Below, piece after piece: positions 1 to 48,300 of a DNA stretch of 48,300 nt. The DNA is from a virus. The stretch is taken from IMG/VR virus record IMGVR_UViG_3300000839_000001; one strand, 5' to 3'. How positions within the stretch are numbered: position 1 is the first letter of the stretch; the number at the start of each line of letters is the position of its first letter. Made by a program: the position numbers and the translations under genes. Under the pieces are notes generated by a model that was not told the DNA's origin, made no database searches, and saw only the letters and a program-made list of their open reading frames with translations.

Positions 1-84
1 GCCCCGATCCCTGCGGCCCCTGTTGCGGCCCCGATCCCTGCGGCCCCTGTTGCGGCCCCGATCCCTGCGGCCCCTGTTGCGGCC
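1..84 (+). repeat. continuation of the 12/15-nt coding repeat array. Bases 1..28 duplicate 48273..48300.
   Basis: Read directly. Confidence 0.9.
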
Positions 85-873
85 CCAGCCACCTCGCTTG
101 CTATGCAACAAGGCGGTCAGGTAGCTATCAGCGAACGGCGTGCGGCCTTGCTTGCTAGTACCCAACAGATTCAGAATACGCAAGTCGCTACTGTTGCGAG
201 CGATGCGGCTAGTCGGCCCTTCCTCAAAGTCATTTACGGCGGTACGGAAGGTTTCGGCGTTCCCGGCGGTATTCCTATCGAGTTGAACAATTGTATCGTC
301 AACAGTGCTACAATGGAAGTCCTTGCAAGACCGGGACAAGCCCTGAGAGCGCAAGTGGTTTATATGTGGGGTGAATACAAACAAAACTGGGCTTCCAATA
401 CTCGGAAGGCTGGAGAGAATACCAGAGCGGTTTCTCTCTGCTCTGATAGCGAGATTGCTAGGAAAGCCGCATTGATCGGTGACTTGCGAAACGAAATGCT
501 GCCTAACGGCGAGATAGTTACGCATCAATACGAACGTATGTTTTTGCTCTCTATCTTTGACGAATCCGGCAAACAACACTTGGTACAAGCCCATGTCTCC
601 AAAGGTCGAATGGGTTGGTACACAAAGACACTTGCGCCTATGATTGCTAGTGCGTGCCGACAAGGTTGCATGAATCAAATGGTCTTTACTATCGGCCTTT
701 GCACTGCCGAGTCGCCACAGAAAACTTGGACTACTTGGGACGTTACAGCAATCGATATGCTGCCTATCGACAATGTTTCCGATGACATTCTCGAAGCGGC
801 AGACAATGCTCATAAAGACTGGCTTGCCGCTTGTGAAGCCGAACGTCAAAACGGCGTGACCTACCGAGAATAG
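1..873 (+). CDS. 3' part of the wrap-around gene. Hypothetical protein with a Pro/Ala repeat linker and a ~255-aa C-terminal domain of unknown function
   Basis: Frame 1 is open from base 1 (APIPAAPVAAPIPAAPVAA...) through the listed ORF 103..873. The Met at 103 is internal. Confidence 0.75.
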   Translation, partial: APIPAAPVAAPIPAAPVAAPIPAAPVAAPATSLAMQQGGQVAISERRAALLASTQQIQNTQVATVASDAASRPFLKVIYGGTEGFGVPGGIPIELNNCIVNSATMEVLARPGQALRAQVVYMWGEYKQNWASNTRKAGENTRAVSLCSDSEIARKAALIGDLRNEMLPNGEIVTHQYERMFLLSIFDESGKQHLVQAHVSKGRMGWYTKTLAPMIASACRQGCMNQMVFTIGLCTAESPQKTWTTWDVTAIDMLPIDNVSDDILEAADNAHKDWLAACEAERQNGVTYRE

Positions 874-975
874 CAATCGAGCAGTAGCGATACCTTTGCC
901 ACAACATAGTAAAGGAGATTGCTATACAGAGTCGCCAGTCGGGTGTCCATTCCTTCTCGCTGGCGGCTCTACCTA

Positions 976-1035
976 ATTAGATGAAAAACTAGGTACTCCG
1001 AGTTTCCTCCCAGTATCAGCAGGCGGAAGCCTGTT
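976..1035 (+). promoter_or_regulatory. conserved hairpin element, copy A (loop TAGGTACTCCGA on the + strand)
   Basis: attagatgaaaaactaggtactccgagtttcctcccagtatcagc plus a 7-bp hairpin agcaggc-GGAA-gcctgtt. About 45 of 50 nt match the reverse complement of copy B. Confidence 0.6.
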
Positions 1036-1072
1036 CACAACCACCATATCTAGCCAGCAACGGAGCCTCTAT

Positions 1073-1582
1073 ATGTTACAGTCACTATTACAAAAGAAAC
1101 ACGAATACGAACAGCGCCTACAAACCGCCGCATCATGGTTTGATATGGCCGATATTCTTTTAGAGTTGCGAGACTTCCGCGACGAACTCAAGAAAGTACA
1201 TACGGAAATTGACCGTATGTTCAATAACCGATGCCGACAAATTGGGGACGCTATACAGCAAGATATGCTGGAATCGATCCAACAAGGCAAAGAAGTCCTT
1301 GCTTCCCACAAGGCCCGCACATGTAGCTATTCCCACAAAGAGGACATTAGCTACAAGATAGCCGACAATGACAAGTTTGCCGCTTGTTGGGGCATACACC
1401 CCTCTTTAATCTCTACCCGCTTGTTTACTCCCCACTACGTCAACATGGTGGCGGCTCTGGAAAGTACACCAGCGTTAGGGAGTGCGTTGCAAGGTACTAT
1501 CGATATAGAGCGTAAAAACTCTATAACACTTCGACGCAATCCAGCACCCAAACAAGAGGATCACGACGACATACCTTTTTAG
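1073..1582 (+). CDS. hypothetical early protein
   Basis: 169-aa ORF co-oriented with its neighbours, preceded by the conserved hairpin element and the AACCACCATATCTA motif. Confidence 0.7.
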   Translation: MLQSLLQKKHEYEQRLQTAASWFDMADILLELRDFRDELKKVHTEIDRMFNNRCRQIGDAIQQDMLESIQQGKEVLASHKARTCSYSHKEDISYKIADNDKFAACWGIHPSLISTRLFTPHYVNMVAALESTPALGSALQGTIDIERKNSITLRRNPAPKQEDHDDIPF

Positions 1583-1655
1583 TATTTGCTTCACCATATC
1601 ATCACCATAGAGTGTTTAGACTACCTAAACACTCCCCACATAAAGGAACCGGAAC

Positions 1656-2159
1656 ATGAGTATTGCAATGGAAGTTATACCTTTTAGCGAGTACATAGCG
1701 AAGAACCACCAGCGATTGGTATCGACGTTATCGAACAAGATTTTTGACCGCTACTTAGCAGAGGAATTAATACAGAATCTCTGGCTCAAGTCGGCACGCT
1801 TGGATGTTCTCTACAATGGAACATCTAGTCAATTCACATTCTGTATCACCTGCGCCCTACGAAGGGCGATTGACGTTAAACGGAACGACAAGACACGTCG
1901 AGCTATCCTAGAGGAAAAGAAACTCTATAGCGATATTTACTTCGATGTATATGATACAACCGCAGAGATTATCGAGAGAGCAGGACTTACCGAAGAAGAA
2001 CATGTTCTCTTGTCTCTGTATCTCAAGGACGGCATGAGTAGTGAGGATATTGCTAGGCACTTACACCCCGAACCACGGTCTACGGTTTACCGTAGGCTTG
2101 ACAGGATGCGCATGAAGATCAAGACGACTATCGAGCGAGAAAGTAGAGGTGACGAATGA
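1656..2159 (+). CDS. ECF-like sigma-70 family RNA polymerase sigma factor
   Basis: Region-2-like AEELIQNLWLKSAR...ALRRAIDVKRNDKTRR. Region-4 HTH-like LTEEEHVLLSLYLKDGMSSEDIARHLHPEPRSTVYRRLDRMRMKIK. RBS aaaggaac. Confidence 0.7.
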   Translation: MSIAMEVIPFSEYIAKNHQRLVSTLSNKIFDRYLAEELIQNLWLKSARLDVLYNGTSSQFTFCITCALRRAIDVKRNDKTRRAILEEKKLYSDIYFDVYDTTAEIIERAGLTEEEHVLLSLYLKDGMSSEDIARHLHPEPRSTVYRRLDRMRMKIKTTIERESRGDE

Positions 2160-2884
2160 CACCTCTGTTCCTTAATGTAACTAAAGAGGAAAGGGCTACA
2201 ATCGATAGGGTTCTCCTTCGATGCAAAGCCCTCACCCAATACTGCGAAACCCGTGCAACCTACCTGCTGGCGATTCTTAACAATCAGTCGATGCAGGCTA
2301 TGATACATACGCAAATAGGTATGTACGGTATCACTGCGTCACAAGACCCTACGATGATCCTCACTACGGGACAAAAGATATTCAGGATACATAATCCGAA
2401 TATACTTGTCAAGTCTTCTATAGAGACAATGGGTACTGAACTCATTGAGTTGGTAGAAATGCCGAAGCAAAAGAAGGAAGCTAGGTGGGAACTTTCTTTT
2501 GAAGAATTTAAGCCAGAGGTATACGAACAGCACTGTATGGACTTGATGACGTTCAAACAGTGTAAAGAGCAGAAAACCCTACCAGACGGAACAATACAAT
2601 ATACCGATGTTCCGTTTGCTTGGTATCCCTGCCAGTTACACGCTTCCGCTTCTCCCAGTGCTGTATATGTCACGCCGACTATGCAGGACGGTACAATCAT
2701 GTTGACGGACGCAGTACCTAATAGGCAGGGTGTGTACTTTGAACGTGCAAGAATCGCCATCGATAAAGTTTCGCATGTAGGTTTCTTGTATCCAGAGTTT
2801 GCCCCTTTCCTCAAGATCATGGTGCTGTACGGACAAGTGGGGAGATTCCAGACCTATCAATATATCGCCTCTTGGCTTGGATAG
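2156..2884 (+). CDS. hypothetical protein
   Basis: 242-aa ORF whose ATGA start overlaps the sigma gene stop. Confidence 0.7.
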   Translation: MTPLFLNVTKEERATIDRVLLRCKALTQYCETRATYLLAILNNQSMQAMIHTQIGMYGITASQDPTMILTTGQKIFRIHNPNILVKSSIETMGTELIELVEMPKQKKEARWELSFEEFKPEVYEQHCMDLMTFKQCKEQKTLPDGTIQYTDVPFAWYPCQLHASASPSAVYVTPTMQDGTIMLTDAVPNRQGVYFERARIAIDKVSHVGFLYPEFAPFLKIMVLYGQVGRFQTYQYIASWLG

Positions 2885-2895
2885 AGAGGTGATGA

Positions 2896-4581
2896 ATGTT
2901 CGGTCAATCAATCACAAACTCTCTGGCGGGTCTCGGCCCATTAGATAACAACGCTATGCAGAACACTACGGACGCAACTGTAGTGAAGAAAACAGAGCAG
3001 ACCTTTTTCCATACAGGCACTTATCTTACAAAGGATAAGTTAGTATGTCCTACACCGGGACTAGGTAAAGGTGGTTTATTATTGGTAGCAAAAGGGGATG
3101 CAGATATAGTAGCTGGAGAGGTTGTAAAATTCTTTGAGAATCGTCTAAAAGCTACGGGAAACCTCTTTTGGTTGTACTCAAGTGGAATATATGAAGCAGT
3201 TAAAAGCGAGCAACTTTGTTCTAGTTTGAAAGACTTTGTAGCTAGGAATGTTCTGTTAGATCAGTGTATCTTACGGAACGGAATGTTGGCAGAAAAACCT
3301 GATAACAGAAATCCTACTTCGCTAGTCAATAAAGACTTTATGCAGCAAATGCTACATGCTTCGCTCATTACAGAACAACAAGAGCGTAATAGATGGATTA
3401 GTGACGAGCCGAAACCTATAGAGTATCAACATGTGTTACCATGTCCCGACGGTCTGTACAATTACATGACGGGGGTATTATATCAAAATGATACAAGGAT
3501 GTTCTATAGGACACAATTGCCTATAACGCCGGACGGACGTGACCCATATCAGGAAGGTTCTCTATACAATAAGTTTATAGAGGAAATCCTGCCTGACCCA
3601 GCGCAAAGAGACTTGTTGCATGAATACATAGGAATCCTTATCGCTGGCGATACTCACTGGCAAAAGTTCCTTATGAAATACGGTGTAGCACAAGCGGGCA
3701 AGGGAGTGATCGACCACTTAATCACCTATCTGGTAGGAGAGAAAAACATAGCGTCAAAAGATGCTAACGACTTCAAAGGAGACTATGCTTTTGAAGGACT
3801 AGAGCGGGCTAGTGTGTGTTTTATGCACGAATTTACCGCGACTGCCGGAAATTTCCGGGGGTTTGTAGATAAGATAAAGAAGGTAGTAGGGGAAGACCCT
3901 GTAAGCGTCAATGCTAAATATATGCCTATTGTACAGATGAAGCTACCATGTAGGTTTGTAGTATCGACCAATAACATGCCTTTTTCAACGGAAATGTCCG
4001 ATGCCTTGAACAGGCGTATGTTGCCATTGCTTTTCACGGTAGAGATACCAGAGGAAAGACGGGATACATCACTGAAAGCAAGACTTACCGGCCCTAATGA
4101 GATTCAGGTATTGCTTTCACATTGTATACAAGGGCTTAAAAGGTTAAATGCAAATGGTAAATTCACCGAACCGCTTTCGACTACCGAGCTGCGTATCAAT
4201 ATCGATACGCAGCTAAACAATATAAAGGCCTTTGCTAGAGACTGCTTGCGACAAGGACAGGCTCAATTTGCTATACCTTGTGCGGTAGTGCATGATGCGT
4301 ATGTCGAGTATTGCCTTGACCAAGACAAAGGACAGATTAAGATAGCTAACTTGTTTGGTAAGGACTTGCGGGACGTATTCCCTAACTTGGTGGCGACTCA
4401 AAGAAGGGTAGGCGGGAAGAATATAAAGGTCTATGAGACTTTATCATTCGTTCCTTTGTATGTAGACTTGCAAAAGCTACTGAACGAGTTTTTCAAAAAG
4501 AAGTTTGGGCGACTTTTAGAACCGGCAGAAATTCAGAAACTTATGGGACTTACTAATACAGAATATGTAGAGGTGGACTAA
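2896..4581 (+). CDS. SF3 (D5 / P4-primase C-terminal family) replicative helicase-NTPase
   Basis: Walker A-like YGVAQAGKGV, Walker B-like VCFMHEF, motif C VVSTNN. RBS gagaggtga. Lies immediately upstream of the prim-pol gene. Confidence 0.7.
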   Translation: MFGQSITNSLAGLGPLDNNAMQNTTDATVVKKTEQTFFHTGTYLTKDKLVCPTPGLGKGGLLLVAKGDADIVAGEVVKFFENRLKATGNLFWLYSSGIYEAVKSEQLCSSLKDFVARNVLLDQCILRNGMLAEKPDNRNPTSLVNKDFMQQMLHASLITEQQERNRWISDEPKPIEYQHVLPCPDGLYNYMTGVLYQNDTRMFYRTQLPITPDGRDPYQEGSLYNKFIEEILPDPAQRDLLHEYIGILIAGDTHWQKFLMKYGVAQAGKGVIDHLITYLVGEKNIASKDANDFKGDYAFEGLERASVCFMHEFTATAGNFRGFVDKIKKVVGEDPVSVNAKYMPIVQMKLPCRFVVSTNNMPFSTEMSDALNRRMLPLLFTVEIPEERRDTSLKARLTGPNEIQVLLSHCIQGLKRLNANGKFTEPLSTTELRINIDTQLNNIKAFARDCLRQGQAQFAIPCAVVHDAYVEYCLDQDKGQIKIANLFGKDLRDVFPNLVATQRRVGGKNIKVYETLSFVPLYVDLQKLLNEFFKKKFGRLLEPAEIQKLMGLTNTEYVEVD

Positions 4582-5648
4582 TGACCCCAAAAGACTACAT
4601 AGATAGGGGCTATTACCTTATTCCCATTAAGCCGGGAACAAAGGAACCTCTATATGATCCGCCCCACTTTACCAAAGGAGCGGCGGATGCTACGCAAGAC
4701 TTGAAGCTGCTAGAGAAATATGAACACTTCGGACTGGTTTGTAACAATTGCACAGTCCTTGACTTCGACCTCTATAAAGGCATAGATGCTGGTATGCAAC
4801 AACTGTTGCAACAGTGCCTAGTCACCGATAGAGAGCGGCATAATGTGACAGTACAGAAAACCCCTAGCGGGGGATTACATATTATATATGCTAAGAATGA
4901 AGGGCTTAGGTTGAACATACCTAACCTTGATATACGCAATAGCAATCAGTATATATGCGTCGATCCGACTCCCGGATATGCTTGGTTCACCCATTGTAGG
5001 GATGGTATTGTCAATCAGAACTTTCCACCAGTCAATATGCTTACTACGTTTATGAGCAATGCTCTAGTAAACAATGAAGTACGTAGGACTGGTTATGATG
5101 TTCCCACAATCAAACCTACTCCCTCACAATGGGAAGGTATAATGCGATGGTTGCAAGGACAAAAGCCCGCTATAAGTGGGAATGGCGGACATAACCAAAC
5201 TTATAGAGTCGCCAGTGATTTGCGGGTTGGTTTCAATCTCGATACAGAGACGGTACACTGGCTACTATTGAACGTATATAATGAGAAGTGCCAGCCCATG
5301 TGGACGGAGAACGAGCTATGGCACAAGGCGAATAGCATTGTCGTATGGACAAAGCCGGGCTATCTGTTGGCTACTCTCGAAGCAAGACAAGAGATACAAT
5401 TACCCTATCGCATAGAGCGGGCGGGAAAGTATCTTTATGAATGTACCGATCCGAAGCATCTTCGGCGAGTGATAACTAAAATGCGGATAGGCTTCGACCT
5501 TCCCGCCGTGGCGGTTCTTAAACTGCTAGAAGTGTATAAACCAAACCTTCTACTTACTACTGAGTTGAAGGACTATGTATACAATCCAGATAACTTACAT
5601 AACCTTCCCGTAGGCTATATGCTTAGGGAGAAAGAAAGGCAACAATAA
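4581..5648 (+). CDS. archaeo-eukaryotic-type primase-polymerase (prim-pol)
   Basis: N-terminal YLIPIKPGTKEP. AEP motif I VLDFDLY (DxD), motif II PSGGLHIIY, motif III NLDIRNSNQYICVDP. ATGA overlap with the helicase gene. Confidence 0.7.
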   Translation: MTPKDYIDRGYYLIPIKPGTKEPLYDPPHFTKGAADATQDLKLLEKYEHFGLVCNNCTVLDFDLYKGIDAGMQQLLQQCLVTDRERHNVTVQKTPSGGLHIIYAKNEGLRLNIPNLDIRNSNQYICVDPTPGYAWFTHCRDGIVNQNFPPVNMLTTFMSNALVNNEVRRTGYDVPTIKPTPSQWEGIMRWLQGQKPAISGNGGHNQTYRVASDLRVGFNLDTETVHWLLLNVYNEKCQPMWTENELWHKANSIVVWTKPGYLLATLEARQEIQLPYRIERAGKYLYECTDPKHLRRVITKMRIGFDLPAVAVLKLLEVYKPNLLLTTELKDYVYNPDNLHNLPVGYMLREKERQQ

Positions 5649-5649
5649 C

Positions 5650-6882
5650 ATGACAAACGAAAGCGAAAAATCTGCATTGAAAACTGTGTATAGAGACAAG
5701 TACAAAGATGACGTTGAAAAAGTGACGTTCGCTATGCTTGCTCTGGATGAAAACATTTCAATCGAGCGAATTGATACGGTTCTCAACACTTGGGAGACTC
5801 TCTATGAAAACAAAGTAACGTGGACTCTAGGCTTTATGTCTGGAGTACAAGCAACCAAGTTGACAGACAAAGAGGTTGCTGCACACCGTTGTGATACAAT
5901 ACAGAACCTAGGCAGATATATCTGGTGGATACTTTCTAAAGATCAAGAGAAAACAACTGCCGATACTGCCGAGCTTTTGAACAACAGTTGTATCTTGTTG
6001 TTTACGTACAACTTGATGGGCTATGAGTTTGCGACGGTAGTTACGAAAGTTGTAGAATACGTCAATAATCCGTCAATCCTCATATACAAGGCTCTGTTTA
6101 AGGAATCGCCAGCAGAGGAACCGCTTCCTTATGATGCTTCACATCCGAAGTGTCAGAAGACTATAGAGGGACAAACTGCTTTTGTGAGTGTAATAGAGGA
6201 GGTTACAGAGATACCGAAGAACCTAACAATCGGCGGAGGTAGACTACAAGAGGTTCCCTTACCTCAAGACAAGTTCAGAGAGTTTCGTATCGCTCTGGAG
6301 CAGCGAAGAGTTTGCATACTTACACCCTTCATTCTGCTACACGATAAACCTGTACAGCATACTTATGAAGAACTGCTCTTGAGTACGTTCCAAATGGCCA
6401 AACGGAAGAACAGCAACTACGGAAACTCGGTAGCCAAGTCACCGTCACTGATTCCTGATATGTATCCGCAGCAAGCAATCCTTGTTCGTATGTCCGACAA
6501 ACTGGCACGTCTGCAATCGCTATATGCAGGTGAGCAAGATAAGGTAGGTGAGTCGCTTCGTGATACATGGGTCGACCTTGGTAACTATCTCTGTCTTTGT
6601 GCGGCGGTAGTGAATCTGCAAAGCCTTATTCCAGAGGAACCGACTGGAGAGCAGTTGATCGATGAACTGGAAGTGGTATACTACAGACTCAAAAGCGAAG
6701 GATATAGGGCTGGGCATAGTCAGAGTAAACCCCATGCTCTGGCTACTGCTCAAGAGGTGATCAATCTGATAAGTAATCAGTCTAACACTCTTGAGGAATC
6801 CTGTATATGTGCAGCAAGGGCTGTATTCTCTTTCCTTACGCTTGACGGAATGAGAAAAACAGAAGATGGCGAAAGAGTATAA
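5650..6882 (+). CDS. hypothetical protein, possibly two all-alpha NTP-pyrophosphohydrolase-like (DUF1599/MazG-like) repeats
   Basis: C-terminal KNSNYGNS...ILVRMSDKLARLQSL...GESLRDTWVDLGNYLCLCA resembles the DUF1599 signature. An N-terminal echo is HRCDTIQNLGRYIWWIL. Confidence 0.35.
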   Translation: MTNESEKSALKTVYRDKYKDDVEKVTFAMLALDENISIERIDTVLNTWETLYENKVTWTLGFMSGVQATKLTDKEVAAHRCDTIQNLGRYIWWILSKDQEKTTADTAELLNNSCILLFTYNLMGYEFATVVTKVVEYVNNPSILIYKALFKESPAEEPLPYDASHPKCQKTIEGQTAFVSVIEEVTEIPKNLTIGGGRLQEVPLPQDKFREFRIALEQRRVCILTPFILLHDKPVQHTYEELLLSTFQMAKRKNSNYGNSVAKSPSLIPDMYPQQAILVRMSDKLARLQSLYAGEQDKVGESLRDTWVDLGNYLCLCAAVVNLQSLIPEEPTGEQLIDELEVVYYRLKSEGYRAGHSQSKPHALATAQEVINLISNQSNTLEESCICAARAVFSFLTLDGMRKTEDGERV

Positions 6883-6893
6883 GGAGTAAACAA

Positions 6894-9191
6894 ATGGCTA
6901 TATATTGGTGGACGCCTTCAGTAGTTTTCCCACAAGGTAGTTTTCTTGCTCTCGATACAGAGACGACCGTTGTTGACTTGACGCGAGAAGTGCCAGCGAT
7001 GGTAGTAGGAGGTATATCTGATGGGCAGAACGTATATCTCTTGAAACCAGAAGACGTGATAAACTTTAGAGCTTACGCGGTAGCGTATAAGTACACATTA
7101 TTTATGCACAACGCCGCATTTGACTTGGCGGTTCTGGAGAAAGTCACGCAAGACGATCTACCCAAAGCTGCTAAAGAGGCAGGAACATCTTGGTATGATC
7201 TAGTAGATAGTAGTCAAGTAGTGGATACAATGCTGTTGTTCCAACTGTTGGAGATTGCTACGAAAGGCAAACATATCCAGAGTAGTTTGAAGTATGTTGT
7301 AGAAACCGTATTCGGTAAACAGGTCGAAAAACTAGCCCTTGATAAAGACGGTGATGTGATCCGAATGTCTTTTAGCAAATGGATAGGGCGTTTGGAGCAG
7401 ATGACCCAAGACTACGTAGACTACGTAGCGGACGATATTCTGTTGACCTATCAAGTAGGTATGCACCTATTGACTACCATTGCCGGTTTTGTGCAAGAGA
7501 GGGGTAGGAAACAAGATACGTTCGGCAATCTCACCATGTCCGAAATAACAGACGCATGGGGCAAATACGGCCCCCTAACGCATCATATTCAGCTAAAAGG
7601 AGCAATAGTCCTACATCAAATTACCTTGAATGGTATGTATGTAAACAGCGCCGCTGTAGAGCGCTTTATTGCTGAGGTACACAAAGAGGTTGAACAAATA
7701 GGGGCGAGACTTGCAACAGAATATGGATTTTTCAAAGGCCCCGGTTCCTCTGGAGTTTTGCAAGGTTTCTTTACACAGGTCGATCAAATAATAGTTGCCG
7801 AGCGTAGGAAACAAGGACTGCCTGTTACAGAGGTCTCGCAAGGAGTGTATACATTTCTACCTAGAACCGCCACCGGGAAATTTCAGACTGGGGCAGAAGT
7901 CATAGGTGAATATGAACTGCATAGCTACTCTGACTTTTTCGAGTTATACCTCAAGCACCAGACTTTAGAGAAGGAGTTAAATAGCTTTCTCAAGAAGTTA
8001 TACGGCGGCTATGGTATGTTCGGCAAACAGGACATAACGGTGCATCCATCGTTTACACCGATACTTAGCACCGGGCGAGTAAGTAGCTGGGGTGAGATCA
8101 ATTCTCAGAACATACCGAAGGTTAAAGGGATGCGAGAGTGTTTCGTAGCTAGAGAGGGTCACTGCTTTATCAATGTTGACTACTCCGGCATCGAAATGGT
8201 CACTCTGTGTGATGCGGTACGTAACCAGTTCCATGTAGATAGTCATGTCATGCAGGAAGCCATCAATAGTGGTAGAGACCTGCATAAAGAGACTGCGGCG
8301 TTCCTTGTAGGACATGATGACGTTACCAAAGAAGAACGGCAGAAAGCAAAGGCTGCAAACTTCGGACTCCCCGGCGGGATGGGAGGCAGGAGGCTCGCTA
8401 CCTACATGAGAGGGTATGGTGTTCGGATTACCGAGGAAGAGGGGCAAGCTATTGCGGATGGATGGAAGACTAAGTATCCAGAGATGCGGTACTTCATCAA
8501 TGAACTAGAGCCGCCAGCACAGGCTATTTTAGCACAGGCGGTATATAGTGAGACTGGTTGGTGTGCTTACAATGAAGCCCCTACAACCGAAGAAGGCTGG
8601 CGAATCTGTGGTTACATGACTGTAAAGCTGTGTACAGAACAAACCCCAGTTTCTAGTAGTGGCAACCCCTACGATATAAACATGGTGATGGGCGGTAGGA
8701 CATGTGTACAGAGCTGGGCTATAAAGAACGGTATAGCTGATTTACTGCCTGCAGGGTTTCCTCGATATCCAATCAGTAAGTCGAATATGGAGACTTTACT
8801 AGGTAGGCTGGGTTGGAAGTATACAGCAACAGCAACCGGCAGATATAGACGCACCAGTCGATTCACTGAAAAGCGGAATACTATCTTTCAAGGACTGGCT
8901 GCGGACGGGATGAAGCTCGCTAGTTACCTGATATATAGAGCAGGTTACAAGATAGTGAACATCGTTCATGACGAAATTCTGGTAGAAGTGCCAGACAACC
9001 GAGAGAGCTATACCGAAGCCTATAATGAGATATGTAACTTCATGCGGCAAGGTATGCACGAAGTAGTGCGAAATACTAGGGTAGAGGTAGAAGGCGCTAT
9101 TACTCGCTGTTGGAGTAAAGATGCCAAGCTACTTATGGATGATGACTATAACTATTTGATATGGGAGTATAACAATGCGACAGTTAGTTAG
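6894..9191 (+). CDS. family A DNA polymerase with 3'-5' exonuclease domain
   Basis: Exo I LALDTETT, Exo II HNAAFDLAVL, Exo III YVADDILLTY. Pol motif A DYSGIEMVTL, motif B RQKAKAANFGLPGGMG, motif C IVHDEILVEV. RBS aaggag. Confidence 0.9.
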   Translation: MAIYWWTPSVVFPQGSFLALDTETTVVDLTREVPAMVVGGISDGQNVYLLKPEDVINFRAYAVAYKYTLFMHNAAFDLAVLEKVTQDDLPKAAKEAGTSWYDLVDSSQVVDTMLLFQLLEIATKGKHIQSSLKYVVETVFGKQVEKLALDKDGDVIRMSFSKWIGRLEQMTQDYVDYVADDILLTYQVGMHLLTTIAGFVQERGRKQDTFGNLTMSEITDAWGKYGPLTHHIQLKGAIVLHQITLNGMYVNSAAVERFIAEVHKEVEQIGARLATEYGFFKGPGSSGVLQGFFTQVDQIIVAERRKQGLPVTEVSQGVYTFLPRTATGKFQTGAEVIGEYELHSYSDFFELYLKHQTLEKELNSFLKKLYGGYGMFGKQDITVHPSFTPILSTGRVSSWGEINSQNIPKVKGMRECFVAREGHCFINVDYSGIEMVTLCDAVRNQFHVDSHVMQEAINSGRDLHKETAAFLVGHDDVTKEERQKAKAANFGLPGGMGGRRLATYMRGYGVRITEEEGQAIADGWKTKYPEMRYFINELEPPAQAILAQAVYSETGWCAYNEAPTTEEGWRICGYMTVKLCTEQTPVSSSGNPYDINMVMGGRTCVQSWAIKNGIADLLPAGFPRYPISKSNMETLLGRLGWKYTATATGRYRRTSRFTEKRNTIFQGLAADGMKLASYLIYRAGYKIVNIVHDEILVEVPDNRESYTEAYNEICNFMRQGMHEVVRNTRVEVEGAITRCWSKDAKLLMDDDYNYLIWEYNNATVS

Positions 9192-9453
9192 AAGTCCGAA
9201 ACGTACTTGCAAAGACTGCATCCACTATAAAGAGTTACCTGTTTCGGTATACCATGAAGGTAAGGCTCGATACCTCTCTGACATAAACTATGGAGAGCAG
9301 GTCAAGCTGCCTACCTGCATAGCAAAGTGGAAAGACGGGAATCTGTATGAGATGGCTAGGTTACTTACACCAATGGCCATAGAGATACAGTGCAAGGAGC
9401 CGTGTTGCGAAGACTTCAACGACCAAAGGGAAGTGAGCGATACTGAGTTATGA
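9175..9453 (+). CDS. small Cys-rich protein, member 1 of the CxxC family
   Basis: TCKDCIHYKE ... PTCIAKW ... CKEPCCEDF. Start overlaps the polymerase gene end. Confidence 0.6.
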   Translation: MRQLVRSPKRTCKDCIHYKELPVSVYHEGKARYLSDINYGEQVKLPTCIAKWKDGNLYEMARLLTPMAIEIQCKEPCCEDFNDQREVSDTEL

Positions 9454-9617
9454 GTGCTATGAAAGCTGAAACTATAGTGTTTGTACTCATATCCGTGGCG
9501 ACTCTTATACTAATAGGCGGTCTAGTATGGCCTAGGCCAACCTTTTACATCGAGGACGAAGATGCAGAGGAACAGAGAACTCCTAGAGGCTCTGAGGATT
9601 ATAGAGATTCCTAAAGA
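9450..9617 (+). CDS. possible 55-aa single-pass membrane protein (below the ORF-track cutoff)
   Basis: My translation: MSAMKAETIVFVLISVATLILIGGLVWPRPTFYIEDEDAEEQRTPRGSEDYRDS. ATGA overlap with the upstream stop. It overlaps the start of 9562..9825 by 56 nt, so one of the two starts is uncertain. Confidence 0.3.
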
Positions 9618-9825
9618 GTATCCACAGCGAGGTACTATAGCATGTCCTACATGTATGTTCTTCGGCGGACTCGCAGAGGAGTTGTCAGGCAGCCTAGAGT
9701 TACCTATAAATATATGTAACAATCCAGCAGTTGAGACGGATACGGCTAGGTGTGCCTTCGGTTGTCGGCTGTACATAGCTATAAAGGAGTTTCATCCTAG
9801 AAGGAGCAATCATTACTATGACTAA
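9562..9825 (+). CDS. small Cys-rich protein, member 2 of the CxxC family
   Basis: ACPTCMFFGG ... NICNNPAV ... ARCAFGCRLY. Confidence 0.5.
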   Translation: MQRNRELLEALRIIEIPKEYPQRGTIACPTCMFFGGLAEELSGSLELPINICNNPAVETDTARCAFGCRLYIAIKEFHPRRSNHYYD

Positions 9826-10018
9826 ACATCCAACTTGTGAGCAATGTAAATGGTACGAAGGTCTAAAGGTTAGACCCGTAAATGAAATACCGAAAATTGA
9901 GGAACTATGCAACCATCCCGCTGGCGTTTCTACAAGAGGTTACTACAGAGCGTGTAGAGATTACGAACCACTAGAACCGCCAGTCAAGAGTAGATTCGAG
10001 GATGACGATGAATTTTGA
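9818..10018 (+). CDS. small Cys-rich protein, member 3 of the CxxC family
   Basis: TCEQCKWYEG ... LCNHPAG ... RACRDYEP. Start overlaps the upstream stop. Confidence 0.6.
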   Translation: MTKHPTCEQCKWYEGLKVRPVNEIPKIEELCNHPAGVSTRGYYRACRDYEPLEPPVKSRFEDDDEF

Positions 10019-10226
10019 AGCTACCAAACGATGTATACGCTGCCGTTCTGCGGTAGCAGGAAAGGCTAAAGAGGTTGTTCCGTGGTTACTAGATGCTAAG
10101 GACTGGGATAAACAGGTTGTACTCTGTTGGCGGTTCGTGCAGGTACAGGGGATCAATAACAGAGCCTGTGAACACTTTGAATTGCACCCTAGATATATAG
10201 AGGCTACAGATGATAGCGGTACTTAA
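10002..10226 (+). CDS. small Cys-rich protein, member 4 of the CxxC family
   Basis: RCIRCRSAV ... VLCWRF ... RACEHFEL. Confidence 0.6.
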   Translation: MTMNFEATKRCIRCRSAVAGKAKEVVPWLLDAKDWDKQVVLCWRFVQVQGINNRACEHFELHPRYIEATDDSGT

Positions 10227-10398
10227 TTGCTGTGAACAGTGTAGGGCCTATACCTTTATGGTATTACATGATCGCTTTACTGGAGAGTATTACTTAACCG
10301 ATACAATAGGGTGTACGTTACATGGGTGTCTTACTAGACCAGATCAAATATGTATACATTTCGCCCTGAAAGATATGAAGAATGAGCAAGAAACATAG
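10210..10398 (+). CDS. small Cys-rich protein, member 5 of the CxxC family
   Basis: CCEQCRAYTF ... IGCTLHGC ... QICIHFAL. Confidence 0.6.
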   Translation: MIAVLNCCEQCRAYTFMVLHDRFTGEYYLTDTIGCTLHGCLTRPDQICIHFALKDMKNEQET

Positions 10399-10771
10399 TG
10401 AGTCAGACTTTACGAAACGCGTGACGGATCAGTTACGACCTTTTGGCTTTGTGATAAACATGGTAGTCTATAAAGGAATGAATACCTCTGGAACACCGGA
10501 TAGGTACTTTCATTCTGCTTGGTGGCGGGGTTGGCTTGAATTTAAGGCGGCCAAAGGCAGGCTTTCGGACTTGCAAAAGGCCACAATTCATTCATTAAAC
10601 AAACATTGCCCGTGTACGGCGTTTGTGATCCGTGAAGCCGTTGACGGTCATCATGCGGTCGAAACGGAAACCGGGGCAGTTTTGGGCCATTTTCGGACGG
10701 GCAAAGAATTGGTCGATTTATTGCATACTCTATATCAACAGAGTATACAGGAAGGTTGGATATGGAAATGA
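10382..10771 (+). CDS. VRR-NUC domain nuclease (PD-(D/E)xK fold)
   Basis: GTPDRYF...WLEFKAAKGRLSDLQKATIHSL matches the VRR-NUC D...ExK...Q core. Confidence 0.65.
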   Translation: MSKKHSESDFTKRVTDQLRPFGFVINMVVYKGMNTSGTPDRYFHSAWWRGWLEFKAAKGRLSDLQKATIHSLNKHCPCTAFVIREAVDGHHAVETETGAVLGHFRTGKELVDLLHTLYQQSIQEGWIWK

Positions 10772-11124
10772 ATACAAAAGATATAAAGCTAGTCTGTATA
10801 GATAGCAATTCATACGATAGCAGAAAATGCTGGATATTAGGCAGACAGATATTCTGTGAGACGCTACCGTCACTAGGTCATACTATGGAAGAAGTCACCT
10901 ACAATGTACGTACTAACACTTGGACGGCACAATTTCCAGAGAAACTAGGATTCGCCGATATGTTCCTAAAGATTTCTGTTACCGAGACCGGGCTACACAT
11001 CCTTATACAGACCGAGACCTTTGGATTGTTCGCTACCTATAAGAAACAAGCAATTGTATGTCTTTCCACTTTCGACTGGCGCTTCTATAGCGAGTTGTCA
11101 GATATTATGAAGAACATTATTTAG
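10756..11124 (+). CDS. hypothetical protein
   Basis: 122-aa ORF, co-oriented, overlapping start. Confidence 0.6.
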   Translation: MDMEMNTKDIKLVCIDSNSYDSRKCWILGRQIFCETLPSLGHTMEEVTYNVRTNTWTAQFPEKLGFADMFLKISVTETGLHILIQTETFGLFATYKKQAIVCLSTFDWRFYSELSDIMKNII

Positions 11125-11144
11125 AATCGCCACCGGATGAGCTA

Positions 11145-12191
11145 ATGAGTAACGATACAGAGAAGGTTGTGCTAACTAGCAAAGGTTACCCTAAAGAATA
11201 CGTACCAGCAGTAGAGGAAGATATGTCACACATAGGACTACCGAACGTAATGCTCGCCCCAAACCAGCAAGCAGACTTGACGACTATAAAGTATCCGGCT
11301 TTTTGTTCATACAAAATGGACGGGATTCGAGCCATTTTCATCAATGGCGAGCTACGTAGTCGTAACATGAAATTTCACCCTGAGACTATACAGCAACACT
11401 TTCAGAACTTATGTGACTTTACCAGAGCCGCCAACTGTGTTTTGGATGGGGAGATATACCTGCACGGGTTGAAGTTCAATGAGATTAAAAGCACTATGCA
11501 CGATACATTGAAACTTGCTGCATGTCCTCTGGAGTTCCATTGTTTCGACATAGTAAGCACAGACGAGTGGCTTGGTGCTTCTGTAACCCCGTGGCATAAA
11601 CGCTACGCTACTCTGGAGTTATTCAGACAGGCATATACCTATGAGTTTGGTGACGACCGCTTTGTGCAGGTAGATCAGACATTACATAACAAGCCAGAGA
11701 CTATCCAAGACTTAATGGAGTTGTCTCTGGAAGAGGGGTTTGAGGGCATAATGATTAGAGACCCTTACTCGCTCTATAAGCATGGGCGAGCTACTATCAA
11801 GGAGAATACCTTCCATAAGTTGAAAGAGTTTGCTACCGTTCGGGCCGTCATAACTGGCTTCAATTATAAAGAAGTCTTGAAAGCAGATGCCCCAATGGGA
11901 GTAGATGCAATGGGATATACAGAGCGAGATCATCGCAAAGATAGCCGGGAAGTGATAGATGAAATTGGCTCTATCAACCTTGTCTTATCTGACAATACCT
12001 ACTTTCCAGTAGGTACGAAACTCTCTGCTACTTTTGCAAAGAACATGGAAGCCTACGCTCTGCGTTGTGCTATCACTACAAAGAACTTTAACTTCTATCT
12101 AGGGAAAGAAGTGTACGTCACCTTTCAACCCTGTGGCAGTGTAGATGCCCCTAGGTTTCCTAGAATTGTGAGACTGACCGGTGAAGTATGA
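11145..12191 (+). CDS. lig: ATP-dependent DNA ligase
   Basis: Motif I SYKMDGIRA (KxDG), motif III VLDGEIY, motif IV EGIMIRDP, motif V FHKLKEF. Confidence 0.85.
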   Translation: MSNDTEKVVLTSKGYPKEYVPAVEEDMSHIGLPNVMLAPNQQADLTTIKYPAFCSYKMDGIRAIFINGELRSRNMKFHPETIQQHFQNLCDFTRAANCVLDGEIYLHGLKFNEIKSTMHDTLKLAACPLEFHCFDIVSTDEWLGASVTPWHKRYATLELFRQAYTYEFGDDRFVQVDQTLHNKPETIQDLMELSLEEGFEGIMIRDPYSLYKHGRATIKENTFHKLKEFATVRAVITGFNYKEVLKADAPMGVDAMGYTERDHRKDSREVIDEIGSINLVLSDNTYFPVGTKLSATFAKNMEAYALRCAITTKNFNFYLGKEVYVTFQPCGSVDAPRFPRIVRLTGEV

Positions 12192-12248
12192 ACCGGGTAA
12201 TCTCTTATTACTAACGCACTGCGTGTACATAGATACTGGAGAAGTCTA

Positions 12249-12473
12249 ATGGAACTACAATGTAAGGATTGTAAGTATTGCGAACTTAATGCTAGGTTGT
12301 ATATTAAGCCTAGAGATTATCCAGACGGTACAAGTCCTGTAATGTATAAGAGAGGTCTGACTGTTATAAAGATGGCTATATGTTACCTTCCAAAGAAGCG
12401 TCAATCGCCTTTCTCAGTTTCTAAAACTCTCCCGTCCTCTAAAGCATGTAAAAAGTTTGAAAGAAAGGAGTAG
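12249..12473 (+). CDS. small Cys-rich protein, member 6 of the CxxC family
   Basis: QCKDCKYCEL ... AICYLP ... KACKKFERKE. RBS ctggagaag. Confidence 0.55.
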   Translation: MELQCKDCKYCELNARLYIKPRDYPDGTSPVMYKRGLTVIKMAICYLPKKRQSPFSVSKTLPSSKACKKFERKE

Positions 12474-12481
12474 CCCTTACA

Positions 12482-12559
12482 ATGTTGTTTGCTATAGTTA
12501 TTGTGTTTGTACTCACCATATGCGCACTGGCGGTTCTTACTGCAAAGGATAAGTTATGA
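12482..12559 (+). CDS. possible 25-aa hydrophobic micropeptide
   Basis: My translation: MLFAIVIVFVLTICALAVLTAKDKL. Its stop overlaps the next ATG (ATGA). Confidence 0.35.
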   Translation: MLFAIVIVFVLTICALAVLTAKDKL

Positions 12560-12651
12560 TAACCCTTATTGCCTTGATAGTTTCAATTGTTACTAATGTT
12601 GTATTAGTAGGTATCATTTTTAAGATACTTAGTTTTTTCCGTTGGCGTTAA
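12556..12651 (+). CDS. possible 31-aa single-pass membrane micropeptide
   Basis: My translation: MITLIALIVSIVTNVVLVGIIFKILSFFRWR. Confidence 0.35.
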   Translation: MITLIALIVSIVTNVVLVGIIFKILSFFRWR

Positions 12652-12671
12652 TTAGAAAGTAGGTGACTATT

Positions 12672-12836
12672 ATGTCAGAACCTCCCGTTCAACGTATCAT
12701 TTACGAACATCGTAACCCTACAGCAGAAACCGGGTGTGGATGCCTAATCCTGATTCTGCTTTCACCTTTTATTATCTCGGCGATATTGTTTGTCGCCTAT
12801 TGTGCAAGTAGTATACTAGGACTCCCTACCGATTAA
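12672..12836 (+). CDS. possible 54-aa single-pass membrane protein
   Basis: My translation: MSEPPVQRIIYEHRNPTAETGCGCLILILLSPFIISAILFVAYCASSILGLPTD. RBS gaaagtaggtga. Confidence 0.45.
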   Translation: MSEPPVQRIIYEHRNPTAETGCGCLILILLSPFIISAILFVAYCASSILGLPTD

Positions 12837-12846
12837 GCAGAGGTAC

Positions 12847-13002
12847 ATGATGGACGGATTCGACGATTTCGATTACTATGAAGAACATAATCGCAAACAC
12901 GAGAGACAGGGGTTTACAGCTAAGGAGTTCATAGTTCTATTACTAGCTGGGTGGTTAGGTTACCTTGCCGCCTCTGCCCTCGCTACATACCTAGGAGTTT
13001 AA
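12847..13002 (+). CDS. possible 51-aa C-tail-anchored membrane protein
   Basis: My translation: MMDGFDDFDYYEEHNRKHERQGFTAKEFIVLLLAGWLGYLAASALATYLGV. RBS gcagaggta. Confidence 0.45.
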   Translation: MMDGFDDFDYYEEHNRKHERQGFTAKEFIVLLLAGWLGYLAASALATYLGV

Positions 13003-13003
13003 T

Positions 13004-13585
13004 ATGTCTGACTTAATTAGCAGCAAAGCTGCTGAAGACAGTCCTAAAGGACTGACACTAGATGCTACAATAGAGATAGTAGCTCCTACAATACCGCCTG
13101 TGGTCAATATATCAGATATGCCTGCCAACAAGCTAACGGTATTTACCAGAGAAGTATATATGGAGGATGGGATATACTCCCTTACAATCGTATTCAGAAC
13201 CGCCACTGTGTGGAACGTGGTATACATCGACACGGTGGCGCTTCTACTCCAGAATAAGAACAGCGTACCGACTGAGCTGCCTAGACCTAAATGGGCCGAG
13301 ACACAATCGGCAAGTTGCCCAGTAGTATCTAGCTGGGCGATGGTATTCGATAAACCCTACCCAGTACATTTAGATAGGGATATGTTTTTTCATCCTAGAC
13401 ATATTCCCCTACTGGGTCAAGAACACCTTCCGATGTTCGTGCCAAAACGGTTGACGGAGTACGCTACAGAACGTAGGTGTACAGAGGCTACACTGGAGGA
13501 GGCGCTAAAAATGCTAGATAACCTAGACCAGAAGTACCCTACTGCATGTCTTTCGGTATCTCTAGTACCTCTCCGTCGATCGTAG
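13004..13585 (+). CDS. hypothetical protein, last gene of the plus arm
   Basis: 193-aa ORF. Its 3' end converges on and overlaps 13539..14021(-). Confidence 0.6.
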   Translation: MSDLISSKAAEDSPKGLTLDATIEIVAPTIPPVVNISDMPANKLTVFTREVYMEDGIYSLTIVFRTATVWNVVYIDTVALLLQNKNSVPTELPRPKWAETQSASCPVVSSWAMVFDKPYPVHLDRDMFFHPRHIPLLGQEHLPMFVPKRLTEYATERRCTEATLEEALKMLDNLDQKYPTACLSVSLVPLRRS

Positions 13586-14021
13586 GTACTCCAACTACAT
13601 CATTAGGAAAGACCAACATATTGTTCACGATGGTCTTTCCTTCTTCTTTTTCCTCTTGGATTCCAGCAATAAGACCGAACGCTTCTTTCATGGCCATTGG
13701 ACTACCGTTCAGGGCATGTTTGAACAGTGCTTCTTTCAACGCAATCTGTGACATTACTCTAGCGGCTCTATAGGCCAGACCACAAGGATTATCTGAAGCT
13801 AGTAATTCCTCTACTACCTCAACAGAGATAGGTACTGCCGGCGGGGGAGAAGCGCCATTGACCAAATCGGCAATGTCCTTTGCAGGTATGTTCAACCTAC
13901 CAAACTCTCGGAAGCGTTCCGAGAGTTTAATCCAGAACGCGTCTTGCGTTAGATACTTACCCTGATACAATATATGTCCCGAAAGGTCGGGAGCTTCGGA
14001 TTCTATACACTCGCCGTACAT
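13539..14021 (-). CDS. hypothetical protein, last gene of the minus arm
   Basis: 160-aa ORF. The helical C-terminal half (ALKEALFKHALNGSPMAMKEAFGLIAG) vaguely recalls small DNA-binding or terminase small subunits, but I cannot support that call. Confidence 0.55.
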   Translation of the reverse strand: MYGECIESEAPDLSGHILYQGKYLTQDAFWIKLSERFREFGRLNIPAKDIADLVNGASPPPAVPISVEVVEELLASDNPCGLAYRAARVMSQIALKEALFKHALNGSPMAMKEAFGLIAGIQEEKEEGKTIVNNMLVFPNDVVGVPTIDGEVLEIPKDMQ

Positions 14022-14023
14022 AG

Positions 14024-14233
14024 TTAGTCCTTAGGTTCTTTCTGTTTATAGAATATACATTTAGAAGGCCCGCAAAAACGTGGTCGAAAAGGACGGCCTC
14101 CATAGGCCCCCTTACCTTCTTCAATCTCTTTATTGCTGCATCGTATATAGCAATAGTCACAAGTAGGGCAATACCCACTTTCTGGTGAGTCTATAGCATA
14201 TATACAAGAAGCGCCACTCTGGGTGTTGCTCAT
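14024..14233 (-). CDS. small Cys-rich protein, member 7 of the CxxC family (on the late strand)
   Basis: YCPTCDYCYIRC ... FCGPSKCIFYKQKE resembles KACKKFERKE of 12249..12473. The start was moved to the ATG at 14233, which forms an ATGA overlap with the upstream stop. Confidence 0.5.
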   Translation of the reverse strand: MSNTQSGASCIYAIDSPESGYCPTCDYCYIRCSNKEIEEGKGAYGGRPFRPRFCGPSKCIFYKQKEPKD

Positions 14234-15936
14234 TGGATAGGTAGCGTCGTTGACCATTCCGTGTCAGGCATCCATGTAAATATAGAGGGCCACAGACCCT
14301 TGATTTCTAAATGGGCATCTAAAGGTGCAACTCCTGTTGCTGGAACAACTTTGATAGGCACATGCTCTCTTTTCCACGGATGTATACAGTGATTAACTGC
14401 TGGTGTATATGTAAAGCCTCCGGTTGTTACTGTTTTGTAGTCAGCATATATTTTTACATCTGATAACTGGGCAGTAGGTGCTAAACTATGCCAAGCATTA
14501 GTTATCTGTCCTTGCTCTTGCCACATAGCTGTTGCTGGGTTATCTACCATTGTAAAAGTACCGGCATCTGGGTCTAACACCCCCGTTGCCGTGTTTATTG
14601 TTTGTGTAAGATGAACATCTCTATATTGTCGTATTGTAGTGGGGGCATTAATATAATATCCACCTATCTCATATAACTCTGAAAATCTAGCATTGCCTAT
14701 ACTCGCATTGTCATAGCCTATTGTTAAGTCCTCTACAATCGGGGCGAGTAAAGATGGGTCTTGTACATAGTCGGCGATATTTATCAAGCCAACCGTGCCG
14801 GTAGCAAAGTCAAAGGTTGTATCGAACGGGAGTATTGTATATACTTCCTGATAGTAAGGATTACCTCTCCAGAATCTAGGGATCAAATACTGTGGATCAA
14901 AATCATTATACGGGACGGTTTGTGGTACTGCTGCTTGTGCAGCAGACGGAAACATATAAGGGTACTGTGTAGTAACAGTGACGTTACTTAGAGATATAAT
15001 CGGATAATTCCTTGTGGGAAACCCTTCGCTATCTACTGGCCAATCTATATCATAGGTGGCCGTACCTACTACATTACTTGGATTAGTACCGTATCGCCAG
15101 ATGTTTACAGTCATCGTAGCTGGAGTGGGATTATCAGGGCCACTGAAGATTGAGTCAACAGCTAAAGCATAAGTATAGGTGTATGGCGGTTGACTTTCTG
15201 TATAAAAAGTAATATAAGCATTAGGATTAGGTTGTGAATATGCGTACCCCCAATACACTACGTCTCTGATACGCCACCAGTTATCTCCGTCAAGAAGAGG
15301 CCCCTCTTGCGGAAGATATGAATTATTTTTAAGTGCATATATACCGCTGGTAGGATAGTTGCCACCTGTGCTTGAGTACGTTTGCTCTCCGCCCCATCTT
15401 GTATGATAGGGGGATATATATGCTAAATGGTTTGGATACTCATACCCTGCAGAGATATATACGTTTCCGAACATAGCTCCCGGATACGCATTTACGGTGT
15501 TCATATTGAATCCGATCTGAGGATTATCTGCCCATGTGCTTAGTAATGTTTGTGTAACTGTATAGCCATCACTTTGTAACTCTTTCCTAATAGTTACATC
15601 AATCTCTACTTGTCCATAGCGTGCGTTCACACCAGCAGTGGCGAATCCATGAAACCGTATATCAACCATATACACATGCCACGGAGCAACTCTATTTATA
15701 GTAACGTATAGACGGTTATTAAGTACCGCAGACGCGCTATAAAAGTTGGTTAGGGCTTGAGCTTGGAACCGCCAGCTACCGGAAACCTGTGTATACACAA
15801 ACATCATTCGTACAAACTGCATACCTTCAGTAATATGAACAGTAACGCCTTGATAGTTGCTGCTGGTAGTTATAGCTACCATATAGTCATCTGCTACAAA
15901 CTCGGAATAGAATTTTCTAAAATTAACAGGTAGCAT
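14230..15936 (-). CDS. tail tip / receptor-binding candidate protein
   Basis: 568-aa Y/T/N/P-rich ORF, third gene downstream of the tape measure. Call is by position only. Confidence 0.45.
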   Translation of the reverse strand: MLPVNFRKFYSEFVADDYMVAITTSSNYQGVTVHITEGMQFVRMMFVYTQVSGSWRFQAQALTNFYSASAVLNNRLYVTINRVAPWHVYMVDIRFHGFATAGVNARYGQVEIDVTIRKELQSDGYTVTQTLLSTWADNPQIGFNMNTVNAYPGAMFGNVYISAGYEYPNHLAYISPYHTRWGGEQTYSSTGGNYPTSGIYALKNNSYLPQEGPLLDGDNWWRIRDVVYWGYAYSQPNPNAYITFYTESQPPYTYTYALAVDSIFSGPDNPTPATMTVNIWRYGTNPSNVVGTATYDIDWPVDSEGFPTRNYPIISLSNVTVTTQYPYMFPSAAQAAVPQTVPYNDFDPQYLIPRFWRGNPYYQEVYTILPFDTTFDFATGTVGLINIADYVQDPSLLAPIVEDLTIGYDNASIGNARFSELYEIGGYYINAPTTIRQYRDVHLTQTINTATGVLDPDAGTFTMVDNPATAMWQEQGQITNAWHSLAPTAQLSDVKIYADYKTVTTGGFTYTPAVNHCIHPWKREHVPIKVVPATGVAPLDAHLEIKGLWPSIFTWMPDTEWSTTLPIQ

Positions 15937-16851
15937 CTAACTCACCGTATACGTATGGGTCTCTGGTAAGACGAAATACGTCCCTGTAGGGTTACTAATA
16001 ATAGCTGGAACCGCAGCACTAGGATACGTAATCCCACTGGCGGTTCCTCTAAAGCGTAAGTTTATAGTTCCTGCTGTAGTTACGTTTATTTGATTGTTTG
16101 TAGGAACCGCCAGCCATGACATTCCGTTGTTAAGCGTATACTGTAGACTACCTAGTGCGGCTACGTGTTTCGTTACTGTGAGGACAAGCGGTCGAGTATA
16201 TGCTCCCGGCGGGTAGTTTACTGTGACCATGCCTAGTGTTCCAACTAACCAAGCGTTGATAGGGCCGTTGGTATAGTTAGTTTGAGTGTACTGAGCAGCG
16301 AGGACATATATATCAGGGGCCGGGCGGTGAGGTATAGTGAGCGGGAGGGTCTGAGCGTTTCCGCTAGTGCCTGTCCCTGTAGCCCCTGTAGCTGACTGTA
16401 GTGTCCAAGAGAGGAGAGCCTCTGGCCACGTAGGTATAGCCGGAAACAAAAACCCTGTCGTATTAGTAGTAGGGGCCGAAACAGTCGGCATTGCTATGTA
16501 CTCATTATAGTACTCTGGGGCTATTACATAGTTCTTTCCGCCGATTTTGAAACAGAGCAATCCAGCTCCTTGGGGGACGGCACAACCTTGTGCAAGCATC
16601 AAGGCAACAATAGGATCATTAGACGGGCCTACAGTCGCCCCGCTAACGATGGTAGAGGGGGCAGTCTTCACAAGAAGGGCCACCTCTCCTATGTCTGCTA
16701 TACCGCCTTCCTCTCCATAGGTGACTGGGAATTTTACTTTCACTCCCGGAGTCTGCAAGACCTTACGCATACCAACTTGTAAGTTGGTAGCTTCAGATCG
16801 ATTAACTGTAACATACACTCTACCGGACATGCTCAGGTTCCTAACCAGCAA
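15937..16851 (-). CDS. tail tip / baseplate protein
   Basis: 304-aa ORF abutting 14230..15936. Call is by position downstream of the tape measure. Confidence 0.45.
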   Translation of the reverse strand: MLVRNLSMSGRVYVTVNRSEATNLQVGMRKVLQTPGVKVKFPVTYGEEGGIADIGEVALLVKTAPSTIVSGATVGPSNDPIVALMLAQGCAVPQGAGLLCFKIGGKNYVIAPEYYNEYIAMPTVSAPTTNTTGFLFPAIPTWPEALLSWTLQSATGATGTGTSGNAQTLPLTIPHRPAPDIYVLAAQYTQTNYTNGPINAWLVGTLGMVTVNYPPGAYTRPLVLTVTKHVAALGSLQYTLNNGMSWLAVPTNNQINVTTAGTINLRFRGTASGITYPSAAVPAIISNPTGTYFVLPETHTYTVS

Positions 16852-16897
16852 AACTACTGTAAATAGTATTCTAGCGTAAGATAACGCTAAAATACTG

Positions 16898-18079
16898 CTA
16901 AAAGGTTACGATGTAGGGGGGTAACAGTCCCTCTGGAAGCATGATGCTTCCTACATTCGGCCACTCAAATAAATCTTCATTCAGTACAGAGCGATAGACC
17001 TCTGCTTGTCTGCCCGATACAGGATCAACTGCACTAGGCCAGCCGTTCCCGTCTAATAATACCGCAGTTGTAATCTTTTCTGCTTTATGATCTCCCGACT
17101 CCAGAGCGAGCATTGATCCCTTCGTACCGAAGTTAGTTGTTATATTCCCACTGGACTCTACATCACAGGCCCAAACATGACGGGGTAGTCCCCCCGTTTG
17201 GGATGCTGATTTCAACATTAACCCGGCATCCAACAAAGGGCGAAAAAAGGATCGGCGGTCGAACGTAAGTTGGGCTTCTACATCGTAGTAGTACCCAGTA
17301 GGTATTGCTGTTATGTCATATACCGGAACCGGCGTCGCATCATACTTATCGAGTCGAAGTACCGAGGAAGCGAACACTCTGCCTGCAAACATGAAGCTAT
17401 TGAGATTGACGCTACCTACTAAGGTATCGTTGATCCACACAGGATCAAACGCCGGTACTGCTGATCTTTGGAACGATGTAGTCATCACCGTCTGGCGCTT
17501 CCCAGCAGTCATCTCAATAGGGCTACCTGCTGAGTTAATAGCAGGCACTCCCGGAGTGAACAGGAAAGAACCGCCACCGTCTGGCTCGCGTGTAGTGAAC
17601 TCATAGCATATAGCATCTTCTATGGCACTAGAGAAATTTACAACGGCCACCTGCGGATCGACCTCCGTATCATATTCTGGCACTTCAAAAGTGAGCGATG
17701 CTGTTATAAACCATCGATAGTCTCCAGTGACCTCACTAGAGGAGATACTGGCTCGCGACAATCGAGTACGTGAGAGCGTAATGCCGTTACCATTAGGCAG
17801 TTGTGAACGTAGGACGGCCCCCGGCCTCGGTATGATCGGGCCTGCTTGAGACGGCAGAACTGTACCGGGCTTGTTCTGATTAACGTATTGGATAGAAATG
17901 CCACTGGTCAAGACCAATAACAACTCTGGCCGCATACGTGATAGGTAGGACGTTGTGATAGTTAGTTCTTCTTTGCCGCCTATAGAGGTAGAGCCGGTAG
18001 CAAACTTGTACCCGTTCTGTACAGCTACTTCATACGTATTTGTCCCATCTGTCCAAAAGAACTTATCTCCAATAGCCAT
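16898..18079 (-). CDS. distal tail (Dit-like) protein candidate
   Basis: First ORF after the tape measure gene. Call is by position only. Confidence 0.4.
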   Translation of the reverse strand: MAIGDKFFWTDGTNTYEVAVQNGYKFATGSTSIGGKEELTITTSYLSRMRPELLLVLTSGISIQYVNQNKPGTVLPSQAGPIIPRPGAVLRSQLPNGNGITLSRTRLSRASISSSEVTGDYRWFITASLTFEVPEYDTEVDPQVAVVNFSSAIEDAICYEFTTREPDGGGSFLFTPGVPAINSAGSPIEMTAGKRQTVMTTSFQRSAVPAFDPVWINDTLVGSVNLNSFMFAGRVFASSVLRLDKYDATPVPVYDITAIPTGYYYDVEAQLTFDRRSFFRPLLDAGLMLKSASQTGGLPRHVWACDVESSGNITTNFGTKGSMLALESGDHKAEKITTAVLLDGNGWPSAVDPVSGRQAEVYRSVLNEDLFEWPNVGSIMLPEGLLPPYIVTF

Positions 18080-18141
18080 AGGTGGCTCCTTTATATTTTA
18101 TCATAATAGTAATCACTATAGCCATTATTCACCTATATAAT

Positions 18142-21045
18142 CTAACCGCCTACGTTTACCGTTGCTGCTTGTGTCGCCAGTGCTGGAAGTTGTTGCTCTA
18201 TATTCCTTAACGCCGGAGCAATCTGATCTTTCAGAACATCATTATTTGCCTTGTTAGTTCGCCAAATTTCACTACTAGCATCGAGTATCTTTTTCGTATA
18301 GTCCAGTTGAGTATCCGCTACAGAGTCGGTAGTCCACACTCTACTCGCTAGACGCATAGCGTCCATACCTTGATAGGCTTGTACAGAGCTTTGTGTACCA
18401 AGTTTATCTGTTACCTTCTGTATGTCTTGTAAAAAAGAGTTATACGATTCGGCGTCTTTGATATATGCAGTATCGCCGGTGGCGACTGCTTTCTCAAGGA
18501 ATTGCTCTATACCTCTGCTGGCAAACTGCATTTGTCCCTGTCTATCAAGGCGTCCCCCTTGAGAGGGCTTGAGTTTAGCATACTCAAGATTGAGCTGTCT
18601 AGCTTCTCCCCCTAAGTCACGGGCTTGTTTCAATCGATTCTGTTCTACTTTAGCGAGAGACTTATACTCACTCTCTAGTTGCTGCAAAGTTTCTTCTGTA
18701 ATACGTGTCCATTTCGCAGACCCGATCTTACCTTTTATCTCGTCGCTAAGTCGTTGTGCATCTTTTAGAGCAAACGCCGCAGACTGGAAGCCTACAACTG
18801 TAGAGCGAGTAATATCGTCAATAAACTTACTATGAAGTTCTCTCAGATCGTAGATATTCTTTTCGGCTGTCTCTGCATCTACTGGCTGCCTAACAGGTGT
18901 GGGAAGTGGTTCGGTCACAACAGGTTGTACAGCTTTATTTTTTTCATCCTCTTGCTGTTGTAGATATACTTTATTTGCATCAATGTCTTGTTGCGTTACA
19001 GGCATAGCTGCCTGACTACCGTGAATCTTTCCACTGATTCTAGTGCCAAAGTAGGTAGCCATTAACTCGTCAAGAAACGCTCCTTGCCATGCCGCTCTAG
19101 CTTGTAGCTTAGCGCCTCTGGAAGTAGACTGTCCTTGTTGGGCACGTAGCTGTATATCTGCCGCTACTGCATTCTTTGCAGCTCCTTGTGCAGCAATAGG
19201 TGACCCGATAATTTTAGTCACCCACTGACTGAACTCCATAAGAGACTTGATCACACTCTGTAGGACTGGAGCCATATCTACAAACAATTGCTGGTTCTCT
19301 TTGAACCACTTACTCCAACTCTCTGCTGTCTCTATAGAGAACTGTTGAAACATCAGTACCACCGGCGCTATAGCTTCGCCGAGGTCTTCCATAGCTGTAA
19401 TCCATGCAGCATCCACAGCTTGCTGTTGGAGCTTTAGAGACCCTGCCGCCATATCTCGATCAAACTGTCCTGCTGTCTTAGCAGTCTGATCGAGAATAGA
19501 TTTCAAAATTACATACTGTTCAAGCTGCTGGGTATCTATATCTCTGTACCCAGTATTCTGCATACGATTGACTTCTCGATTCACATCTCGCTGTGAAAGC
19601 AGGACACCAGCTTGAGTGCGTAATGGGCGAAACTGCTTATTCATCGCACTCTGTATCGCAGAGAGCATATCATTAGTCTCGCCAACGAATGCGGCTCCTA
19701 AGTCGGCAGCTCTTCCGTGCATAGTCTCTGTGTACTGGAGGGCCTGTGATTCTCCAAGACCTTTTTCTTGGAGAGCCATAGACATCTGCACATACGACTT
19801 ATACACTTCGCCCATAGCAACTTTGAAGTGCTTATGGAACTCTCTAGCTGATCCTTCTGCTGCATCGCCTATATCGGAAAACGTCATCTTAAACGATGAC
19901 TGCATATCCTGCAATTCAGCAAAGGGTTTAGCCAGCGAGTACAGGCCCGATGATATTTTCGAGACCATGAGAGGTATTGCGGCAGTTATGGCAAGGAAGG
20001 CCGTAGCACCAGCCACAGGCCAAACGAATGCCGCTACGGGGCCTAGAACACGGGCAAATACCCCTGTCATCGGAATGAGTCGTTCTAACGAACTGATAAA
20101 CCGTGTCGCCCCTTCTGCCAAGTACACCATCGTAAAGGCATTAGCCCCCCGCATACCAACACCCATGAGAGCTATAGAGCGCATCATCTCTGTAAACCCT
20201 CTACCGCCTCCACCGCCCCCTCGGCTACCGCCGCCTCCACCTCCACCGCCGCCTCGGCTACCTCCCCCTCCTCCAGTACCTCCCGGAAATCTGGCACTTC
20301 GGAAAATAGCATTAGCATAGTTAGCTCGACTTACAGTAAGCGTAGTGAGCTTTACAGAGTTGAATGTAGATGTAGCAAAACGGGTACTCCCTGAAAAAAT
20401 AGTTCCAGAGAACCGAACACCTGACATAGTTGTTGGTAGCTTTACGGGGGCCGTCCGAAGCACTGCACCGCTAAAAGTGGCCCTAGCGAAATGACTTGTA
20501 GAGTAGCGAGCGACTCTGAAATCTGCATCAAGAAACGTCCCTCTAGTATAACTTGCTGTTGAAAAGCTAGTCCTACCGAACGTCACTGACCCAATCATTG
20601 CTTTAGATGCACTGAAATCTACAGACTTAATATGCGTAAGTATCGCACTCTTTGCAGTAAACTGATCGGTAGCGATTGACGTAACTTTGAGCTTCTCGAT
20701 CTCTAAAGACTTCTGAGTTTTGGCTGGTTCAGGGAACTTGATAGCTGCAACCTTGCGAGCAAGTTCGTCGACCTGTATGCCCATCGCTACACAGAGTTTC
20801 GTCCAAGATACAGAGATAGCGATCATCCCTGTCTCGAAAGAGTTCCATACTGCCGAAAGGTCTGGGGCACTTGTCGCTCCTGCTCCCGGCGTAGGTATAG
20901 AGGCTCCTTTACCTTTCTTAGAACCGCCAACGGGAGAGATGGTAGTCTTTAGGTCGACTCCAGCTACCTCTTGTTTTAGCTTCTCCAGAGCTTCATAGGC
21001 AGCAGAGGTATCAAGCGTGATGCCAACTGCAATAACGTCACTCAT
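18142..21045 (-). CDS. tail tape measure protein with an N-terminal pentapeptide-repeat block and a poly-Gly tract
   Basis: 967 aa, the largest tail-module gene. It lies directly after the G/GT chaperone pair and has long helical Q/A/E-rich segments. Confidence 0.8.
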   Translation of the reverse strand: MSDVIAVGITLDTSAAYEALEKLKQEVAGVDLKTTISPVGGSKKGKGASIPTPGAGATSAPDLSAVWNSFETGMIAISVSWTKLCVAMGIQVDELARKVAAIKFPEPAKTQKSLEIEKLKVTSIATDQFTAKSAILTHIKSVDFSASKAMIGSVTFGRTSFSTASYTRGTFLDADFRVARYSTSHFARATFSGAVLRTAPVKLPTTMSGVRFSGTIFSGSTRFATSTFNSVKLTTLTVSRANYANAIFRSARFPGGTGGGGGSRGGGGGGGGGSRGGGGGGRGFTEMMRSIALMGVGMRGANAFTMVYLAEGATRFISSLERLIPMTGVFARVLGPVAAFVWPVAGATAFLAITAAIPLMVSKISSGLYSLAKPFAELQDMQSSFKMTFSDIGDAAEGSAREFHKHFKVAMGEVYKSYVQMSMALQEKGLGESQALQYTETMHGRAADLGAAFVGETNDMLSAIQSAMNKQFRPLRTQAGVLLSQRDVNREVNRMQNTGYRDIDTQQLEQYVILKSILDQTAKTAGQFDRDMAAGSLKLQQQAVDAAWITAMEDLGEAIAPVVLMFQQFSIETAESWSKWFKENQQLFVDMAPVLQSVIKSLMEFSQWVTKIIGSPIAAQGAAKNAVAADIQLRAQQGQSTSRGAKLQARAAWQGAFLDELMATYFGTRISGKIHGSQAAMPVTQQDIDANKVYLQQQEDEKNKAVQPVVTEPLPTPVRQPVDAETAEKNIYDLRELHSKFIDDITRSTVVGFQSAAFALKDAQRLSDEIKGKIGSAKWTRITEETLQQLESEYKSLAKVEQNRLKQARDLGGEARQLNLEYAKLKPSQGGRLDRQGQMQFASRGIEQFLEKAVATGDTAYIKDAESYNSFLQDIQKVTDKLGTQSSVQAYQGMDAMRLASRVWTTDSVADTQLDYTKKILDASSEIWRTNKANNDVLKDQIAPALRNIEQQLPALATQAATVNVGG

Positions 21046-21066
21046 AATGATAGTCCTCTGCTGTTA

Positions 21067-21884
21067 TTAGAAATTTATGTTATCCGCTTGGAGTAGCTCT
21101 AGCTCCAGCTGGCGTTGCTTCTCTGTCTTACGATCAGTAGGTGTGACAGGCTTTAGAACTAGCTTGTTTCCTAGAGCCTTAGCTTTTTCATTATCGAAGT
21201 GTTTCGGTGGATCAAGCTGTAGCCTCTGTCGCACTTCTTTCTTAGAGAGTATATCTTCAATCTTATTCTTCTTAGTGTCTACTAGACTACTAAGTATCTG
21301 TCCCAAACGGGTGAGAGAGGTATATTCCACTTGTTCCACAGCAGTCGGACTAATATGCTCATGCTCAAAGAATCCACCTTTCACCTGACTACTATAAATA
21401 AAATACGCTTTAGAGTAAAGGAGCATTTCATCTGACACCTCTGTGGTAGAGGGATCAAGATGAAACCTCTCACAATACTCCATAAACCACAACTCCCTTA
21501 TAGCGAAATCGGGGGAGTCGGGATCGAAGCGTTTTTTACTGTCTTAATGCTCTCCACCAACTCATTGATTCGAGCGTCCGAGGCGTTCTTGATTTTGAAC
21601 GCAATGTAGGCAGCCATCGATGGCTCGGTATTGATGAAGTGTTCGATATGTTCAGTAGCCATCGGCTGCTTAGTATCATCATCGATCAAACGACCATCAA
21701 GTACATAGAGTACCCACTGTCCGAGGAACCCGCCATTAAGGACGTTATCGCCGCCGGGTAGTCCGAGAATCGCTTCTCCGTTCATAAAATAATAGGAGAA
21801 TGTATCAGTACTATCTGGCAGGGTGTCGGTCTGCACAGTAGTAATGTCGATCATAGGGACTTTAATAATTTCACTTGCTCTCAT
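21067..21884 (-). CDS. tail assembly chaperone -1 frameshift fusion product (gpGT-like)
   Basis: The frame of ORF 21067..21492 is -1 relative to 21498..21884. It stays open upstream to the slippery site (my reading: KKRFDPDSPDFAIRELWFMEY...). Confidence 0.65.
21498..21884 (-). CDS. tail assembly chaperone (gpG-like)
   Basis: Lies between the major tail and tape measure genes. It carries an AAAAAAC slippery heptamer 33 nt before its stop. Confidence 0.7.
   Translation of the reverse strand: MRASEIIKVPMIDITTVQTDTLPDSTDTFSYYFMNGEAILGLPGGDNVLNGGFLGQWVLYVLDGRLIDDDTKQPMATEHIEHFINTEPSMAAYIAFKIKNASDARINELVESIKTVKNASIPTPPISL
21531..21537 (-). promoter_or_regulatory. -1 programmed ribosomal frameshift slippery heptamer A AAA AAC
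   Basis: Minus-strand reading aca gta aaa aac gct in the G frame (X XXY YYZ pattern). Confidence 0.65.
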
Positions 21885-21945
21885 GTAACTCGCCTTTGTG
21901 TCATATAGGTGTTTGGCCGAACTACCGACCTATTATTAAAAGTAA

Positions 21946-21985
21946 AGAGTCGCCAGTCGTGATCTCCGGGGACACTGACGACTCT
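21946..21985 (-). terminator. stem-loop just downstream of the major tail protein gene (attenuator/terminator candidate)
   Basis: agagtcg ccagt..tg / cactg.cgactct arms. No clear U-run. Confidence 0.35.
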
Positions 21986-21997
21986 CTGTGGTCTACG

Positions 21998-22729
21998 TTA
22001 GACCATAGCCGGGGTTGTGTAAAGGGTAAGGGCGTCTGCATACGTTAGGCCCTTGTCGCAACTCCAATCGGGGGCGACAATATCGGCTCGCTGCAGAACG
22101 CTGGTTGCATCTGCACCAGTCTTGAGGGACGGCGGAACAAGCGTATAGGCTCGGTCATAGGAAGCCTGATCCTTACGTTGTCCGTTGAGGGTCATGGTAG
22201 CATACGTGTTTTCCGAGGACGCTGCGTTTGCCGAGATCGACAAGAGTTTGTACTTCGGATAAATACGAATCGCCCCTGTCTCAGAAAGCCAAGCAATCGA
22301 GATAATCGTATCTTCTTCTGTACCAGTAAGTCCTGTAATGCCGGGCCACCAGATAGACGTACCTGCTGCAAGGTTCACATCTTCTGGAGTGAGAATCCAC
22401 CGTTCCAGCATGGCGATAGCCACCGGATCATGTAACATTTCCGAGTTACCTGTACCGAGGGTTGGCCGCCCTGTAACCACTTCGGTATAGAGCGTTGTTT
22501 TGTCATCGGACGGAATTTCAAACGTGTTCGGTTCTGTGGCTTCTGGGGCCGTCTTGTTTACCGAATCAATCGCAATAACATCGCGATCCCCACTAATGAG
22601 GAATGTCGACGGATTTGCTTGCGACATATCGACTTTTCGACGCATCCACTGCTTAATGTAAAACTGGGCCTTCGCCGCGTTTCGCTCCCTAGTGGGCGAA
22701 ATTTTCGATCTGATAAGGATACCTGCCAT
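21998..22729 (-). CDS. major tail (tube) protein
   Basis: 243-aa ORF immediately upstream of the G/GT chaperones, followed by a stem-loop. This is the canonical siphovirus order. Confidence 0.6.
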   Translation of the reverse strand: MAGILIRSKISPTRERNAAKAQFYIKQWMRRKVDMSQANPSTFLISGDRDVIAIDSVNKTAPEATEPNTFEIPSDDKTTLYTEVVTGRPTLGTGNSEMLHDPVAIAMLERWILTPEDVNLAAGTSIWWPGITGLTGTEEDTIISIAWLSETGAIRIYPKYKLLSISANAASSENTYATMTLNGQRKDQASYDRAYTLVPPSLKTGADATSVLQRADIVAPDWSCDKGLTYADALTLYTTPAMV

Positions 22730-22744
22730 ATCACTTCTCCTAAA

Positions 22745-23167
22745 CTATTGTTTACTGTAACTATCGACAAAAAACTGTATACGGCAGGCTTGCCGTACTA
22801 CACCGTTCTCTGTAATGAGATTACCTATCGATTGGGCGGTAACCCCTACAACGTGATGGGTGTATTTACAATCAAAACTTGTAAGATGACCTGTGACGGA
22901 TAGGGCATTAAGAACTTCTTCTATAATGTCGGCTACAAACTTTTGTCCGTCAGCCCTATTGCTTCTTACGTCGAGCAAAAAGGTTGCATTGGTAGTTTGT
23001 TCACCGTCTGTCAATCCGCGACTATCTCGCAGATTGATCTTAAAAGAAGCCCATGTATCGGGAGTCTTATTATCTACATACTTAAACCATGCAGGCTTAA
23101 ACTCTACATCACTACTAACGCCTGTGAGTATAGTCTGAAAGGTCTTGTATAAAGTGTAGATATTCAT
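22745..23167 (-). CDS. tail completion / tail terminator candidate
   Basis: Position between the head-tail joining genes and the major tail gene. Confidence 0.4.
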   Translation of the reverse strand: MNIYTLYKTFQTILTGVSSDVEFKPAWFKYVDNKTPDTWASFKINLRDSRGLTDGEQTTNATFLLDVRSNRADGQKFVADIIEEVLNALSVTGHLTSFDCKYTHHVVGVTAQSIGNLITENGVVRQACRIQFFVDSYSKQ

Positions 23168-23174
23168 AATCTAA

Positions 23175-23651
23175 TTAAAACTCCCAATCCTCTGCTCCGT
23201 CATCACTCCACATACTGGTCTTATAATCGGAGCCATAGTATGCTTCGTAATAGTCTGCCTCTGTCATTTCGCCGTAGTAACCAGTATCTACTTCTTCGTC
23301 CTCTCCTACAAACCTTTGTGGTCTATAGCTAAAGGCTAGAGCGAGTAGATAATATGCTCTTGGAAAGTGTGGAAACTTTCTATTCGATCTTATCCACGGT
23401 GGTCTATTTGTAGGGCGGTGGGTTGTTCCTCGCTCTACATCTTCTACCACATAAGCTAAAGGCTCGCTGCCTTCTATACCTACACCACCTTCTAGTCCGT
23501 TGACATAGGGTAGTATTCTACTTATACTATATCCAGAGGATATAGGCCACGTCAACATCACCGATTCGTATACATGATTTACTGCTTTAGAGACCTGTGG
23601 CATACAGGTTCTCATAAGTATTTCACGTATCTGCTCTGGTGAAGATGGCAT
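23175..23651 (-). CDS. head-tail joining protein candidate
   Basis: Position only. Confidence 0.35.
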   Translation of the reverse strand: MPSSPEQIREILMRTCMPQVSKAVNHVYESVMLTWPISSGYSISRILPYVNGLEGGVGIEGSEPLAYVVEDVERGTTHRPTNRPPWIRSNRKFPHFPRAYYLLALAFSYRPQRFVGEDEEVDTGYYGEMTEADYYEAYYGSDYKTSMWSDDGAEDWEF

Positions 23652-23672
23652 AACACTAATCTCCCCGAACAG

Positions 23673-24071
23673 CTACCGGGTGTTATAAGTACAGGTACAA
23701 TCGTAATGGCTTAGAGCATTTACTACGTGTATAGCTCTCCACTGCATTACTGTGTATACTATATCCATTTTCTCTGGATATATCTTTGTAAGGTTATCTA
23801 TGATAGGAAATCCTTCCAGACCCGCCACCGGGATAAGAATCTGTACAGTGTATCCGGGTACTAGGTCTTGCGATTGCGTCCTATCATTTTTGATATATAC
23901 TTTTGTTGTCGCCGTTGTTTCTTCGTTTGTTCCCGTAGTCTCGAACGCATCTGACTCTTGTGGAACTTTGGTACGTAGCTCTGCTTGTCTACCGAATAGG
24001 TCGATCATTTGTTTGGTAAGACCTTGTGGGCCGTCAAACAATCCGGGAATCTGAAATTTACCTAGTGCCAT
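23673..24071 (-). CDS. head-tail joining / head closure protein candidate
   Basis: Position only. Confidence 0.35.
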   Translation of the reverse strand: MALGKFQIPGLFDGPQGLTKQMIDLFGRQAELRTKVPQESDAFETTGTNEETTATTKVYIKNDRTQSQDLVPGYTVQILIPVAGLEGFPIIDNLTKIYPEKMDIVYTVMQWRAIHVVNALSHYDCTCTYNTR

Positions 24072-24072
24072 G

Positions 24073-24522
24073 TTATCCTACCGATCTGTATGGATAGATA
24101 GCCATCTTATTGCCTGTACACCAGTAAAATCCCATCTCTTCCATGAGCCTATCGATGAATACAGAGAAGGGGTTCGCCGCCGGGTTCGTGGCGACTACTG
24201 CCCTGCTCACTCGCAGTACATCAACCTGAACAGTTGATGCGTTGCTAAGTATCTCGCTTAATATACCGTTTGCAGAACCGCCACCGAGATTCTCTTGAAC
24301 CAGTAGGACGTTAGCTTTCTGTATATTGAGGGGTATCGGGGTCATGTCTTTCAAACAACTAGGAAGGCAGTATCCAATCTCTAGGTGCATCGCTGCTACG
24401 TTCAATGCGACTGTCTTCTGGTCATTCGTTAAGGCTTCCCAGCTAGAGAGCGATCCATTGTCATAGAGACTAAGAATCTCTGTGGCAAAGGCGATTGTCG
24501 TATATGATACATTCTCTATCAT
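24073..24522 (-). CDS. head-tail connector (adaptor) candidate
   Basis: Position downstream of the capsid genes, tightly coupled to the next gene. Confidence 0.4.
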   Translation of the reverse strand: MIENVSYTTIAFATEILSLYDNGSLSSWEALTNDQKTVALNVAAMHLEIGYCLPSCLKDMTPIPLNIQKANVLLVQENLGGGSANGILSEILSNASTVQVDVLRVSRAVVATNPAANPFSVFIDRLMEEMGFYWCTGNKMAIYPYRSVG

Positions 24523-24597
24523 TGGATGATACTGCCTGCTCTAGTTGCTTTGGAGAAAACCATGTCCACACGCTATCGTGTTCGTTACAGTGTTCTG

Positions 24598-24948
24598 TTA
24601 CCCACCAATGTTGTTTGGAGTGATCGGGATGTTTTGCGGCGTGATCGGGGTGTACGGATTCGGTGGCAACTGTGTAGCTGGGGCCTGTGCAACTACCGGC
24701 ACTTCCTGTTGAGTGAACTGTTCAAGTCCTTGGGCCTGTACCTCTGGAGGAAGGACATCTTGCACACCCGGAAGAAGGTCTGTAGTTTCCGCTTCCGCTG
24801 GGACATGTTGCACCGTATCGGGGGCTTGCTTTGTACCGTTCACAACGCGACAAAACTGATTCCAGTCTCGGAACTGTTCTTTGGTTCCGTCTGTATAAAA
24901 GATGGTATAAATGCCGGGGCCTTTCCCGACTGCTTTGATAGTTTTCAT
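24598..24948 (-). CDS. hypothetical protein with a P/Q-rich C-terminus
   Basis: Co-oriented with the late arm. Preferred over the overlapping plus-strand ORF 24526..24969. Confidence 0.5.
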   Translation of the reverse strand: MKTIKAVGKGPGIYTIFYTDGTKEQFRDWNQFCRVVNGTKQAPDTVQHVPAEAETTDLLPGVQDVLPPEVQAQGLEQFTQQEVPVVAQAPATQLPPNPYTPITPQNIPITPNNIGG

Positions 24949-25094
24949 ATTGAACTCGCTTATATATAGTAAAGTTAAAGTTGAATAAAATGGAAGCCCT
25001 ACCGAAAAGGCAACTAAACGATAGGAACTTCCGGGCTACAACGGCGAGTTGTATGCCCAAAGGAAACGACATACTCACGCAGTAGTTACTACTG

Positions 25095-25133
25095 AAGGAT
25101 GTGAATACTTTGCTTCGCGTATAACACATCCTT
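25095..25133 (-). terminator. 9-bp stem-loop 18 nt downstream of the capsid gene stop
   Basis: aaggatgtg / cacatcctt with a 21-nt loop. No clear U-run. Confidence 0.3.
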
Positions 25134-25150
25134 ACAATAGCTATTACTAC

Positions 25151-26329
25151 CTATTGAAGGTTGTGAATACCAATGACGTTCTGCCACGAATTGAGCCACT
25201 CGATAGTGAACTTCGCCATGATTTCAATCGTGAGAGCATCTTGTCCCTGCATAACACCGGGGGCATACCCTTTGACGGTGGGGGCGAGTCGGTCAATGAA
25301 CCGAGTATTTGCGGTGTTGATCAACAAAGCCTGTCCCGGAGGAATGTTCCAATCGACGGTGACGGGGATTCGCTGTGAAGTGAACGGATTGATCAATTCG
25401 TTGATATAGCTACCGAACACTTGTTCGCCGGTAGTACGACTGACCTGTGTAACCACGCCGTCGATCCAATTTTTCGAGATATACTTCTGAGTCTGTCCAT
25501 TGATGCAGAGCGTCCAGTTAGTAGTATCCCAATCGGCGAGCATCTCGATAGCGTCCGCGAGGTCGTCATATTCGAGCTGACCAGTGGTAGCTTTGCGATA
25601 CACCTGCATACCGTCAGCATCCGCAGCACCGGGAACGACACTTTGAAGCCATGCAATACCGCCACAACGTCCGGTCAGATCAGCATCCGTCAACGACATA
25701 GAGCGAGTTGCTCCATAGATCAAGACGTTGTTGATATTCCGAATCATCAAGCGAGAGAGGTTTTCGAGTTGTCGTTCGATTTCGCTGGCTTGGTCGTGCG
25801 TAGCCGTATCCATCAAAGTCTGTGACAAGGTAACGTATTCACGAGTCGTTTCGATACCGTTCCAAACAAGTTTGTCTTGCTTGAACGCGGTACGTCCATC
25901 GAACACGATAGAGGCATCTCGGATACTTCGTGCCAATACTTCCCACGTAGCTGGGCCGGTAGGAATCGCTGTGATATTGCCGCCGTTTGCAGTGACCACA
26001 ACCAACGTGATATTGGTAGGAGTCACAACAGATACTTGAGCAATCAACGGCTCATTAGCCAGTCGCACTCGGTCACCAACTTGAAGGTAATCCAACGTAC
26101 CTGCCGGATCAGTGAGGGTGACGACACCACCTGCCGAGGAGGTTTGTTCAAAAACGCGAGGTGAGTCGTAGCGATTGATATACTGGTGACGACCGCCACT
26201 ACCCGGAGTCCATGCTTCCGAACGGATAGTCCGCAAGAGAGACGGAGAACTCTGCACTGCACGCTGCCAAACGCGGTTCACGACTTCCTGAATGTTGTCC
26301 AGTGTCGGAACATGATAAACTTTTGCCAT
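25151..26329 (-). CDS. major capsid protein
   Basis: 392-aa ORF directly after the scaffold gene in a portal-scaffold-capsid order, followed by a stem-loop. Confidence 0.65.
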   Translation of the reverse strand: MAKVYHVPTLDNIQEVVNRVWQRAVQSSPSLLRTIRSEAWTPGSGGRHQYINRYDSPRVFEQTSSAGGVVTLTDPAGTLDYLQVGDRVRLANEPLIAQVSVVTPTNITLVVVTANGGNITAIPTGPATWEVLARSIRDASIVFDGRTAFKQDKLVWNGIETTREYVTLSQTLMDTATHDQASEIERQLENLSRLMIRNINNVLIYGATRSMSLTDADLTGRCGGIAWLQSVVPGAADADGMQVYRKATTGQLEYDDLADAIEMLADWDTTNWTLCINGQTQKYISKNWIDGVVTQVSRTTGEQVFGSYINELINPFTSQRIPVTVDWNIPPGQALLINTANTRFIDRLAPTVKGYAPGVMQGQDALTIEIMAKFTIEWLNSWQNVIGIHNLQ

Positions 26330-26428
26330 GTTTCTAGCTTTCTAGTTAAGAGGAATTACTGCCTTATAGGCTACTCGGAAAGTGTTCCGATACTACACAA
26401 CAACTCGCCTTTGTATGTGTATTGTATA

Positions 26429-27163
26429 TTAACCTTGTCCCATTAGACCTTGAAGATCGGTCAGAATAAGGTCTCTATTGGACTTTTTATCCAGAGGTGT
26501 GTCATCTGCTCCTGATCCACCTCCACTACCTTTCAAATCGCCGGACTCGCCCGACTTGATAAGGTACGGTTTCGCCTTAGCGTATTCTGCAAAGTATGCA
26601 GCCGGTTCAGTAAGAGGATTGTTCTTGTGAACAACCTTGCCTTCGACGACTGTAAACTGTTCAGCGTACCCAGCAGCATCTTTGATTTCTTCGTCTTTGA
26701 ACTTTGCAGTAGTCATAGCTTTGAGGACGGCTTCGTTCACCGTAACTACCTGCTGGGCAGCAATAACTCGCTGCTTTTCGGTCTCGATAGCAGCCTGTTG
26801 GTCACTGATTGTTTTTTCCAGACCCGCCACCTTGTCAAGCACTTGCTGTAGAGCATCCGTTTTCTTCTTACCATCATCTGTAGCTCTGCTCTTTGCTTCT
26901 TCCAGAGCCTTATTCGACTCTGTAAGTTGTGTTTGCAGTGCTTCATAAGACTGCTTGGCAGTGGCAACCGCTGCAAGAGCTTCCTTCAAGGCTCGGTCGG
27001 TGTTCGTATGGTTTGTCATGAGCGCTGTATAGTTTTCTTCTTCGACTACGTACACTCCGGGTTGTGTTGGATCGGTGGGGTGAGGTTGCGTTTTGAGAGA
27101 CTTCTTAAAAGCCTCTATAGCATCCACTTCTGATGTAAAGGTTTGGCCGAAAAACTTAGCCAT
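26429..27163 (-). CDS. scaffolding protein
   Basis: 244 aa, A/E/K/Q-rich predicted coiled coil (e.g. ALKEALAAVATAKQSYEALQTQLTESNKALEEAKS). Lies between portal and capsid. RBS aggaga. Confidence 0.65.
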   Translation of the reverse strand: MAKFFGQTFTSEVDAIEAFKKSLKTQPHPTDPTQPGVYVVEEENYTALMTNHTNTDRALKEALAAVATAKQSYEALQTQLTESNKALEEAKSRATDDGKKKTDALQQVLDKVAGLEKTISDQQAAIETEKQRVIAAQQVVTVNEAVLKAMTTAKFKDEEIKDAAGYAEQFTVVEGKVVHKNNPLTEPAAYFAEYAKAKPYLIKSGESGDLKGSGGGSGADDTPLDKKSNRDLILTDLQGLMGQG

Positions 27164-28646
27164 TTTGATTCTCCTGTTGGTTGTTGCTAGGTTGCTCCTG
27201 TCCTTGCTGCTCGCCGTTTAGCTGTCGAATCTGAGAGTCCTTTGGAGCATTGGGAGCTTGATACTCAGTTCGTACATAATCTTTATTTACTGTATACTCA
27301 ATTTTCTTTTGAGCATCTTCTTCGGATACGCCGGCCCAAATAGCTGCAATCCGTAATAACGCAGAGATTCCGTTAGCAGATATTTCATCAACTATCTGAA
27401 TGTCTGCGATACCTACTTGGCCTCGCATGGATACCGCTTCTGCACTAGCATTTGTTCCGCTAGTGCTGAGTAGTCTACGAATATCCCAACCTGCTATATA
27501 CTCTCGGATGTCTCGGATCGATTCTAACATCGAGTCGAATCCAGCACAAACAGGCTCAAGGTAGCCTACATCGGCAGGAATCTGCGGACTGCTGCTCTTT
27601 ATTACAATGGCTTTACTTCCCCCAATATACACAACCCCTTGGCTCTGTGATTGCTGTACAACAGGACAATCTGCATCAAAACCGGGGCCTTTGGCATAGT
27701 CTGTGCCTTGTCTCCCGTCTCTTTTAACGTCTCCACTAAAGTCTACGTTCTTAAATACCGGAGTCGGATTAGCTGCATAGCGTTGTCCAAAAGTAAGTCG
27801 CCCATCTCGCCTATATACTTGCACAACCGCCTGAGCGAGCGACGCTGCCGGGACTTTCGTAAAGGTATCAAACCCCAGTGAATTAGTGTTTATGCACACT
27901 AACGGCAATCGATCTAGGTATTGTCCCTTGTACTTTGGATATTTCTTATTGGGAATCCTTGTGAGGTTTACAGCTTTCCATTCTTCTTCGTTAAACGTAG
28001 CTGTATAGTATCGTAGTTCTCCCTGTATTTCATCAAGACCAAACACTCGATAGAAAATTTTCAGGTCGTTCTGTTTGGTATCTACATTAAACTCAGGTAC
28101 ATATTCCGATAGAACCACCACCGGGCGGTCATTCATTTTCGTAGTAAGTACAATGGCCTCACTAGCATATCCGACTGCTTTGAAATACTGTTCACCTTTA
28201 CGATTGGTGAGCGTGTCTACAGCAATAACAAACTGTCCAGTAAGCCATTGCTCCAGATTGATCTTTTTCTTTAACCCCGCAAGTCCCTCTCTATCATCAG
28301 TAGTAAACTCTGTGAGCCACTCTAAATCCTCTTTAGCGGCTTCTACTTTCAGGTTACTATCATTGAGATTCATTAACCCTATGCAGTCGTCAATGAACTC
28401 CTCAAACGCCGGAAGGAACCATGATTCTTCTAGGTACTGATCACGCCAGAGTTGTTCTTCGTTCTCTGCTATAATAGCTGGTAAGTATACCCCTGCATTG
28501 GTTGGGCCTTGTAAGTGAGGCATCGAGCTTTTGATGACCTCTGCACCGATATAACAATCTCGACACCACTGCTGCTGAATCCGTATCTCTTTAGGAAGAT
28601 AGGACGATCTCAGTAGTGCTCTGAATGTCGTCAGGGTGTTTAGCAT
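27156..28646 (-). CDS. portal protein
   Basis: 496-aa ORF immediately downstream of TerL and overlapping the scaffold start. C-terminal Q/N-rich tail. Confidence 0.65.
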   Translation of the reverse strand: MLNTLTTFRALLRSSYLPKEIRIQQQWCRDCYIGAEVIKSSMPHLQGPTNAGVYLPAIIAENEEQLWRDQYLEESWFLPAFEEFIDDCIGLMNLNDSNLKVEAAKEDLEWLTEFTTDDREGLAGLKKKINLEQWLTGQFVIAVDTLTNRKGEQYFKAVGYASEAIVLTTKMNDRPVVVLSEYVPEFNVDTKQNDLKIFYRVFGLDEIQGELRYYTATFNEEEWKAVNLTRIPNKKYPKYKGQYLDRLPLVCINTNSLGFDTFTKVPAASLAQAVVQVYRRDGRLTFGQRYAANPTPVFKNVDFSGDVKRDGRQGTDYAKGPGFDADCPVVQQSQSQGVVYIGGSKAIVIKSSSPQIPADVGYLEPVCAGFDSMLESIRDIREYIAGWDIRRLLSTSGTNASAEAVSMRGQVGIADIQIVDEISANGISALLRIAAIWAGVSEEDAQKKIEYTVNKDYVRTEYQAPNAPKDSQIRQLNGEQQGQEQPSNNQQENQNG

Positions 28647-28648
28647 CG

Positions 28649-30010
28649 TTAGCCTTTAAGGGTATAGTCTATAGTTGACCAGTCACTTGAATGTTCTGCA
28701 CCTACTATAGCGTAGACCAGAGCATCTAGGTTGTTAGGAGAATCTGCTTTCGACTCTCCTGTAAAGCTCGTCATCTGTTTCTCTAATTCAGGGAATATAA
28801 ACGTATGATGAACTTTGTTCTGTGCGTATAGGTAGCTAATAGGTTCTGCTCTCAAATACTTACCACGTTTGGCGTGTACTGTGTAAATATGAGGGCAGGA
28901 TATACCTCTTTCATTAGCTGCGTGACGGATAGTATCTATGATAGTTTGTCCGCCTTGGTTTGTCTCTGCAATAATAGCGTCCGCTCTATAGTGCTCATAT
29001 AGCTGCATCGCTCGGTTCGCCCACTGTGAAGGTAGTCCGTGCATCGAGGAGTCATTTAGTATGAAGAAATGATATTCTCCATCTATCAAGGTTTTTCCCG
29101 CTACAATGATGCCAGTTTTATCACTACTTTCATTCGCTGTAACTGCCGGATCGATAGCAACCACTACTCTCTCAAGGGTAGGCATCATATCCGGGTGTAT
29201 TCGGTTTGCGTCAATAACATGCTGAGGCCATAGGGCATACTCTGCATTGTCTTGGAACTCACCTAGCAAGAATCGTTCTCTTGCTTTACCTACGTATCCA
29301 CTAAGTCGCGTCTTATACGCACTAGACAAGTTCTCCCAGTTATCATCTGGGTTCATTTGTATAGTGCCATATAGCTGTGGAAATCCTTCAATTGCTACCT
29401 GTAGCGTATGGTGTTTACCTTCAAAGAAGGTATCATATAGCCAGTGTGCCTTTGAAGGCGGGTTACAGTCTAGTATTACTTTGTTTACTAACTCTGTCCC
29501 ATACTTTACATGCTGACATTTCAAACTAGCTCGCGTATTCACTAGGTCAAATGCCTCGAAAGGTATAAGACTCGCTTCATTGAAATATATATGACCAAAC
29601 TCGGCCCCGAGGATTTTATCCAATCGCTCTTTATCCTCTACACCAGACATTGAGACTACTGAGCCTGTAGGATACGAAATAGTCAACTCTGTAACATTAG
29701 TTGTATATACTTTTTCGTGAAACTTCCTACCGCGGAGAGACTTTACTAATTCCCATCCCTCCATACGCAACATCTTCTTATACGTTTCGTTGAAAATACG
29801 TGCCCTCACATCGCTCTGTGTACTTCTCAGAATCGCCAGTGGGACGCCGTTACCTTCCATATCTACATACTGATAGCACTGCCAATGGAGCCATCTGCAT
29901 ATATTGATGGTCTTCCCTGAACGTGATCCTCCATAGTGGAGTTGGTTTGTTATAACAGGATCATTCAGTAATTTTAATTGTTCTAACTGTTTCGCCGTTG
30001 CTTTGAACAT
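28649..30010 (-). CDS. terLr: terminase large subunit
   Basis: Walker A YGGSRSGKT, Walker B-like HIYFNEAS, nuclease-domain VVAIDPAVTANESSDKTGIIVAG. Confidence 0.85.
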   Translation of the reverse strand: MFKATAKQLEQLKLLNDPVITNQLHYGGSRSGKTINICRWLHWQCYQYVDMEGNGVPLAILRSTQSDVRARIFNETYKKMLRMEGWELVKSLRGRKFHEKVYTTNVTELTISYPTGSVVSMSGVEDKERLDKILGAEFGHIYFNEASLIPFEAFDLVNTRASLKCQHVKYGTELVNKVILDCNPPSKAHWLYDTFFEGKHHTLQVAIEGFPQLYGTIQMNPDDNWENLSSAYKTRLSGYVGKARERFLLGEFQDNAEYALWPQHVIDANRIHPDMMPTLERVVVAIDPAVTANESSDKTGIIVAGKTLIDGEYHFFILNDSSMHGLPSQWANRAMQLYEHYRADAIIAETNQGGQTIIDTIRHAANERGISCPHIYTVHAKRGKYLRAEPISYLYAQNKVHHTFIFPELEKQMTSFTGESKADSPNNLDALVYAIVGAEHSSDWSTIDYTLKG

Positions 30011-30111
30011 CGTTCCTACTTTCTAAGCGAAGTGTGCAGATGAAAGGCCCTCTGCACACTTCTTAGCTAGGGGAACCGTGCCTAGCTATCTTCCTTGGGC
30101 CATGCGTACCT

Positions 30112-30600
30112 TTAGAAGAAAAGTCCGATAAGTTGCAAAACGACTGTGAGGATCGTTTTCACTTTGTTAATGTCGATGCCGGTAATGTCAGCAATGTTAC
30201 TAGCTAACGCAACCTCTGTCATCAACTCACCTTGAACGTCACCGAACACATACGGAGTGACATCACTCGGATCGACCACAATGTCCGGTGAGCCGTCGAG
30301 ACCGAGGTATTTCGACAATTCATCGAACACAGCATCCCAATTGGCGTCAAAACCATCTTTGATAGCTTTTAACGCAAGGTCGTCCCAATTGGTTCCTGTA
30401 TAGGTCGTCCAGTACGCCGCATTGCTGAATATCATATCGAACAGCTTTTTGATCTTCGGCTTGGTGACATAGGTAGTGCCGAATTTGATAATTACGTCTT
30501 TGAAGGCAGAGAGTTTATCCCCTATCCAGCCTTCACATTCCTGCATATCGCAGCCTGTTTCAAATGCGGTTTCCAATGTAATTTCTTCGTTTTCGCCCAT
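30112..30600 (-). CDS. hypothetical protein with an acidic N-terminus and a hydrophobic C-terminal tail
   Basis: 162-aa ORF. C-terminus ILTVVLQLIGLFF. It does not look like a small terminase. Confidence 0.55.
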   Translation of the reverse strand: MGENEEITLETAFETGCDMQECEGWIGDKLSAFKDVIIKFGTTYVTKPKIKKLFDMIFSNAAYWTTYTGTNWDDLALKAIKDGFDANWDAVFDELSKYLGLDGSPDIVVDPSDVTPYVFGDVQGELMTEVALASNIADITGIDINKVKTILTVVLQLIGLFF

Positions 30601-30656
30601 TGTAATTCTCCTTTGTAGGAAATGATTGTTATATAACTGTCGCCGTTACTTAGTTG

Positions 30657-31985
30657 TTACTCCCATAACAATTGTACGTTGTGAACTTCTTCATGGTTCC
30701 CGGTTTCCAAAGCAATACCTAGAGCCTGTGTAGTCTCCAGTGTTTGTGGTGCTAGTGTCCGTTGATTTACTATGCTTTGATGCAGAGACCCATAATGCGG
30801 TTCTGCACTCATTTGTGTAAGGTCATATACTTGCCACGACTGTGGATTGTTCATGAACTGGAACAACTTATTCCCTGCACATATTGAACCTATAGCGATC
30901 GATGTTTGAGTCGTATTGGTCAACAAGCTATTTGCAGGCATCCCTCTGCGTTCGATAAATACAGATGGATTCATCTTACCCAGTAATGGGAACTTTTGAT
31001 TACTGGAAGAAGTCGTCGTACCTTCGCTTTGTGTGTTATATGGTACTATAAACCCATTCTGCGATACGCTAGTATCTGGTACAATACTCAAATCATCGTA
31101 CCTAGTACCTGCTACTTCATTCCAACTATATGGATCAAGTTTAACCCACATATCATTGCCATAAATATCCAGAATGTAAAGGTTGTTATCATAATCAAAC
31201 AACATAACCTTAGGTGTTTGCGTAGGAGAATAATTAGCTAAATTCTTGTTGCACACCTCTGTATATACGACATTAACTTCGTCTGTCAACTCATATACTT
31301 TGATAGTCACGGTATATCTATTGCTCGCAACATACGTAAAGGTATGCCCTGCTATATATCGCTTGTCTCTGGAAATAACTCGAATAACACACGGTATATG
31401 CGTTGCGTTACTTGCAAACTCAAATTGTGTTCCAGTGTTACGTGCGATAATTGTATTCGACGCATTAACTGCGGATAAGAAATGACTACCGTTTTTTCCG
31501 AAATTCAGTAAATTAGCCCCCTCTGTGGTAGAAGGTCTAATGTTCCCTACTACTCCTTGTGTAGCGACAATAGGATAATCTACCATCGCACCTGCTACAT
31601 ACTTTGAACACCTTATATAAGGGCTAGTAGCAGACGAAGTTACACAGTATTGACCGTCTGGAGATACATCCAAAAACTGCAAGGCTCCATACGAAGGTGC
31701 AGAGAGTGTAACCGCCGACAAAGTGAGGTCTGGATTTATATCAAATACCCGCATATAGGGGGACGAGCTATAGCCTAAGAACAAACGGTTCTCTGTCCCT
31801 CTTGAATATCTAAACTCTGATGGTTGCGTATTCTCTGGGGGTACTCCAGACTTTACAGGTTGAAACGTACAACGAACTCGCGACCCTTGTTCTATATAGC
31901 CTTGATACTTACAGGCTGCTATACGTCCGGGTAACACAGAACCGCCACCAGAGGAAATGCTTTGTGCTGTATTGAATATAGTCAT
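30657..31985 (-). CDS. putative beta-propeller protein associated with the fibre
   Basis: Recurrent blade-like motifs VSPDGQYCVTS, GKNGSHFLSA, SRDKRYIAGH. Immediately downstream of the fibre gene. Confidence 0.4.
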   Translation of the reverse strand: MTIFNTAQSISSGGGSVLPGRIAACKYQGYIEQGSRVRCTFQPVKSGVPPENTQPSEFRYSRGTENRLFLGYSSSPYMRVFDINPDLTLSAVTLSAPSYGALQFLDVSPDGQYCVTSSATSPYIRCSKYVAGAMVDYPIVATQGVVGNIRPSTTEGANLLNFGKNGSHFLSAVNASNTIIARNTGTQFEFASNATHIPCVIRVISRDKRYIAGHTFTYVASNRYTVTIKVYELTDEVNVVYTEVCNKNLANYSPTQTPKVMLFDYDNNLYILDIYGNDMWVKLDPYSWNEVAGTRYDDLSIVPDTSVSQNGFIVPYNTQSEGTTTSSSNQKFPLLGKMNPSVFIERRGMPANSLLTNTTQTSIAIGSICAGNKLFQFMNNPQSWQVYDLTQMSAEPHYGSLHQSIVNQRTLAPQTLETTQALGIALETGNHEEVHNVQLLWE

Positions 31986-31992
31986 TGTATCT

Positions 31993-34900
31993 CTAAATCC
32001 TTACTGTGATGTATATAGTGTTAGTAGGTACAACGCCATTTGCCCGAAGGTTCATAGAACCAGCAGTCTGTTGAATTACCTGTATATTGGCTTGTTGAAT
32101 CGCCAGTGCTTGAGCTTTACTTGCCCCACTAGGAATACCAATATCTCCGTCCTCTGTACCATTCATTTCTGGTATTTGGACAGTTACCTCATCATTTACC
32201 CATGCAGTAGGAAGAATCTCTATATCGAAACTTCCGCGTCTGTTCGTACTTCCTGTCATAAATGAACCGACAATCTGGTCAATGTCTGCCTTTCGAGTAA
32301 CTCCACTGCACAGGAATTGGGCGTCTCCTGATTTTATAATCTGTCCCCACTGGTCTGTATTGTGGTCATACATACTGACATTGTACAGAGCCAGCCTCCC
32401 TGCGTTGTTGCTGCCAGTATTGTTAGCAGCATCTTTAATACCTGCTCCACTGCCGCTATTGGCATCTCCCGACCATCGAGAGTTGCTTATATCGACATGA
32501 TAATAGCATACAGAGGGAGTACGTTCGATAAGTATAAAGGTACTATTGTCTACTCTTACGTCTGTTTCATACTTCGAGTTTAACGGATTTCCGATTATCA
32601 AATAGCAGTTATCTACCTTATTCAAGTAGCAACCACCTCCACTCACCATCACTCGCGTAATAGCAGTTGGGCGAGTCTCTCCTACTCGCATGATATTGTC
32701 CAGAATAACTCTCTGGTAGTTAGGGATCAAGCTGCTATAGCAAATAAGCTGATTCGCGTTAATCATAAAACAGTTCTGTGCAGTGATGTTACCACCTACT
32801 GTCCACATAGGACTGGTAAGATTAAGCAACATACAGTCCAGTGCATACAGGTCACCGTAAATACTACTACATGTAGCTCCCTGTAGTAACACACTATCTC
32901 GTGCCGTAATAGGCATGTTATAGTTGATAGCCTGTGCATGTGCCGAACTAGGTACTGTACTGGCAAACGTAAACATACAGTTAGTGATGAACACTTCAAA
33001 TCGTCTATCATAAGAAGACGGATACTGGAACGCCTTAACACATATATTATCTACCGACAACCGAGCATCTGTCATAACAGAGGTAGTATTCATCGCGATA
33101 GATGCAATACTGACTTTATACTCTGTATCCAGAACATCAAGCAACCGTTCTGTATCAATACCTTTGAATGAAGCATGGAGCCGCCAAGGGATGCTGATGC
33201 TACCGTATGCTCCCGGATGTAGGCTAAACAGTACAGATGTATGTCCACCTGCATCTGCCAACGTAATAGCTTCTTGCAAGTCTTGGAAAGGTTTTGCAAT
33301 AGTCCCATCCGGTACAATACCCCCTATTGAACCGTCAAGTAAATAGCCACCCTCTTGTGCAACATTAACCACTGCTGTAAAAGGAACTCCGGCAGGTGTA
33401 CCGCCGCCACTTCCTAATGCAGCATTGATACCTGCCAAGTGGCTTTTCACATCACCAGCAGTAGCCGTATAGTTCGTTGGGGTATAGTTAGCCCATACGT
33501 CTGCTGCTTGATTGCCTTGTGGAAGTCTTGTACCGTTAAGTACGTCGATACTTGCATCACGCACTACACCGGAGAGCATATAGGAGGCAGTGCCAGACTT
33601 GTTGATTGCTACATATCCCTGTAGGGTATCTACAAACATAGACACATCAAACATACGTAAAGAACCGGCATTATGTGCAAATACTGGAGAATCTCCAAAT
33701 TTACCACCGTATATGCTCACTTCGCACGCATGTGCTGCATCTGTAGTAATACCTAACATGTCACAATCTCTGAACGTATATGGCCACGGTCGTACAGAGG
33801 CTAGGTTACTATCCCCAAAGAAATTAACCCTGCTTAGGGTAGTGTTGGTAGCTGCAAATGCTTGACTCTTAACATCCACTCTGAAAAAGTTACAGGCGGT
33901 TGCACTTACTGAGCTATTGACATTGAACTCTACATTATCACTACTAGAGCCAGTAACGTAGGTATTCTGCCATTCTGCATGGCCTTCGATATGATATATG
34001 CCATATATCGAACAGTCCACAAGTTTCGTACTGTCTTGATACCATATACTAGCGATAGTCGAGCCGGTTCCACCGAGAAAAACAGTATTTATAGCTTTGA
34101 TTTCTCCAGCCCCGGCATATCCTACGTTTGTTGTAGGTAGGCCTGACCATTCTATCCAAGAATTGAGAAAGATCAATTCGTAATAATCCTCTGTAGGATG
34201 TTTTACATAATTAGTTCTGATGTTGCTTGCATACAGAGAAGTTACATTGTGAGGGCTACCTGCACCAGCCTGTGAAATACTAGCAATATGTACTCTATAC
34301 ATACCACTTCCCCCGGAACCAGATACCGCTTTATGTGTGGTATCCATGCCTTGGATAGCTACATTCACGTCTTTTGGAATAACCAAGTTACCGTATGTTC
34401 CGGGATATACTTGGAACAACGGGTTTACTTCGTCATATCCTACAGTAGACTCTGTAACTACAGCCTCTTGTATAGACTTATAGGGGAACAGAATACTGCC
34501 GTCCGGGTATACTGGATGGCCTTGGTCGTCTGTCTTACTACCATCAAGCAGATAGCCATCTACCTCCGAAACATGGACAATACCGTTTGTAGTAAGGTCA
34601 ATATCCAGAGAAGGAGTGTTTATAGCGTCCCATGTCTCTGTACCATCTGCATGGATGGTAAGAGCGAGCTGCACATCTGGAGTAGCTCCCTCTGGTCTCT
34701 GGAGTTTTTTGTTCACATCGACGTTATCTACCAGAACTTCTCCAGAATTTATGAGAGCGTACCATTCGTATCCATCTGGTTTGATACAATCTGTAATATG
34801 TACAGTAGCCGAGTTGGCATATACAAAAGGATAATTACCTACTCGCACAGGTTCCCATGTGCATAACCGCAAGGCCGAGCGATTCTGGTGTATACTATGA

Positions 34901-35820
34901 CCATAGCTACGACAACGGAAATGACAACTATTCGCTTCAAACTGTCCGTTATTGCACTGTACGCCAATATCGGCAGCAAAGGCTTCATTCTTATTGAAAT
35001 CACACCTATAGAGTTGAACAAAAGCAGAGTTATTCACCCTAATGTTGACTGCCGAGCTTCCAGTCACCTTGAAACTACAATCCAAGATACCTACAAGACT
35101 ATCACTACCTTCGATAGTCAAGATTCCGACAATTTTTACAAGCTCTCTATTAACCGTATTGCCACGGAACAACAGCCTGCCGTGATGGGCCTTAATATAT
35201 GCTGCTGGGTATTCACCGTCCTCAAAATATACGTTAATGTCGTCCGAAGTAATGACGTTAAGGACATACTCCGCAACTTTCTCCAAAGTCTTCCACGGAG
35301 CCGCTGCAGAACCGTTTCCCGTAGAGTCATCACCGGTAGCTTCACTAAGATACAGATTAGTGCCACCTGTATTAGTGATAATGTTAATCATATCCGGCAA
35401 AGGGCCTTGCTCACCGTCCGACTGCATATAGTACGTCGGTATCGGGTTTGCGGGTATCCGCATCAAGTCGGTAGGTTTATTTGCCAGATAGGAAGCAAGT
35501 GCTGTGTTCGTTTCGTCCCAATCGGTTTGTACTTGCGTAACAGGTGCTATGTCCATCTCCACTACAGAGAAAGAGCCGTCTGCGTTCTTTCGCAGAAGGT
35601 TTGCACCTAGAACCGCCGGCGACGAATCAGCATATAGAAGGTCAGTAGGCTTATTGAGGATTGCACTCCACTGTATGCTACCGCCTCCACCACCGATATT
35701 GTTATCTATGAAAGCACGTGACTTCGGATCAGTCTCCGCCCCATCTGAATTAACATGCAGTGGGTTCGTCGTTTGCTGCGTAGTGAGCGCCGGTCTTGGA
35801 TAGGGGGGCATTTTAGCCAT
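31993..35820 (-). CDS. tail fibre / tailspike with three tandem right-handed beta-helix-like modules
   Basis: N-terminal fibre-type repeats IQWSAILNKPTDLL and TDWDETNTALASYLANKPTDLM. Three homologous modules each open with ...P(W/Y/F)K(T/S/D)LxEA. Confidence 0.65.
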   Translation of the reverse strand: MAKMPPYPRPALTTQQTTNPLHVNSDGAETDPKSRAFIDNNIGGGGGSIQWSAILNKPTDLLYADSSPAVLGANLLRKNADGSFSVVEMDIAPVTQVQTDWDETNTALASYLANKPTDLMRIPANPIPTYYMQSDGEQGPLPDMINIITNTGGTNLYLSEATGDDSTGNGSAAAPWKTLEKVAEYVLNVITSDDINVYFEDGEYPAAYIKAHHGRLLFRGNTVNRELVKIVGILTIEGSDSLVGILDCSFKVTGSSAVNIRVNNSAFVQLYRCDFNKNEAFAADIGVQCNNGQFEANSCHFRCRSYGHSIHQNRSALRLCTWEPVRVGNYPFVYANSATVHITDCIKPDGYEWYALINSGEVLVDNVDVNKKLQRPEGATPDVQLALTIHADGTETWDAINTPSLDIDLTTNGIVHVSEVDGYLLDGSKTDDQGHPVYPDGSILFPYKSIQEAVVTESTVGYDEVNPLFQVYPGTYGNLVIPKDVNVAIQGMDTTHKAVSGSGGSGMYRVHIASISQAGAGSPHNVTSLYASNIRTNYVKHPTEDYYELIFLNSWIEWSGLPTTNVGYAGAGEIKAINTVFLGGTGSTIASIWYQDSTKLVDCSIYGIYHIEGHAEWQNTYVTGSSSDNVEFNVNSSVSATACNFFRVDVKSQAFAATNTTLSRVNFFGDSNLASVRPWPYTFRDCDMLGITTDAAHACEVSIYGGKFGDSPVFAHNAGSLRMFDVSMFVDTLQGYVAINKSGTASYMLSGVVRDASIDVLNGTRLPQGNQAADVWANYTPTNYTATAGDVKSHLAGINAALGSGGGTPAGVPFTAVVNVAQEGGYLLDGSIGGIVPDGTIAKPFQDLQEAITLADAGGHTSVLFSLHPGAYGSISIPWRLHASFKGIDTERLLDVLDTEYKVSIASIAMNTTSVMTDARLSVDNICVKAFQYPSSYDRRFEVFITNCMFTFASTVPSSAHAQAINYNMPITARDSVLLQGATCSSIYGDLYALDCMLLNLTSPMWTVGGNITAQNCFMINANQLICYSSLIPNYQRVILDNIMRVGETRPTAITRVMVSGGGCYLNKVDNCYLIIGNPLNSKYETDVRVDNSTFILIERTPSVCYYHVDISNSRWSGDANSGSGAGIKDAANNTGSNNAGRLALYNVSMYDHNTDQWGQIIKSGDAQFLCSGVTRKADIDQIVGSFMTGSTNRRGSFDIEILPTAWVNDEVTVQIPEMNGTEDGDIGIPSGASKAQALAIQQANIQVIQQTAGSMNLRANGVVPTNTIYITVRI

Positions 35821-35877
35821 CGTATTACCTACTTACCTTCTGTCTCTGTCATCTACTGCTACTGCTTTATAGCGATA

Positions 35878-36192
35878 CTACCGCCGATAGCCCAACAAGG
35901 CTATTCTGTTGTTGAACAACCGCATAGGTCGTTTAATCTGTCGTCCCGTCCAGCCCTGTCGTGCGTAAGTACGCGTAACCGTCTGATCATACGTAGCGAC
36001 CGTACCTTCCGAAGTTGTCTCGACACTCTGAGAAGATGTAGCCGTAACAGTCTTTTCCGCCATAGGCAGCAAGACATAACGACAATTCCCATTGTTGCAC
36101 ACCTTCTGATACCGATACTGCTGTGCCTGAGCCGCAACAGTCATACATACCAACACAACCAACACCGTCAACACAAACATCATGTTTTTCAT
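35878..36192 (-). CDS. small secreted protein
   Basis: Start moved to MKNMMFVLTVLVVLVCMTVAAQA|QQ (signal-peptide-like with an AxA site). aagggcgagat precedes the ATG. Confidence 0.55.
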   Translation of the reverse strand: MKNMMFVLTVLVVLVCMTVAAQAQQYRYQKVCNNGNCRYVLLPMAEKTVTATSSQSVETTSEGTVATYDQTVTRTYARQGWTGRQIKRPMRLFNNRIALLGYRR

Positions 36193-36322
36193 ATCTCGCC
36201 CTTTCATTGTTGTAGAGTCATCATATAGCCTAAACTCTCCACTAGAGGCCGGGTTCGACATAGAATAGCTAAGGAACTCTTGCCACCTCTAGCGGAAATA
36301 AGCGTGCCGGGCTATCACAGCA

Positions 36323-36664
36323 CTACTGTTCTTTTGCTTCCGACCTATCTAACTTGTCGGACATACGCTTCAATAGCTTACTGAAGGCTAGGTGATTCTC
36401 CTCTGTCCGTTCAATAATATCTCTAAGAAGCGCCAACTGATTCTTTTGAATATCTCGCTCTTCTTTCAAGTCGGCGATCCGGGCCTCCATAGAGGCCTTG
36501 AACGCTCTGAAGCAGTGGATTACTGCAAAAATAGCGAGCAGTGTGAAGGCTCCTGATACTCCCAGCTTTGCGCTCGATGACATATCCGGTACTGCAAGGT
36601 CTTGTGCGAACAATGTAGCACTGAATGACGCCAAACCAAAAGTGAAGTAGTAGGATAATTCCAT
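36323..36664 (-). CDS. membrane protein with two hydrophobic segments and a coiled-coil tail (holin/spanin-like candidate)
   Basis: Start moved to MELSYYFTFGLASFSATLFA. Second hydrophobic segment GVSGAFTLLAIFAVIHCF, then the heptad-like ARIADLKEERDIQKNQLALLRDIIE. Confidence 0.45.
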   Translation of the reverse strand: MELSYYFTFGLASFSATLFAQDLAVPDMSSSAKLGVSGAFTLLAIFAVIHCFRAFKASMEARIADLKEERDIQKNQLALLRDIIERTEENHLAFSKLLKRMSDKLDRSEAKEQ

Positions 36665-36785
36665 CCCTATCTGCTCTTTCTTTTCCTTGATATTGAATAT
36701 CTTAACTATAGGACAACACATAACGGCTCCAATCTGAGTAGGAACTACTCTCGACAGTAGATGTTTATCACCTCCTATCTAGTTG

Positions 36786-38018
36786 TTACAGTGCTTCCAA
36801 GTCCTCCACAGGACAAAGGTAACGATACATCGTAGCTTCGTCAAAGCTAGGTCGTTGTCGCAGCGTTACTTCCGGCAGATAAATAATCGGCCCGCCGAAG
36901 GGTTTCGCTGTCTGCAAATAGGTACGCAAATGCTGCCTAGTGAGCCACATGCCATAATTCGGTTCCATCGGCTCACTTATTGCTGTGTACTTCCCACCAT
37001 GTGAGTTGCCGAAGAACAGAGCTTCTTCAAGCCTCTGTCCCGATGTTCGCCTTACAGTCGGAGGTCTCCAGTCGCCTACCTCTGTAGCATGTCCACCGCC
37101 GCCACCAAAAACAGGTAATTTGAGTCCTGTAGAGGAGGGATTGGAGCCTGTCGGCCATATAGTGTTCCCAACCTCTGTATGGAATCCAGCCTTACCTGCG
37201 GCAAACATAACGTCAATCACCTGATCGACGGTCATTCTGTTCTGTTCCCACGGAATGTATGTAACATAGCACTGGTGCTGCGTAGCTTCAGCAAGGAACT
37301 GCTTATACTTAGTAGGTGCTGCTGTTACAGAACCGCCGACCAAACTGGCTGGAAACCTACCCAACCGAGTCATGTAGTCTGCCATGTACGCCAAAATCTG
37401 TCCGCCACGCATACTATCGCCTTTAGAGGCATACCACGTAGCTATGCGGTTCATTTCGGTATATTCTGTAGGCACTCCAATCGCTCGTCGTCGAATGGTA
37501 CTGAGCTGTGCTGCGTTCTCTGCCGCGTGGGAGCAGCAGCTACCGATATTTTCTTGACTAGGAACCAGCTTTAAGCCAGTAGGGAGTCCGTCTTTTTCAG
37601 CAATCACCCAGTGCCAATCACAACATACCGGCTTTCCTGCTGCTGGACGCCACATTGCTTCGACATACTTGCCGTATGTATCGAACAAATTCAGCAAGTC
37701 GTCGTCAAACTTGATAGTTCTGGCGTTGGTATCGAGGTTTTCTTGTCCCGTACCAATGCCTATCGAGTTGATGGACACTGCCGCTTCGACCATTTCGTCG
37801 TGTAGCAGGCGTCCTGCATTACCTTCTTCATAACAACCTAGTGCAAGTCCTTCTCGCCGAATATCCGAAGGTATGCCATGTTCAAGGTCGTATATATACG
37901 CCTGTAAAGGCTTCCTAGAAGGTCTACTCATACCCTCTGTTTGTTGGGCAGGAGTACCTACTATAGCCTTTACTTCTGGAGTCAGTGGAGAACCACCAGT
38001 TGGGATTTCATTTGACAT
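36786..38018 (-). CDS. papain-like (C1-type) cysteine peptidase candidate
   Basis: SQENIGSCCSHA has Gln six residues before Cys, as in papain Q19/C25. GGGGHATEVGDW is His-motif-like. FFGNSHGG resembles the NSWG Asn motif. Start moved to MSNEIPTGG at 38018 to remove the overlap with the upstream gene. Confidence 0.5.
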   Translation of the reverse strand: MSNEIPTGGSPLTPEVKAIVGTPAQQTEGMSRPSRKPLQAYIYDLEHGIPSDIRREGLALGCYEEGNAGRLLHDEMVEAAVSINSIGIGTGQENLDTNARTIKFDDDLLNLFDTYGKYVEAMWRPAAGKPVCCDWHWVIAEKDGLPTGLKLVPSQENIGSCCSHAAENAAQLSTIRRRAIGVPTEYTEMNRIATWYASKGDSMRGGQILAYMADYMTRLGRFPASLVGGSVTAAPTKYKQFLAEATQHQCYVTYIPWEQNRMTVDQVIDVMFAAGKAGFHTEVGNTIWPTGSNPSSTGLKLPVFGGGGGHATEVGDWRPPTVRRTSGQRLEEALFFGNSHGGKYTAISEPMEPNYGMWLTRQHLRTYLQTAKPFGGPIIYLPEVTLRQRPSFDEATMYRYLCPVEDLEAL

Positions 38019-38076
38019 AATAGTTACGTTACTCCGTATAATAAAGATACTATTCTGGGTACAGAGCAGTATCGAA

Positions 38077-39024
38077 TTACCGCCGATTCCTATATACTGG
38101 TCTTTGTTGCGGCTGGCTCGGAACAATACGCTGTGTATCGATCTGCTCCACCTTCACCTTGTTGTTCATAGCGTCCACCTCCCCCATAGCGATATTACCA
38201 GAACTCCTCGGCGTGACTAATCCGCCCAACTCCGTTAAAATACCTACATATTCAGTGGTAGTTTTGGCATCTGCAAGGTAAACAGCGTCTACTTTTCCAA
38301 TAAATTCACGTAATTTGTCGCTACCTGTCCGTCCCGCTAACATCGCCGCCATCACCCATGTACTCTGTACCTGTGACAAAGTGTTCGATGGTATCACCTG
38401 CTTGACATACTCGGTAGTAATGAGGTTCAACTGTTGCTTGTCTATAGCAGTAAAACTCGTACTATATTGACTGTAAAGACCCGCCAATGAAGTTGGGTTG
38501 GGCTGTGGCTCCGGGGTCGGTTGCGGCTCTGGAGTCGGTGGAATAGGTTCCGGTGTTGGCGGCACCGGCGTCACATCACCTACTGTGCTGAACTGTGTCC
38601 TCACCACATATAAGTGTGGAGTGTGGAGTGTGGAGTGTGGAGTGTCTTCTGCTCCCTGCTCTTCCTGCTCTGCGAGGTAGCTGCATACAATCAAGTAGGT
38701 CTCTGCTACCGGCGAAGTGAAGTACAACACCTCTTTCCCACTGTCCACTGCATAGGTATGTCTCGCCTCTGTCGTCCCCAACTTGGCCACCGTCCACTGC
38801 ACGTCTTGCAGTGTAGCAGTAACCTCTGCTGAGTCAGTAGCTACAGTCAATACGATAGGTAGCAACTTACCTGTTTTAGTCTCTGTAGGAACCGCCAGCT
38901 GATAAGGAGCCTGAACGGCTCCCGCTACTGAGTCCTCAGAGTATCTAGGACTCAAGGCGGGCTGGGCGACAGCACTCATTACGCTCGCCGCAAAAACTAT
39001 AAATGAAATAAATACCTTATACAT
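38077..39024 (-). CDS. secreted protein with a Pro/Thr/Glu linker, first gene of the minus arm
   Basis: Signal-peptide-like MYKVFISFIVFAASVMSAVAQ. Linker TPVPPTPEPIPPTPEPQPTPEPQPNPT. ataggcgagtat precedes the ATG. Confidence 0.65.
   Translation of the reverse strand: MYKVFISFIVFAASVMSAVAQPALSPRYSEDSVAGAVQAPYQLAVPTETKTGKLLPIVLTVATDSAEVTATLQDVQWTVAKLGTTEARHTYAVDSGKEVLYFTSPVAETYLIVCSYLAEQEEQGAEDTPHSTLHTPHLYVVRTQFSTVGDVTPVPPTPEPIPPTPEPQPTPEPQPNPTSLAGLYSQYSTSFTAIDKQQLNLITTEYVKQVIPSNTLSQVQSTWVMAAMLAGRTGSDKLREFIGKVDAVYLADAKTTTEYVGILTELGGLVTPRSSGNIAMGEVDAMNNKVKVEQIDTQRIVPSQPQQRPVYRNRR
38613..38646 (-). repeat. heptanucleotide tandem repeat (agtgtgg on +, ccacact on the coding strand), about 4.8 copies, inside a CDS
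   Basis: Read directly. Encodes DTPHSTLHTPHL. Confidence 0.85.
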
Positions 39025-39048
39025 ATACTCGCCTATGTCTATAAGTAG

Positions 39049-39104
39049 TTCAGCAAAGCTGCTGATACTGGATGAAGCTCGGAGTACCTAGTTTCATCTA
39101 ATCA
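39049..39104 (-). promoter_or_regulatory. conserved hairpin element, copy B
   Basis: cagcaaagctgctgatactggatgaagctcggagtacctagtttcatctaat. Stem atgaagc/gtttcat around loop tcggagtaccta. Ends about 25 nt upstream of the 39024 start. Confidence 0.6.
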
Positions 39105-39783
39105 GAGAGTGAGGGCAGGTAGGTCATCACTCTACCTACCCTCGTCGGTGCTTCAGTCCGACTAGCTACCTTACCGGATACTGCTGGTTATTAGGCAGTA
39201 GGCAGCTTCCCGCTTCGCAATATATCTTATACGTCCGAACGATAGGGTTTGTCCCGAAAAATCCCGGAAATTCTATGGTTTTGTGGATACGGCGGGCGGT
39301 TCCTTATATACGCTACACGGAATTGATTATTGTGGTGGATTTCAACTACCTACAAGGTGACAAGGACAATATCGGAGAGTCGGCTAAAATCGATTTTAAG
39401 AGGGTGTACGCTTTCAATGAAGCGAGATTGATCGACACATGGTGTTTGTGGTCATGTGGTCTATTGAAACTTGTACAATTTCAATACGGATTGCTTCCAT
39501 AAATTTGAATTTTGTTTTTGAAAATCAAAAGCTAGGGAGGTGTAGAGGGATATGGAGAATTGAATATCGTAGGAAGGTTAATGGAGTTACATAATTGGAA
39601 AGGTTGGAGAGGCTAATGAAGTTACGTAATTGAAGAGGTTTGAAAGGTTTAGAAGTGCCACGGCCTGAGATAACGTCGCTATGAGCACAGCTGCTATGGA
39701 GATCATAATCGCTATTTTATTTTTATAAAATTGAGGGAAGCATTTAGAACCGCCACCGTGACTATGTTTGATCGCTATGGACA

Positions 39784-39860
39784 TAAGAGTGTAACCATGA
39801 AGACTGCTGGAAGCCTAATAGTAGCCGCTGCTACGGAGTAAGAGTGTAACCATGAAGACT
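39784..39860. repeat. pair of perfect 22-nt direct repeats taagagtgtaaccatgaagact (39784..39805 and 39839..39860)
   Basis: Read directly. Each contains GTGTAACC. Confidence 0.9.
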
Positions 39861-39951
39861 TGCTGGAGAATTTGGGCTTGACGTGAACAGATAGGCGAGC
39901 TGCCCCGATCCTCCCATACTCCCTATCGTTTTTGAAGGTCTCCCCGTTCCC

Positions 39952-40030
39952 ACGAACAGAGCGGCCAAAGCAGGCAGGGCGATTGCTGGGCGGCTAGGGC
40001 GAAACGAACAGAGCGGCCAAAGCAGGCAGG
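39952..40030. repeat. pair of perfect 27-nt direct repeats acgaacagagcggccaaagcaggcagg (39952..39978 and 40004..40030)
   Basis: Read directly. Start-to-start spacing is 52 nt. Confidence 0.9.
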
Positions 40031-40091
40031 CGGTGTAGCGATTGATCGACCTCGCAAAGCAAGTATAGTTAGATTGGCGAATAGGGAGTAA

Positions 40092-40167
40092 GACCGTAAC
40101 CGCGCAACCACGTAACCATAAAATTAGGGATCGGCAATTGTGGTTACGCGGTTGCGTGGTTATGGTC
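40092..40167. repeat. imperfect 29-nt inverted repeat. Each arm holds three 8-nt-spaced G(T/C)AACC units.
   Basis: gaccgtaaccgcgcaaccacgtaaccata versus the reverse complement of tgtggttacgcggttgcgtggttatggtc. 25 of 29 match, with an 18-nt spacer. Confidence 0.8.
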
Positions 40168-40398
40168 GGTCGATTTGTGGGAATCGACTGAAAATTGGGT
40201 GTAACCGGGGCGGTTACGGCAGTGCCAGCCCCCGGTTGACGTAGTTACACCCTTAAAAATAGGAATATCTATTGATATGTAACGAGTAACTATTCTAAAG
40301 TAAAAGATCGTCTAACAAAATGCCTTTCCGGGGGGGAAAAAGAGGGGGGGAGACCTCGCTGGTTACACTGAAATGATCGTTACGAGCCGCCCGTAACC

Positions 40399-40439
40399 AT
40401 TATATATATATCCACGGGCCGCGTAACCGGCCCGTGGAT
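40399..40439. promoter_or_regulatory. (TA)6 tract abutting an 11-bp perfect GC-rich hairpin whose loop carries GTAACC
   Basis: attatatatatat, then atccacgggcc-gcgtaacc-ggcccgtggat. Confidence 0.7.
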
Positions 40440-40499
40440 ACGAAAGTAATCAAACAGGTTTCATAACCATATAACCGGAGCCGCCTCCCGGCAACTTGT

Positions 40500-40523
40500 G
40501 GTTACACGGTTACACGGTTACAC
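40500..40523. repeat. tandem iterons GGTTACAC x3
   Basis: ggttacacggttacacggttacac read directly. Confidence 0.9.
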
Positions 40524-40576
40524 GTAGATAGCCCATTCTGTGTAACGGAAAAGTTGTATCTATCAAACATTTCTAT

Positions 40577-40609
40577 GGGGGTGGGGGTGGGGGTGGGGTG
40601 GGGTGGTGG
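40577..40609 (+). other. G-quadruplex-forming tract: five G4-5 runs separated by single T
   Basis: gggggtgggggtgggggtggggtggggtggtgg read directly. Confidence 0.8.
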
Positions 40610-40630
40610 TTCTTTCGCTGCGTCTCCAAA

Positions 40631-40824
40631 CGCCGTAAGTCTTTATAGCGGAAGGGTTTATAGCGAAACTTCCGCAGTGAATCTACGTATTCGAGCGTGG
40701 CGATTCTCAAAAAACTAAGTGTCCATCCGGGAATTTCTCCCTATTTTTCTCGGAAATTTTCCAGCATCGGGGAAATTTCTAGCAGCACTTTTATCGCCAT
40801 AAGTCCTTTATAGGTAAAGGTTTA
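40631..40824. repeat. two imperfect 30-nt direct repeats (40631..40660 and 40795..40824), each followed by TGGCG(A/G)TTCTC
   Basis: cgccgtaagtctttatagcggaagggttta versus cgccataagtcctttataggtaaaggttta. Confidence 0.7.
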
Positions 40825-40978
40825 CGGCGGTTGGCGGTTCTCGACACGAAAAATTTCCTAGAAAATTCCCCCACTTTCGGGGGGTTTTATAGGATTTCCT
40901 CTAGCCCGCGGCGGTTCTAGTCGATATAATACAGTAGACGCGGGAAAGAAAGCCAGCCCGCAAAAACCACCATATCTA

Positions 40979-41011
40979 ACAGAAACAGGAACAGAAACAG
41001 GAACAGAAATC
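40979..41011 (+). repeat. 12-nt tandem repeat acagaaacagga x2.75, ending at the start codon of 41012
   Basis: Read directly. Confidence 0.85.
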
Positions 41012-41332
41012 ATGCAAAAGCACGAAACCTACAGAGAAATTGAAGCCTGTAAACGAAGCTACCTAGCCACTATCGTTCAGGGATTCCTAGAAGCCGCAGA
41101 GACCAAATATAGCTGTGAAACTAAGCTCTCTACAGAGGACTGTATAGTCCTCATTTCGGCCCCTAACGGCACGAATCTGCGAATCACTTCTATCACCCCT
41201 TACGAATACGATTCCGTCATCGTGCGAATCGAAGAAGAAGGAGTGAGAGGATACCGAGAACATCACATATATGATGTGGTATCTTGCCATGAAGTCCTCG
41301 ATAGCTACCTCGATGCCGACCTCGATATTTAG
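41012..41332 (+). CDS. hypothetical early protein, first gene of the plus arm
   Basis: 106-aa ORF preceded by a 12-nt tandem repeat containing aggaa. Confidence 0.6.
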   Translation: MQKHETYREIEACKRSYLATIVQGFLEAAETKYSCETKLSTEDCIVLISAPNGTNLRITSITPYEYDSVIVRIEEEGVRGYREHHIYDVVSCHEVLDSYLDADLDI

Positions 41333-41412
41333 CCCAAAAATTTACGAGTGGCGGCTCTACCCGCCGTCACCTCGAATACTACATCACTACATCACTAATA
41401 AGGATACATATT

Positions 41413-41793
41413 ATGCCGATAGCCAAAACTAACCGAATCGTCCAACAACTCGAAGCCCTTAAACCTTACCTCTCTACTGCCTATTATGAAGGCAAAGTAC
41501 GAATTGACGTTACCGCTACGATAATCGAAGGCCGTCATCTGCGTGTCTCGGTAGAAGGAACAGGCAGAGTGTCTCGATACTATCGAGTATCTCTTTGTCA
41601 TCACAGCTTTAGTCTTACCTACGAAACAGTCCCTGCTTGGGAGATCGTGTTCGAGGACACAATGGGTACACCTATTGGGCTGCCTATCTATTTACCACGC
41701 GAGGCGCATACTCCAGAATTTGATTCTTGGAACATTAAAACTACTCTCTATCTCGCAAATAACCCCATTAGTAGTAAAGAGGACTGCGAATAA
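41413..41793 (+). CDS. hypothetical early protein
   Basis: 126-aa ORF. RBS taaggat. Confidence 0.6.
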   Translation: MPIAKTNRIVQQLEALKPYLSTAYYEGKVRIDVTATIIEGRHLRVSVEGTGRVSRYYRVSLCHHSFSLTYETVPAWEIVFEDTMGTPIGLPIYLPREAHTPEFDSWNIKTTLYLANNPISSKEDCE

Positions 41794-42167
41794 TGACACA
41801 AAAATCAAACAAACCCAAAGTGTCCCCGCATACTAGAAGGCTTCATAGGGCCTTCAGCAGAGCGGCACAAGCCCTATACCTAGCTCTACCCGACTACTAC
41901 CCGATTAGCAGCATACGTATCGAGGCTGTAACCAGCAGCCTAACCGGCGAGGTCGAGTTACTCCCGGTGGCGCGTCTGAAAAATGATACAGAGTATCATC
42001 TGCGAGCTACCGAGAACGGACTATGCTCTTTGATAGAGAGTGTCCCACAGCCCAGCCCTATGATTACCGATACAGTAACCCGTTCGGCGAAGCAACAGTC
42101 ACTAGCTAGTATTAGCAAAGACTTCCTAGCTCAAATGATACTGGCCAACGCAAGAGAACGCAAGTGA
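41793..42167 (+). CDS. hypothetical early protein
   Basis: 124-aa ORF with an ATGA-type overlap with the upstream gene. Confidence 0.6.
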   Translation: MTQKSNKPKVSPHTRRLHRAFSRAAQALYLALPDYYPISSIRIEAVTSSLTGEVELLPVARLKNDTEYHLRATENGLCSLIESVPQPSPMITDTVTRSAKQQSLASISKDFLAQMILANARERK

Positions 42168-42186
42168 CTATGTGGCCAACACTTGC

Positions 42187-42319
42187 GGCAGGGCAGTCTA
42201 ACGGTTGCCCTGCCGACTTCCGGCGGTTGCCGGATTATTCCGAGATTTTTCTCGGAATCGGCGGAACTACTTCCCGCCCCAGACGTATCATATATATATA
42301 CAGTCGCGATTGTCGCGAC
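42187..42319 (+). promoter_or_regulatory. highly structured intergenic segment: three perfect hairpins and a (TA)6 tract
   Basis: ggcagggca/tgccctgcc (42187..42214), attccgaga-tttt-tctcggaat (42237..42258), TA tract 42290..42301, gtcgcga-ttg-tcgcgac (42303..42319). Confidence 0.6.
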
Positions 42320-42366
42320 ACTAACCCCGCCGAGGTAACCCCGGCAAAAAAGAAAGAGAAAATATC

Positions 42367-42978
42367 ATGTCCGAAGCTACCACAGCCGCCGCCTCCTCCT
42401 CCGAAAAATCCGGCAAGTCAAAAAAACGATACCTCGATGCTATTCTGACGGCAGAAAAAGGTACGGCCACAGTTGCCGGAATCGCCCTGCCTGCCGGAAT
42501 GATCGGCACTCGCCCTACCAGAGACGGCGAGCCTGCCAAGCCTGCACTGGCTATTGTCCCGCCGATTCTCGGTATCCCCGAAACACACGTAGCGGGATAC
42601 GACTGTACACCGATCATGTGGAGTACTGGGTATCACAACCCTGCGAAAGCCGATTTCATAAATGATAGCGTCTATTACGCGTTCGTCATGGCTATCAAGG
42701 CCCGCGAGTACCAAGCCGCCGAAGAATCGAAGAAACTGGCCGATGCCCAGCCCGACCTCTTTATCCCGGCTTCTACGGGGCAGTCCGTTGCCGCGAAAGT
42801 CTCTGCCGCGACTGCTGTTGCGGAAAACCGGGTCATGGTCGAGACCGTCAAGTCCCTGTACCTTCAGGGATCGTTCGCGGCTATGGGCTTGACCCTGCCC
42901 AGCCAGATTTGGACTATGATTTACGCACAAGTGCCGTGTCCGGCTAATCTCGATACCGAGATCACGGGACAAGCCTAG
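42367..42978 (+). CDS. hypothetical early protein
   Basis: 203-aa ORF preceded by aaagaaagagaaaatatc. Preferred over the antisense ORF 42418..42972. Confidence 0.6.
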   Translation: MSEATTAAASSSEKSGKSKKRYLDAILTAEKGTATVAGIALPAGMIGTRPTRDGEPAKPALAIVPPILGIPETHVAGYDCTPIMWSTGYHNPAKADFINDSVYYAFVMAIKAREYQAAEESKKLADAQPDLFIPASTGQSVAAKVSAATAVAENRVMVETVKSLYLQGSFAAMGLTLPSQIWTMIYAQVPCPANLDTEITGQA

Positions 42979-43139
42979 TCTCCCTAAGCCCCTACGGCGT
43001 AGGGACTTACATCAAAATCAGTCCCGTTGGCGATTCTAACGGGACTACCTTTACAGTTTAGTGTACTACCGTCATAGTACACTGCTACATAGCATCATCA
43101 CCTAGCCAGTCACCATATCTATCACCGGAACTATCTATC

Positions 43140-43415
43140 ATGCCAAGCCCTAAGTTGTCGCAAGTCATTACCCCCGCAAAGGTTACGTATCGACCAATCG
43201 AAGCACAAGCGAGTGAACTAAACTACATCGCCTATCATAGGTCGATATTGCTGGATAGGCTCGCCCAGATTCAAGCCGAATTGGCGGCTCTTGACCGCCG
43301 CAGAGCCACTATAGACGCTGCTATTGTCGCTACCTATATGCCCCCTGTCGTTGACACACAGATCACTGGTACAGATGTACCAGCAGAGCCGGGCGACACG
43401 CAAGACACGCCGTAG
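43140..43415 (+). CDS. hypothetical early protein
   Basis: 91-aa ORF with a helical centre LLDRLAQIQAELAALDRRRATIDAAI. CACCATATCT motif 20 nt upstream. Confidence 0.55.
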   Translation: MPSPKLSQVITPAKVTYRPIEAQASELNYIAYHRSILLDRLAQIQAELAALDRRRATIDAAIVATYMPPVVDTQITGTDVPAEPGDTQDTP

Positions 43416-43512
43416 ACCTCTGTACGATATGTGTTGCGATATTCAGAGCGAAGCGTGTAGCCTACGGCTACTTGAGCGTTTGAATTTTGCTACATATTTC
43501 AGAACGTAGCGC

Positions 43513-43530
43513 GAAACCTGTACAGGTTTC
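43513..43530. promoter_or_regulatory. perfect 18-bp palindrome gaaacctgtacaggtttc (operator-like)
   Basis: Read directly. Lies in the intergenic region upstream of 43608. Confidence 0.6.
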
Positions 43531-43607
43531 AAAGCAAGGCGAAATTTATAACAGCCCCCATTACCTAGCTAACAATCCCACTTACACCATTTAGAGGAAC
43601 AATACCT

Positions 43608-44057
43608 ATGACTACTATCTTCAATCCGTCTGCCGCCCAAGTCGCAACACTTCCTATCCCTTTACAAGATAGAATTGTCTTCGGTAGCAAGCTACTAAAC
43701 ACGTTGCTAGTTAGCAATCTTGAGTTTGACTACCATGACGTGTATAGTGAGTTGACACAACAACACTATAGAACACCTATGGAATGCACACAATACGACT
43801 TTTTCCAACGTATCGAATCGCCGGACTGGCAAGTAGCCGTGTCATTCCAGTACAAAGACTATGATTTCCCTAGCAATCAAGGTAATCTCACTAACTGCTA
43901 TTGGGCGAGGTATCCAGTAGTATCCGTCATACGTAGAGTAGATGATAAACTCTATACTGTGCTGGAAATGACGATCACCTATGACGATGTTTTCGACGGC
44001 AACGATTGTACAATCGCTAGCAACACAGTTGCTATAGATACTGTTAGGAATACCTAA
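43608..44057 (+). CDS. hypothetical early protein
   Basis: 149-aa ORF. RBS agaggaac. Confidence 0.6.
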   Translation: MTTIFNPSAAQVATLPIPLQDRIVFGSKLLNTLLVSNLEFDYHDVYSELTQQHYRTPMECTQYDFFQRIESPDWQVAVSFQYKDYDFPSNQGNLTNCYWARYPVVSVIRRVDDKLYTVLEMTITYDDVFDGNDCTIASNTVAIDTVRNT

Positions 44058-44236
44058 CAGTATCTAAGGGAGTGCATTGACCTAACAATCAGAACCGCCA
44101 GTGTGATATGGGCGAATAGGCCATATCATGCTCTTGCTACTGTTGACGCTTTAGCGTCATCTTGAGTAGCATAGCTATTACCCTGTTTGGTAGTAGCACT
44201 TACACCATAACCGCCCAATAGGGCAAAGGAACACTA

Positions 44237-44629
44237 ATGGACATTCAATCAGTACCTGAACGCTTCAAAGTAGTTATCATCAAGCTACAAGGCATGTTGT
44301 CAAAGGTTGACGGCTTGCTACATGTAACCGCCGAAGTAGAACACGCCGAGACAATCGACTATGGCGGCGGATTGTATTACTATGAACACAAGGTAGATAG
44401 TGATATGTACTCGGTCAAGGTTGTCGCTCAATATAGTAGCAACAAAGACCGTGACAACGGATTGTCAGACATACATATCTCGATCCGTGACAACTTCGGC
44501 GAATTGGCGTTTCTTACGCTTTCCCCTTGTATTATGGATATTGCTACACGGACAAAGTGTTTGTTAGTCAGCAATATCATTCAGTCAATCCTCACCAATG
44601 TACCGAAAGCAGAGGTTATCAATGACTAA
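44237..44629 (+). CDS. hypothetical early protein
   Basis: 130-aa ORF. RBS aaaggaac. Confidence 0.6.
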   Translation: MDIQSVPERFKVVIIKLQGMLSKVDGLLHVTAEVEHAETIDYGGGLYYYEHKVDSDMYSVKVVAQYSSNKDRDNGLSDIHISIRDNFGELAFLTLSPCIMDIATRTKCLLVSNIIQSILTNVPKAEVIND

Positions 44630-44888
44630 AGAGCAACACCCTAAACTTATAGCATACGTTCAATCCCGTTCCGGTATCTTTGGTATGCGACTTGACGGCT
44701 ACGTATTTGAGAGCAGCGAGACTATGGCGGGTTATTTCATTGAAGTATTCACCGAAACCAAGCGTAGAGGACGGCCCGCTAAAGGCCAGCACATAGCTAC
44801 CGTTTGTTCTTCCTCACTAGCGGTTCATTTGTCGGACTACAGCGAGATAGTCGAAAGTCCGAATGGCTTGGCTATTGCTTTTGTTTAG
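44622..44888 (+). CDS. hypothetical early protein
   Basis: Start moved to the ATG at 44622 (MTKEQHPKL), which follows agaggttatca and overlaps the upstream stop by 8 nt. Confidence 0.5.
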   Translation: MTKEQHPKLIAYVQSRSGIFGMRLDGYVFESSETMAGYFIEVFTETKRRGRPAKGQHIATVCSSSLAVHLSDYSEIVESPNGLAIAFV

Positions 44889-45009
44889 TAGTTAGGACAA
44901 ACTACTATTCCCCGCCCTGTTATACTTTAATCGGTATAGCAGGGATTTATATCGTCGCCGATCACTGGCGGTTCTATCAATACACAACCCAACAATCCTA
45001 ACTTACACC

Positions 45010-47187
45010 ATGAGTACAACGGAACAATCTAAAGTGTCAGAACAAAGAGTATGCAATGTTACTATGAAGGGAGAGCAAATAGAATTTGCCTTCCCGTTCG
45101 GGTACAAAGAATTGTCTAACGGCAAAGTCCCCTTTAGAGCGTATGATATACATGATGACGCCTATTGGGGCTCGTTCCCGGAAAAGTATACCGATGAAGA
45201 AGGTAACTATGTCGGGAGACAAGCAGAGCGGGACGCCCCCTTCTCTCTCATTTGGAAACGCCCAAAGAGGATAGAGATTGTCAAGGCTTTCAATCTCTTG
45301 CTAGAGCATTGCAACCCCGCCACATACAACTACCGCTTTGAGAGCAATACACCCTATATAGCACAGATTATGGGGGATAACCTCGCTCTTGAGAACCGCC
45401 AGCGATTGGCGGTTCCGTATATCTATCAAGCCCTTCAATATCCTCTTATGGAGCATCAAATAGAGGAAGTTAGCAAGGCAGCGCTATGTACCGGCAGGTG
45501 TAACTTTTCGGCAACCGGAACCGGCAAGACGGTGATGATTATAGCTACTATGTTCAATAAGTGGTTATTAGAAGGCCGACCGGATAGGCCCTGCTTGATA
45601 GTCTGCCCCAACCACATACGACTTGCATGGAAGCGAGAGTTTGACACGTTCACTAACCACAATGTGAAGTGTACAATAGTCATGGGTACACCTGCCCAAA
45701 GGAAATATATACTATTCAATGCCCTAGGTCAACCATTGCAAGATGTACCAGTGGAGTACGCTACTACTGGCGAGACTGGCACGAAGCCTATGCGGGTTAT
45801 AATTGCCGGATACGATACCGTCACCAATGATATACTTGACTTTATGATAGGTGACTGGTTTGCCGGTTGTCTTGACGAAGCGCATAGGATAAAAACACCC
45901 CTGACCAATAGAACGGAAGCTATCTTTAATCTACAAAGAAGGATTAAGCATCGCTATGTAGCAACAGGTACGCCGGACACCAATAGCTTTGCGGACGCGT
46001 ACACGCCTATAGAATGGGTGTTCCCTAACTATTTCGGCAAAAGGTGGCATGAAGACATTACCGAACATAGCGAGACACGTAGCACTGCCAGAACAGAGAA
46101 AGAGCGGAAGAGAGATAAAGAAAAGGCGACATTACGTAATGCTCTCAACAAGTATCCCGGTCAACCTAGCGGACGGACGGACGGGATACCTATCAAACCC
46201 TATATCAATGATTCTGAAAACAATCTTGGAGTAAAATGGAGTAGCCTTAATGGTGGACAAGAGCGTCTTATTTCCGAGTTTGGGACTACGGATAGTTTTG
46301 GAAAAGCAAAGAAGCTATATAGACATAAAGAACAGGAGTTTCAAGACCTTATAAAGTATGCTAGTTGTAGGTATCTCTTGACTGATATACGGGACGATAT
46401 GCCCGATCAAATCATGGAAGTCGTACCTATCGACCTTACCGAAGAACAGAAAGTGGTATACAAAGCCTTACAAGAGAAACTTTTGTATGCTATGGAGTCT
46501 GCGGAAGGTATGAAGACCGTGACAATAACGAACATGCTTACTCAATACTTGCGACTGGTACAAGTTACAGGCGGTTGGGTACAGTATGATGAAGAAAGCG
46601 GTTGGGACTTTGAGAACGGCACACTCATAGAGAGCGTAACTACTAGGGAAGACTTTGTAGACAATCCCAAACTAGATAAGGCTATCGAACTATGTCAGGA
46701 AGCGATAGTAGATAACAAGTGCATCATCTGGGCACATTTCCGTCACGACATAGACTTGATTATGTCAAGGCTGGCGAGTCTTGGTATAAAACACGCTAGG
46801 ATTGACGGGAGAGATACAGATAAGAATCGCCAAGAAGTCATACACGCTTTCAACAATGATTCTACAATGCGTGTACTGGTAGCTAACCCCGGAGCATGTG
46901 GGGAAGGGTTAAACCTACAAGGTGTTCAAGGTACGGAAGCTAAAGACTATGATGACGCTGTTCTATGTAACACGCTCATATTCTATAGTACCTCTTGGAG
47001 TAGTAAGGACTTTATTCAGGCAATGGCCAGACCATACCGATTGAATACTACATGCACACAATACATATACTCGCTACAAGCGAGAGCGTCGATTGACAAC
47101 TACATATACAGTGTTGTGCAAGGCAAATGTGACGCAAGCAGAGAGCTGTTAGGTGACGTTCTCAAACAATCTGTGGGGACTACCTAG
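45010..47187 (+). CDS. SNF2/Rad54-family (SF2) helicase-ATPase
   Basis: Motif I SATGTGKTVM, motif II LDEAHRIK, motif III ATGTPDTNS. C-terminal lobe GEGLNLQ and QAMARPYR. Confidence 0.85.
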   Translation: MSTTEQSKVSEQRVCNVTMKGEQIEFAFPFGYKELSNGKVPFRAYDIHDDAYWGSFPEKYTDEEGNYVGRQAERDAPFSLIWKRPKRIEIVKAFNLLLEHCNPATYNYRFESNTPYIAQIMGDNLALENRQRLAVPYIYQALQYPLMEHQIEEVSKAALCTGRCNFSATGTGKTVMIIATMFNKWLLEGRPDRPCLIVCPNHIRLAWKREFDTFTNHNVKCTIVMGTPAQRKYILFNALGQPLQDVPVEYATTGETGTKPMRVIIAGYDTVTNDILDFMIGDWFAGCLDEAHRIKTPLTNRTEAIFNLQRRIKHRYVATGTPDTNSFADAYTPIEWVFPNYFGKRWHEDITEHSETRSTARTEKERKRDKEKATLRNALNKYPGQPSGRTDGIPIKPYINDSENNLGVKWSSLNGGQERLISEFGTTDSFGKAKKLYRHKEQEFQDLIKYASCRYLLTDIRDDMPDQIMEVVPIDLTEEQKVVYKALQEKLLYAMESAEGMKTVTITNMLTQYLRLVQVTGGWVQYDEESGWDFENGTLIESVTTREDFVDNPKLDKAIELCQEAIVDNKCIIWAHFRHDIDLIMSRLASLGIKHARIDGRDTDKNRQEVIHAFNNDSTMRVLVANPGACGEGLNLQGVQGTEAKDYDDAVLCNTLIFYSTSWSSKDFIQAMARPYRLNTTCTQYIYSLQARASIDNYIYSVVQGKCDASRELLGDVLKQSVGTT

Positions 47188-47364
47188 TAACAATGCTAAC
47201 TAGAATTATTTGGGAAAATTTGAACAAAATTTTATTTTTACTGGGATTATGATTCGCCAGAAACGTATAAATTATGGTAACACGGGAATTGACCTAGTTA
47301 CCAACTACTATATAGCTAGGGGCCGATGCCAACGGCAGGCCCTACTATACAGTAGCATCATAAA

Positions 47365-47420
47365 GCAGCAAAGCTGCTAAATACCGGATAGTCTTCGGAG
47401 TACCTAAAGACTATCTAACT
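47365..47420 (+). promoter_or_regulatory. conserved hairpin element, copy C (same plus-strand orientation as copy B)
   Basis: gcagcaaagctgctaaataccggatagtcttcggagtacctaaagactatctaact. Stem atagtctt/aagactat around the same loop. Confidence 0.6.
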
Positions 47421-47432
47421 AGAAAGCATATT

Positions 47433-47756
47433 ATGGGAATGACCGCATCAAAACCGCTATCGTCGCATGAAGTCCTAGAGAGACTTATCCAACAATTCTC
47501 ACTGGAGAATACACAAACCATTGTCTATAGAGCAATTCCGCAACCGTGGATGAAAGCAGATTGCTGCGGAATATCTATTCGGTTCCCTAGTACGGGTAAG
47601 TGGATAGTTATTGACCTCACAAGCAAAGAAGTGCTTGCAAGGAAAGATGGCCCGCTAGGTGGCGATGTTATCTTCCATAAAGAGATAGAGCAATGGAGTT
47701 TTCAACAGACCGAAGCGGTGGTTAGAAAACTGCTTGATACAGTATACAGAAAATAG
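47433..47756 (+). CDS. hypothetical protein
   Basis: 107-aa ORF, co-oriented. Confidence 0.55.
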   Translation: MGMTASKPLSSHEVLERLIQQFSLENTQTIVYRAIPQPWMKADCCGISIRFPSTGKWIVIDLTSKEVLARKDGPLGGDVIFHKEIEQWSFQQTEAVVRKLLDTVYRK

Positions 47757-48047
47757 GTGAGGTGACGCTCACTAGCCACTAGGTGCGAAACGATGACCGC
47801 AATACCTAGTAGCACCGCAAGTAAGGCAGTTCCGGCCATAGCTTGCAGCCCCTTGATACCTTATGGTGGGGTAGACAAGGGGCAGACCACAGATGACGCT
47901 TTAGCGTCAACGCCCGATCTTCGCTAGGTAATACCGCTATCTCCAGATAAGGATTGTAGTATTATGTAGGTTGGATTCCTACTATCGGGGCTGTATCAGA
48001 ACAATGTCTGCTAATACGGATATTGCTCTGAATACATAACAGTATCA

Positions 48048-48078
48048 ATCAGAACCGCCAGTCGCTGGCGGTTCTGAT
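48048..48078. promoter_or_regulatory. perfect 14-bp-arm palindrome atcagaaccgccag-tcg-ctggcggttctgat
   Basis: Read directly. Ends 36 nt upstream of the wrap-around gene start. There is no downstream T-run, so it is more operator-like than terminator-like. Confidence 0.6.
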
Positions 48079-48113
48079 ATAGATTGTACAGAACCATTTA
48101 GGAGATACCTATC

Positions 48114-48300
48114 ATGTCCGATGCTTTGAACGCTTTCCTCTCACAACACGCTGCTACGCAGCCCGATGCTACCCAACAATACGTTCCCCCTGTTGCGGCC
48201 CCTGTTGCGGCCCCTGTTGCGGCCCCTGTTGCGGCCCCTGTTGCGGCCCCTGTTGCGGCCCCGATCCCTGCGGCCCCGATCCCTGCGGCCCCTGTTGCGG
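48114..48300 (+). CDS. 5' part of a gene that runs off the window end and resumes at 1..873. N-terminus MSDALNAFLSQHAATQPDATQQYVPP, then PVAA/PIPAA repeats
   Basis: ATG at 48114 lies 6 nt after aggagatacc. The frame is open to base 48300. The last 28 nt equal the first 28 nt and join in frame with the ORF ending at 873. Confidence 0.75.
   Translation, partial: MSDALNAFLSQHAATQPDATQQYVPPVAAPVAAPVAAPVAAPVAAPVAAPIPAAPIPAAPVA
48189..48300 (+). repeat. in-frame tandem coding repeats: six 12-nt units cctgttgcggcc (PVAA), two 15-nt units ccgatccctgcggcc (PIPAA), then a partial unit
   Basis: Read directly. The array continues at 1..84 as three alternating 15/12-nt pairs. Confidence 0.9.

Follow-up and report, generated by a model that had tools for sequence, protein, structure and literature searches.

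We analyzed the window, the complete and circularly permuted 48,300-nt genome of an uncultivated phage for which no close relatives were found, and identified a directional cassette of about 60 nt composed of TTAGAT, a first hairpin (hairpin 1) with the apex TAGGTACTCCGA, a linker CC(A/G)GTAT and a second hairpin (hairpin 2) starting with AGCAG. The cassette occurs as full modules A, B and C and a diverged fourth, E, and together with the related hairpins D, F, G and H it forms a family of at least eight small hairpin elements, seven of the eight extragenic and in both orientations. This family is specific to the phage lineage, and A, B and C are its best-conserved members. The conserved apex and the compensatory changes in the stems point to a folded nucleic acid, as judged from the sequence, and we tentatively propose that the cassette may be a sigma-dependent transcription start driven by the host RNA polymerase together with a phage ECF-like sigma factor.

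The 11-mer TAGGTACTCCG occurs exactly three times, at 990-1000 (+), 39080-39090 (-) and 47396-47406 (-), and identity among A, B and C extends to the 12-mer given above. With up to one mismatch there are six matches against 1.01 expected (0 of 100 shuffles gave six), and the three one-mismatch matches (2710, 13583 and 37950) carry no other feature of the element. In each of these three modules, TTAGAT lies 5-7 nt upstream of the core and CC(A/G)GTAT 7-8 nt downstream of it, followed by the AGCAG that opens the small hairpin. The spacing from GGTAC to RGTAT is 14-15 nt, with spacers that are variable in sequence and nearly fixed in length. An earlier note on this DNA had described a three-copy element; the core is indeed found three times at the positions it gave, but the element is not limited to three copies, as E and the hairpins D, F, G and H were also found.

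Module A (977..1035, plus strand; 54.9 bits) includes hairpin 1 at 980-1009 with its apex at 990-1001, the linker CCAGTATC, and hairpin 2 (AGCAGGC-GGAA-GCCTGTT, 1018-1035). It is located 37 nt upstream of the ATG at 1073, where the first gene of the sigma/replication operon starts (gene 1073-1582). Module B (39046..39101, minus strand; 65.9 bits), with TTAGAT, hairpin 1 at 39071-39098, the same linker CCAGTATC and hairpin 2 at 39051-39061, sits 24-25 nt ahead of the ATG at 39024, where the first gene of a 25-kb minus-strand structural operon begins. Module C (47362..47418, minus strand; 57.7 bits) is organized in the same way (TTAGAT, hairpin 1 at 47387-47415, linker CCGGTATTT, hairpin 2 at 47364-47378) and is inverted relative to its flanking genes, 45010-47187 and 47433-47756; an unoriented hairpin (47318..47345; z -2.7) separates it from the SNF2 gene. 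The start-codon distances and the inversion of C agree with the earlier note, as does its observation that the small hairpin keeps its pairing with different sequences: CAGGC-GGAA-GCCTG (1020-1033), CAGC-AAA-GCTG (39051-39061) and AGCAGC-AAA-GCTGCT (47364-47378).

Hairpin 1 forms an irregular helix with 13-14 pairs, capped by a 4-nt loop. Its apex region consists of a T-A pair, an A.G mismatch, a covarying pair, a G-C pair and a TAYT tetraloop, so that what had been taken for a 12-nt hairpin loop is mostly paired. The stem of C (GATAGTCTT/AAGACTATC) pairs at 9 of 9 positions and differs from A and B at every variable position, still complementary. The stem of B (GATGAAAC/GCTTCATC) pairs at 7 of 8 positions, the odd pair being A.C on the element strand and G.T on the plus strand, and B folds better on the antisense strand. 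The weakest stem is that of A, with four pairs, a 2-nt bulge and three further positions including one T.C mismatch; its lowest-energy RNA fold is a different structure. No T run follows hairpin 1 or 2 of A, B or C on either strand, and an intrinsic terminator (a G+C-rich hairpin plus a T run) was rejected for these modules on that ground.

Module E (47994..48049, minus strand; 60.1 bits, z -8.0) reads TTGAT-ACTGT-TATGTATTCAGA-GCAATATCC-GTATT-AGCAG, and two of its three apex changes are a compensatory swap from G-C to T-A. It is inverted relative to its genes and is preceded, in its own orientation, by a perfect hairpin (48048-48078). Indeed, a very stable hairpin lies 2-11 nt ahead of each of A, B and E; those upstream of A (928..970, plus strand, AGAGTCGCCAG...CTGGCGGCTCT; z -5.5) and B (39111..39143, minus strand; z -5.0), both at -24.7 kcal/mol, bear out the larger hairpins of the earlier note. 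In the hairpin at 928-970, which looks like a terminator or insulator, a variant of the genome-wide motif GAACCGCCA stands as an inverted pair. Element D (44012..44067, unoriented; 60.2 bits, z -6.7) is a near-perfect palindrome, TTAGATACTGT-TAGGTATTCCTA-ACAGTATCTA (44035-44066), at the end of gene 43608-44057, and also carries the hairpin AGCAAC-TGT-GTTGCT. Hairpin F (38046..38073, minus strand; GATACTGC-TCTGTACCCAGA-ATAGTATC; E 0.014) lies in sense orientation after the first gene of the structural operon and before the second, and is the only copy followed by a T run (TTTATTAT). Hairpin G (38930..38953, minus strand; GAGTCC-TAGATACTCTGA-GGACTC, then AGTAGC and a second hairpin; z -4.6) is also in sense orientation, inside the 5' part of gene 38077-39024. 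Hairpin H (1609..1634, minus strand; GAGTGTT-TAGGTAGTCTAA-AACACTC; z -7.1) separates gene 1073-1582 from the sigma gene and runs against both. All copies lie in a 12-kb arc around a region at 39.5-41.0 kb, which is non-coding and rich in iterons.

To assess covariation, eight family members were aligned over 11 pairs, with shuffles as control. In this alignment 85% of the cells pair, compared with 67% in shuffles, double changes are found at 9 of the 11 pairs, and the observed covariation score was reached in 0 of 500 shuffles. The members were chosen without regard to one of the covarying pairs, which falls within the supposed loop. Both hairpins covary, and the apex and the single-stranded linker stay conserved. 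The covarying stems reported earlier hold for C, but the stem of A is interrupted and that of B has one mismatch; moreover, A and B represent one stem type, so covariation among the three modules amounts to a single event (A/B type versus C type), with a chance probability of about 2e-4 for the six variable pairs of C. It is the eight-member result that strengthens the previous inference of a functional folded nucleic acid. Over the family, G.T and A.C mismatches divide 4 and 4 between the strands, and therefore neither strand is favoured as the transcribed one.

Rfam gave no match at the gathering score (at E up to 5, only chance-level matches appeared), and no homologues of the element emerged from motif scans of public collections. 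The covariance-model search proposed in the earlier note likewise found none in relatives (78 kb), and the element is absent from the closest relatives at equivalent sites. At the site corresponding to A, hairpin 2 and an ACCACC leader are all that relatives L011 and L028 carry. A remnant at 880..925 (plus strand), comprising a leader, a ribosome-binding site and a start that reads ATA instead of ATG, can be aligned with the 5' untranslated region that the homologous gene has in both relatives, and this marks 926-1072 as an inserted or duplicated cassette. These 147 nt bring their own hairpin 2, leader and ribosome-binding site. The comparison with L011 and L028, the remnant and the cassette's own leader together suggest that the unit is an expression cassette. 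The leader motif AACCACCATATCTA (1039..1052, plus strand), downstream of hairpin 2 of A, recurs upstream of 41012 and, with two mismatches, upstream of 43140, and L011 has ACCACCACAT upstream of two genes. Upstream of the early gene 41012, a TATAAT box sits at the place equivalent to the hairpin-1/linker part of A, followed by a hairpin and then by the same ACCACCATATCTA leader as in A.

The candidate sigma factor is encoded two genes downstream of A by ORF 1656..2159 (plus strand; 167 aa), which matches phrog_1740 (E 8e-15) and, over residues 12-157, positions 4-163 of the 165 of TIGR02937 (sigma70-ECF; E 2e-8), with a score of 34 bits that is under the curated cut-off of 42.9; weak Sigma70_r2 and helix-turn-helix matches were also detected. 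A homologue (31% identical) is found at the same place in L011, and the position is conserved in relatives. ECF sigma factors usually autoregulate, and their promoters are near consensus, with AAC-type -35 elements and 14-17 bp spacers (PMC5758882). In phages 7-11 and phiEco32, a few well-conserved promoters serve the phage sigma, and they precede the sigma gene and the late cluster (PMC4331800).

What we observed directly is the sigma gene, the pattern of conservation, where the modules lie and how they pair; the role of the blocks as promoter elements, the start site and the purpose of the pairing are inferred. In the proposed mechanism, the strong hairpin just upstream would stop incoming transcription, and the cassette would start a transcription unit by means of host RNA polymerase carrying the ORF 1656-2159 sigma, with the GGTAC apex as a -35-like block and, 14-15 nt away, the (A/G)GTAT linker as a -10-like block. 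Module A would then feed back on the sigma/replication operon, B would switch on the structural genes, and C and E would fire leftward, antisense to early genes. In favour of this sigma-dependent promoter, the phage encodes a sigma factor that needs promoters, near A and conserved in place in relatives; A and B precede the sigma operon and the 25-kb structural operon, respectively; and conservation falls in blocks at a nearly fixed spacing. The stable hairpins ahead of A, B and E suit a new transcription unit more than a leader, and the proposal is also consistent with the evidence for an expression cassette at 880-1072 and with the TATAAT box at the place of the hairpin-1/linker part ahead of the shared leader at 41012. 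There is no sigma-70-like site near B, and the only promoter identified upstream of it is a weak site about 680 nt away.

Several observations argue against it. A plain promoter does not need pairing, whereas both hairpins covary, including a pair within the proposed -35 block. The apex consensus TAGGTAYTC also occurs in D, G and H, and in these three no -10-like block stands at a fixed distance from it. RGTAT ends 1-3 nt before hairpin 2, and a start 6-8 nt downstream would cut into this hairpin, itself under selection. In addition, C and E oppose their neighbouring genes, the -35-like block contains TAC rather than AAC, and no comparable motif was found ahead of the sigma operon in L011, L028 or L005. 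The earlier note had offered a leader RNA, a cruciform or a promoter; each has a problem, and the sequence alone does not separate them. That note had overlooked the phage sigma gene downstream of A, the additional members of the family and the lack of the element in the nearest relatives.

A second possibility, which we consider rather unlikely, is that the two-hairpin module is transcribed and acts in nascent or mature RNA, where it could be a put/nut-like antiterminator, a processing site, or a site for a phage RNA-binding protein affecting translation or stability. Covariation of both hairpins around a conserved apex and single-stranded linker speaks for such a structure, and short mismatched hairpins readily fold as RNA. 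A, B, F and G are in sense orientation, with B, G and F stacked in the first kilobase of the structural operon, whose interior has terminator-like hairpins, and start codons follow A and B at 24-37 nt. Nevertheless, C keeps its apex and linker unchanged on the antisense strand and E and H are inverted too, which, with the even mismatch split, makes a sense 5'-leader RNA a poor fit; B, moreover, prefers the antisense strand, the strong hairpins directly ahead of A, B and E would block transcripts bearing the element, and no Rfam family matches. If C, E and H, the inverted copies, are read on the plus strand, they would present the apex and linker of A/B in exact complement and could pair in trans with the A and B leaders. 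Such a kissing-loop network, with the inverted copies in early mRNA, would time the expression of sigma and late genes.

An unlikely third option is a single-stranded DNA site, in which the hairpins fold during replication and are recognized by a phage enzyme, either as priming signals for a Prim-Pol or D5-type primase-helicase or as targets of a site-specific nickase. Priming signals of this type include ssiA and ssiB of RSF1010, and fixed nicks exist in the DNA of T5, phiKMV-like and tf phages. The phage does encode a Prim-Pol and a D5-like helicase, mismatches are symmetric between the strands, all copies cluster around the iteron-rich region, and orientation is not tied to gene direction: the apex is on the minus strand in six of seven oriented copies, a bias that is not significant (two-sided p about 0.13). 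The apex also shares TACTCCG with the phiKMV nick consensus CGAC-N5-CCTA/CTCCGG, a motif that is likewise low-copy and intergenic, precedes genes by 30-55 nt and was initially annotated as a promoter; the apex is also similar to TACTACG/AC, the nick sequence that pMV158 carries in a hairpin loop. However, a 7-mer match among many compared motifs could be chance, the nick sites of LUZ19 lack a comparable hairpin and are all on one strand while A here is on the other, and no nickase or HUH protein was identified in the genome (only a weak VRR-NUC match). This option also leaves the cassette's own leader and ribosome-binding site unexplained. A cruciform in duplex DNA is itself unlikely, since the stems are short and mismatched.

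We regard it as quite improbable that the elements are REP-like palindromes which duplication or recombination has scattered over intergenic DNA in both orientations, with only a generic action. They could be transcription or exonuclease barriers, or recombination sites that shuffle regulatory cassettes as in T4-type phages. The imperfect palindromes number at least eight, seven of them extragenic; both orientations occur, and other hairpins are often nearby. This fits the possibility, as do their absence from equivalent sites in the closest relatives and the evidence for cassette insertion. Yet A, B and C agree at 12 + 6 + 7 + 5 positions while C has changed at each of its variable stem positions, making neutral or generic hairpins a poor fit; there are only eight copies, and no REP-associated tyrosine transposase was found among the ORFs scanned against Pfam, PHROGs and NCBIfam. 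Finally, we think it very improbable that host RNA polymerase, with the ECF-like sigma or another phage factor, reads its upstream element as a hairpin apex formed by one DNA strand, the N4 hairpin-promoter logic moved to a bacterial-type, sigma-dependent polymerase, even though this, if true, would explain the promoter-like blocks, the covarying stems and the unchanged inverted C, which would be a leftward promoter antisense to early genes.

Among known systems, the sigma-dependent promoter that we favour resembles those of phiEco32 gp36 and phage 7-11 in having a few highly conserved copies ahead of a sigma operon and a structural cluster (PMC4331800), and phage-sigma or autoregulated ECF promoters in its two putative promoter blocks and nearly fixed 14-15 nt spacer (PMC4331800, PMC5758882). 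An SU10-type capsid protein is found in relatives of this phage and in the phiEco32-like group. Unlike phage-sigma and ECF promoters, the cassette has covarying hairpins, its -35-like block (GGTAC, not an AAC motif) is a hairpin apex, and two copies oppose local genes; co-orientation with the driven genes, an ECF-promoter trait, is seen for A and B and not for C and E.

The promoters of the N4 virion RNA polymerase, about three copies, are hairpins recognized through specific apex bases, and in these respects the cassette is similar. However, the promoter hairpins of N4, with stems of 5-7 bp and loops of 3 nt, drive early genes and depend on a giant virion polymerase, whereas here a 13-14-pair irregular helix with a 4-nt loop heads middle and late operons. 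We rejected an N4-type promoter on stem and loop size, gene class, and the absence of an RNA polymerase domain from the large ORFs (725, 765, 967 and 1275 aa) in domain searches. Like the put RNAs of HK022 and the nut sites of lambda, the cassette has two adjacent stem-loops that copies share, with compensatory changes, at the start of long operons with terminators; put and nut lie downstream of promoters and in sense orientation only, whereas our family includes the inverted C, E and H, its modules come after strong hairpins, and Rfam gives no match. REP/BIME sequences, imperfect palindromes some 35 nt long, occur in either orientation and beside other hairpins in intergenic DNA that is transcribed, and the extragenic position (7/8) and mixed orientation of our elements are alike; REP/BIME sequences, however, number hundreds per bacterial genome, with a GTAG foot and a dedicated transposase, compared with eight copies, a TTAGAT foot and no transposase found here.

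The localized nick sites of phiKMV-like phages (CGAC-N5-CCTA/CTCCGG) are low-copy, intergenic and were once annotated as a phage promoter (PMC3517423, PMC3604761). They share with our core the 7-mer TACTCCG and an upstream block a few bases away, but only 7 of 10 core positions match, and those of LUZ19 have no flanking hairpin and occupy one strand. We rejected the identification, as only TACTCCG of CGAC-N5-CCTACTCCGG is shared, there is no CGAC block, and A is on the plus strand while B, C and E are on the minus strand. Cluster K mycobacteriophages carry start-associated sequences and an extended form, whose function is still unknown (PMC3203893). Like our elements, these repeats are phage-specific and found close ahead of gene starts, and some contain inverted repeats; in their extended form the arms are conserved and the spacer varies, whereas in our elements the arms vary and the apex is conserved (PMC3203893).

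The earlier note had described a folded element in three copies, and all three were confirmed at their positions: modules A (977..1035, plus strand), B (39046..39101, minus strand) and C (47362..47418, minus strand). A scan of the window identified exact matches to TAGGTACTCCG at 990 (+), 39080 (-) and 47396 (-), and allowing up to one mismatch there were six matches versus 1.0 expected, with six or more in 0/100 shuffles. The three inexact matches, at 2710, 13583 and 37950, share none of the modules' other features, having neither flanks nor stems, and were rejected as family members. In the orientation of A, the three modules follow a common plan: TTAGAT, 5-7 nt, TAGGTACTCCGA, 7-8 nt, CC(A/G)GTAT, 1-3 nt, and AGCAG, the latter corresponding to the opening of a second small hairpin (hairpin 2). 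The variable stretches that flank the conserved 12-mer are complementary to each other and form the stem of hairpin 1, with 9/9 pairs in C and 7/8 in B, while the stem of A is interrupted (four pairs, a 2-nt bulge, and three more positions with one mismatch). The 12-mer had been presented as a conserved loop; it is indeed conserved in the three copies, but most of it is helix (T1-A12, an A2.G11 mismatch, the pair 3-10, and G4-C9) and the loop itself has only four bases, TAYT. For the hairpins of B and C, folding was supported on either strand (z -2.3 to -4.8), with weaker support for that of A. The larger hairpins reported directly upstream of A and B were confirmed, with very stable folds. 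Because A and B have one stem type, the covariation among the three modules represents a single event. This event is a strong one: comparing C with A and B, all six variable pairs have changed yet are still paired (chance probability ~2e-4).

The description as a three-copy element did not hold, as a search for apex-like sequences with complementary flanking arms recovered five more members in the window. E (47994-48049, minus strand) is a diverged fourth full module, composed of TTGAT, a stem, the apex TATGTATTCAGA and then ATCC-GTATT-AGCAG. D (44035-44066), whose apex is TAGGTATTCCTA, forms a palindrome that is nearly perfect, and the hairpin AGCAAC-TGT-GTTGCT comes after it. The remaining members are on the minus strand: F (38046-38073), between the first and second structural genes; G (38930-38953), within the first structural gene; and H (1609-1634), inverted, in the gap that separates gene 1073-1582 from the sigma gene. 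RNAalifold predicted a single 11-pair helix for the eight-member alignment, with 85% of cells paired versus 67% in shuffles. The proposed compensatory stem changes were borne out, since 9 of the 11 pairs are maintained through two-sided changes and the covariation score (0.56 versus 0.23 in shuffles) was attained by 0/500 shuffles, with the outer pairs biased because D-H were chosen partly for their stems. This signal was lost when partners were slid by one to three columns. The pair 3-10 within the apex, which played no part in choosing members, also covaries, being G-C in A-D, T-A in E and F, and G-T in G and H. Hairpin 2 shows compensatory changes as well (AGCAGC/GCTGCT in C, AGCAAC/GTTGCT in D, and CAGA/TCTG in E), and that of A has one additional G-C pair. 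The structure of the element is solid.

A covariance model, the check put forward previously, was built from A-E; within the window it recovers only A-F, and it found no homologue in 78 kb of relatives. Motif scans detected no further copies in viral contigs (IMG/VR), JGI metagenomes or 185,579 reference genomes; four IMG/VR matches were one unrelated A+T-rich coding sequence and were discarded as chance. The hairpin family is absent from the metagenomic contigs L005, L011/L007, L028/L024 and L025, which share the synteny of the sigma operon. Contig L027 and the ~40%-identical terminase matches were excluded as relatives, as they belong to different phages. No tRNA or known RNA family was found in the elements (Rfam). 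A two-copy 26-mer of L011 (GAACGCCGCTTT..AGTATAT) was discarded as a relative's sigma promoter because both copies lie in coding DNA; they encode a similar peptide (ERRF..Y), and wobble positions differ in L028. The relaxed pattern G[AT]AC-N13-16-RGTAT is far too common to be informative. The element is confined to one genome.

The existence of an identical ENA contig of 48,368 bp, together with a gene with 12/15-nt tandem repeats that continues across the window ends, indicates that the window represents a phage genome that is complete and circularly permuted. This gene (48114-48300 plus 1-873) carries the 12-/15-nt repeats TGCGGCCCCTGT / TGCGGCCCCGATCCC, encoding a Pro/Ala-rich repeat, and relatives have a Gln-rich repeat protein in its place. 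The rightward genes occupy 41012 to 13585, passing over the window ends; among them are small early genes, those for the SNF2 and D5-like helicases, a Prim-Pol (4581-5648), a family A DNA polymerase and a ligase. Leftward genes extend from 39024 to ~14230 and include the terminase, portal, capsid and tail genes. ORF 1656-2159 encodes an ECF-like sigma factor. No close isolate phage was found, and the nearest relatives are metagenomic contigs with 41-57% identity in the SNF2, primase and terminase proteins and 23-36% in sigma-operon proteins. Their gene order is maintained (SNF2 ... repeat protein, 168-aa protein, sigma, 236-aa protein, primase), and the major capsid protein of the closer relatives is of the SU10 type. 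Weak matches at 5650-6882 and 10382-10771 to DUF1599 (a nucleotide-modification-associated domain) and a VRR-NUC nuclease suggest that the phage DNA may be modified and that a structure-specific nuclease may be present. Several of the many ~40%-identity homologues of the terminase (28649-30010) are source-labelled as Planctomycetota bins (Thermoguttaceae, Planctomycetaceae), and these labels give a weak hint of Planctomycetota as the host group.

Both A and B have a strong hairpin upstream. The operon downstream of A begins with a 169-aa gene and the sigma gene, and the whole structural operon lies downstream of B, with G and F in the same orientation within the next kilobase. C and E are located on either side of gene 47433-47756 and point leftward, opposite to the local genes; a perfect hairpin precedes E in E's own orientation. 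At the A-equivalent position of L011 and L028, hairpin 1 is absent, and hairpin 2 (AGCAGGC...GCCTGCT) and the ACCACCACAT leader are retained. Window positions 880-925 align with the older leader, ribosome-binding site and start codon of these relatives, the start now being ATA. Next comes a 147-nt cassette, which holds the big hairpin and module A as well as another hairpin 2, another leader and a new ribosome-binding site. Given this decayed older leader and start and a cassette with its own 5' parts, the unit at A appears to be an expression cassette that was inserted or duplicated.

Six rightward genes are preceded at 25-47 nt by the leader motif AACCACCATATCTA or the related ACTTACACCAT, in most cases 5-15 nt downstream of a hairpin. 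A seventh case, ACTTACACCATG upstream of 45010, extends into the start codon itself. Sites of these motifs in the window include 1039-1052, 40965-40978, 43108-43121, 43582, 44209 and 45002, and ACCACCACAT is retained upstream of two genes in the relative L011 (1338 and 6096). Candidate roles for this motif include a transcript 5' region and a translation signal. Ribosome-binding sites of rightward genes are GGAG or AGGA. At several structural genes the normal GGAGG-type site is replaced by A(A/T)(A/G)GCGAGT, located 2-5 nt before the minus-strand start codons 39024, 24948 and 21884 (also near 26400). A sigma-70-like site was recognized by eye at 43050-43095 (TTTACA, 17 nt, CATAGT), overlapped by the hairpin AGTGTACTA...TAGTACACT; such overlap of hairpins with promoter-like sites may be a wider feature of the genome.

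The 9-mer GAACCGCCA occurs 23 times in the window versus 0.3 expected, rising to 66 when one mismatch is allowed (for example at 5509, 7126, 7864, 9974, 16104, 20921, 24275, 31939, 38889, 39747, 44092, 45393/45407 and 48052/48066). It is a DNA-level motif, because it is present in all three reading frames, and its orientation flips between gene arms, since the coding strand reads mostly TGGCGGTTC (36 versus 15). Inverted pairs form very stable hairpins at 928-970 (a variant), 45392-45415 and 48048-78. The motif, whose CTGGCGG is similar to the E. coli Chi site GCTGGTGG, is a candidate Chi-like polar signal or site for a phage DNA-binding protein. The 1.5 kb at 39500-41010 are non-coding and without ORFs, and are probably the replication origin and early control region. 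Repeats of the GGTTAC(A/G)CG type are numerous there, in either orientation, along with a 27-nt direct repeat whose copies match exactly (39952, 40004), G runs (40576-40605) and repeated GGAAATTT/AAATTTCC words. Similar words, GGAAAATTCC, are also present in L011 and L028. The relatives' long intergenic regions contain tRNA genes and repeated tRNA-like 3' fragments (GGTTCGATTC...; L005 1319-1379 and 12227-12247, L011 4480-4510, L028 3560-3680); the window has no tRNA genes.

We propose that the canonical cassette would be a module for transcription by the phage's own sigma factor, tentatively the most likely of its functions. The genome encodes an ECF-like sigma factor, A and B are suitably placed, conservation follows a block-and-spacer pattern, strong hairpins precede the modules, and the cassette comes with a 5' untranslated region of its own. 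The phiEco32/7-11 group and autoregulated ECF promoters provide precedents. However, a promoter acting as duplex DNA leaves the pairing of both hairpins unaccounted for, as well as the inversion of C and E and the presence of the apex in members without a -10-like block, and the predicted start would fall within hairpin 2. We regard the pairing as a real requirement, which may reflect insulation from incoming transcription or folded-strand recognition. A structured RNA, which we consider unlikely, would account for the pairing and for the conserved apex and linker, but not for inverted copies; moreover, G.T and A.C mismatches split evenly between the strands, and the strong hairpins directly upstream would block transcripts carrying the element. 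Both the pairing and the independence from gene direction would be expected of a single-stranded DNA site for priming or nicking, in a genome that encodes a Prim-Pol and a D5-type helicase and where the apex has TACTCCG in common with the phiKMV nick consensus. This possibility is more doubtful still, as no nickase was found, LUZ19 nick sites lack a hairpin, and the 7-mer match may be due to chance. REP-like repeats with only a generic role are improbable: they fit the way the family has spread and its occurrence in both orientations, but A, B and C have kept their apex and linker unchanged, contrary to expectation.

Promoters of phage-encoded sigma factors are known in only a few cultured phages, and we know of no published case that couples them with covarying hairpins. 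If the cassette is a sigma promoter, it would provide a sequence handle on the middle/late switch in an uncultivated phage lineage and raise the question of DNA or RNA structure in recognition; if it serves for priming or nicking instead, it would rank among the rare sites of this type that are legible from sequence alone. Under either reading the family is a small, clean test set for mutational work: a single genome offers eight copies that occur in both orientations, diverge to graded extents and already contain compensatory changes. The family further illustrates the insertion and duplication of regulatory cassettes in phage genomes.

Regarding known systems, an N4-type promoter is ruled out by geometry, gene class and the lack of a detected polymerase, and a T7/SP6-type promoter by the lack of any detected single-subunit RNA polymerase, although TTTAGGT of C also occurs in the SP6 promoter. 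No acceptable sigma-70 -35/-10 pair was found in or adjoining the modules, so a sigma-70 promoter was rejected. An intrinsic terminator was discarded for want of a T run, and a dimeric duplex-DNA operator because the arms vary freely between copies. The cassette is not a phiKMV nick site, the LUZ19 sites having no hairpin, and belongs neither to REP elements nor to any Rfam family. It would work most like the promoters of phage-encoded sigma factors, but it fails or leaves undecided several of their defining features. We regard it as a putative regulatory cassette of a phage, whose structural requirement is unusual and supported by covariation and whose genomic setting is suggestive.

Follow-up and report, generated by a model that had tools for sequence, protein, structure and literature searches.

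The system that comes closest to the one described here is that of Nitratiruptor phage NrS-1, whose PrimPol requires an 8-nt template recognition sequence (5'-TTTGGTTA-3') and begins its primers 1-4 nt upstream of it (PMC8718748; PMC7102993). All 11 copies of GTTACAC in the NrS-1 genome (8 of them with the full octamer GGTTACAC) lie at 17061-17378, beside the PrimPol-helicase gene; the recognition sequence falls inside this iteron array and occurs just once or twice in that genome, at the origin, with no dispersed copies. The T7 gp4 primase (5'-GTC-3' based) and other prokaryotic primases also use a lagging-strand template word that fixes the starts of Okazaki fragments, with sites of 3-5 nt that are frequent enough by chance to need no seeding. 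Dozens of asymmetric sites (~13 bp) are spread over the genomes of Cluster A mycobacteriophages, where these stoperators of the L5 gp71 family repressors occupy the short intergenic gaps of temperate phages in one orientation to transcription. Over-represented words are known from bacteria as well: Chi (RecBCD/AddAB) and KOPS/SRS (FtsK/SpoIIIE) are G-rich, asymmetric host words of 5-8 nt, oriented with the leading strand outward from the origin, and the uptake sequences of competent hosts (USS in Pasteurellaceae, DUS in Neisseriaceae) are built on a ~10-nt core plus a weaker flank, recur about once per kb in several reading frames and form inverted pairs.

The stretch of DNA that we analyse (the window, 48 kb) is a complete circular phage genome with a planctomycete as its probable host. 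The phage faces extreme restriction pressure and looks virulent; no repressor, integrase or other lysogeny genes were detected in its genome. It carries the replication genes listed in Table 1 and a VRR-NUC-like nuclease. The PrimPol has a C-terminal helical block that resembles PriCT and is conserved in an alignment with two relatives, and the C-terminus of the SF3/D5-type primase-helicase gives a weak RFX-like winged-helix match.

The word GGCGGTTCT is found in 20 exact copies, both strands counted, where dinucleotide shuffles give 0.21 (at most 2 in 100 shuffles) and Markov models of orders 1-4 predict 0.25-1.2. The massive over-representation claimed by an earlier, sequence-only reading of the window therefore stands: all 18 copies that it listed are exact matches, two on the minus strand (7863 and 13196) had escaped it, and its near-variants are all present at or within a few bases of where it placed them. 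The 9-mer that it named is real, but the true element is longer. A 5' T precedes 17 of the 20 copies, a weaker 5' flank is also present, and the full consensus is CnCRS-TGGCGGTTCT, a G-rich, asymmetric element of ~15 nt with roughly at least 17 bits of information and with mismatches tolerated at defined positions. TGGCGGTTCT has 17 exact copies and 56 sites at <=1 mismatch, and a weight-matrix scan yields 64-73 sites, against 0-4 in the reversed-sequence null; the overall density is ~1.2 sites per kb. The 40 nt that flank the sites to the left and to the right show no second conserved element. Non-coding DNA, 10% of the genome, holds 14 of the 56 sites (P=0.001), while 75% are intragenic and use all three reading frames, the Gly-Gly-Ser and Ala-Val-Leu frames already recognised in the sequence-only reading and, in a few cases, a third, Trp-Arg-Phe. 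As that reading also proposed, the sites pair into inverted repeats: six inverted pairs and no direct ones lie within 65 nt, and both palindromes (45392 and 48051) have a spacer of the same length, 5 nt.

As a control, synonymous codons are shuffled within each gene, keeping the proteins and the codon usage, and sites at <=1 mismatch are counted. The late arm has 19 sense and 1 antisense sites (expected 1.5 and 0.24), the replication arm 9 and 8 (expected 1.0 and 1.3), and the early arm 3 and 2 (expected 0.1 and 0.6); 25%-60% of the sense positions at which the protein permits a site really carry one. A codon-aware background thus leaves the excess unexplained. Because the excess survives shuffles that preserve both protein and codon usage, and because several frames, both strands and non-coding DNA all contain sites, selection on the word acts at the DNA level, on both strands, in agreement with what had been argued from the copies in different frames.

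The polarity of the sites is best described by DNA strand. Of those at <=1 mismatch, 33 are on the minus strand and span the entire circle, with a spacing more even than random (CV 0.65, P=0.0065) and a density that hardly differs between their sense (0.77 per kb) and antisense (0.74 per kb) stretches. All 23 sites of the plus strand fall in one arc, from 40604 via the window junction to 16038, that makes up 49% of the genome (P<5e-6). The start of this arc is ~60 nt past the last iteron-like repeat, and its end is 32 nt away from 16006, the antipode of the iteron centre. The sites that border the iteron cluster point into it from both sides, the minus-strand copy at 39746 from the left and the plus-strand sites from 40604 to 40909 from the right. 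The plus-strand arc almost matches the plus-strand gene arms (40.6 to 13.6 kb), so that replication and transcription readings are confounded, and essentially a single strong site (16038) tells one from the other.

Relative to the genes, the late arm is about 19-20:1 sense to antisense (sites occupy 19 of the 75 allowed sense positions and 1 of the 36 antisense ones) and the region 40.6-43.3 kb is strongly polar (7:0), whereas the replication genes (1-13 kb) have no polarity (11:9). Sense sites crowd at gene starts, 18 of 31 being in the opening 250 nt (P=0.0025; 18 of 39 allowed positions are used there, 13 of 61 elsewhere), seven intergenic sense sites sit 34-125 nt upstream of start codons, and the 1.6 kb around the divergent control region contain six sites. 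The rule that exact copies follow the sense strand was correct for the minus arm (7 of 7, or 8 of 8 with the leader copy at 39746); in the plus arms the count is 7 sense and 6 antisense rather than 7 of 11, and the rule breaks down over 17 kb of plus-arm genes as well as in the relative rel1.

Table 1. Positions of the sites, iterons and genes discussed in the text.
Feature	Position	Strand	Remark
Site TGGCGGCTCT	961..970	+	Non-coding, upstream of gene 1073
Site TGGCGGCTCT	1449..1458	+	
ECF-like sigma factor gene	1656-2159		phrog_1740, E=8e-15
Site TGGTGGTTCT	1702..1711	-	
Site TGGCGATTCT	2268..2277	+	
Site TGGCGATTCT	2750..2759	-	
SF3/D5-type primase-helicase (DUF5906)	2896..4581	+	
Site TGGCGGGTCT	2924..2933	+	
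Site TGCCGGTTCT	4518..4527	-	
PrimPol (archaeo-eukaryotic primase family)	4581..5648	+	Pfam PF09250, E=1.5e-9
Exact TGGCGGTTCT	5509..5518	+	
Family A DNA polymerase (PolA)	6894..9191	+	With 3'-5' exonuclease domain
Exact TGGCGGTTCT	7126..7135	+	
Exact TGGCGGTTCT	7863..7872	-	Not in the earlier list
Site TGGCGGCTCT	8507..8516	-	
Site TGGCGTTTCT	9922..9931	+	Inverted pair with 9973
Exact TGGCGGTTCT	9973..9982	-	
Site TGGCGGTTCG	10128..10137	+	
Site TGGCGCTTCT	11077..11086	+	Inverted pair with 11123
Site TGGCGATTCT	11123..11132	-	
ATP-dependent DNA ligase	11145..12191	+	
Site TGGCGGCTCT	11424..11433	-	
Exact TGGCGGTTCT	12528..12537	+	Non-coding
Exact TGGCGGTTCT	13196..13205	-	Inverted pair with 13236; not in the earlier list
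Site TGGCGCTTCT	13236..13245	+	
Site TGGCGCTTCT	13848..13857	-	
Site TGGCGCTTCT	14207..14216	-	
Site TGGCGGTTCC	15765..15774	-	
Site TGGCGGTTCC	16038..16047	+	Last plus-strand site, antipode of iteron cluster; perfect inverted pair with 16103
Site TGGCGGTTCC	16103..16112	-	
Exact TGGCGGTTCT	17567..17576	-	
Exact TGGCGGTTCT	20920..20929	-	
Site TGGCGGGTCT	23818..23827	-	
Exact TGGCGGTTCT	24274..24283	-	
Site TGGCGGGTCT	26820..26829	-	
Site TGGTGGTTCT	28111..28120	-	
Site TGGCGATTCT	29829..29838	-	
Exact TGGCGGTTCT	31938..31947	-	
Site TGCCGGTTCT	33661..33670	-	
Site CGGCGGTTCT (exact 9-mer)	35609..35618	-	
Site TGGCGCTTCT	36426..36435	-	
Site CGGCGGTTCT (exact 9-mer)	37329..37338	-	
Site TGGTGGTTCT	37989..37998	-	
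Site TGGCGGGTCT	38477..38486	-	
Site TGGCGGTTCC	38888..38897	-	
Exact TGGCGGTTCT	39746..39755	-	34 nt left of first iteron, points into iteron cluster
GGTTACAC/GTGTAACC iteron cluster	39789..40547		~1.2-kb non-coding region between divergent arms
Site TGGTGGTTCT	40604..40613	+	First plus-strand site, right of iterons
Site TGGCGATTCT	40698..40707	+	
Exact TGGCGGTTCT	40832..40841	+	Non-coding
Site CGGCGGTTCT (exact 9-mer)	40909..40918	+	TATAAT 7 nt downstream
Site TGGCGGCTCT	41349..41358	+	Non-coding
Site TGGCGATTCT	43028..43037	+	Non-coding; loop of 9-bp hairpin
Site TGGCGGCTCT	43282..43291	+	
Exact TGGCGGTTCT	44091..44100	-	Non-coding
Site TGGCGTTTCT	44505..44514	+	
Exact TGGCGGTTCT	44966..44975	+	Non-coding; SNF2 helicase start 34 nt downstream
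Palindrome AGAACCGCCA-GCGAT-TGGCGGTTCC	45392..45416		Minus site 45392 and plus site 45407; within SNF2 gene
Site TGGCGATTCT	46823..46832	-	
Palindrome AGAACCGCCA-GTCGC-TGGCGGTTCT	48051..48075		Minus site 48051 and plus site 48066; non-coding

The iteron cluster holds 7 of the 9 genomic copies of the octamer, including a triple tandem at 40500-40523. Because of this cluster the divergent region looks like an origin, and we take the cluster as the presumed origin of replication; the switch of polarity that the sequence-only reading had placed in the divergent region is indeed found there. The octamer GGTTACAC is identical to the origin iteron of NrS-1, and the core CGGTT is common to the iterons of the window (aCGGTTACac) and the dispersed word (tggCGGTTct). 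The two phages are further alike in encoding a PrimPol that works with an SF3 helicase and, as we infer for the window, in an unusually long G/T-rich recognition word with primers starting in its 5' flank. They differ in that NrS-1 has its one or two copies at the origin while ~60 sites are dispersed through genes here, with both strands used and an arrangement that reflects the division of the circle into two halves. The dispersed word shares only GGTT/CGGTT with TTTGGTTA, no sequence similarity is detectable between the window PrimPol and NrS-1 gp28, and that between the helicases is marginal (E=0.002).

Two relatives, rel1 and rel2, share the PrimPol, helicase and PolA module with the window (PolA 46% and 41% identical) at a GC content of 0.34-0.41, compared with 0.455. 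In both, an asymmetric word with a C-rich 5' flank is over-represented, a different one in each. That of rel2, TGGTTRRT, is observed 30 times against 4.2 expected (18 against 0.8 for MSTGGTTRRT) and includes TGGTTA, like the NrS-1 site; that of rel1, TGGTTNNCT, is observed 27 times against 7.2 expected. The replication-arm sites of rel1 are mostly antisense (12 of 18), which speaks against a sense-strand-dependent signal, and its late arm has little enrichment and no polarity (5:4).

Combining these observations, we tentatively read the word as what the priming enzymes of the phage itself (PrimPol with the SF3 primase-helicase) recognise on the template, dispersed for lagging-strand priming. 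Of the explanations considered we favour this one, though as possible rather than probable. The enzyme, for which the PrimPol is the candidate, would start primers only beside the long single-stranded word 5'-TGGCGGTTCT-3', read on the G/T-rich strand, and synthesis would begin in the pyrimidine-rich 5' flank (CnCRS). Since fewer than one copy per genome is expected by chance, seeding would have supplied about one site per kb on each strand that serves as lagging-strand template. Replication would start at the iteron cluster (39.8-40.5 kb), where the inward-pointing flanking sites could start both leading strands; lagging-strand sites would lie on the minus strand to the left of this origin and on the plus strand to its right, up to the antipode at about 16.0 kb. 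The observed spacing of ~1-1.5 kb per strand corresponds to the size of bacterial Okazaki fragments. The sites differ from those of T7 gp4 and other prokaryotic primases in having 10-15 nt and in being written into coding sequence. To our knowledge, primase sites have 3-5 nt (8 nt in NrS-1), and an enzyme that needs 10-15 nt would have no precedent. NrS-1 lacks dispersed sites, the late arm of rel1 is without polarity, and 13-23 minus-strand sites of the right half need an extra assumption, namely a rolling-circle phase with a leftward fork.

The gene-start crowding of sense sites and the equal spacers of the two palindromes are more easily explained by a DNA-binding regulator than by primase recognition. 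Such a phage-encoded regulatory or architectural protein would bind double-stranded DNA, as a monomer on the asymmetric word and as a dimer on the palindromes, controlling the divergent early and late promoters and acting as a polar roadblock at intragenic sites. Like stoperators, the sites are numbered in dozens genome-wide, their orientation tracks transcription in the divergent arms, and operator-like copies lie at early promoters. An asymmetric 10-15 bp element with defined tolerated mismatches, the six sites around the control region, the non-coding excess, the seven sites before start codons and the sense bias of the late arm all suit this explanation, and different words in the relatives would fit co-evolution of protein and site. 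We nevertheless consider it unlikely, since antisense sites are enriched as much as sense ones over 17 kb of replication genes (8 against 1.3 expected) and predominate in rel1, most sites are intragenic and evenly spaced without clustering at promoters, the phage genome has no detected lysogeny module that could supply a repressor, and the link to the iterons and NrS-1 is left unexplained. Promoter elements for the ECF-like sigma factor, or an RfaH/ops-like non-template-strand element, would share with the regulator the sense bias (in the late and immediate-early regions) and the intergenic sites before start codons; a sigma-like gene is present, and GGCGGT is common to the word and to the ops element (GGCGGTAGnnTG). 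This is very improbable: a partner element is missing within 40 nt, most sites are inside genes rather than upstream of starts, antisense copies are enriched, an ECF-like GAAC in the reverse complement would face against the genes, and separate conserved leader/promoter-like elements exist (a 55-nt leader at 960-1010 and 39070-39118, and CACCATATC boxes). Recognition by a phage nickase, leaving T5-like or tf-like single-strand interruptions to be sealed or used in replication or late transcription, has a similarly slight probability. While the word is strand-specific and asymmetric, the minus strand has evenly spaced sites all round the genome, and a ligase and a VRR-NUC-like nuclease are encoded, no nickase or HNH gene was detected in the phage genome, assembled sequence cannot reveal nicks, and the plus strand has 23 sites too; in the nicked phages that we know of, nicks are on one strand only.

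The analogies with Chi, KOPS and uptake sequences, put forward by the sequence-only reading, all need the word to be a host-genome word. Paired-form scans of 185,579 species genomes, of JGI metagenomes and of IMG/VR return, among the matches listed, isolated hairpins only and no word-enriched locus, so that no host, other genome or phage rich in the word is among them. A Chi-like word taming RecBCD/AddAB (at broken forks, on rolling-circle tails or after restriction cuts), or a KOPS-like guide for a translocase, is in our view distinctly unlikely. The word is over-represented, G-rich and asymmetric like these, its orientation follows the leading strand in both halves from the presumed origin as in bacteria, the restriction pressure implies that double-strand ends must be frequent, and the GC content of the relatives points to probably other hosts, which could explain their different words. 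The element is, however, twice as long as any known Chi or KOPS site, 13-23 minus-strand sites of the right half have the wrong polarity, the sites pair as palindromes and favour gene starts, and the word resembles the phage's own iterons; we know of no host or phage in which the density of Chi reaches ~1.2 sites per kb. Least credible of the explanations is that the phage has accumulated the uptake sequence of a host with natural competence. Density, a 10-12 nt core with a weaker flank, several frames and inverted pairs resemble USS/DUS, and GCGG is common to the word and the Haemophilus USS. Uptake sequences, however, are not known to be missing from one strand across half of a replicon, whereas half of this genome is without plus-strand copies; they are typically sparse in virulent phages, and a phage that looks virulent offers no route for uptake-driven accumulation. 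Relatives that share the replication genes have related words of their own, tracking the replication module, and the core of the word is shared with origin iterons identical to those of NrS-1, whose PrimPol has proven long template specificity. The evidence comes closer to the fallback of the sequence-only reading, a phage-specific recognition word.

We return to the priming explanation and what it would mean for the phage. It supposes two modes of replication, the second a later rolling-circle phase in one direction that would use the remaining minus-strand sites of the right half. The presence of a ligase, with no RNase H or flap endonuclease gene detected in the phage genome, fits DNA-primed Okazaki fragments. 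As no portal homologue was found from the rel2 contig, which suggests that rel2 has another structural module, the word trait would travel with the replication module.

The starting point is the 9-mer GGCGGTTCT, which occurs 20 times in the window. The sequence-only reading had picked out 18 of these by eye; every coordinate that it listed is correct, and the two that it overlooked are the minus-strand copies at 7863 and 13196. The expected number is 0.21 from dinucleotide shuffles and 0.25-1.2 from Markov backgrounds of orders 1-4, so the claimed over-representation holds against such a background. When the copies are aligned, the word gains a T at its 5' end (in 17 of the 20) and a weaker flank, and the consensus becomes C(-5) n C(-3) R(-2) S(-1) TGGCGGTTCT. 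The core accepts mismatches chiefly at positions 1, 6, 7 and 10 and now and then at position 4, and the 40 nt to each side hold no second conserved element. With at most one mismatch allowed (the definition of a site used here, unless a weight matrix is named), we find 56 sites; a weight-matrix scan gives 64-73, against 0-4 in the reversed sequence.

The next question is "does the word follow from what the genes encode?" Sites are found in three reading frames and on both strands, which rules out a peptide repeat as their source, and synonymous shuffling within genes rules out a by-product of codon usage. In the late (structural) arm the shuffles predict 1.5 sense and 0.24 antisense sites where 19 and 1 are observed, and in the replication arm 1.0 and 1.3 where 9 and 8 are observed. 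Selection at the DNA level, as had been proposed earlier, is therefore confirmed. Between 25 and 60% of the sense positions that the proteins permit are occupied by a site. The cyanobacterial HIP1 palindrome GCGATCGC has 0 copies in the window, and a match by complementarity to the tRNA 3' end (AGAACC-G-CCA) is set aside as numerology. A literature search for the word returns Gly-Gly-Ser linker primers alone, and one for over-represented primase sites in phages returns nothing relevant.

We turn to the orientation of the sites, for which a sense-strand rule had been suggested. The rule stands in the structural arm, where sites are 20:1 sense and fill 19 of 75 permitted sense positions versus 1 of 36 antisense ones, and at 40.6-43.3 kb (7:0), but it breaks down between 44 kb and, over the circular junction, 13 kb, with a ratio of 15:13 (11:9 at 1-13 kb and 4:4 at 44-48 kb). 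A description by DNA strand is simpler. The 33 minus-strand sites span the whole circle, with a density of 0.77/kb where they are sense and 0.74/kb where they are antisense, and their spacing is more regular than that of randomly placed points (CV 0.65, P=0.0065). All 23 plus-strand sites, on the other hand, lie in one 23.7-kb arc, from 40604 over the junction to 16038, that makes up 49% of the genome (P<5e-6), and they are missing from the other 24.6 kb (P<5e-6). By weight matrix there are 30 plus-strand sites within the arc and 4 weak ones beyond it, and the right half of the circle (40.6 kb via the junction to about 16 kb) also holds 13 minus-strand sites with at most one mismatch, or 23 by weight matrix. 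In this genome, effects of replication direction are largely confounded with those of gene orientation.

The sites also show preferences on a smaller scale. The non-coding 10% of the genome contains 14 of the 56 (P=0.001). Sense sites are biased toward gene starts: 18 of 31 are in the opening 250 nt (P=0.0025), where 18 of 39 permitted sense positions are filled, compared with 13 of 61 elsewhere (P=0.014). Word pairs within 65 nt are inverted in 6 cases and direct in 0, and two palindromes of the form AGAACCGCCA-N5-TGGCGGTTCT, at 45392 and 48051, have the identical 5-nt spacer.

The window is a complete, circularly assembled phage genome, because both of its ends hold pieces of one tandem array and the source assembly (ENA ERZ27245261 k141_96548) has 48,368 bp. 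Annotation with Pfam and PHROGs covered about 50 of about 60 ORFs, many of which carry no annotation; among these 50 or so, no integrase, repressor, methyltransferase, NusG-like protein, nickase, RNase H or flap endonuclease is detected. Rfam at permissive thresholds gives 0 matches in the window, no tRNA genes are found in it, and a scan of it for promoter and terminator consensus sequences returns counts at the level of shuffled sequence.

Features of the window genome; coordinates in nt unless kb is given
Feature	Position	Strand or block	Basis or remark
Replication arm	0.1-13.6 kb	plus	Pfam/PHROGs
ECF-like sigma factor	1656-2159	replication arm	phrog_1740, E=8e-15
SF3/D5-type primase-helicase	2896-4581	replication arm	weak RFX-like winged-helix match at C-terminus
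PrimPol	4581-5648	replication arm	Pfam Prim-Pol PF09250, E=1.5e-9
PolA	6894-9191	replication arm	
VRR-NUC-like nuclease		replication arm	
ATP-dependent ligase	11145-12191	replication arm	
Structural arm: TerL, portal, scaffold, SU10-like capsid protein, tail proteins	13.5-39.0 kb	minus	
Early arm: many small ORFs without assigned function, SNF2 helicase	41.0-47.9 kb	plus	
Word as single-stranded template in the primase reading			CACTGGCGGTTCT
Perfect 27-nt direct repeat ACGAACAGAGCGGCCAAAGCAGGCAGG	39952-39978, 40004-40030	presumed origin region	starts 52 nt apart
(GGGGT)n G-tract	40578-40610		runs straight into site 40604
GGAAATTTCC-like boxes, clustered	40729-40870		upstream of first early gene
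Good terminator-like hairpin	40867-40884		between word copies 40832 and 40909
~55-nt leader (T)GATTAGATGAAA(A)ACTAGGTACTCCGAGyTTCmTCCAGTATCAGCAG	960-1010 (+), 39070-39118 (-)		precedes gene 1073 and first late gene (start codon 39024)
CACCATATC(TA)	1042, 1592, 40968, 43111; variants 12514, 44203	plus	all four exact copies ~25-60 nt upstream of early-gene start codons
28-nt hairpin family (GATACTGTTAGGAATACCTAACAGTATC and variants)	38046-38073, 44037-44064, 48019-48046		two lie ~5-30 nt upstream of minus-strand word copies 44091, 48051
Tandem 12-nt and 15-nt repeats TGCGGCCCCTGT, TGCGGCCCCGATCCC	48120-48300 into 1-873	both window ends	

Several of the tabulated elements lie close to genes. The 55-nt leader probably acts as a promoter or 5' UTR shared by the two genes; the word variant TGGCGGCTCT abuts the 5' side of its copy at 960, and the late copy has no word there. 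The genome-wide count of CACCATATC(TA) with one mismatch is not significant. The end repeats appear to be coding (Pro-Val-Ala-Ala and Pro-Ile-Pro-Ala-Ala), and, with the frame judged by eye, the repeat gene seems to start near 48120, cross the circular junction and run into the ORF that ends at 873.

As to the host, 12 kb of the window have no megablast match among GenBank phages, IMG/VR contains no close TerL relatives, and the best TerL match among 5.8 billion proteins has 57% identity. Among the distant TerL and PolA homologues that carry a name, nearly all belong to Planctomycetota, which makes a planctomycete the probable host. Three candidates are rejected as relatives: the TerL match P0011 is an unrelated temperate phage, P0005 is part of another phage, and cyanophage Ssp-JY42 has TerL alone in common, at 34% identity. 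Avoidance of palindromes is extreme, with 28 of the 64 palindromic hexamers at 0 copies where 3-18 of each are expected (AACGTT, AAGCTT, GAATTC, GGATCC, GGTACC, CTCGAG and TCTAGA among them), compared with just 34 of 4032 non-palindromic hexamers missing. CCWGG and GGWCC are missing altogether, CYCGRG is present once, and GCGC reaches 30 copies where 100 are expected. In the relatives (loci L001 and L002) likewise 34-35 hexamers are missing per ~15-kb stretch, and this shared avoidance implies that the hosts of these phages carry many restriction systems.

Two phages have the helicase, PrimPol and PolA module in common with the window. The first, rel1 (Logan SRR27955148_4028, 35.3 kb merged from loci L001 and L226), has 46% identity to the window in PolA and 57% in TerL; the second, rel2 (ENA ERZ27257302 k141_1813551, locus L227, with a JGI variant, L228), has 41% in PolA, and the lack of a portal homologue on its contig in a portal search suggests a different structural module. 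TGGCGGTTCT has 0 copies in both, and each has an over-represented asymmetric word of its own with a C-rich 5' flank. That of rel2, TGGTTRRT, has 30 copies in 22 kb where 4.2 are expected (MSTGGTTRRT, 18 against 0.8), in mixed orientation (18 plus, 12 minus) and with 4 of 5 adjacent pairs within 80 nt inverted. That of rel1, TGGTTNNCT, has 27 copies where 7.2 are expected; most of them lie in the replication arm, whose 18 sites are 6 sense and 12 antisense. The separate words, together with the antisense sites, make the dispersed word a family trait that diverges among members and is not bound to the sense strand. In the relative at locus L002 (ENA ERZ27257302), 15.7 kb hold 4 copies of the palindromic 10-mer AGAACGTTCT where 0.06 are expected; AGAAC/GTTCT is common to this palindrome and the window word.

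The arc of plus-strand sites begins beside a non-coding region of ~1.2 kb. Seven of the nine genome copies of the octamers GGTTACAC/GTGTAACC, which we call iterons, lie at 39789-40547 between the divergent arms, with a triple tandem at 40500-40523, and we infer that replication starts at this cluster. The centre of the cluster is at 40156, its antipode at 16006, and the final plus-strand site at 16038; the predicted origin and terminus are at 40.2 kb and 16.0 kb. The sites that flank the cluster face into it: on its left the minus-strand site 39746, on its right the plus-strand sites 40604, 40698, 40832 and 40909. The iterons (aCGGTTACac) and the dispersed word (tggCGGTTct) have CGGTT in common. 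The minimum of the cumulative GC skew falls at ~44-45 kb and not at the iteron cluster, because the coding strand of the early genes (41000-45000) has negative skew; the first minus-strand word copy to the right of the presumed origin, 44091, is in the same region.

A link to priming comes from the Nitratiruptor phage NrS-1. Its top enriched word is GGTTACAC(TT), whose octamer is identical to the window iteron, and its 11 copies of GTTACAC, 8 of them extended to the full octamer, are all found at 17061-17378 (locus L233), beside the PrimPol-helicase gene. The NrS-1 PrimPol requires an 8-nt template recognition sequence, 5'-TTTGGTTA-3', unusually long for a primase; primers begin 1-4 nt upstream of it, and its copies lie at the genome centre, a candidate origin (PMC8718748; PMC7102993). 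We locate TTTGGTTA within the NrS-1 iteron array. It has TGGTTA in common with the rel2 word but just GGTT with the window word. The window replicon encodes an archaeo-eukaryotic PrimPol (PF09250), as a primase site requires, and the PrimPols of rel1 and rel2 align with it over the full length at 43-46% identity. By eye, a conserved helical C-terminal block in the three proteins looks like a PriCT-type domain. The window helicase has marginal similarity to NrS-1 gp28 (E=0.002), and the window PrimPol has no sequence similarity to gp28 and no match in the PDB, either as a single sequence or as a three-sequence profile; its single-sequence AlphaFold model (pLDDT 41) does not confirm a helix-bundle fold.

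Combining this information, we propose that the priming machinery of the phage recognizes the word in the template; this is the best-supported of the readings, and we hold it tentatively and with more doubt than confidence. We infer every functional step of the following model. A minus-strand site would prime the strand that grows rightward, and a plus-strand site the one that grows leftward. Leading strands would begin at the sites that face into the iterons, and the lagging strands of bidirectional replication would be primed at minus-strand sites of the left half and, as far as the antipode, at plus-strand sites of the right one. The geometry is consistent with this for 23 of 23 plus-strand sites, all in the right half, and for 20 of 21 late-arm sites, on the minus strand, given the presumed iteron origin and the confounding with gene orientation. 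The even spacing would be near the size of Okazaki fragments, the pyrimidine-rich 5' flank could be an initiation context, and the word would diverge among relatives together with the replication module. The minus-strand sites of the right half require the extra assumption that they serve a second, one-directional rolling-circle phase, and the gene-start bias and the fixed-spacer palindromes are not explained by the priming model.

These last two features would fit better with a phage DNA-binding regulator acting at dispersed sites, as at the stoperators of Cluster A mycobacteriophages, an explanation that we regard as unlikely. Stoperators keep a single orientation per arm, but the 20:1 ratio of the late arm is lost in the stretches at 1-13 kb and 44-48 kb, and antisense sites outnumber sense ones in the replication arm of rel1. 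The cognate repressor and integrase of a temperate phage are not found by Pfam and PHROGs in 50 of ~60 ORFs, many of them unannotated. Stoperators lie in promoters and short intergenic gaps; in the window, 14 sites are non-coding, more than expected, and 42 are within genes. A promoter or ops element is very improbable. The ops element of RfaH, GGCGGTAGnnTG, lies on the non-template strand of operon leaders and goes together with a NusG paralogue; ops and the window word have GGCGGT alone in common, window copies are intragenic and some antisense, and no NusG-like gene is detected. For a phage sigma factor, the missing second element within 40 nt rules out an ECF -35/-10 promoter, and the sites show no fixed placement upstream of genes.

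Analogies with Chi, KOPS and uptake sequences had also been drawn, and the length and information content of the element argue against all three. Chi, recognized by RecBCD or AddAB, is a short asymmetric word of 5-8 nt; the window word has a 10-nt core and a 5-nt flank, and its inverted pairs and gene-start bias do not fit. The origin-to-terminus polarity of KOPS/SRS fails at the reversed minus-strand sites of the right half. The paired word has 14 matches in IMG/VR, about the chance level and none in a word-rich locus; in 185,579 species genomes it matches at least 120 unrelated hairpins, 1 per genome, with none enriched among the matches listed. The fixed-spacer palindrome has 86 matches in JGI metagenomes (a collection without the window's own contig), none enriched. 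The absence of an enriched locus from these searches weakens the three analogies, and a host Chi- or KOPS-like word is quite improbable. An uptake sequence (USS/DUS) has hardly any probability, because large-scale strand exclusion is present, with the plus strand void over 24.6 kb; a genome with about one copy per kb, as in a competent host, does not appear among the matches listed. Nick sites of the T5/tf type, for which no nickase is detected among the ~50 ORFs, are likewise given very little weight. The probability that remains belongs to an explanation not yet imagined.

We return to the priming machinery. Extended to the lineage, probably in planctomycetes, the proposal is that the PrimPol needs a template word of 10-15 nt, that the genomes have been rewritten, largely via synonymous codons, to carry about one priming site per kb on each lagging-strand template, and that the word co-evolves with the enzyme (TGGCGGTTCT, TGGTTRRT, TGGTTNNCT). 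This wider scheme is possible and rather doubtful. PrimPols of long specificity (NrS-1), genome-wide asymmetric protein sites (stoperators) and polar words (Chi, KOPS) are already known. For a 10-15-nt word with ~60 copies in a virulent-looking phage, a half-circle pattern and diverged counterparts in relatives, none of them fits fully; we know of no system that accounts for the dispersed word, and our literature searches found no earlier report of one like it.

Even if the word belongs to a regulator or tames a nuclease, it is among the strongest strand-patterned words yet seen in a phage, with diverged forms in relatives. If it is a primase site, it would be the first case of a primase whose specificity leaves a visible mark on composition and codon choice throughout a genome, and the NrS-1 finding would widen from one origin site to a genome-wide code. 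The origin, terminus and replication mode of uncultured phages would then be readable by computation alone, and, if the lineage proposal is true, the replication programme of these phages, including the switch to rolling-circle replication, would be legible directly from their sequence.

Follow-up and report, generated by a model that had tools for sequence, protein, structure and literature searches.

What do the seven small cysteine-rich open reading frames (ORFs) that lie behind and beyond the DNA polymerase gene (polA) of this phage encode, do they form one family, and what might their products bind? Very small Cys-rich ORFans abound in phage genomes and are usually dismissed as 'zinc-finger-like hypotheticals'. 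In the window, by which we mean the whole 48,300-nucleotide stretch of viral DNA analyzed here, the original prediction had described seven ORFs with a shared CxxC ... C ... C skeleton. All seven (o1–o7) are present, with lengths of 62–92 aa, and each contains a co-linear CxxC, a lone Cys and a C-x2-[FY]. The reading we favor, tentatively and with somewhat less than even confidence, is that they are real, translationally coupled genes for clade-specific, diversified putative Cys4 mini-binders. Their shared mini-domain most likely binds a metal or an iron-sulfur cluster.

Six of the seven ORFs (o1–o6) lie inside the replication module, which encodes a primase-helicase, a Prim-Pol, PolA, a VRR-NUC nuclease and a ligase. 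The first, o1 (9175–9453, + strand, 92 aa), starts with a 17-nt overlap with the polA stop and is preceded by a GGGAG Shine-Dalgarno-like site. It has Cys residues at positions 12, 15, 48, 73, 77 and 78; the outer motifs are TCKDCIHY and CCEDF, and the third-ligand Cys is ambiguous (PTCIAKW or IEIQCKEP). There follow on the same strand o2 (9562–9825, 87 aa; ACPTCMFF ... INICNNPA ... RCAFGCRLY), with GAGGA 5 nt upstream of its ATG, and o3 (9818–10018, 66 aa; TCEQCKWY ... ELCNHPAG ... RACRDYE), with an AAGGAG Shine-Dalgarno-like site. The array is completed by o4 (10002–10226, 74 aa, or 72 aa if the start is at 10008; RCIRCRSA ... VLCWRF ... RACEHFE) and o5 (10210–10398, 62 aa; CCEQCRAY ... GCTLHGC ... 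QICIHFA), the latter with a 17-nt overlap at both ends. Five ORFs had been predicted to run head-to-tail behind polA; the overlapping run exists, but it comprises six ORFs, one of which (9450–9614, + strand) encodes a Cys-free single-pass membrane protein of 54 aa outside the family. This ORF overlaps o1 in an ATGA and o2 by 53 nt, and its codon-usage score is the highest among the small ORFs. Further downstream, 57 nt behind the ligase stop and with a GGAGAAG Shine-Dalgarno-like site, lies o6 (12249–12473, + strand, 74 aa, basic with a pI of 9.6; QCKDCKYC ... AICYLP ... KACKKFE). The last ORF, o7 (14024–14233, − strand, 69 aa; YCPTCDYCYIRC ... FCGPSKCIFY), is an ORFan of the late arm and a doubtful member; its start, used by one gene caller, overlaps the stop codon of a 568-aa late gene in an ATGA.

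Shine-Dalgarno-like sites and overlapping stop/start junctions occur in the array, and two gene callers predict these ORFs as genes. Codon-usage frame scores, which discriminate weakly at such short ORF length, were positive for o2, o4, o5 and o6 and near zero for o1, o3 and o7. We found no close orthologues of the seven and no homologues from which purifying selection could be read. This, together with the weak codon-usage signal, would be compatible with frames left open by chance in DNA that is non-coding or coded differently, but we consider such an origin highly improbable: the array is a gap-free, same-strand tiling of 1.2 kb with ribosome-binding-like sites and coupled junctions, antisense ORFs have worse codon-usage scores than the small ORFs, the specificity of the motif is extreme, and the module is found again in related phages.

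The specificity of the motif is evident from several comparisons. Cys accounts for 5.4–10% of residues in the seven ORFs versus 1.2% in long genes, a roughly 5–8 fold enrichment. The regular expression C..C.{15,40}C.{5,30}C..[FYW] matches exactly o1–o6 among the 288 ORFs with 40 aa or more in the six frames of the window, and a looser version matches there only the seven ORFs and four antisense ORFs. A single match to the skeleton was obtained in about 1,700 ORFs of unrelated loci. When each protein's own residues were shuffled, the skeleton with an aromatic or His three positions after the last Cys (C4xx[FYWH]) arose in 0.4–7% of trials per protein, for a pattern that was selected post hoc, with the data already seen. 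Taken as an ensemble, the skeleton of the seven ORFs is far beyond chance, in agreement with the original prediction. The aromatic residue claimed to follow the N-terminal CxxC is at C2+2 in four of seven members; in o1 and o5 it is at C2+3 and o4 has none.

Outside the scaffold the sequences are, as had been noted, highly divergent: pairwise comparison within the window yielded no clearly similar pair (best o2–o3, with an E-value of about 0.003–0.008 in tiny databases). In leave-one-out HMM searches, o3 was the best-supported member, being the first non-training match (E 1.5e-4), followed by o6 (E 0.076, rank 15 of 1213) and o2 (E 0.45); o5 and o4 were weak (ranks 25 and 29), and o1 (rank 100) and o7 (rank 190) were not recovered. 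An HMM built only from the members of a related phage, L003, had o2 as its top match in the window (E 6e-4 among 429 ORFs) and o1 within its top 8, while the HMM built only from the window placed L003 members at ranks 1, 4 and 8, all with E-values above 0.5. The paralogy proposed for all seven, for which a profile comparison had been suggested as a check, thus has profile support for o3, less clearly for o2 and o6, and weakly for o4 and o5, whereas o1 and o7 are assigned by motif alone. Since pairwise similarity is insignificant and profiles do not recover o1 and o7, the ORFs may not all be homologous members of a single family; a common ancestry of all of them does not follow from these comparisons.

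The set may instead be mixed, with o2, o3 and probably o4–o6 as true paralogues and o1 and o7 as unrelated Cys-rich ORFans whose fit to the loose skeleton is convergent or accidental, which we regard as a serious, if lesser, possibility. Apart from their leave-one-out ranks, it is favored by the ambiguous third ligand of o1 and by the character of o7, which is encoded on the opposite strand within the late arm, has seven Cys residues including a ferredoxin-type CxxCxxCxxxC (YCPTCDYCYIRC), and has a C3–C4 spacing of only 4. Further, the shuffle probability peaks in the Cys-richest ORFs (7% for o7, 4.5% for o5). However, all seven proteins have a CxxC close to the N-terminus and a C-x2-[FY] at their final Cys, the skeleton occurs in no other plausible gene of the window, and the placement of o1 by the L003 profile argues against its being unrelated.

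Two related uncultured phages, whose PolA sequences are 41% and 39% identical to that of the window phage, have skeleton sets of their own, consisting of at least seven small proteins in L003/L004 and two to three in L005. Unlike in the window phage, these are located upstream of polA, and in L003 there are copies that are clearly recent paralogues of one another (E 5e-19 to 1e-6). The presence of separate sets at a different position supports the lineage-specific expansion that had been predicted. The module is tandemly duplicated in one protein of the relatives (P0129) and fused to a zinc ribbon in two others (P0126 and L005 1253–1609), which marks it as autonomous; it also has classical zinc ribbons and HTH proteins as neighbors, and the relatives include several members that are, like o6, strongly basic. 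In a relative with 46% PolA identity, neither the 10 kb upstream nor the 10 kb downstream of polA contain a family member. The interval from polA to VRR-NUC is a variable island in the relatives, holding differing Cys-rich proteins. PolA points to Planctomycetota as the probable host lineage, for which, to our knowledge, almost no viruses have been characterized.

Searches against Pfam, PHROGs, NCBIfam and PDB sequences gave no match to the family, and an exhaustive HMMER profile search of 1.84 billion representative proteins returned training members only. At the level of sequence, the family is therefore an orphan with no detectable relatives outside a small phage group, consistent with its not having been recognized originally. 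AlphaFold2 models of the family alignment had a mean pLDDT of 45.5 and 45.8 in two runs, too low for a fold or a convergence of the four Cys to be read from them.

If the ORFs encode Cys4 mini-binders, as we favor, the CxxC knuckle and two lone Cys within a core of about 45–70 aa would coordinate a single metal ion or iron-sulfur cluster, with the ligands flanked by aromatic residues at C2+2/+3 and C4+3 and often by a Pro after C3. Constraint would act on this ligand cage only, leaving loops, charge and tails free to change, so that each copy could present a different surface; the net charge of the members, which ranges from −3 to +10, is consistent with such diversification. Because the array is tiled with overlapping stops and starts, coupled translation probably yields its products alongside the replication proteins. 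The copies might then be a diversified set of small proteins that bind macromolecules of the host or of the phage, be it as host take-over or anti-defense factors or as replisome accessories. The anti-defense, host-takeover and polymerase-modulator roles offered by the original prediction are plausible on genomic context, namely the variable island by polA in relatives. The set is unusually clean, with one minimal ligand cage in at least seven copies in each of two related phages, other positions free to vary, and no detectable relative among the 1.84 billion proteins. With zinc in the cage, it would be a compact, naturally occurring scaffold for varied binders, and also a candidate source of anti-defense or take-over factors in a variable island by polA; with an iron-sulfur cluster, phage iron-sulfur regulators would extend past actinophage WhiB to phages whose PolA points to Planctomycetota.

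A rival reading takes the proteins as structural zinc mini-domains that bind DNA or RNA as small regulators or accessories of phage replication and transcription. The embedding of the ORFs among replication genes in the same orientation would agree with this, as would the strongly basic o6 and several basic members in relatives, the relatives' module being fused to or lying beside HTH proteins and classical zinc ribbons, and the acidic tail of o3, whose C-terminal residues (FEDDDEF) end in a Phe. Such tails are reminiscent of those with which SSB and T7 gp2.5 bind polymerases. We nevertheless consider it unlikely, as charge is inconsistent (o1, o2, o3 and o5 are acidic), the ligand geometry is unusual for zinc fingers, and there is no match to any nucleic-acid-binding zinc-finger family. 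Moreover, the distribution is patchy among close relatives, with the family missing around polA in the one with 46% PolA identity, which argues against a core replication role.

The proteins had also been described as zinc-ribbon-like. Zinc ribbons and CxxC-pair proteins of phages and archaeal viruses (Zn_ribbon_8, Lar, haloviral CxxC) are likewise small, with an N-terminal CxxC knuckle, and are likewise multicopy and found among early or replication genes. Yet none of the seven window proteins has a second knuckle (C..C.{8,40}C..C), a pattern confined to the additional zinc-ribbon domains in P0126, L005 1253–1609 and L002 12232–12576, and the CPxCG signature is largely missing from the family. 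Unlike in zinc ribbons, ligands 3 and 4 are lone Cys residues 11–24 residues apart, and the family has no profile match to zinc ribbons. The absent second knuckle leaves a zinc-ribbon identity unsupported for the seven ORFs. Two lone, distant Cys residues are more typical of iron-sulfur ligation than of zinc ribbons.

The proteins could be read as iron-sulfur mini-proteins, in which the four Cys hold a HiPIP-like cubane [4Fe-4S] cluster shielded by the aromatic residues and which either respond as switches to redox state or O2/NO or carry electrons for phage enzymes; this we hold to be quite unlikely. Five PDB-verified HiPIPs (1CKU, 2HIP, 1HPI, 1HLQ, 1ISU; PF01355) share the order of the ligands with the family (C-x2-C ... 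C ... C) and have a core of about 45 aa, an aromatic or hydrophobic residue at C2+2/+3, an aromatic at C4+3, and a Pro 3–4 residues past C3 (CTHPD in 2HIP, CNHPA in o3). The Cys order and the C4+3 aromatic recur in seven of seven members, the C3–C4 spacing is 11–15 in o2–o5 (13–15 in HiPIPs), and a regular expression built from the phage proteins alone matches all five HiPIPs. Globally, hhalign superposes all four Cys and the C4+3 aromatic. The lack of a second knuckle, the scarcity of CPxCG and the extra adjacent Cys residues in o6 and o7 also fit. However, hhalign probabilities were 0.6–2.4%, which leaves HiPIP homology unsupported, in local mode only the CxxC was aligned, and neither the Pfam scans of the 7 + 15 sequences with E-values up to 10 nor the comparison of the family profile with PDB sequences found a HiPIP. 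The PROSITE-type HiPIP signature C-x(6,9)-[LIVM]-x(3)-G-[YW]-C-x(2)-[FYW] matches five of five HiPIPs and 0 of 19 phage proteins, which have no G-[YW] ahead of C4. The family also differs in the absence of the N-terminal HiPIP region and in its longer and variable loops (C2–C3 spacing of 20–33 residues or more versus 13–16). HiPIPs are periplasmic electron carriers, whereas the context here is that of a cytoplasmic phage protein, with no twin-arginine (Tat) leader visible at the seven N-termini. Seven redundant electron carriers would be hard to explain, and no Fe-S-dependent enzyme was found among the scanned window proteins.

Among other iron-sulfur proteins, the bacterial-type ferredoxin motif CxxCxxCxxxC(P) occurs in full in o7 only (C30-x2-C33-x2-C36-x3-C40, without the following Pro), while CxxCxxC is found in o6 and two L003 members; ferredoxin families gave no significant match, the best being YfhL with an E-value of 0.07 for one member. 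The nearest functional analogues of an iron-sulfur family would be the [4Fe-4S] WhiB-like (Wbl) proteins of actinobacteria and actinophages. These four-Cys proteins of about 70–100 aa are phage-encoded and act by way of the sigma factor to disturb the regulation of the host. The analogy is one of function, that of a cluster-stabilized small binder: the Wbl motif C-x(14-22)-C-x2-C-x5-C is absent in o1–o7, there is no Pfam or NCBIfam match, and Wbl hosts are Actinobacteria, whereas the host lineage here is probably Planctomycetota. It is a long shot that the array represents an unknown class of cytoplasmic HiPIP-like [4Fe-4S] mini-proteins, duplicated and diversified into a panel of cluster-dependent, redox- or oxygen-sensitive binders that reprogram a planctomycete host or block its defenses. 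If it did, the WhiB strategy of actinophages would have been invented a second time, independently and on another fold.

All seven small ORFs of the original prediction are present in the window, at 9175-9453 (o1), 9562-9825 (o2), 9818-10018 (o3), 10002-10226 (o4), 10210-10398 (o5) and 12249-12473 (o6) on the plus strand and at 14024-14233 (o7) on the minus strand. The four-cysteine scaffold proposed for them holds in seven of seven: a CxxC near the N-terminus (C1 and C2), a lone middle cysteine (C3) and a last cysteine (C4) followed by x2-[FY]. The aromatic residue predicted two positions after C2 is found in four of the seven, but o1 and o5 have an aromatic residue at C2+3 instead and o4 has none. 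In o1 the third ligand is ambiguous, being either C48 or C73; the sequence around the latter, 'IEIQCKEP', is similar to 'IEELCNHP' in o3.

Cysteine makes up 5.4-10% of the residues in the seven ORFs, compared to 1.2% of 9,958 residues in long genes. Of the 288 ORFs of 40 aa or more in the six frames of the window, the regular expression C..C.{15,40}C.{5,30}C..[FYW] matches o1 to o6 only; o7 has both end motifs and a short C3-C4 spacing. A looser form of the skeleton adds just four antisense ORFs, inside large genes, and the strict or loose form matched a single ORF in some 1,700 taken from 26 unrelated loci. When the residues of each protein were shuffled, the skeleton with an aromatic residue at C4+3 arose in 0.4-7% of trials, depending on the protein. 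The pattern was defined post hoc, but the joint occurrence of the skeleton in seven neighboring small genes is not due to chance. Extra weak HMM matches in the window (12457-12552, 34857-34997, 44400-44567) proved to be noise on inspection.

Two independent gene callers predicted the four-cysteine ORFs as genes. A codon-usage frame test, weakly informative and of low power at 60-90 codons, was positive for o2, o4, o5 and o6, whereas o1, o3 and o7 came out near zero; scores were lower for antisense ORFs. In the 1.2 kb after polA, ORFs are tiled on one strand, with starts overlapping the preceding stops by 17, 4, 53, 8, 17, 17 and 17 nt. The run of five described there does contain the four-cysteine ORFs o1 to o5, but also a sixth, cysteine-free ORF of 54 aa (9450-9614, plus strand) with one predicted transmembrane helix, which is ATGA-coupled to o1, overlaps o2 by 53 nt and scores highest for codon usage among the small ORFs. 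The array ORF starts are preceded by purine-rich, Shine-Dalgarno-like sites; a scan for promoters and terminators found nothing above shuffled sequence. Six copies are co-oriented with the replication genes, and the start of o7 forms an ATGA overlap with a 568-aa late gene. From their layout, the six appear to be translationally coupled to the replication genes and the seventh to the late gene. Overlaps of exactly 17 nt occur at polA/o1 (9175-9191), o3/o4 (10002-10018), o4/o5 (10210-10226) and o5/VRR-NUC (10382-10398). These four have no sequence in common, and the overlap between VRR-NUC and the next gene is 16 nt; the recurring length may reflect a preferred coupling geometry, or coincidence.

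The window, a phage genome assembled from metagenome data, is also represented by ENA ERZ27245261 contig k141_96548 (48,368 bp) and a 48,300-bp JGI contig. Its plus-strand arm includes a replication module, encoding a sigma-factor-like protein (1656-2159; phrog_1740, E 8e-15), a D5/DUF5906 primase-helicase (2896-4581), a Prim-Pol (4581-5648), a 410-aa protein with a weak DUF1599-like 'nucleotide modification associated' domain (5650-6882; phrog_1485, E 2e-17), the family-A DNA polymerase PolA (6894-9191), a VRR-NUC-like nuclease (10382-10771), an ATP-dependent ligase (11145-12191) and, further along, a SNF2 helicase (45010-47187). The sigma-factor-like and DUF1599-like proteins are a hint that the phage directs transcription and possibly modifies DNA. 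The strand arms converge at 13539-13585, where the 3' ends of a 193-aa ORF (13004-13585, plus strand) and a 160-aa ORF (13539-14021, minus strand) overlap by 47 nt, with nothing resembling a terminator found between the two.

Megablast against 50,697 GenBank phage records yielded no near DNA match to the polA-ligase region, and in tblastn searches PolA had at most 25% identity to GenBank phages. A close-relative scan of IMG/VR found no close PolA relative, and an alignment-based scan yielded solely relatives at 26-29% identity, from which the motif is absent. The nearest PolA relatives are those of three uncultured phage contigs: locus L002 (46% identity), L003/L004 (41%) and L005 (39%); L012 is the same phage as L004, and L013 the same as L005. 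After these contigs, the nearest PolA relatives are all in Planctomycetota genomes and MAGs (L007, L027-L033), of Pirellulimonas, Rhodopirellula, Fimbriiglobus and Planctomycetaceae, and some adjoin an integrase. Because all PolA relatives found in species-representative genomes are from Planctomycetota (32-36% identity), the host of the phage is plausibly a planctomycete.

It is the related phages that provide the strongest support for the four-cysteine module being real. L003/L004 have the same skeleton in at least seven small proteins: those at 5215-5508, 5573-5791, 5788-6006, 8984-9331 and 9373-9567, the protein P0129 (8674-9000), which contains the module twice in tandem, and P0126 (9587-9982), in which it is fused to a C-terminal zinc ribbon matching phrog_6504. 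A further L003 candidate lies at 19266-19448. Recent paralogy is clear in L003, both among P0124, P0126 and P0121 (E 5e-19 to 1e-6) and between P0122 and P0127 (E 8e-13). L005 has the skeleton in two to three proteins, following an N-terminal zinc ribbon in one (1253-1609) and forming the C-terminus of a 128-aa protein in another (6868-7254). With these four arrangements in the relatives besides the one in the window, the module behaves as an autonomous domain. Its genes lie upstream of polA in L003/L004 and L005, whereas in the window they lie downstream. The family was not found within the available flanks of L002/L011 (PolA 46%), which have other cysteine-rich proteins between polA and VRR-NUC, and metagenome and genome scans found no further phage with it.

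Within the window, no pair of copies is clearly similar, the best being o2 and o3 (E 0.003-0.008 in tiny databases), and since no DNA-level repeats between copies were found there, we see no recent duplication in it. In leave-one-out searches of 1,213 ORFs, the profiles recovered o3 as the first non-training match (E 1.5e-4), followed by o6 at rank 15 (E 0.076), o2 at rank 17 (E 0.45), o5 at rank 25 and o4 at rank 29; o1 (rank 100) and o7 (rank 190) were not recovered. With an HMM built from L003 alone, o2 was the top window match (E 6e-4 among 429 ORFs), and o6 and o1 were in the top eight. In the reverse test, a window-built HMM ranked L003 members first, fourth and eighth, not significantly. 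Common descent is likely for o2 to o6 and unproven for o1 and o7. The set as a whole is best described as a motif-defined module that has expanded independently in two lineages.

Neither the members nor the family profile matched Pfam, PHROGs, NCBIfam or PDB sequences in the four-cysteine module. A word-indexed search of 5.8 billion clusters with a 15-sequence profile returned query members only, and a 14-sequence profile, run exhaustively through HMMER against 1.84 billion representatives, matched nothing but training members and a repetitive 1,471-aa protein, which we took to be noise. Searched alone, o7 is an ORFan, as is o1, whose tblastn search against phages gave noise only. No orthologues that would allow selection on the four-cysteine genes to be measured were found, and literature searches on small cysteine-rich paralogues, small Fe-S proteins and HiPIPs in phages found nothing relevant. 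Together, the sets in the relatives and the lack of database matches bear out the lineage-specific expansion of an unrecognized family.

The original prediction had also called the family zinc-ribbon-like, which our analysis does not support. A second CxxC knuckle is missing from all seven window proteins (0/7 by regular expression) and the CPxCG signature is rare, both of which speak against a classical zinc ribbon. The two lone cysteines, 11-24 residues apart and each flanked by aromatic residues, are more typical of Fe-S ligation. By regular expression, the WhiB and ferredoxin motifs were rejected for the family along with the zinc ribbon; the ferredoxin-type CxxCxxCxxxC occurs in o7 alone. 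AlphaFold2 models built with the family alignment had mean pLDDT values of 45.5 (o3 core) and 45.8 (P0121), too low for a fold to be read from them. The cysteine pattern is that of HiPIPs: the phage proteins have C-x2-C-x-aromatic-aromatic, hydrophobic-C-x2-P and C-x2-aromatic in the same order, and the phage-derived regular expression matches five of five HiPIPs, each 100% identical to a PDB entry (1CKU, 2HIP, 1HPI, 1HLQ, 1ISU). However, the G-[YW]-C signature is missing from the phage proteins and their loops are longer, and hhalign gave probabilities of 1.7-2.4% in local mode, with CxxC alone aligned, and 0.6% in global mode, with all four cysteines aligned. Homology to HiPIPs is thus not supported; they may be an analogue of how the site works rather than the family to which it belongs. 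In a rough split, we give zinc nearly an even chance of occupying the site and regard an iron-sulfur cluster as a serious, somewhat lesser possibility; a site holding neither seems improbable. If the cage does hold an iron-sulfur cluster, the array would be of greater interest.

The array occupies a variable island between polA and the conserved VRR-NUC gene (9191-10382 in the window, 12232-13483 in L002, 12210-15777 in L003, 5222-6236 in L005). Its mostly cysteine-rich contents differ per genome, with 221-302-aa multi-zinc-ribbon proteins in the relatives as opposed to the four-cysteine array in the window. Downstream of polA, the relatives also encode a small protein with a 'Y-x-P-T-[PA]-E-E-I' motif (L002 12588-12800, L003 14119-14496, L005 5222-5569), which inspection of the window by eye did not find.

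Net charge across the four-cysteine proteins ranges from -3 to +10, their C-terminal tails vary from copy to copy, and the genes are patchily distributed among close relatives. Taken with the variable flanks of polA, these traits suit small, rapidly evolving accessory binders better than they do electron carriers or core replication factors. The anti-defence, host-takeover and polymerase-modulator roles named in the original prediction would be candidates, and none of the results obtained points to a target. The o3 gene is located some 630 nt past polA, and the C-terminal tail of its product is acidic, with phenylalanine as the last residue (...SRFEDDDEF, 9998-10015). Acidic C-terminal tails that bind polymerase are known from bacterial SSB and from T7 gp2.5 and gp4, and, speculatively, the FEDDDEF tail resembles these. 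As a whole, the array belongs to a familiar kind, the small cysteine-rich accessory proteins of phages, of which this is a family not recognized before.

Follow-up and report, generated by a model that had tools for sequence, protein, structure and literature searches.

A large non-coding control region with an iteron cluster and a candidate replication origin between the early and late arms of a tailed phage

In polyomaviruses, the NCCR lies between the divergent early and late units, and its core origin combines a palindrome holding four pentanucleotide sites for the SF3 helicase-initiator with an adjacent AT tract. The alpha protein of phage P4 recognises octamer iterons both at ori and at a distant second site, crr. 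P4 alpha and ORF904 of pRN1 share a layout of SF3 helicase and RFX-like winged helix (PMC2777425). The Rep proteins of the SaPIs are self-loading SF3 helicases that recognise iterons of five or six nucleotides through a C-terminal winged helix, and the SaPI origins, located directly downstream of rep, contain 6-12 such iterons, which surround an AT-rich centre so that each side has two or more, pointing in opposite directions (PMC9371898). In the lactococcal c2-type phages (Ceduovirus), the origin lies in the non-coding region between the divergent early and late blocks; early promoters flank this region, and a role in initiation is ascribed to a non-coding transcript (PMC7150918). In this study I compare these systems with a locus in a phage from a lineage without cultured or close sequenced relatives.

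The DNA analysed here (the window) is 48,300 nt long and represents the entire ENA contig ERZ27245261:k141_96548, found in one sample only. Positions 39025-41011 divide its late (minus) arm from its early (plus) arm. A preceding reading of this DNA, made from its letters alone (the sequence-only reading), placed the boundaries correctly: 39024 is the start of the last minus-arm gene (315 aa), and 41012 that of the first plus-arm gene (106 aa). It also stated that the interval holds no convincing open reading frame, and this stands for 39503-41011, where all ORFs and frames score negative, but not for 39275-39502 on the plus strand, where a possible small early gene of 75 aa (orf75) yields the sole positive coding score within the interval. 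The 3-periodic composition of orf75 (+8 bits per 150 nt) is on par with that of the flanking genes, and gene callers in both the ENA and the IMG records predict it; a search of 1.84 billion representative proteins, PHROGs and Pfam found no homologue. As orf75 is gene-like, the securely non-coding DNA consists of 39025-39274 and 39503-41011, the latter 1.5 kb in length. Recoding of stop codons does not alter this picture, as reading through TAG, TGA or TAA gives no long ORF in the interval. The statement that genes abut elsewhere was somewhat too strict, since other gaps of 150-250 nt do occur, but the interval is the largest gap by far. The gaps at 9454-10381 and 12192-13003 contain small ORFs only.

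The repeats named in the sequence-only reading are all present. The interval counts 64 repeated 10-mers, while the remaining 2-kb windows of the genome have 4.5 +/- 3.2 and reach 18 at most; this amounts to about 14 times the genomic background and makes the interval far richer in repeats than every other 2 kb of the genome. The exact hexamer GTAACC/GGTTAC is found 13 times in 756 nt (39790-40545), where 0.45 occurrences are expected (Poisson P ~3e-15), and across 300 simulated genomes the maximum per window of equal size was 5. Eleven further sites deviate by one mismatch, and the 13 exact and 11 near-exact sites together lie within 39576-40545, arranged as direct repeats, inverted repeats and a triple tandem, with SYGTAACCR as the iteron consensus. 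The only other short-motif cluster of such a kind in the genome is a coding repeat at the contig ends.

In the middle of this cluster, a stability scan detects a block of 73% AT (40254-40313), a candidate DNA-unwinding element that ranks third among the least stable 60-mers of the 48.3-kb genome. Seven of the exact GTAACC sites lie to its left and six to its right, in both orientations on each side. A 30-bp inverted repeat at 40092-40167 (87% complementary, 16-nt spacer, DNA fold z -6.8) carries four iterons oriented > > < <, and a second inverted repeat at 40197-40252 carries three. The right-hand iteron block (40361-40545; six exact and four near-exact sites) includes a (TA)5 tract (40399-40411), a perfect 13-bp palindrome with the loop CGTAAC (40409-40440) and a tandem (GGTTACAC)x3 (40500-40523). 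Further to the left, each copy of the perfect 22-nt direct repeat TAAGAGTGTAACCATGAAGACT (39784-39860; two copies, 55 nt apart, starting at 39784 and 39839) contains a GTAACC iteron, and each copy of a purine-rich 35-nt tandem (39574-39647; 2.1 copies) contains the degenerate iteron AGTTAC(A/G)TAA. The perfect 27-nt direct repeat ACGAACAGAGCGGCCAAAGCAGGCAGG (39952-40030; two copies, 52 nt apart, starting at 39952 and 40004) is devoid of GTAACC and lies where the DNA of the region is most GC-rich and most stable. The plus strand furthermore shows two G7 runs (40330-40350) and a (TGGGG/TGGGGG)n tract with G-quadruplex or R-loop potential (40576-40609); the local GC skew is +0.16 and +0.11, whereas the flanks have -0.06 and -0.13. 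An iteron model does not account for the 27-nt repeats, the purine-rich tandem or the G-runs. A CsrA sponge at the GGA-rich positions 39530-39660 was considered and dropped, because this segment has no hairpin structure (z about -0.9 to +1.2) and no Rfam Csr/Rsm match.

The candidate initiator is encoded outside the interval, at 2896-4581 on the plus strand, with the iteron cluster located about 10.7 kb upstream of it. Domain and structure matches divide this 561-aa protein into D5_N (a weak match), an SF3 helicase (DUF5906, E 2e-12) and a C-terminal RFX-like winged-helix region; downstream of its gene follow a Prim-Pol gene (4581-5648) and then Pol A (6894-9191). The sole match to a solved structure at E<=0.01 is PriRep5 of SaPI5 (7OLA/7OM0; E 4e-10, residues 178-497), with an alignment that spans the N-terminal tier into the C-terminal domain, and judged by this sequence comparison the two proteins are homologous. 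The putative winged helix is weakly assigned: RFX5 is a weak second match in the PDB (E 0.049, residues 456-511), and Pfam RFX scores 21.4 bits, under the cut-off of 27. An AlphaFold model of the helicase, built on a 2-sequence alignment, has a pLDDT of 30, too low to be of use here.

With the SaPIs the phage thus shares a helicase homologous to PriRep5 and hexanucleotide iterons halved around an AT-rich centre, in both orientations on each side. At least six clustered iterons of 5-8 nt in non-coding DNA, a central AT-rich region flanked on both sides and an SF3 helicase with a C-terminal winged helix, the latter weakly supported, are traits that define the SaPI/P4 type, and all of these are found here. 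The location immediately downstream of, or within, the rep gene is not, as about 10.7 kb separate the cluster, which is inside the 2-kb control region of a lytic-looking tailed phage, from the helicase gene; neither here nor in the relative L181 is an iteron cluster found near the helicase gene. The scale differs as well, with about 24 sites over 750 nt in the phage versus 6-12 over about 300 nt in the SaPIs, and the primase of the phage is a separate Prim-Pol protein. The combination of primase, SF3 helicase and C-terminal RFX-like winged helix also recalls P4 and pRN1, but the iterons have no sequence similarity to those of P4, and no second, crr-like cluster was found. In common with c2, the interval is non-coding and lies between divergent early and late blocks; different from c2, it pairs with a candidate phage initiator and iterons. 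The 40092-40167 inverted repeat, with its four hexamers oriented > > < <, is a close architectural analogue of the polyomavirus NCCR, although the likeness is solely one of function and architecture, with no relation in lineage or scale. A DnaA-dependent oriC is a poor model, as no cluster of DnaA boxes lies by the AT-rich element: boxes of the type TTATCCACA are not enriched (13 with one mismatch in 48.3 kb, where 12.3 are expected, and one in the interval), so a host-initiator signature that would back an origin is lacking.

The two ends of the interval carry elements of a different kind. At the late-arm side (39025-39274), copy A of a three-copy hairpin element (39047-39103, minus strand) is located 23-79 nt upstream of where the first late gene begins; two further copies occur at about 970-1040 (plus) and, in minus-strand reading, at 47352-47425. 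The element consists of two hairpins, the first with a conserved 12-nt loop, TAGGTACTCCGA, and in an alifold of the three copies 5 of the 16 pairs are kept via changes on both sides, with an invariant loop. It is absent from the relatives, and exact-pattern scans of IMG/VR with the hairpin loop and with the triple iteron returned unrelated chance matches only. A GC-rich hairpin, GAGGGCAGGTAGGT...ACCTACCCTC, follows at 39111-39143 in the divergent promoter interval, and the windows at 39000-39199 fold with z about -3.3 to -4.1 on both strands.

At the early side (40606-41011), the arms of a 41-nt imperfect inverted repeat (40626-40666 and 40794-40834, plus strand) flank an operator-like cluster, and a motif scan finds six GGAAATTTCC-like dyad sites at 40729-40872; of all GGAAATTTCC-like matches in the 48.3-kb window, 8 out of 29 fall within 210 nt. 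The distant relatives L181 and L179 share the block at 40729-40822 at the motif level in their non-coding DNA, in the order TATTTTTCTCGRAAATTTT, GGGAAAATTCC and TTTATAG/TAATATAT, with a borderline similarity (blastn E 0.03). An intrinsic-terminator-like hairpin, CCCCCACTTTCGGGGGG, followed by TTTTAT (40868-40890, plus strand), precedes a GGCGGTTC motif and the consensus -10 hexamer TATAAT (together 40910-40930, plus strand), of which the latter, at 40925-40930, sits 82 nt upstream of the first early gene. The leader of this gene (40940-41011, plus strand) comprises a hairpin GCGGG...CCCGC, a tandem (AACAGR)5 and the phage-specific motif CACCATATCTA (40968-40978), common to other early genes, and all four genomic copies of CACCATATC are located 27-62 nt upstream of plus-strand gene starts. 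Of the c2-type arrangement, in which two early promoters flank the region and a non-coding transcript is needed for initiation, the TATAAT at 40925, the hairpin at 40868-40890 and the conserved promoter-like blocks may be counterparts, but sigma-70-type promoter matches are no commoner than chance. In a search aimed at host identification, the GGCGGTTC palindrome had 68 matches in reference genomes, scattered over phyla without enrichment or synteny.

Comparison with other phages is limited to distant ones. Two of the contigs, L007 and L004, encode a structural protein 52-53% identical to that of the phage, and their early non-coding stretch contains four copies of GTAACGAGAG, then (TGGAAGAA)5, an AT tract and an inverted CTCTCGTTAC. 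With these motifs they keep the GTAAC core and the same layout despite DNA that is unalignable; the contigs L003-L009 and L179-L181 neither align with the interval as DNA nor give a tblastx signal against it, and the early proteins of the phage have no homology to the small early proteins of L007. Protein-pattern scans of IMG/VR for close relatives, by way of the SNF2 helicase or the 446-aa ORF at 36786-38126, returned none, nor did a search of IMG/VR with a 4-sequence alignment of the 410-aa protein contained in that ORF. In searches of 5.8 billion proteins, three different proteins reached no more than 55%, 41% and 47% identity to their best matches. No DNA match was found in 50,697 phage records, including no homology to the c2, bIL67 or 923 ori types, and no DNA similarity in a plasmid database, and the collections searched contained no close relatives suitable for covariation or Ka/Ks analyses.

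The reading that I consider somewhat better than an even bet is that the interval is a composite non-coding control region working at the DNA level, which unites a replication origin with early and late promoters. The proposal of such a hub by the sequence-only reading fits everything testable here, i.e. the iterons, the helicase, the promoter motifs and the relatives, but GC skew pinpoints no origin. Under this composite reading, 39025-39274, with its copy of the two-hairpin element, would be the divergent promoter and leader zone of the late arm, and may additionally serve orf75. The origin would occupy about 39790-40545, where the roughly 24 hexamers flank the meltable AT-rich block at 40254-40313 and the (TA)5 tract. 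The SF3 helicase would bind the hexamers via its winged-helix C-terminal domain, self-load to the left and right of the AT-rich block and melt it, after which the neighbouring Prim-Pol would prime and Pol A extend; rightward transcription over the plus-strand G-runs may aid opening or priming. The positions 40620-41011 would then act as the early promoter and operator zone, with the six GGAAATTTCC-like dyads, the terminator-like hairpin, TATAAT and CACCATATCTA.

Alternatively, and this is the explanation that survives best among those that I consider unlikely, the interval may serve transcriptional control only. Clusters resembling iterons can also be operators or enhancer-like transcription-factor sites, and in that case the GTAACC repeats, the 22- and 27-nt repeats and the GGAAATTTCC dyads would time early and late expression, with the sigma-like protein encoded at 1656-2159 or other early proteins as regulators and with an origin elsewhere. 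The position between divergent early and late arms, the promoter-like elements, the presence of a phage-encoded sigma-like protein, and a dyad cluster that is partly kept in relatives upstream of -10-like elements all agree with this, as do the distance between the cluster and the helicase gene and the cumulative GC skew, whose global minimum is near 44-45 kb and not at 40 kb. The skew at the interval is, however, inseparable from gene orientation. Moreover, some 24 hexamers over 750 nt around the least stable DNA are typical of an origin and excessive for an operator, the family of the encoded SF3 helicase needs short iterons while the genome offers no second cluster of them, and no HTH regulator besides the sigma-like protein and the winged helix of the helicase was detected among the early proteins.

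The sequence-only reading further suggested that one or more large structured non-coding RNAs could be encoded here, and this finds no support. A covariance-model search with Rfam 15, which includes the large bacterial and phage-associated RNA families, gave 0 matches at the gathering threshold over the whole 48.3 kb, and at E<=5 the interval yields three noise matches only (15-21 bits). The 800 nt at 39250-40050 show no more folding than shuffled sequence does (z 0 to +2), and the segments that do fold strongly are DNA palindromes, equal on both strands; since excess folding is confined to these, a large structured RNA is unsupported. A short plus-strand RNA that ends at the terminator-like hairpin at 40868-40890 is possible: for RNA of 40606-40895 the plus strand has a fold z of -3.8, and G-U pairs make the folding of the minus strand weaker. 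More speculatively, and I regard this as rather improbable, a rightward transcript of the 1.5-kb non-coding stretch, started at an early promoter and trapped at the G-runs as an R-loop or G-quadruplex hybrid, could prime or license replication at the iteron origin, or a new regulatory RNA could end at 40868-40890. Priming or licensing of the former kind would be similar to that of ColE1 or of mitochondrial CSBII, here joined to a self-loading SF3 helicase in a tailed phage.

That non-coding RNA is what the interval as such encodes is a slimmer prospect still. The product would be, for example, a plus-strand RNA ending at the 40868-40890 terminator, about 75 nt long with a start from a TTTATAG-type -10 near 40807, or about 290 nt long with the 40626-40834 stem included, or else a long transcript that primes the origin in the manner of PE1-T of phage c2, which offers a precedent (PMC7150918). 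The terminator-like hairpin with its T-run, the asymmetric folding of 40606-40895 and the plus-strand G-runs with positive GC skew, which favour R-loops of rightward transcripts, are in line with this, whereas the absence of a match to any Rfam family, the lack of excess structure over 39250-40050, the strand symmetry of the strongest structures and the chance level of sigma-70-type promoter matches are not.

Three further explanations have little to recommend them. Terminal regions of T7-type phages are non-coding and carry many short repeats, and as the contig is circularly permuted and one repeat occurs at both of its ends, it could conceal physical termini of the genome (a direct terminal repeat, or cos with packaging signals) within the interval; I find this very unlikely, as the candidate genes for the small and the large terminase are 9 kb off, the interval contains no long internal duplication, and no resemblance to a known cos or pac site was noticed. 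Decayed coding sequence or a functionless recombination scar is a shade less credible again: the relatives have two small genes (73 and 99 aa) between the divergent promoter zone and the iteron zone, where this phage has orf75 at most, but the repeats are highly organised, tblastx against the relatives shows no remnant, and lytic phages seldom retain 1.5 kb of junk. The 22-nt and 27-nt pairs have a superficial repeat-spacer-repeat geometry (spacers of 33 and 25 nt), yet to mini-CRISPR arrays or solitary-repeat decoys I give next to no credence, as the 27-nt repeat, the one scanned, does not occur exactly in any of 185,579 reference genomes (one per species), the repeats lack CRISPR-like dyad symmetry, the flanks reveal the units as longer tandem duplications with indels, and an iteron lies inside the 22-nt repeat. 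A partition site was likewise rejected, as the phage proteins scanned include no ParA, ParB or integrase.

The control region is therefore a feature of an ordinary kind that is unusually large here. Origins have been mapped in very few phages, and in almost none of those known from metagenomes only, and this locus provides a testable pairing of a SaPI-Rep-like SF3 helicase (2896-4581) with a probable iteron, GTAACC, and an unwinding element. If the proposed origin does not hold, what remains is the ordinary finding of a large non-coding control region. If it does, a self-loading initiator of the SaPI/P4 type would be compatible with an origin 10 kb from rep, inside the early/late control region.

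The interval 39025-41011, described in the sequence-only reading as a repeat-rich, non-coding gap, is real, and every repeat listed for it was recovered there; it contains 64 repeated 10-mers, whereas 2-kb windows elsewhere hold 4.5 ± 3.2 and at most 18. The coding score, obtained from a 3-periodic Markov model trained on the window's own genes, is above zero only for an open reading frame of 75 aa (39275-39502, plus strand) and below zero for all other ORFs and frames (39503-41011), while reading through any one stop codon yields no long ORF. In a homologue search the 75-aa ORF matched only itself, as called in the IMG record of this contig, and it therefore stays a possible gene; the securely non-coding DNA of the interval amounts to 250 nt plus 1.5 kb. 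Each of the purine-rich 35-nt repeats at 39530-39650 has a Shine-Dalgarno-like GGAGG or GGAAGG, followed by ATG and a mini-ORF of 3-11 codons (MEN, MELHNWKGWRG and MKLRN, each closed by a stop), a pattern that is probably coincidence. The early arm has another ORF-poor stretch, about 400 nt long (47757-48156), which holds a hairpin, GACGCTTTAGCGTC, with a second copy at 44160, and one GGCGGTTC palindrome.

There are 13 copies of the hexamer GTAACC/GGTTAC in 39791-40521, versus 28 in the remaining 46 kb, where its number is about that expected at random. For this 756-nt cluster 0.45 copies are expected (Poisson 3e-15), and in 300 simulated genomes the densest window of the same size held 5 hexamers. 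Eleven more iterons carry one mismatch, the consensus being SYGTAACCR. The 22-nt direct repeats, 55 nt apart, contain one iteron each, a 30-bp inverted repeat (40092-40167) contains four, arranged > > < <, and a second inverted repeat (40197-40252) three, while the right-hand block (40361-40545) comprises a (TA)5 tract, a perfect 13-bp palindrome with the loop CGTAAC, and (GGTTACAC)x3. The left and right blocks are separated by 40254-40313, which is 73% AT and the third least stable 60-mer genome-wide. No comparable short-motif cluster was found elsewhere in the genome. The iterons do not account for the 27-nt repeats, the purine-rich 35-nt tandem or the G-runs.

The iterons are likely read by the 561-aa product of the gene at 2896-4581, which has D5_N and SF3 ATPase (DUF5906) domains and a weak RFX-type winged-helix match at its C-terminus. 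Its sole match among solved structures at E ≤ 0.01 is PriRep5 of SaPI5 (7OLA/7OM0, E 4e-10), with residues 178-497 aligned to PriRep5 434-748, into the C-terminal domain; RFX5 comes next, weakly. SaPI Reps are self-loading SF3 helicases whose C-terminal winged helix reads penta- or hexanucleotide iterons; 6-12 of these surround an AT-rich centre, two or more per side and in opposite directions, and neither binding nor melting needs ATP (PMC9371898). The combination of SF3 and RFX-like winged helix is common to P4 alpha and pRN1 ORF904 (PMC2777425). The cluster resembles SaPI origins in its iterons, AT-rich centre and orientations; unlike them it is not located immediately downstream of rep, because about 10.7 kb separate it from the helicase gene.

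A large structured non-coding RNA, also proposed for the interval, is without support, as no tRNA, no Rfam family and no broad excess of structure was found: Rfam gathering thresholds gave zero families in the whole window, and E ≤ 5 gave three noise matches in the interval. In sliding 150-nt windows, excess folding is confined to 39000-39250, 40050-40300 and 40350-40550 and is equal on both strands, the signature of DNA palindromes, and for 39250-40050 the fold is not better than that of shuffled sequence (z 0 to +2.3). The predicted fold of 40606-40895 as plus-strand RNA (z -3.8) makes a short RNA or leader possible there.

The earlier proposal of an origin combined with a promoter hub stands as the best-supported reading. 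Some observations fit it poorly or run against it: cumulative GC skew, for which gene orientation is a confounder, dips only locally at 39 kb and reaches its global minimum at 44-45 kb; there is no enrichment of DnaA boxes, and sigma-70-type promoter matches are at chance level. Local GC skew is positive (+0.16, +0.11) versus negative flanks, and together with the plus-strand G-runs this would suit R-loops formed by rightward transcripts, for which reason I retain a c2-like or ColE1-like transcription-assisted step as the more novel, less likely case; in c2 a non-coding transcript is implicated in initiation (PMC7150918). On balance, I lean slightly towards a replication origin at 39.8-40.55 kb, and with greater confidence regard the interval as a control region bound by proteins at the DNA level.

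A two-hairpin element peculiar to this phage has the first of its three copies at the left edge (39047-39103, minus; the others are at about 970-1040, plus, and 47352-47425, read on the minus strand). The 12-nt loop, TAGGTACTCCGA, does not vary among the copies, and the stems show covariation, with compensation at 5 of 16 pairs; the first two copies are in sense orientation 23-40 nt before gene starts, and the third is antisense to its neighbouring genes. The nearby first late gene contains a perfect 7-nt tandem, AGTGTGG x4.7 (38613-38645), and its 315-aa product has a signal-peptide-like N-terminus and Pro/Thr/Glu-rich repeats.

At the right edge, 40664-40870 holds 8 of the window's 29 GGAAATTTCC matches (≤2 mismatches), followed by a terminator-like hairpin with a T-run (40868-40890), GGCGGTTC and then TATAAT (40910-40930), another hairpin, and CACCATATCTA (40968-40978). 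Its core, CACCATATC, occurs four times in the genome, in each case 27-62 nt ahead of a plus-strand gene start, and CACCATATC(T/A), at 1042-1052, 1592-1602, 40968-40978 and 43111-43121, usually just 3' of a hairpin, is a candidate phage-specific early/middle promoter or leader element.

No other 8-mer of the genome comes close to the over-representation of GGCGGTTC (extended form AGAACCGCCA), which has 27 copies versus about 1.5 expected, for example at 5510, 7127, 15766, 20921, 31939, 38889, 39295, 39747, 40833, 40910 and 44967, and in two perfect inverted pairs (45393-45415, 48052-48074). Its presence in every reading frame, on either strand, and in coding as well as non-coding DNA indicates a DNA-level signal; 9 of 10 late-arm copies are oriented with transcription, and the early arm is unbiased. 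The relatives lack it, and its matches in reference genomes were merely scattered.

The window corresponds to the entire ENA contig ERZ27245261:k141_96548 (48,368 bp), present in a single sample, and is circularly permuted, as the same repeat occurs at both ends. An ORF from about 48157 apparently crosses these ends (48157-48300 joined to 1-873) through a perfect 12/15/27-nt tandem (CCCCTGTTGCGG / GCCCCGATCCCTGCG); it would encode a Pro/Ala-rich repeat protein, of which the listed ORF 103-873 is probably just the tail. The structural minus arm (14230-39024) encodes the large terminase (28649-30010), portal, major head protein and tail protein. The plus arm, from 41012 over the window end to 13585, encodes small early proteins, an SNF2 helicase (45010-47187), a sigma-like protein (1656-2159), the D5/SF3 helicase (2896-4581), Prim-Pol (4581-5648), Pol A (6894-9191) and ligase (11145-12191). 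No integrase, ParA or ParB was detected among the proteins scanned.

In two contigs of distant relatives (L007, L004), whose structural protein is 52-53% identical to the window's, a late gene is followed by a 560-640-nt divergent zone, two small plus-strand genes (73 and 99 aa) and a non-coding stretch with GTAACGAGAG x4, (TGGAAGAA)5, an AT tract and inverted CTCTCGTTAC; all 6 GTAACG sites of the 6-kb L007 fall inside this stretch. Layout and GTAAC core are thus kept, though no DNA alignment with the interval was obtainable. No GTAAC cluster occurs near the helicase gene (product 47% identical to the window's) of L181, an 18.5-kb locus of a 36.9-kb contig from the same sample as L004. The early region of a further relative, L009, contains a tandem array of about 600 nt (2214-2838) of 23/37-nt units (AATCAGGTCGGCCTGTGACCGGC), then AT-rich DNA with two consensus sigma-70 promoters (TTGACA-17-TATAAT). 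Early non-coding DNA rich in iterons is thus a trait of the lineage. The segment 40729-40822 is similar to non-coding DNA that lies 3' of the SNF2 operon of L181 and of another relative, L179 (blastn E 0.03, borderline); common to them are TATTTTTCTCGRAAATTTT, repeats of GGGAAAATTCC, and after these TAATATAT or TTTATAG. Downstream of that operon both relatives carry a conserved non-coding stretch of about 300-400 nt (L181 3400-3700, L179 4240-4469) with tRNA T-arm-like sequences (GGTTCGATTCC), for which ARAGORN and Rfam returned nothing; a degenerate tRNA or tRNA-like RNA is one possibility.

A DNA similarity search gave no match in 50,697 phage records and 72,556 plasmids, and the closest protein relatives are 41-55% identical; the phage is very isolated. 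This isolation, the size of the interval and the distance from the iterons to the initiator gene are of note in what is otherwise a known kind of feature.

Follow-up and report, generated by a model that had tools for sequence, protein, structure and literature searches.

What is the function of an array of short, phased repeats lying between the two divergent gene blocks of a phage, and which protein reads it? The preliminary description of this locus, drawn up from the bare sequence, had seen in the repeats either an initiator-binding origin or a centromere-like site, and had named two phage proteins, an SF3 helicase and a prim-pol, as possible binders. Iteron arrays are a known and fairly ordinary kind of element; that of this phage is previously undescribed.

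The junction between the early and the structural genes

The window, by which we mean the whole stretch of DNA analysed (48,300 nt), is the complete circular genome of a phage (48.3 kb, 45.7% G+C), and both of its ends lie inside a single coding tandem repeat. On the plus strand, genes extend from 41012 across the joined ends of the window to 13585 and include those for the replication proteins listed in Table 1, among them the SF3 helicase and prim-pol that had been placed at 2896..5648 and whose genes were confirmed. The structural operon is encoded on the minus strand, between 39024 and 13539, and includes the genes for TerL, the portal and the major head protein. This leftward operon is separated from the rightward early genes by a junction of 2 kb (39025-41011), the sole open reading frame of which is a doubtful one of 75 aa. 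The genes that flank the junction on either side are without Pfam or PHROG match, and no Rfam matches or tRNAs were found in the window.

The position of the array is one in which operators would also be expected, and the main rival to an origin is that the units are operators by which a phage regulator controls the rightward early operon and the divergent, leftward late one. We regard this as unlikely, for reasons given below, although the phage does encode many small early proteins without annotation and one weak helix-turn-helix (HTH) protein. The regulator would be an early protein of small size and of ribbon-helix-helix or HTH type, or else the weak HTH protein itself, encoded at 1656-2159; ten small early proteins carry no annotation, and no ribbon-helix-helix repressor was identified in the window. 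The protein at 1656-2159 had also given us the impression of a sigma factor, an idea that was dropped since it has no sigma match in PDB or Pfam.

Organization of the octamer array

The octamer GGTTACAC occurs nine times on the two strands of the window, against 1.69 +/- 1.23 times in 100 dinucleotide-preserving shuffles (maximum 5). The seven exact copies that had been reported are all where they were said to be: GTGTAACC at 39789, 39844 and 40199, and GGTTACAC at 40361, 40500, 40508 and 40516, the last three head to tail. The genome-wide count that had been proposed as a check places these seven of the nine within 735 nt (39789-40523), so the octamer is concentrated in this region and is not equally frequent elsewhere; the remaining two copies, at 25447 and 31706, are inside coding sequence. 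Shorter and looser forms of the word behave in the same way, with 13 of the 41 GGTTAC hexamers in the gene-free gap and 16 of the 35 SGTTACRN copies in 39500-40600, a 36-fold excess in density over the rest of the genome. When all 6- and 7-mers were scanned without bias, GGTTAC and GTGTAAC were the most clustered words of the genome, and in the corresponding scan of 8-mers GGTTACAC came just below words of the coding tandem repeat at the window ends.

When degenerate copies are included, the array comprises about 22 units in four or five clusters over some 960 nt (39585-40547), with the consensus (G/C)GTTAC(A/G)N and the core GTTAC; an AT-rich tract is surrounded by the triplets in 8-nt phase, the inverted sets and the hairpins that they form (Table 1). 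The figure of about 960 nt includes two outlying units, at 39585 and 39620. These read AGTTACAT and AGTTACGT and are of the AGTTACRTAATTG type.

Table 1. Features of the octamer array and genes of the phage that bear on its interpretation
Feature	Position	Strand	Remarks
Two outlying degenerate units, AGTTACATAATTG and AGTTACGTAATTG	39585..39627	+	35 nt apart; left edge of the array
Two exact 22-nt direct repeats, TAAGAGTGTAACCATGAAGACT	39784..39860	-	at 39784 and 39839, 55 nt apart
Two exact 27-nt GC-rich repeats	39952, 40004		without the GTTAC core
Palindromic iteron block, 3+3 units in 8-nt phase	40092..40167	.	inverted repeat, 30-nt arms, 87% complementary
Inverted pair GTGTAACC-N5-GGTTACGG	40199..40219	.	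z -3.0
Degenerate unit AGTTACAC	40243..40250	+	left edge of the AT-rich tract
AT-rich tract, candidate DNA-unwinding element	40245..40310	.	about 73% A+T; iterons on either side
One exact GGTTACAC, then inverted pair CGTTACGA / CCGTAACC	40361..40398	.	
(TA)6 run, then perfect 13-bp GC-rich hairpin with arms TATCCACGGGCCG	40397..40440	.	100% complementary
Degenerate 8-nt-phased pair CATAACCA TATAACCG	40462..40477	-	weak, read directly from sequence
Head-to-tail triplet, GGTTACAC x3	40500..40523	+	24 bp, exact 8-nt phase
Inverted near-match GTGTAACG	40540..40547	-	faces the triplet
SF3 (D5 / PriRep5-type) helicase, proposed initiator	2896..4581	+	561 aa; Pfam DUF5906, D5_N
Prim-pol primase	4581..5648	+	PF09250, E 1.5e-9
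PolA	6894-9191	+	
Ligase	11145-12191	+	
TerL	28649-30010	-	
SNF2 helicase	45010-47187	+	

Each of the two 22-nt repeats on the left side of the array holds one GTGTAACC, which is GGTTACAC on the minus strand. The remaining elements of the earlier account of the array were also borne out. The inverted repeat at 40092..40167 does carry degenerate triple units in both of its arms, three on the minus strand (CCGTAACC GCGCAACC ACGTAACC) and three on the plus strand (GGTTACGC GGTTGCGT GGTTATGG), with the 24-nt spacer ATAAAATTAGGGATCGGCAATTGT between the two sets and 16 nt between the 30-nt arms; as a single strand it folds with -27.1 kcal/mol (z = -7.4), and we consider it a candidate assembly site for two helicase hexamers. 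The hexamer GTAACC is present at 40393 and again at 40423, where it lies in the 6-nt loop of the hairpin 40409-40440 (-16.5 kcal/mol, z = -6.3), and near-matches stand at 40243 and 40540. Finally, the neighbouring AT tract (40245-40310) reaches -42.8 kcal/mol against a genome mean for 40-mers of -54.1 (sd 3.8), a stability lower by about 3 sd; it ranks sixth among the least stable 40-mers, and the five genome windows that are less stable count against its being unique. Cumulative GC skew does not indicate the site of the array, its global minimum being at about 45.4 kb and only a local minimum at 39.0 kb.

The geometry of the units bears on the operator alternative in both directions. Contiguous direct and inverted repeats of 7-8 bp are typical of ribbon-helix-helix operators, such as the met boxes of MetJ and the heptads of omega, and the units of the array, contiguous and both direct and inverted, would fit such a protein. 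However, when the units were aligned in their orientation no promoter element appeared at a fixed distance from them, sigma-70-like sites were not enriched (4 found, 2.8 expected), and a separate module of GGAAATTTC-type repeats at 40725-40900, conserved in a syntenic contig (L129), looks like the real promoter or operator. A related idea, that the units are promoters for an ECF sigma factor, came from the resemblance of TGTAAC in GTGTAACC to a -35 box; it was rejected because the units are contiguous, occur in both orientations and have no element at a fixed distance.

The SF3 helicase as candidate binder

The helicase belongs to a family with 19,277 representatives and aligns in sequence with the SaPI5 PriRep5 structure (PDB 7OLA; E 4e-10, residues 178-497 against 434-748). 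A weak Pfam match to the RFX winged helix covers residues 456-508. The AlphaFold model, built with 66 sequences, has a pLDDT of 90.1 and a pTM of 0.85, and its C-terminal part consists of helices 442-450, 462-475 and 484-494 followed by a beta-hairpin wing (499-514); in this confident model we read residues ~442-515 (nt ~4219-4440) as a winged-helix domain at the C-terminal end. Foldseek searches with the model returned PriRep5 first (7OLA_C, E 2.8e-19), followed by ASFV PrimPol, mpox E5 and vaccinia D5. We had suspected that the Walker A motif (GKGV) was defective; this was rejected, the form being a normal variant of the family found in 17 of the 66 sequences.

What is known of related proteins gives this domain its significance. 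The Reps of SaPIs recognise iterons of 5-6 nt through a C-terminal winged helix, their origins have 6-12 iterons that flank an AT-rich centre with opposite orientations on each side, and once its C-terminal domain is removed PriRep5 fails to bind the origin (PMC9371898). Cch2's C-terminal domain, when isolated, binds three 5-nt iterons within a 23-bp repeat (PMC7581432). Since its predicted winged helix is of the type that binds iterons in PriRep5, SaPI Rep and Cch2, the helicase is the candidate binder of the array. As to the two proteins proposed at the outset, therefore, winged-helix homology and the comparison with other phages favour the helicase as the putative binder, and nothing pointed to double-strand binding by the prim-pol. 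One observation counts against the origin reading in respect of specificity: the recognition helix FG[RK]xL+ is conserved across members of the family whose iterons differ.

A proposed model for initiation at the array

Taking these observations together with the comparisons below, we consider it probable that the array (39585-40547) is an iteron replication origin for the phage's own PriRep5/D5-type helicase, with the prim-pol acting as primase. Three features of SF3 iteron origins are found here: clustered short repeats in non-coding DNA, units in both orientations and on both sides of the AT tract, and an encoded SF3 helicase with a predicted C-terminal winged-helix domain. A fourth, the location of the origin directly downstream of the helicase gene, is not, since the helicase stop codon (4581) overlaps the start of the prim-pol gene and the array lies at a distance of about 10.7 kb on the circular genome. 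An origin of the plasmid or lambda type, with iterons of 17-22 bp at intervals of about two helical turns, was rejected because the units here are of 8 nt and contiguous; in the proteins scanned there were no Rep_3, RepA or O-like domains, and the DnaA boxes that adjoin the iterons of such origins are at background level in this genome, with only one in the gap.

In the mechanism that we propose, the units would be iterons to which the helicase binds through its C-terminal winged-helix domain, and the contiguous triplets in 8-bp phase and the inverted sets would recruit several subunits, so that two hexamers could be assembled in opposite orientations. Melting would then take place at an adjacent, easily opened stretch, presumably the AT tract at 40245-40310, with the 24-nt spacer inside the palindrome (40092-40167), or else the (TA)6 run, as a possible further site. 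The helicase would load itself, the prim-pol (4581-5648) would prime the opened origin and PolA (6894-9191) would extend the primers. The outlying clusters at 39784-39860 and 40361-40547 would be auxiliary sites of high occupancy, as crr is for P4. If this reading is correct, it provides a defined origin and an initiator-origin pair for a lineage with almost no annotated relatives; it would also mean that a helicase of the PriRep5/D5 type may serve an origin far from its own gene, which is relevant to tools that search only beside rep genes.

Comparison with known SF3 origins

The closest parallel is with SaPI Rep/PriRep5 (PDB 7OLA; PMC9371898): the helicases are homologous in sequence and in fold and share the C-terminal winged helix, 6-12 or more short repeats flank an AT-rich stretch in opposite directions, and the partner is a primase of the prim-pol type. 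In spite of these similarities, the two systems show differences: (i) the array of the window is 10.7 kb from the helicase gene and the SaPI origin lies directly downstream of it; (ii) the units here number about 22 and form four or five clusters within about 960 nt; (iii) the units are GTTAC-core octamers in 8-nt phase, not the 5-6-mers of SaPIs; (iv) primase and helicase are separate proteins in this phage; and (v) the element is a complete phage of the lytic type and the SaPI is a satellite. The D5-like helicase Cch2 of SCCmec has three head-to-tail AAGTG iterons in a 23-bp direct repeat (PMC7581432), which resembles the triplet at 40500-40523; Cch2, however, has those three iterons only, directly downstream of its gene, whereas the window has many sets, inverted sets and a 3+3 palindrome.

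With regard to the distance between gene and array, SaPI, SCCmec, the phages L034 and L130 described below and the phages with DUF927 or VapE helicases all have the array beside the helicase gene; the window phage does not. P4, too, is not known to have its array in that place; its alpha protein is an SF3 helicase with a C-terminal winged helix that binds octamer iterons (TGTTCACC). The P4 iterons form two separate clusters, ori and crr, which are not directly after the gene, as is also the case here, although alpha fuses primase and helicase and the sequence and arrangement of its iterons are different. More distantly, SV40 large T antigen and papillomavirus E1 assemble as double hexamers directed by inverted short repeats beside an AT tract and a palindrome, a design like that of the window; they bind DNA through an N-terminal origin-binding domain, unlike the C-terminal winged helix.

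The octamer beside other self-loading helicases

A search of IMG/VR for the tandem GGTTACACGGTTACAC gave more than 119 contigs, with about 20 sequence families among the matches listed; the number of IMG/VR sequence families with tandem GGTTACAC is thus at least 20, and among the matches listed it lies within a larger array of the GGTTACAC word in 12-14 families. With two composition-matched tandems as controls, 8 and 27 contigs were obtained, each set having 1-3 array-like families; in the set of 8 contigs, the sole control set tested, there were no helicase neighbours. By contrast, the 3' end of a gene for a self-loading helicase is 40-460 nt from the tandem in at least 8 unrelated phage families. 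These helicases are of DUF927+HTH_56 (Cch-like) type in F1, F4 and L075, of VapE/DUF5906 type in F3, L008 and L116, and of prim-pol-D5 (D5-like) type in L034; in F6 the adjoining protein, of 839 aa, has no Pfam match and was counted as a helicase on its size and position only.

Two phages, L034 and L130, have homologues of the window helicase. In L034 the helicase aligns with that of the window through the winged helix (25% identity), and the array downstream of its gene has GGTTACACGGTTACAC, two copies of CCGTTACAC and inverted GTAACC units around an AT tract of 80 nt. In L130 the helicase (P0003) is 27% identical, 12 of the 18 TGTCAC copies fall in the 270 nt after its stop codon, and this stretch includes a triplet in 8-nt phase, inverted 8-nt pairs and an AT tract. 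Both L034 (GGTTACAC/CGTTACAC) and L130 (TGTCACGG) are thus like the window in helicase family and in array design, the octamer of L034 being identical to that of the window and the core of L130 differing by one base (GTCAC instead of GTTAC). Their arrays, in contrast to that of the window, are compact (270-450 nt) and begin between about 10 nt (L130) and a few hundred nt (L034) after the helicase stop codon.

A Pfam census of the neighbours of the tandem found as recurring families only these helicase domains (DUF927, VapE/DUF5906 and D5-type) and Terminase_2. A common small DNA-binding protein beside the GGTTACAC arrays was sought by blastp clustering and in the same census, and none emerged. 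That octamer arrays elsewhere accompany initiator helicase genes, with no common small DNA-binding family beside them, is a further argument against their being operators in the window.

The presence of Terminase_2 in the census touches on a different proposal, namely that the array is a partition site of the centromere type that had been suggested earlier, or a pac or cos site for the small terminase. Clustered and phased repeats do also mark centromeres of the parC/parH type and some pac sites, and in one IMG/VR group (F2, L022) there is a Terminase_2-like gene with a GGTTACAC array some 200 nt upstream. We nevertheless think either function very unlikely in this phage. A Pfam scan of 30 predicted proteins showed no ParA, ParB, ParM or integrase, and neither Pfam nor PHROGs showed a ParR in the proteins scanned, many small ones of which are without annotation; moreover, the phage looks lytic, and partition is therefore not expected. 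As for packaging, the TerL gene and the gene preceding it are about 9 kb from the array, and since the assembly is circular and was opened within a coding repeat, nothing marks genome ends at the array. Thus, of the two functions originally contemplated, the evidence favours the origin, and the centromere, with no partition genes detected among the proteins scanned, finds no support.

The recurrence of one octamer beside three helicase families whose C-terminal domains have no detectable similarity could also mean that the units are bound not by a phage protein but by a host factor, such as DnaA or a nucleoid protein, and the arms of the hairpin at 40409-40440 (TATCCACGG) do weakly resemble a DnaA box. 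We hold this to be very unlikely. DnaA boxes (TTATCCACA, with up to one mismatch) were found 13 times, against 12.3 expected, and only one is in the gap. In addition, the hosts of the octamer-bearing phages seem to belong to different phyla (F1 is related to phages of Ruminococcus gnavus, and L008 carries domains of Bacteroides type), and a single common host factor is therefore improbable.

A broader view, which we put forward as speculation and rather doubt, is that GTTAC-core octamers are an origin word widely shared by at least three families of self-loading helicases (D5/DUF5906, VapE and DUF927/Cch) in phages of different host phyla. The winged-helix domains of these families might converge upon a single shape or sequence of DNA, or the octamer might be read by some common factor not yet recognised; the C-terminal domains have in common only a generic wing motif, [KR][IV]xG[KG]xx[RK], and when the gap was compared with the array regions of the other phages the triplet itself was the sole alignment. 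On this view, the origin of the window phage would have moved from the initiator gene into the early/late switch region, where initiation of replication and control of transcription could be coupled. In the literature the octamer was met only in primers and unrelated matches. If its association with three helicase families is genuine, it would be relevant to the way in which initiators with a winged helix select their sites, and a shared iteron could help to predict phage origins in metagenomes.

Relatives of the phage

True relatives of the window phage are rare. A blastn search of INPHARED for relatives gave no match, and IMG/VR searches with SNF2 and with the 315-aa protein encoded next to the junction gave none either; a metagenome scan with an SNF2 alignment produced one contig, which has only 1.8 kb upstream. 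Homologues of the helicase and of a 446-aa protein were found on the contigs L129 and L132-L138, none of which spans the equivalent of the array or contains the octamer. The relative in SRR27955148 encodes a helicase of 47% identity, the recognition helix of which is near-identical; its contig L129 is syntenic with the window and ends 0.8 kb upstream of SNF2.

None of the stretches obtained from relatives (L129, L131, L132 and L134-L136) has the octamer, a fact that we count against the origin reading. In L132 the equivalent divergent gap has four copies of an unrelated 23-nt repeat, and such a different set of repeats is what would be expected of fast-evolving operators. L134, from the same sample as L129 (SRR27955148), has a divergent gap of 640 nt without the octamer. 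At the end of the L134 contig, however, there are five copies of GTTAC on the same strand within 150 nt, including a pair in 8-nt phase, a hint from sequence that GTTAC units may be conserved in the lineage.

Tandem octamer arrays in unrelated phages

At least 20 mutually unrelated families of phage sequences (IMG/VR loci L001-L119) carry tandem arrays of the octamer GGTTACAC, and two control octamers were 4-15 times rarer than tandem GGTTACAC among the matches listed. In at least 8 of these families the array adjoins a gene for a self-loading helicase, the type of protein proposed here as initiator. Seven of the eight fall in three Pfam families (DUF927+HTH_56, VapE and D5/DUF5906), the remaining protein, a presumed helicase, had no Pfam match, and comparison of the helicase C-terminal domains across families revealed no similarity except a generic wing motif.

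A different arrangement is seen in a group of PolA-encoding phages (L095, L064, L022 and L107, from IMG/VR families F2 and F5 and singletons), in which the array does not follow a helicase gene. Here, an array of the form GGTTACAC GGTTACAC c GGTTACGG, together with an AT tract, lies ~200 nt upstream of a Terminase_2-like gene (~200 aa), and a conserved CCGTGGGCCG-like motif is present ~100 nt beyond the array. This motif resembles the arms of the perfect 13-bp hairpin at 40409-40440 in the window.

Other repeats and base composition of the gap

The gene-free gap that holds the iterons also carries other sequence features (Table). The GC-rich direct repeats sit within the array region, yet do not contain the GTTAC core. 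Among the relatives of the phage, L132 also has a CGAAC-containing repeat, AGCGAACACTCGTTAG, in four copies, and in L134 a run of four GAACGAAC units falls within a called small gene (638-859), outside the gap.

Table. Repeats and G-runs of the window
Feature	Sequence	Position	Remarks
GC-rich direct repeat, 27 nt, two exact copies	ACGAACAGAGCGGCCAAAGCAGGCAGG	39952-39978 and 40004-40030	52 nt apart
Second repeat family	GGGAATTTCTCCC, CGGAAATTTTCC, GGGGAAATTTCTAG, GAAAAATTTCCTAGAAAATTCCCC	40725-40900 and 39248-39272	fills right part of gap; single copy at left edge
Canonical G-quadruplex-forming run	GGGGGTGGGGGTGGGGGTGGGGTGGGGTGGTGG	40578-40610	+ strand; immediately right of iteron triplet
Pair of G-runs	GGGGGGGAAAAAGAGGGGGGG	40330-40352	right of AT tract
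In-frame tandem repeat	CCCCTGTTGCGGCC / CCCGATCCCTGCGGC	48190-48300 and 1-100	contains genome cut

The second repeat family, which is accompanied in the window by TTTATAG and CGGCGGTTC motifs, is probably a lineage-specific promoter/operator module, distinct from the iterons. A highly similar module (TCTCGAAAATTTTGGCGAAAAATTCCAGATTTTGGGGAAAATTCCG) occurs in the relative L129 (3310-3380), in a different intergenic region.

The strong G-skew of the gap is due to its two sets of G-runs. Among the plus-strand genes, only the early ones at 41012-44888 have a negative GC skew, and for this reason the cumulative skew minimum lies at ~45.4 kb and not at the strand-switch point.

Other features of the window and its relatives

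The 167-aa protein encoded at 1656-2159 may be a regulator, either a sigma-like protein of the phage or one of another HTH type. Its sole Pfam match, a weak one, is to HTH_20, and a search against the PDB gave no match. By eye, its C-terminal segment (LTEEEHVLLSLYLKDGMSSEDIARHL...TVYRRLDRMRMKIK) is sigma-70 region 4-like.

A second large non-coding block, without counterpart in the window, is present in the early region of the L132 contig, where 2.6 kb (4177-6756) have no called gene and are rich in repeats (ATCAACCA, 6-7 copies; TTTGAAAA, 5 copies; several hairpins). There is no tRNA in the window itself; putative tRNA-gene-like sequences (e.g. GGCACTTAGCTCAGATGGTTAGAGCATC...) were noticed in two relatives, in the gene-free stretches that precede the 406- and 435-aa genes (L136 4997-5883 and L129 3430-3700). 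Finally, the cut that opens the circular genome falls in a coding tandem repeat, and at roughly the same position the relatives carry other tandem repeats, CAACAGCA (L131 4730-5210; L129 3894-4230).
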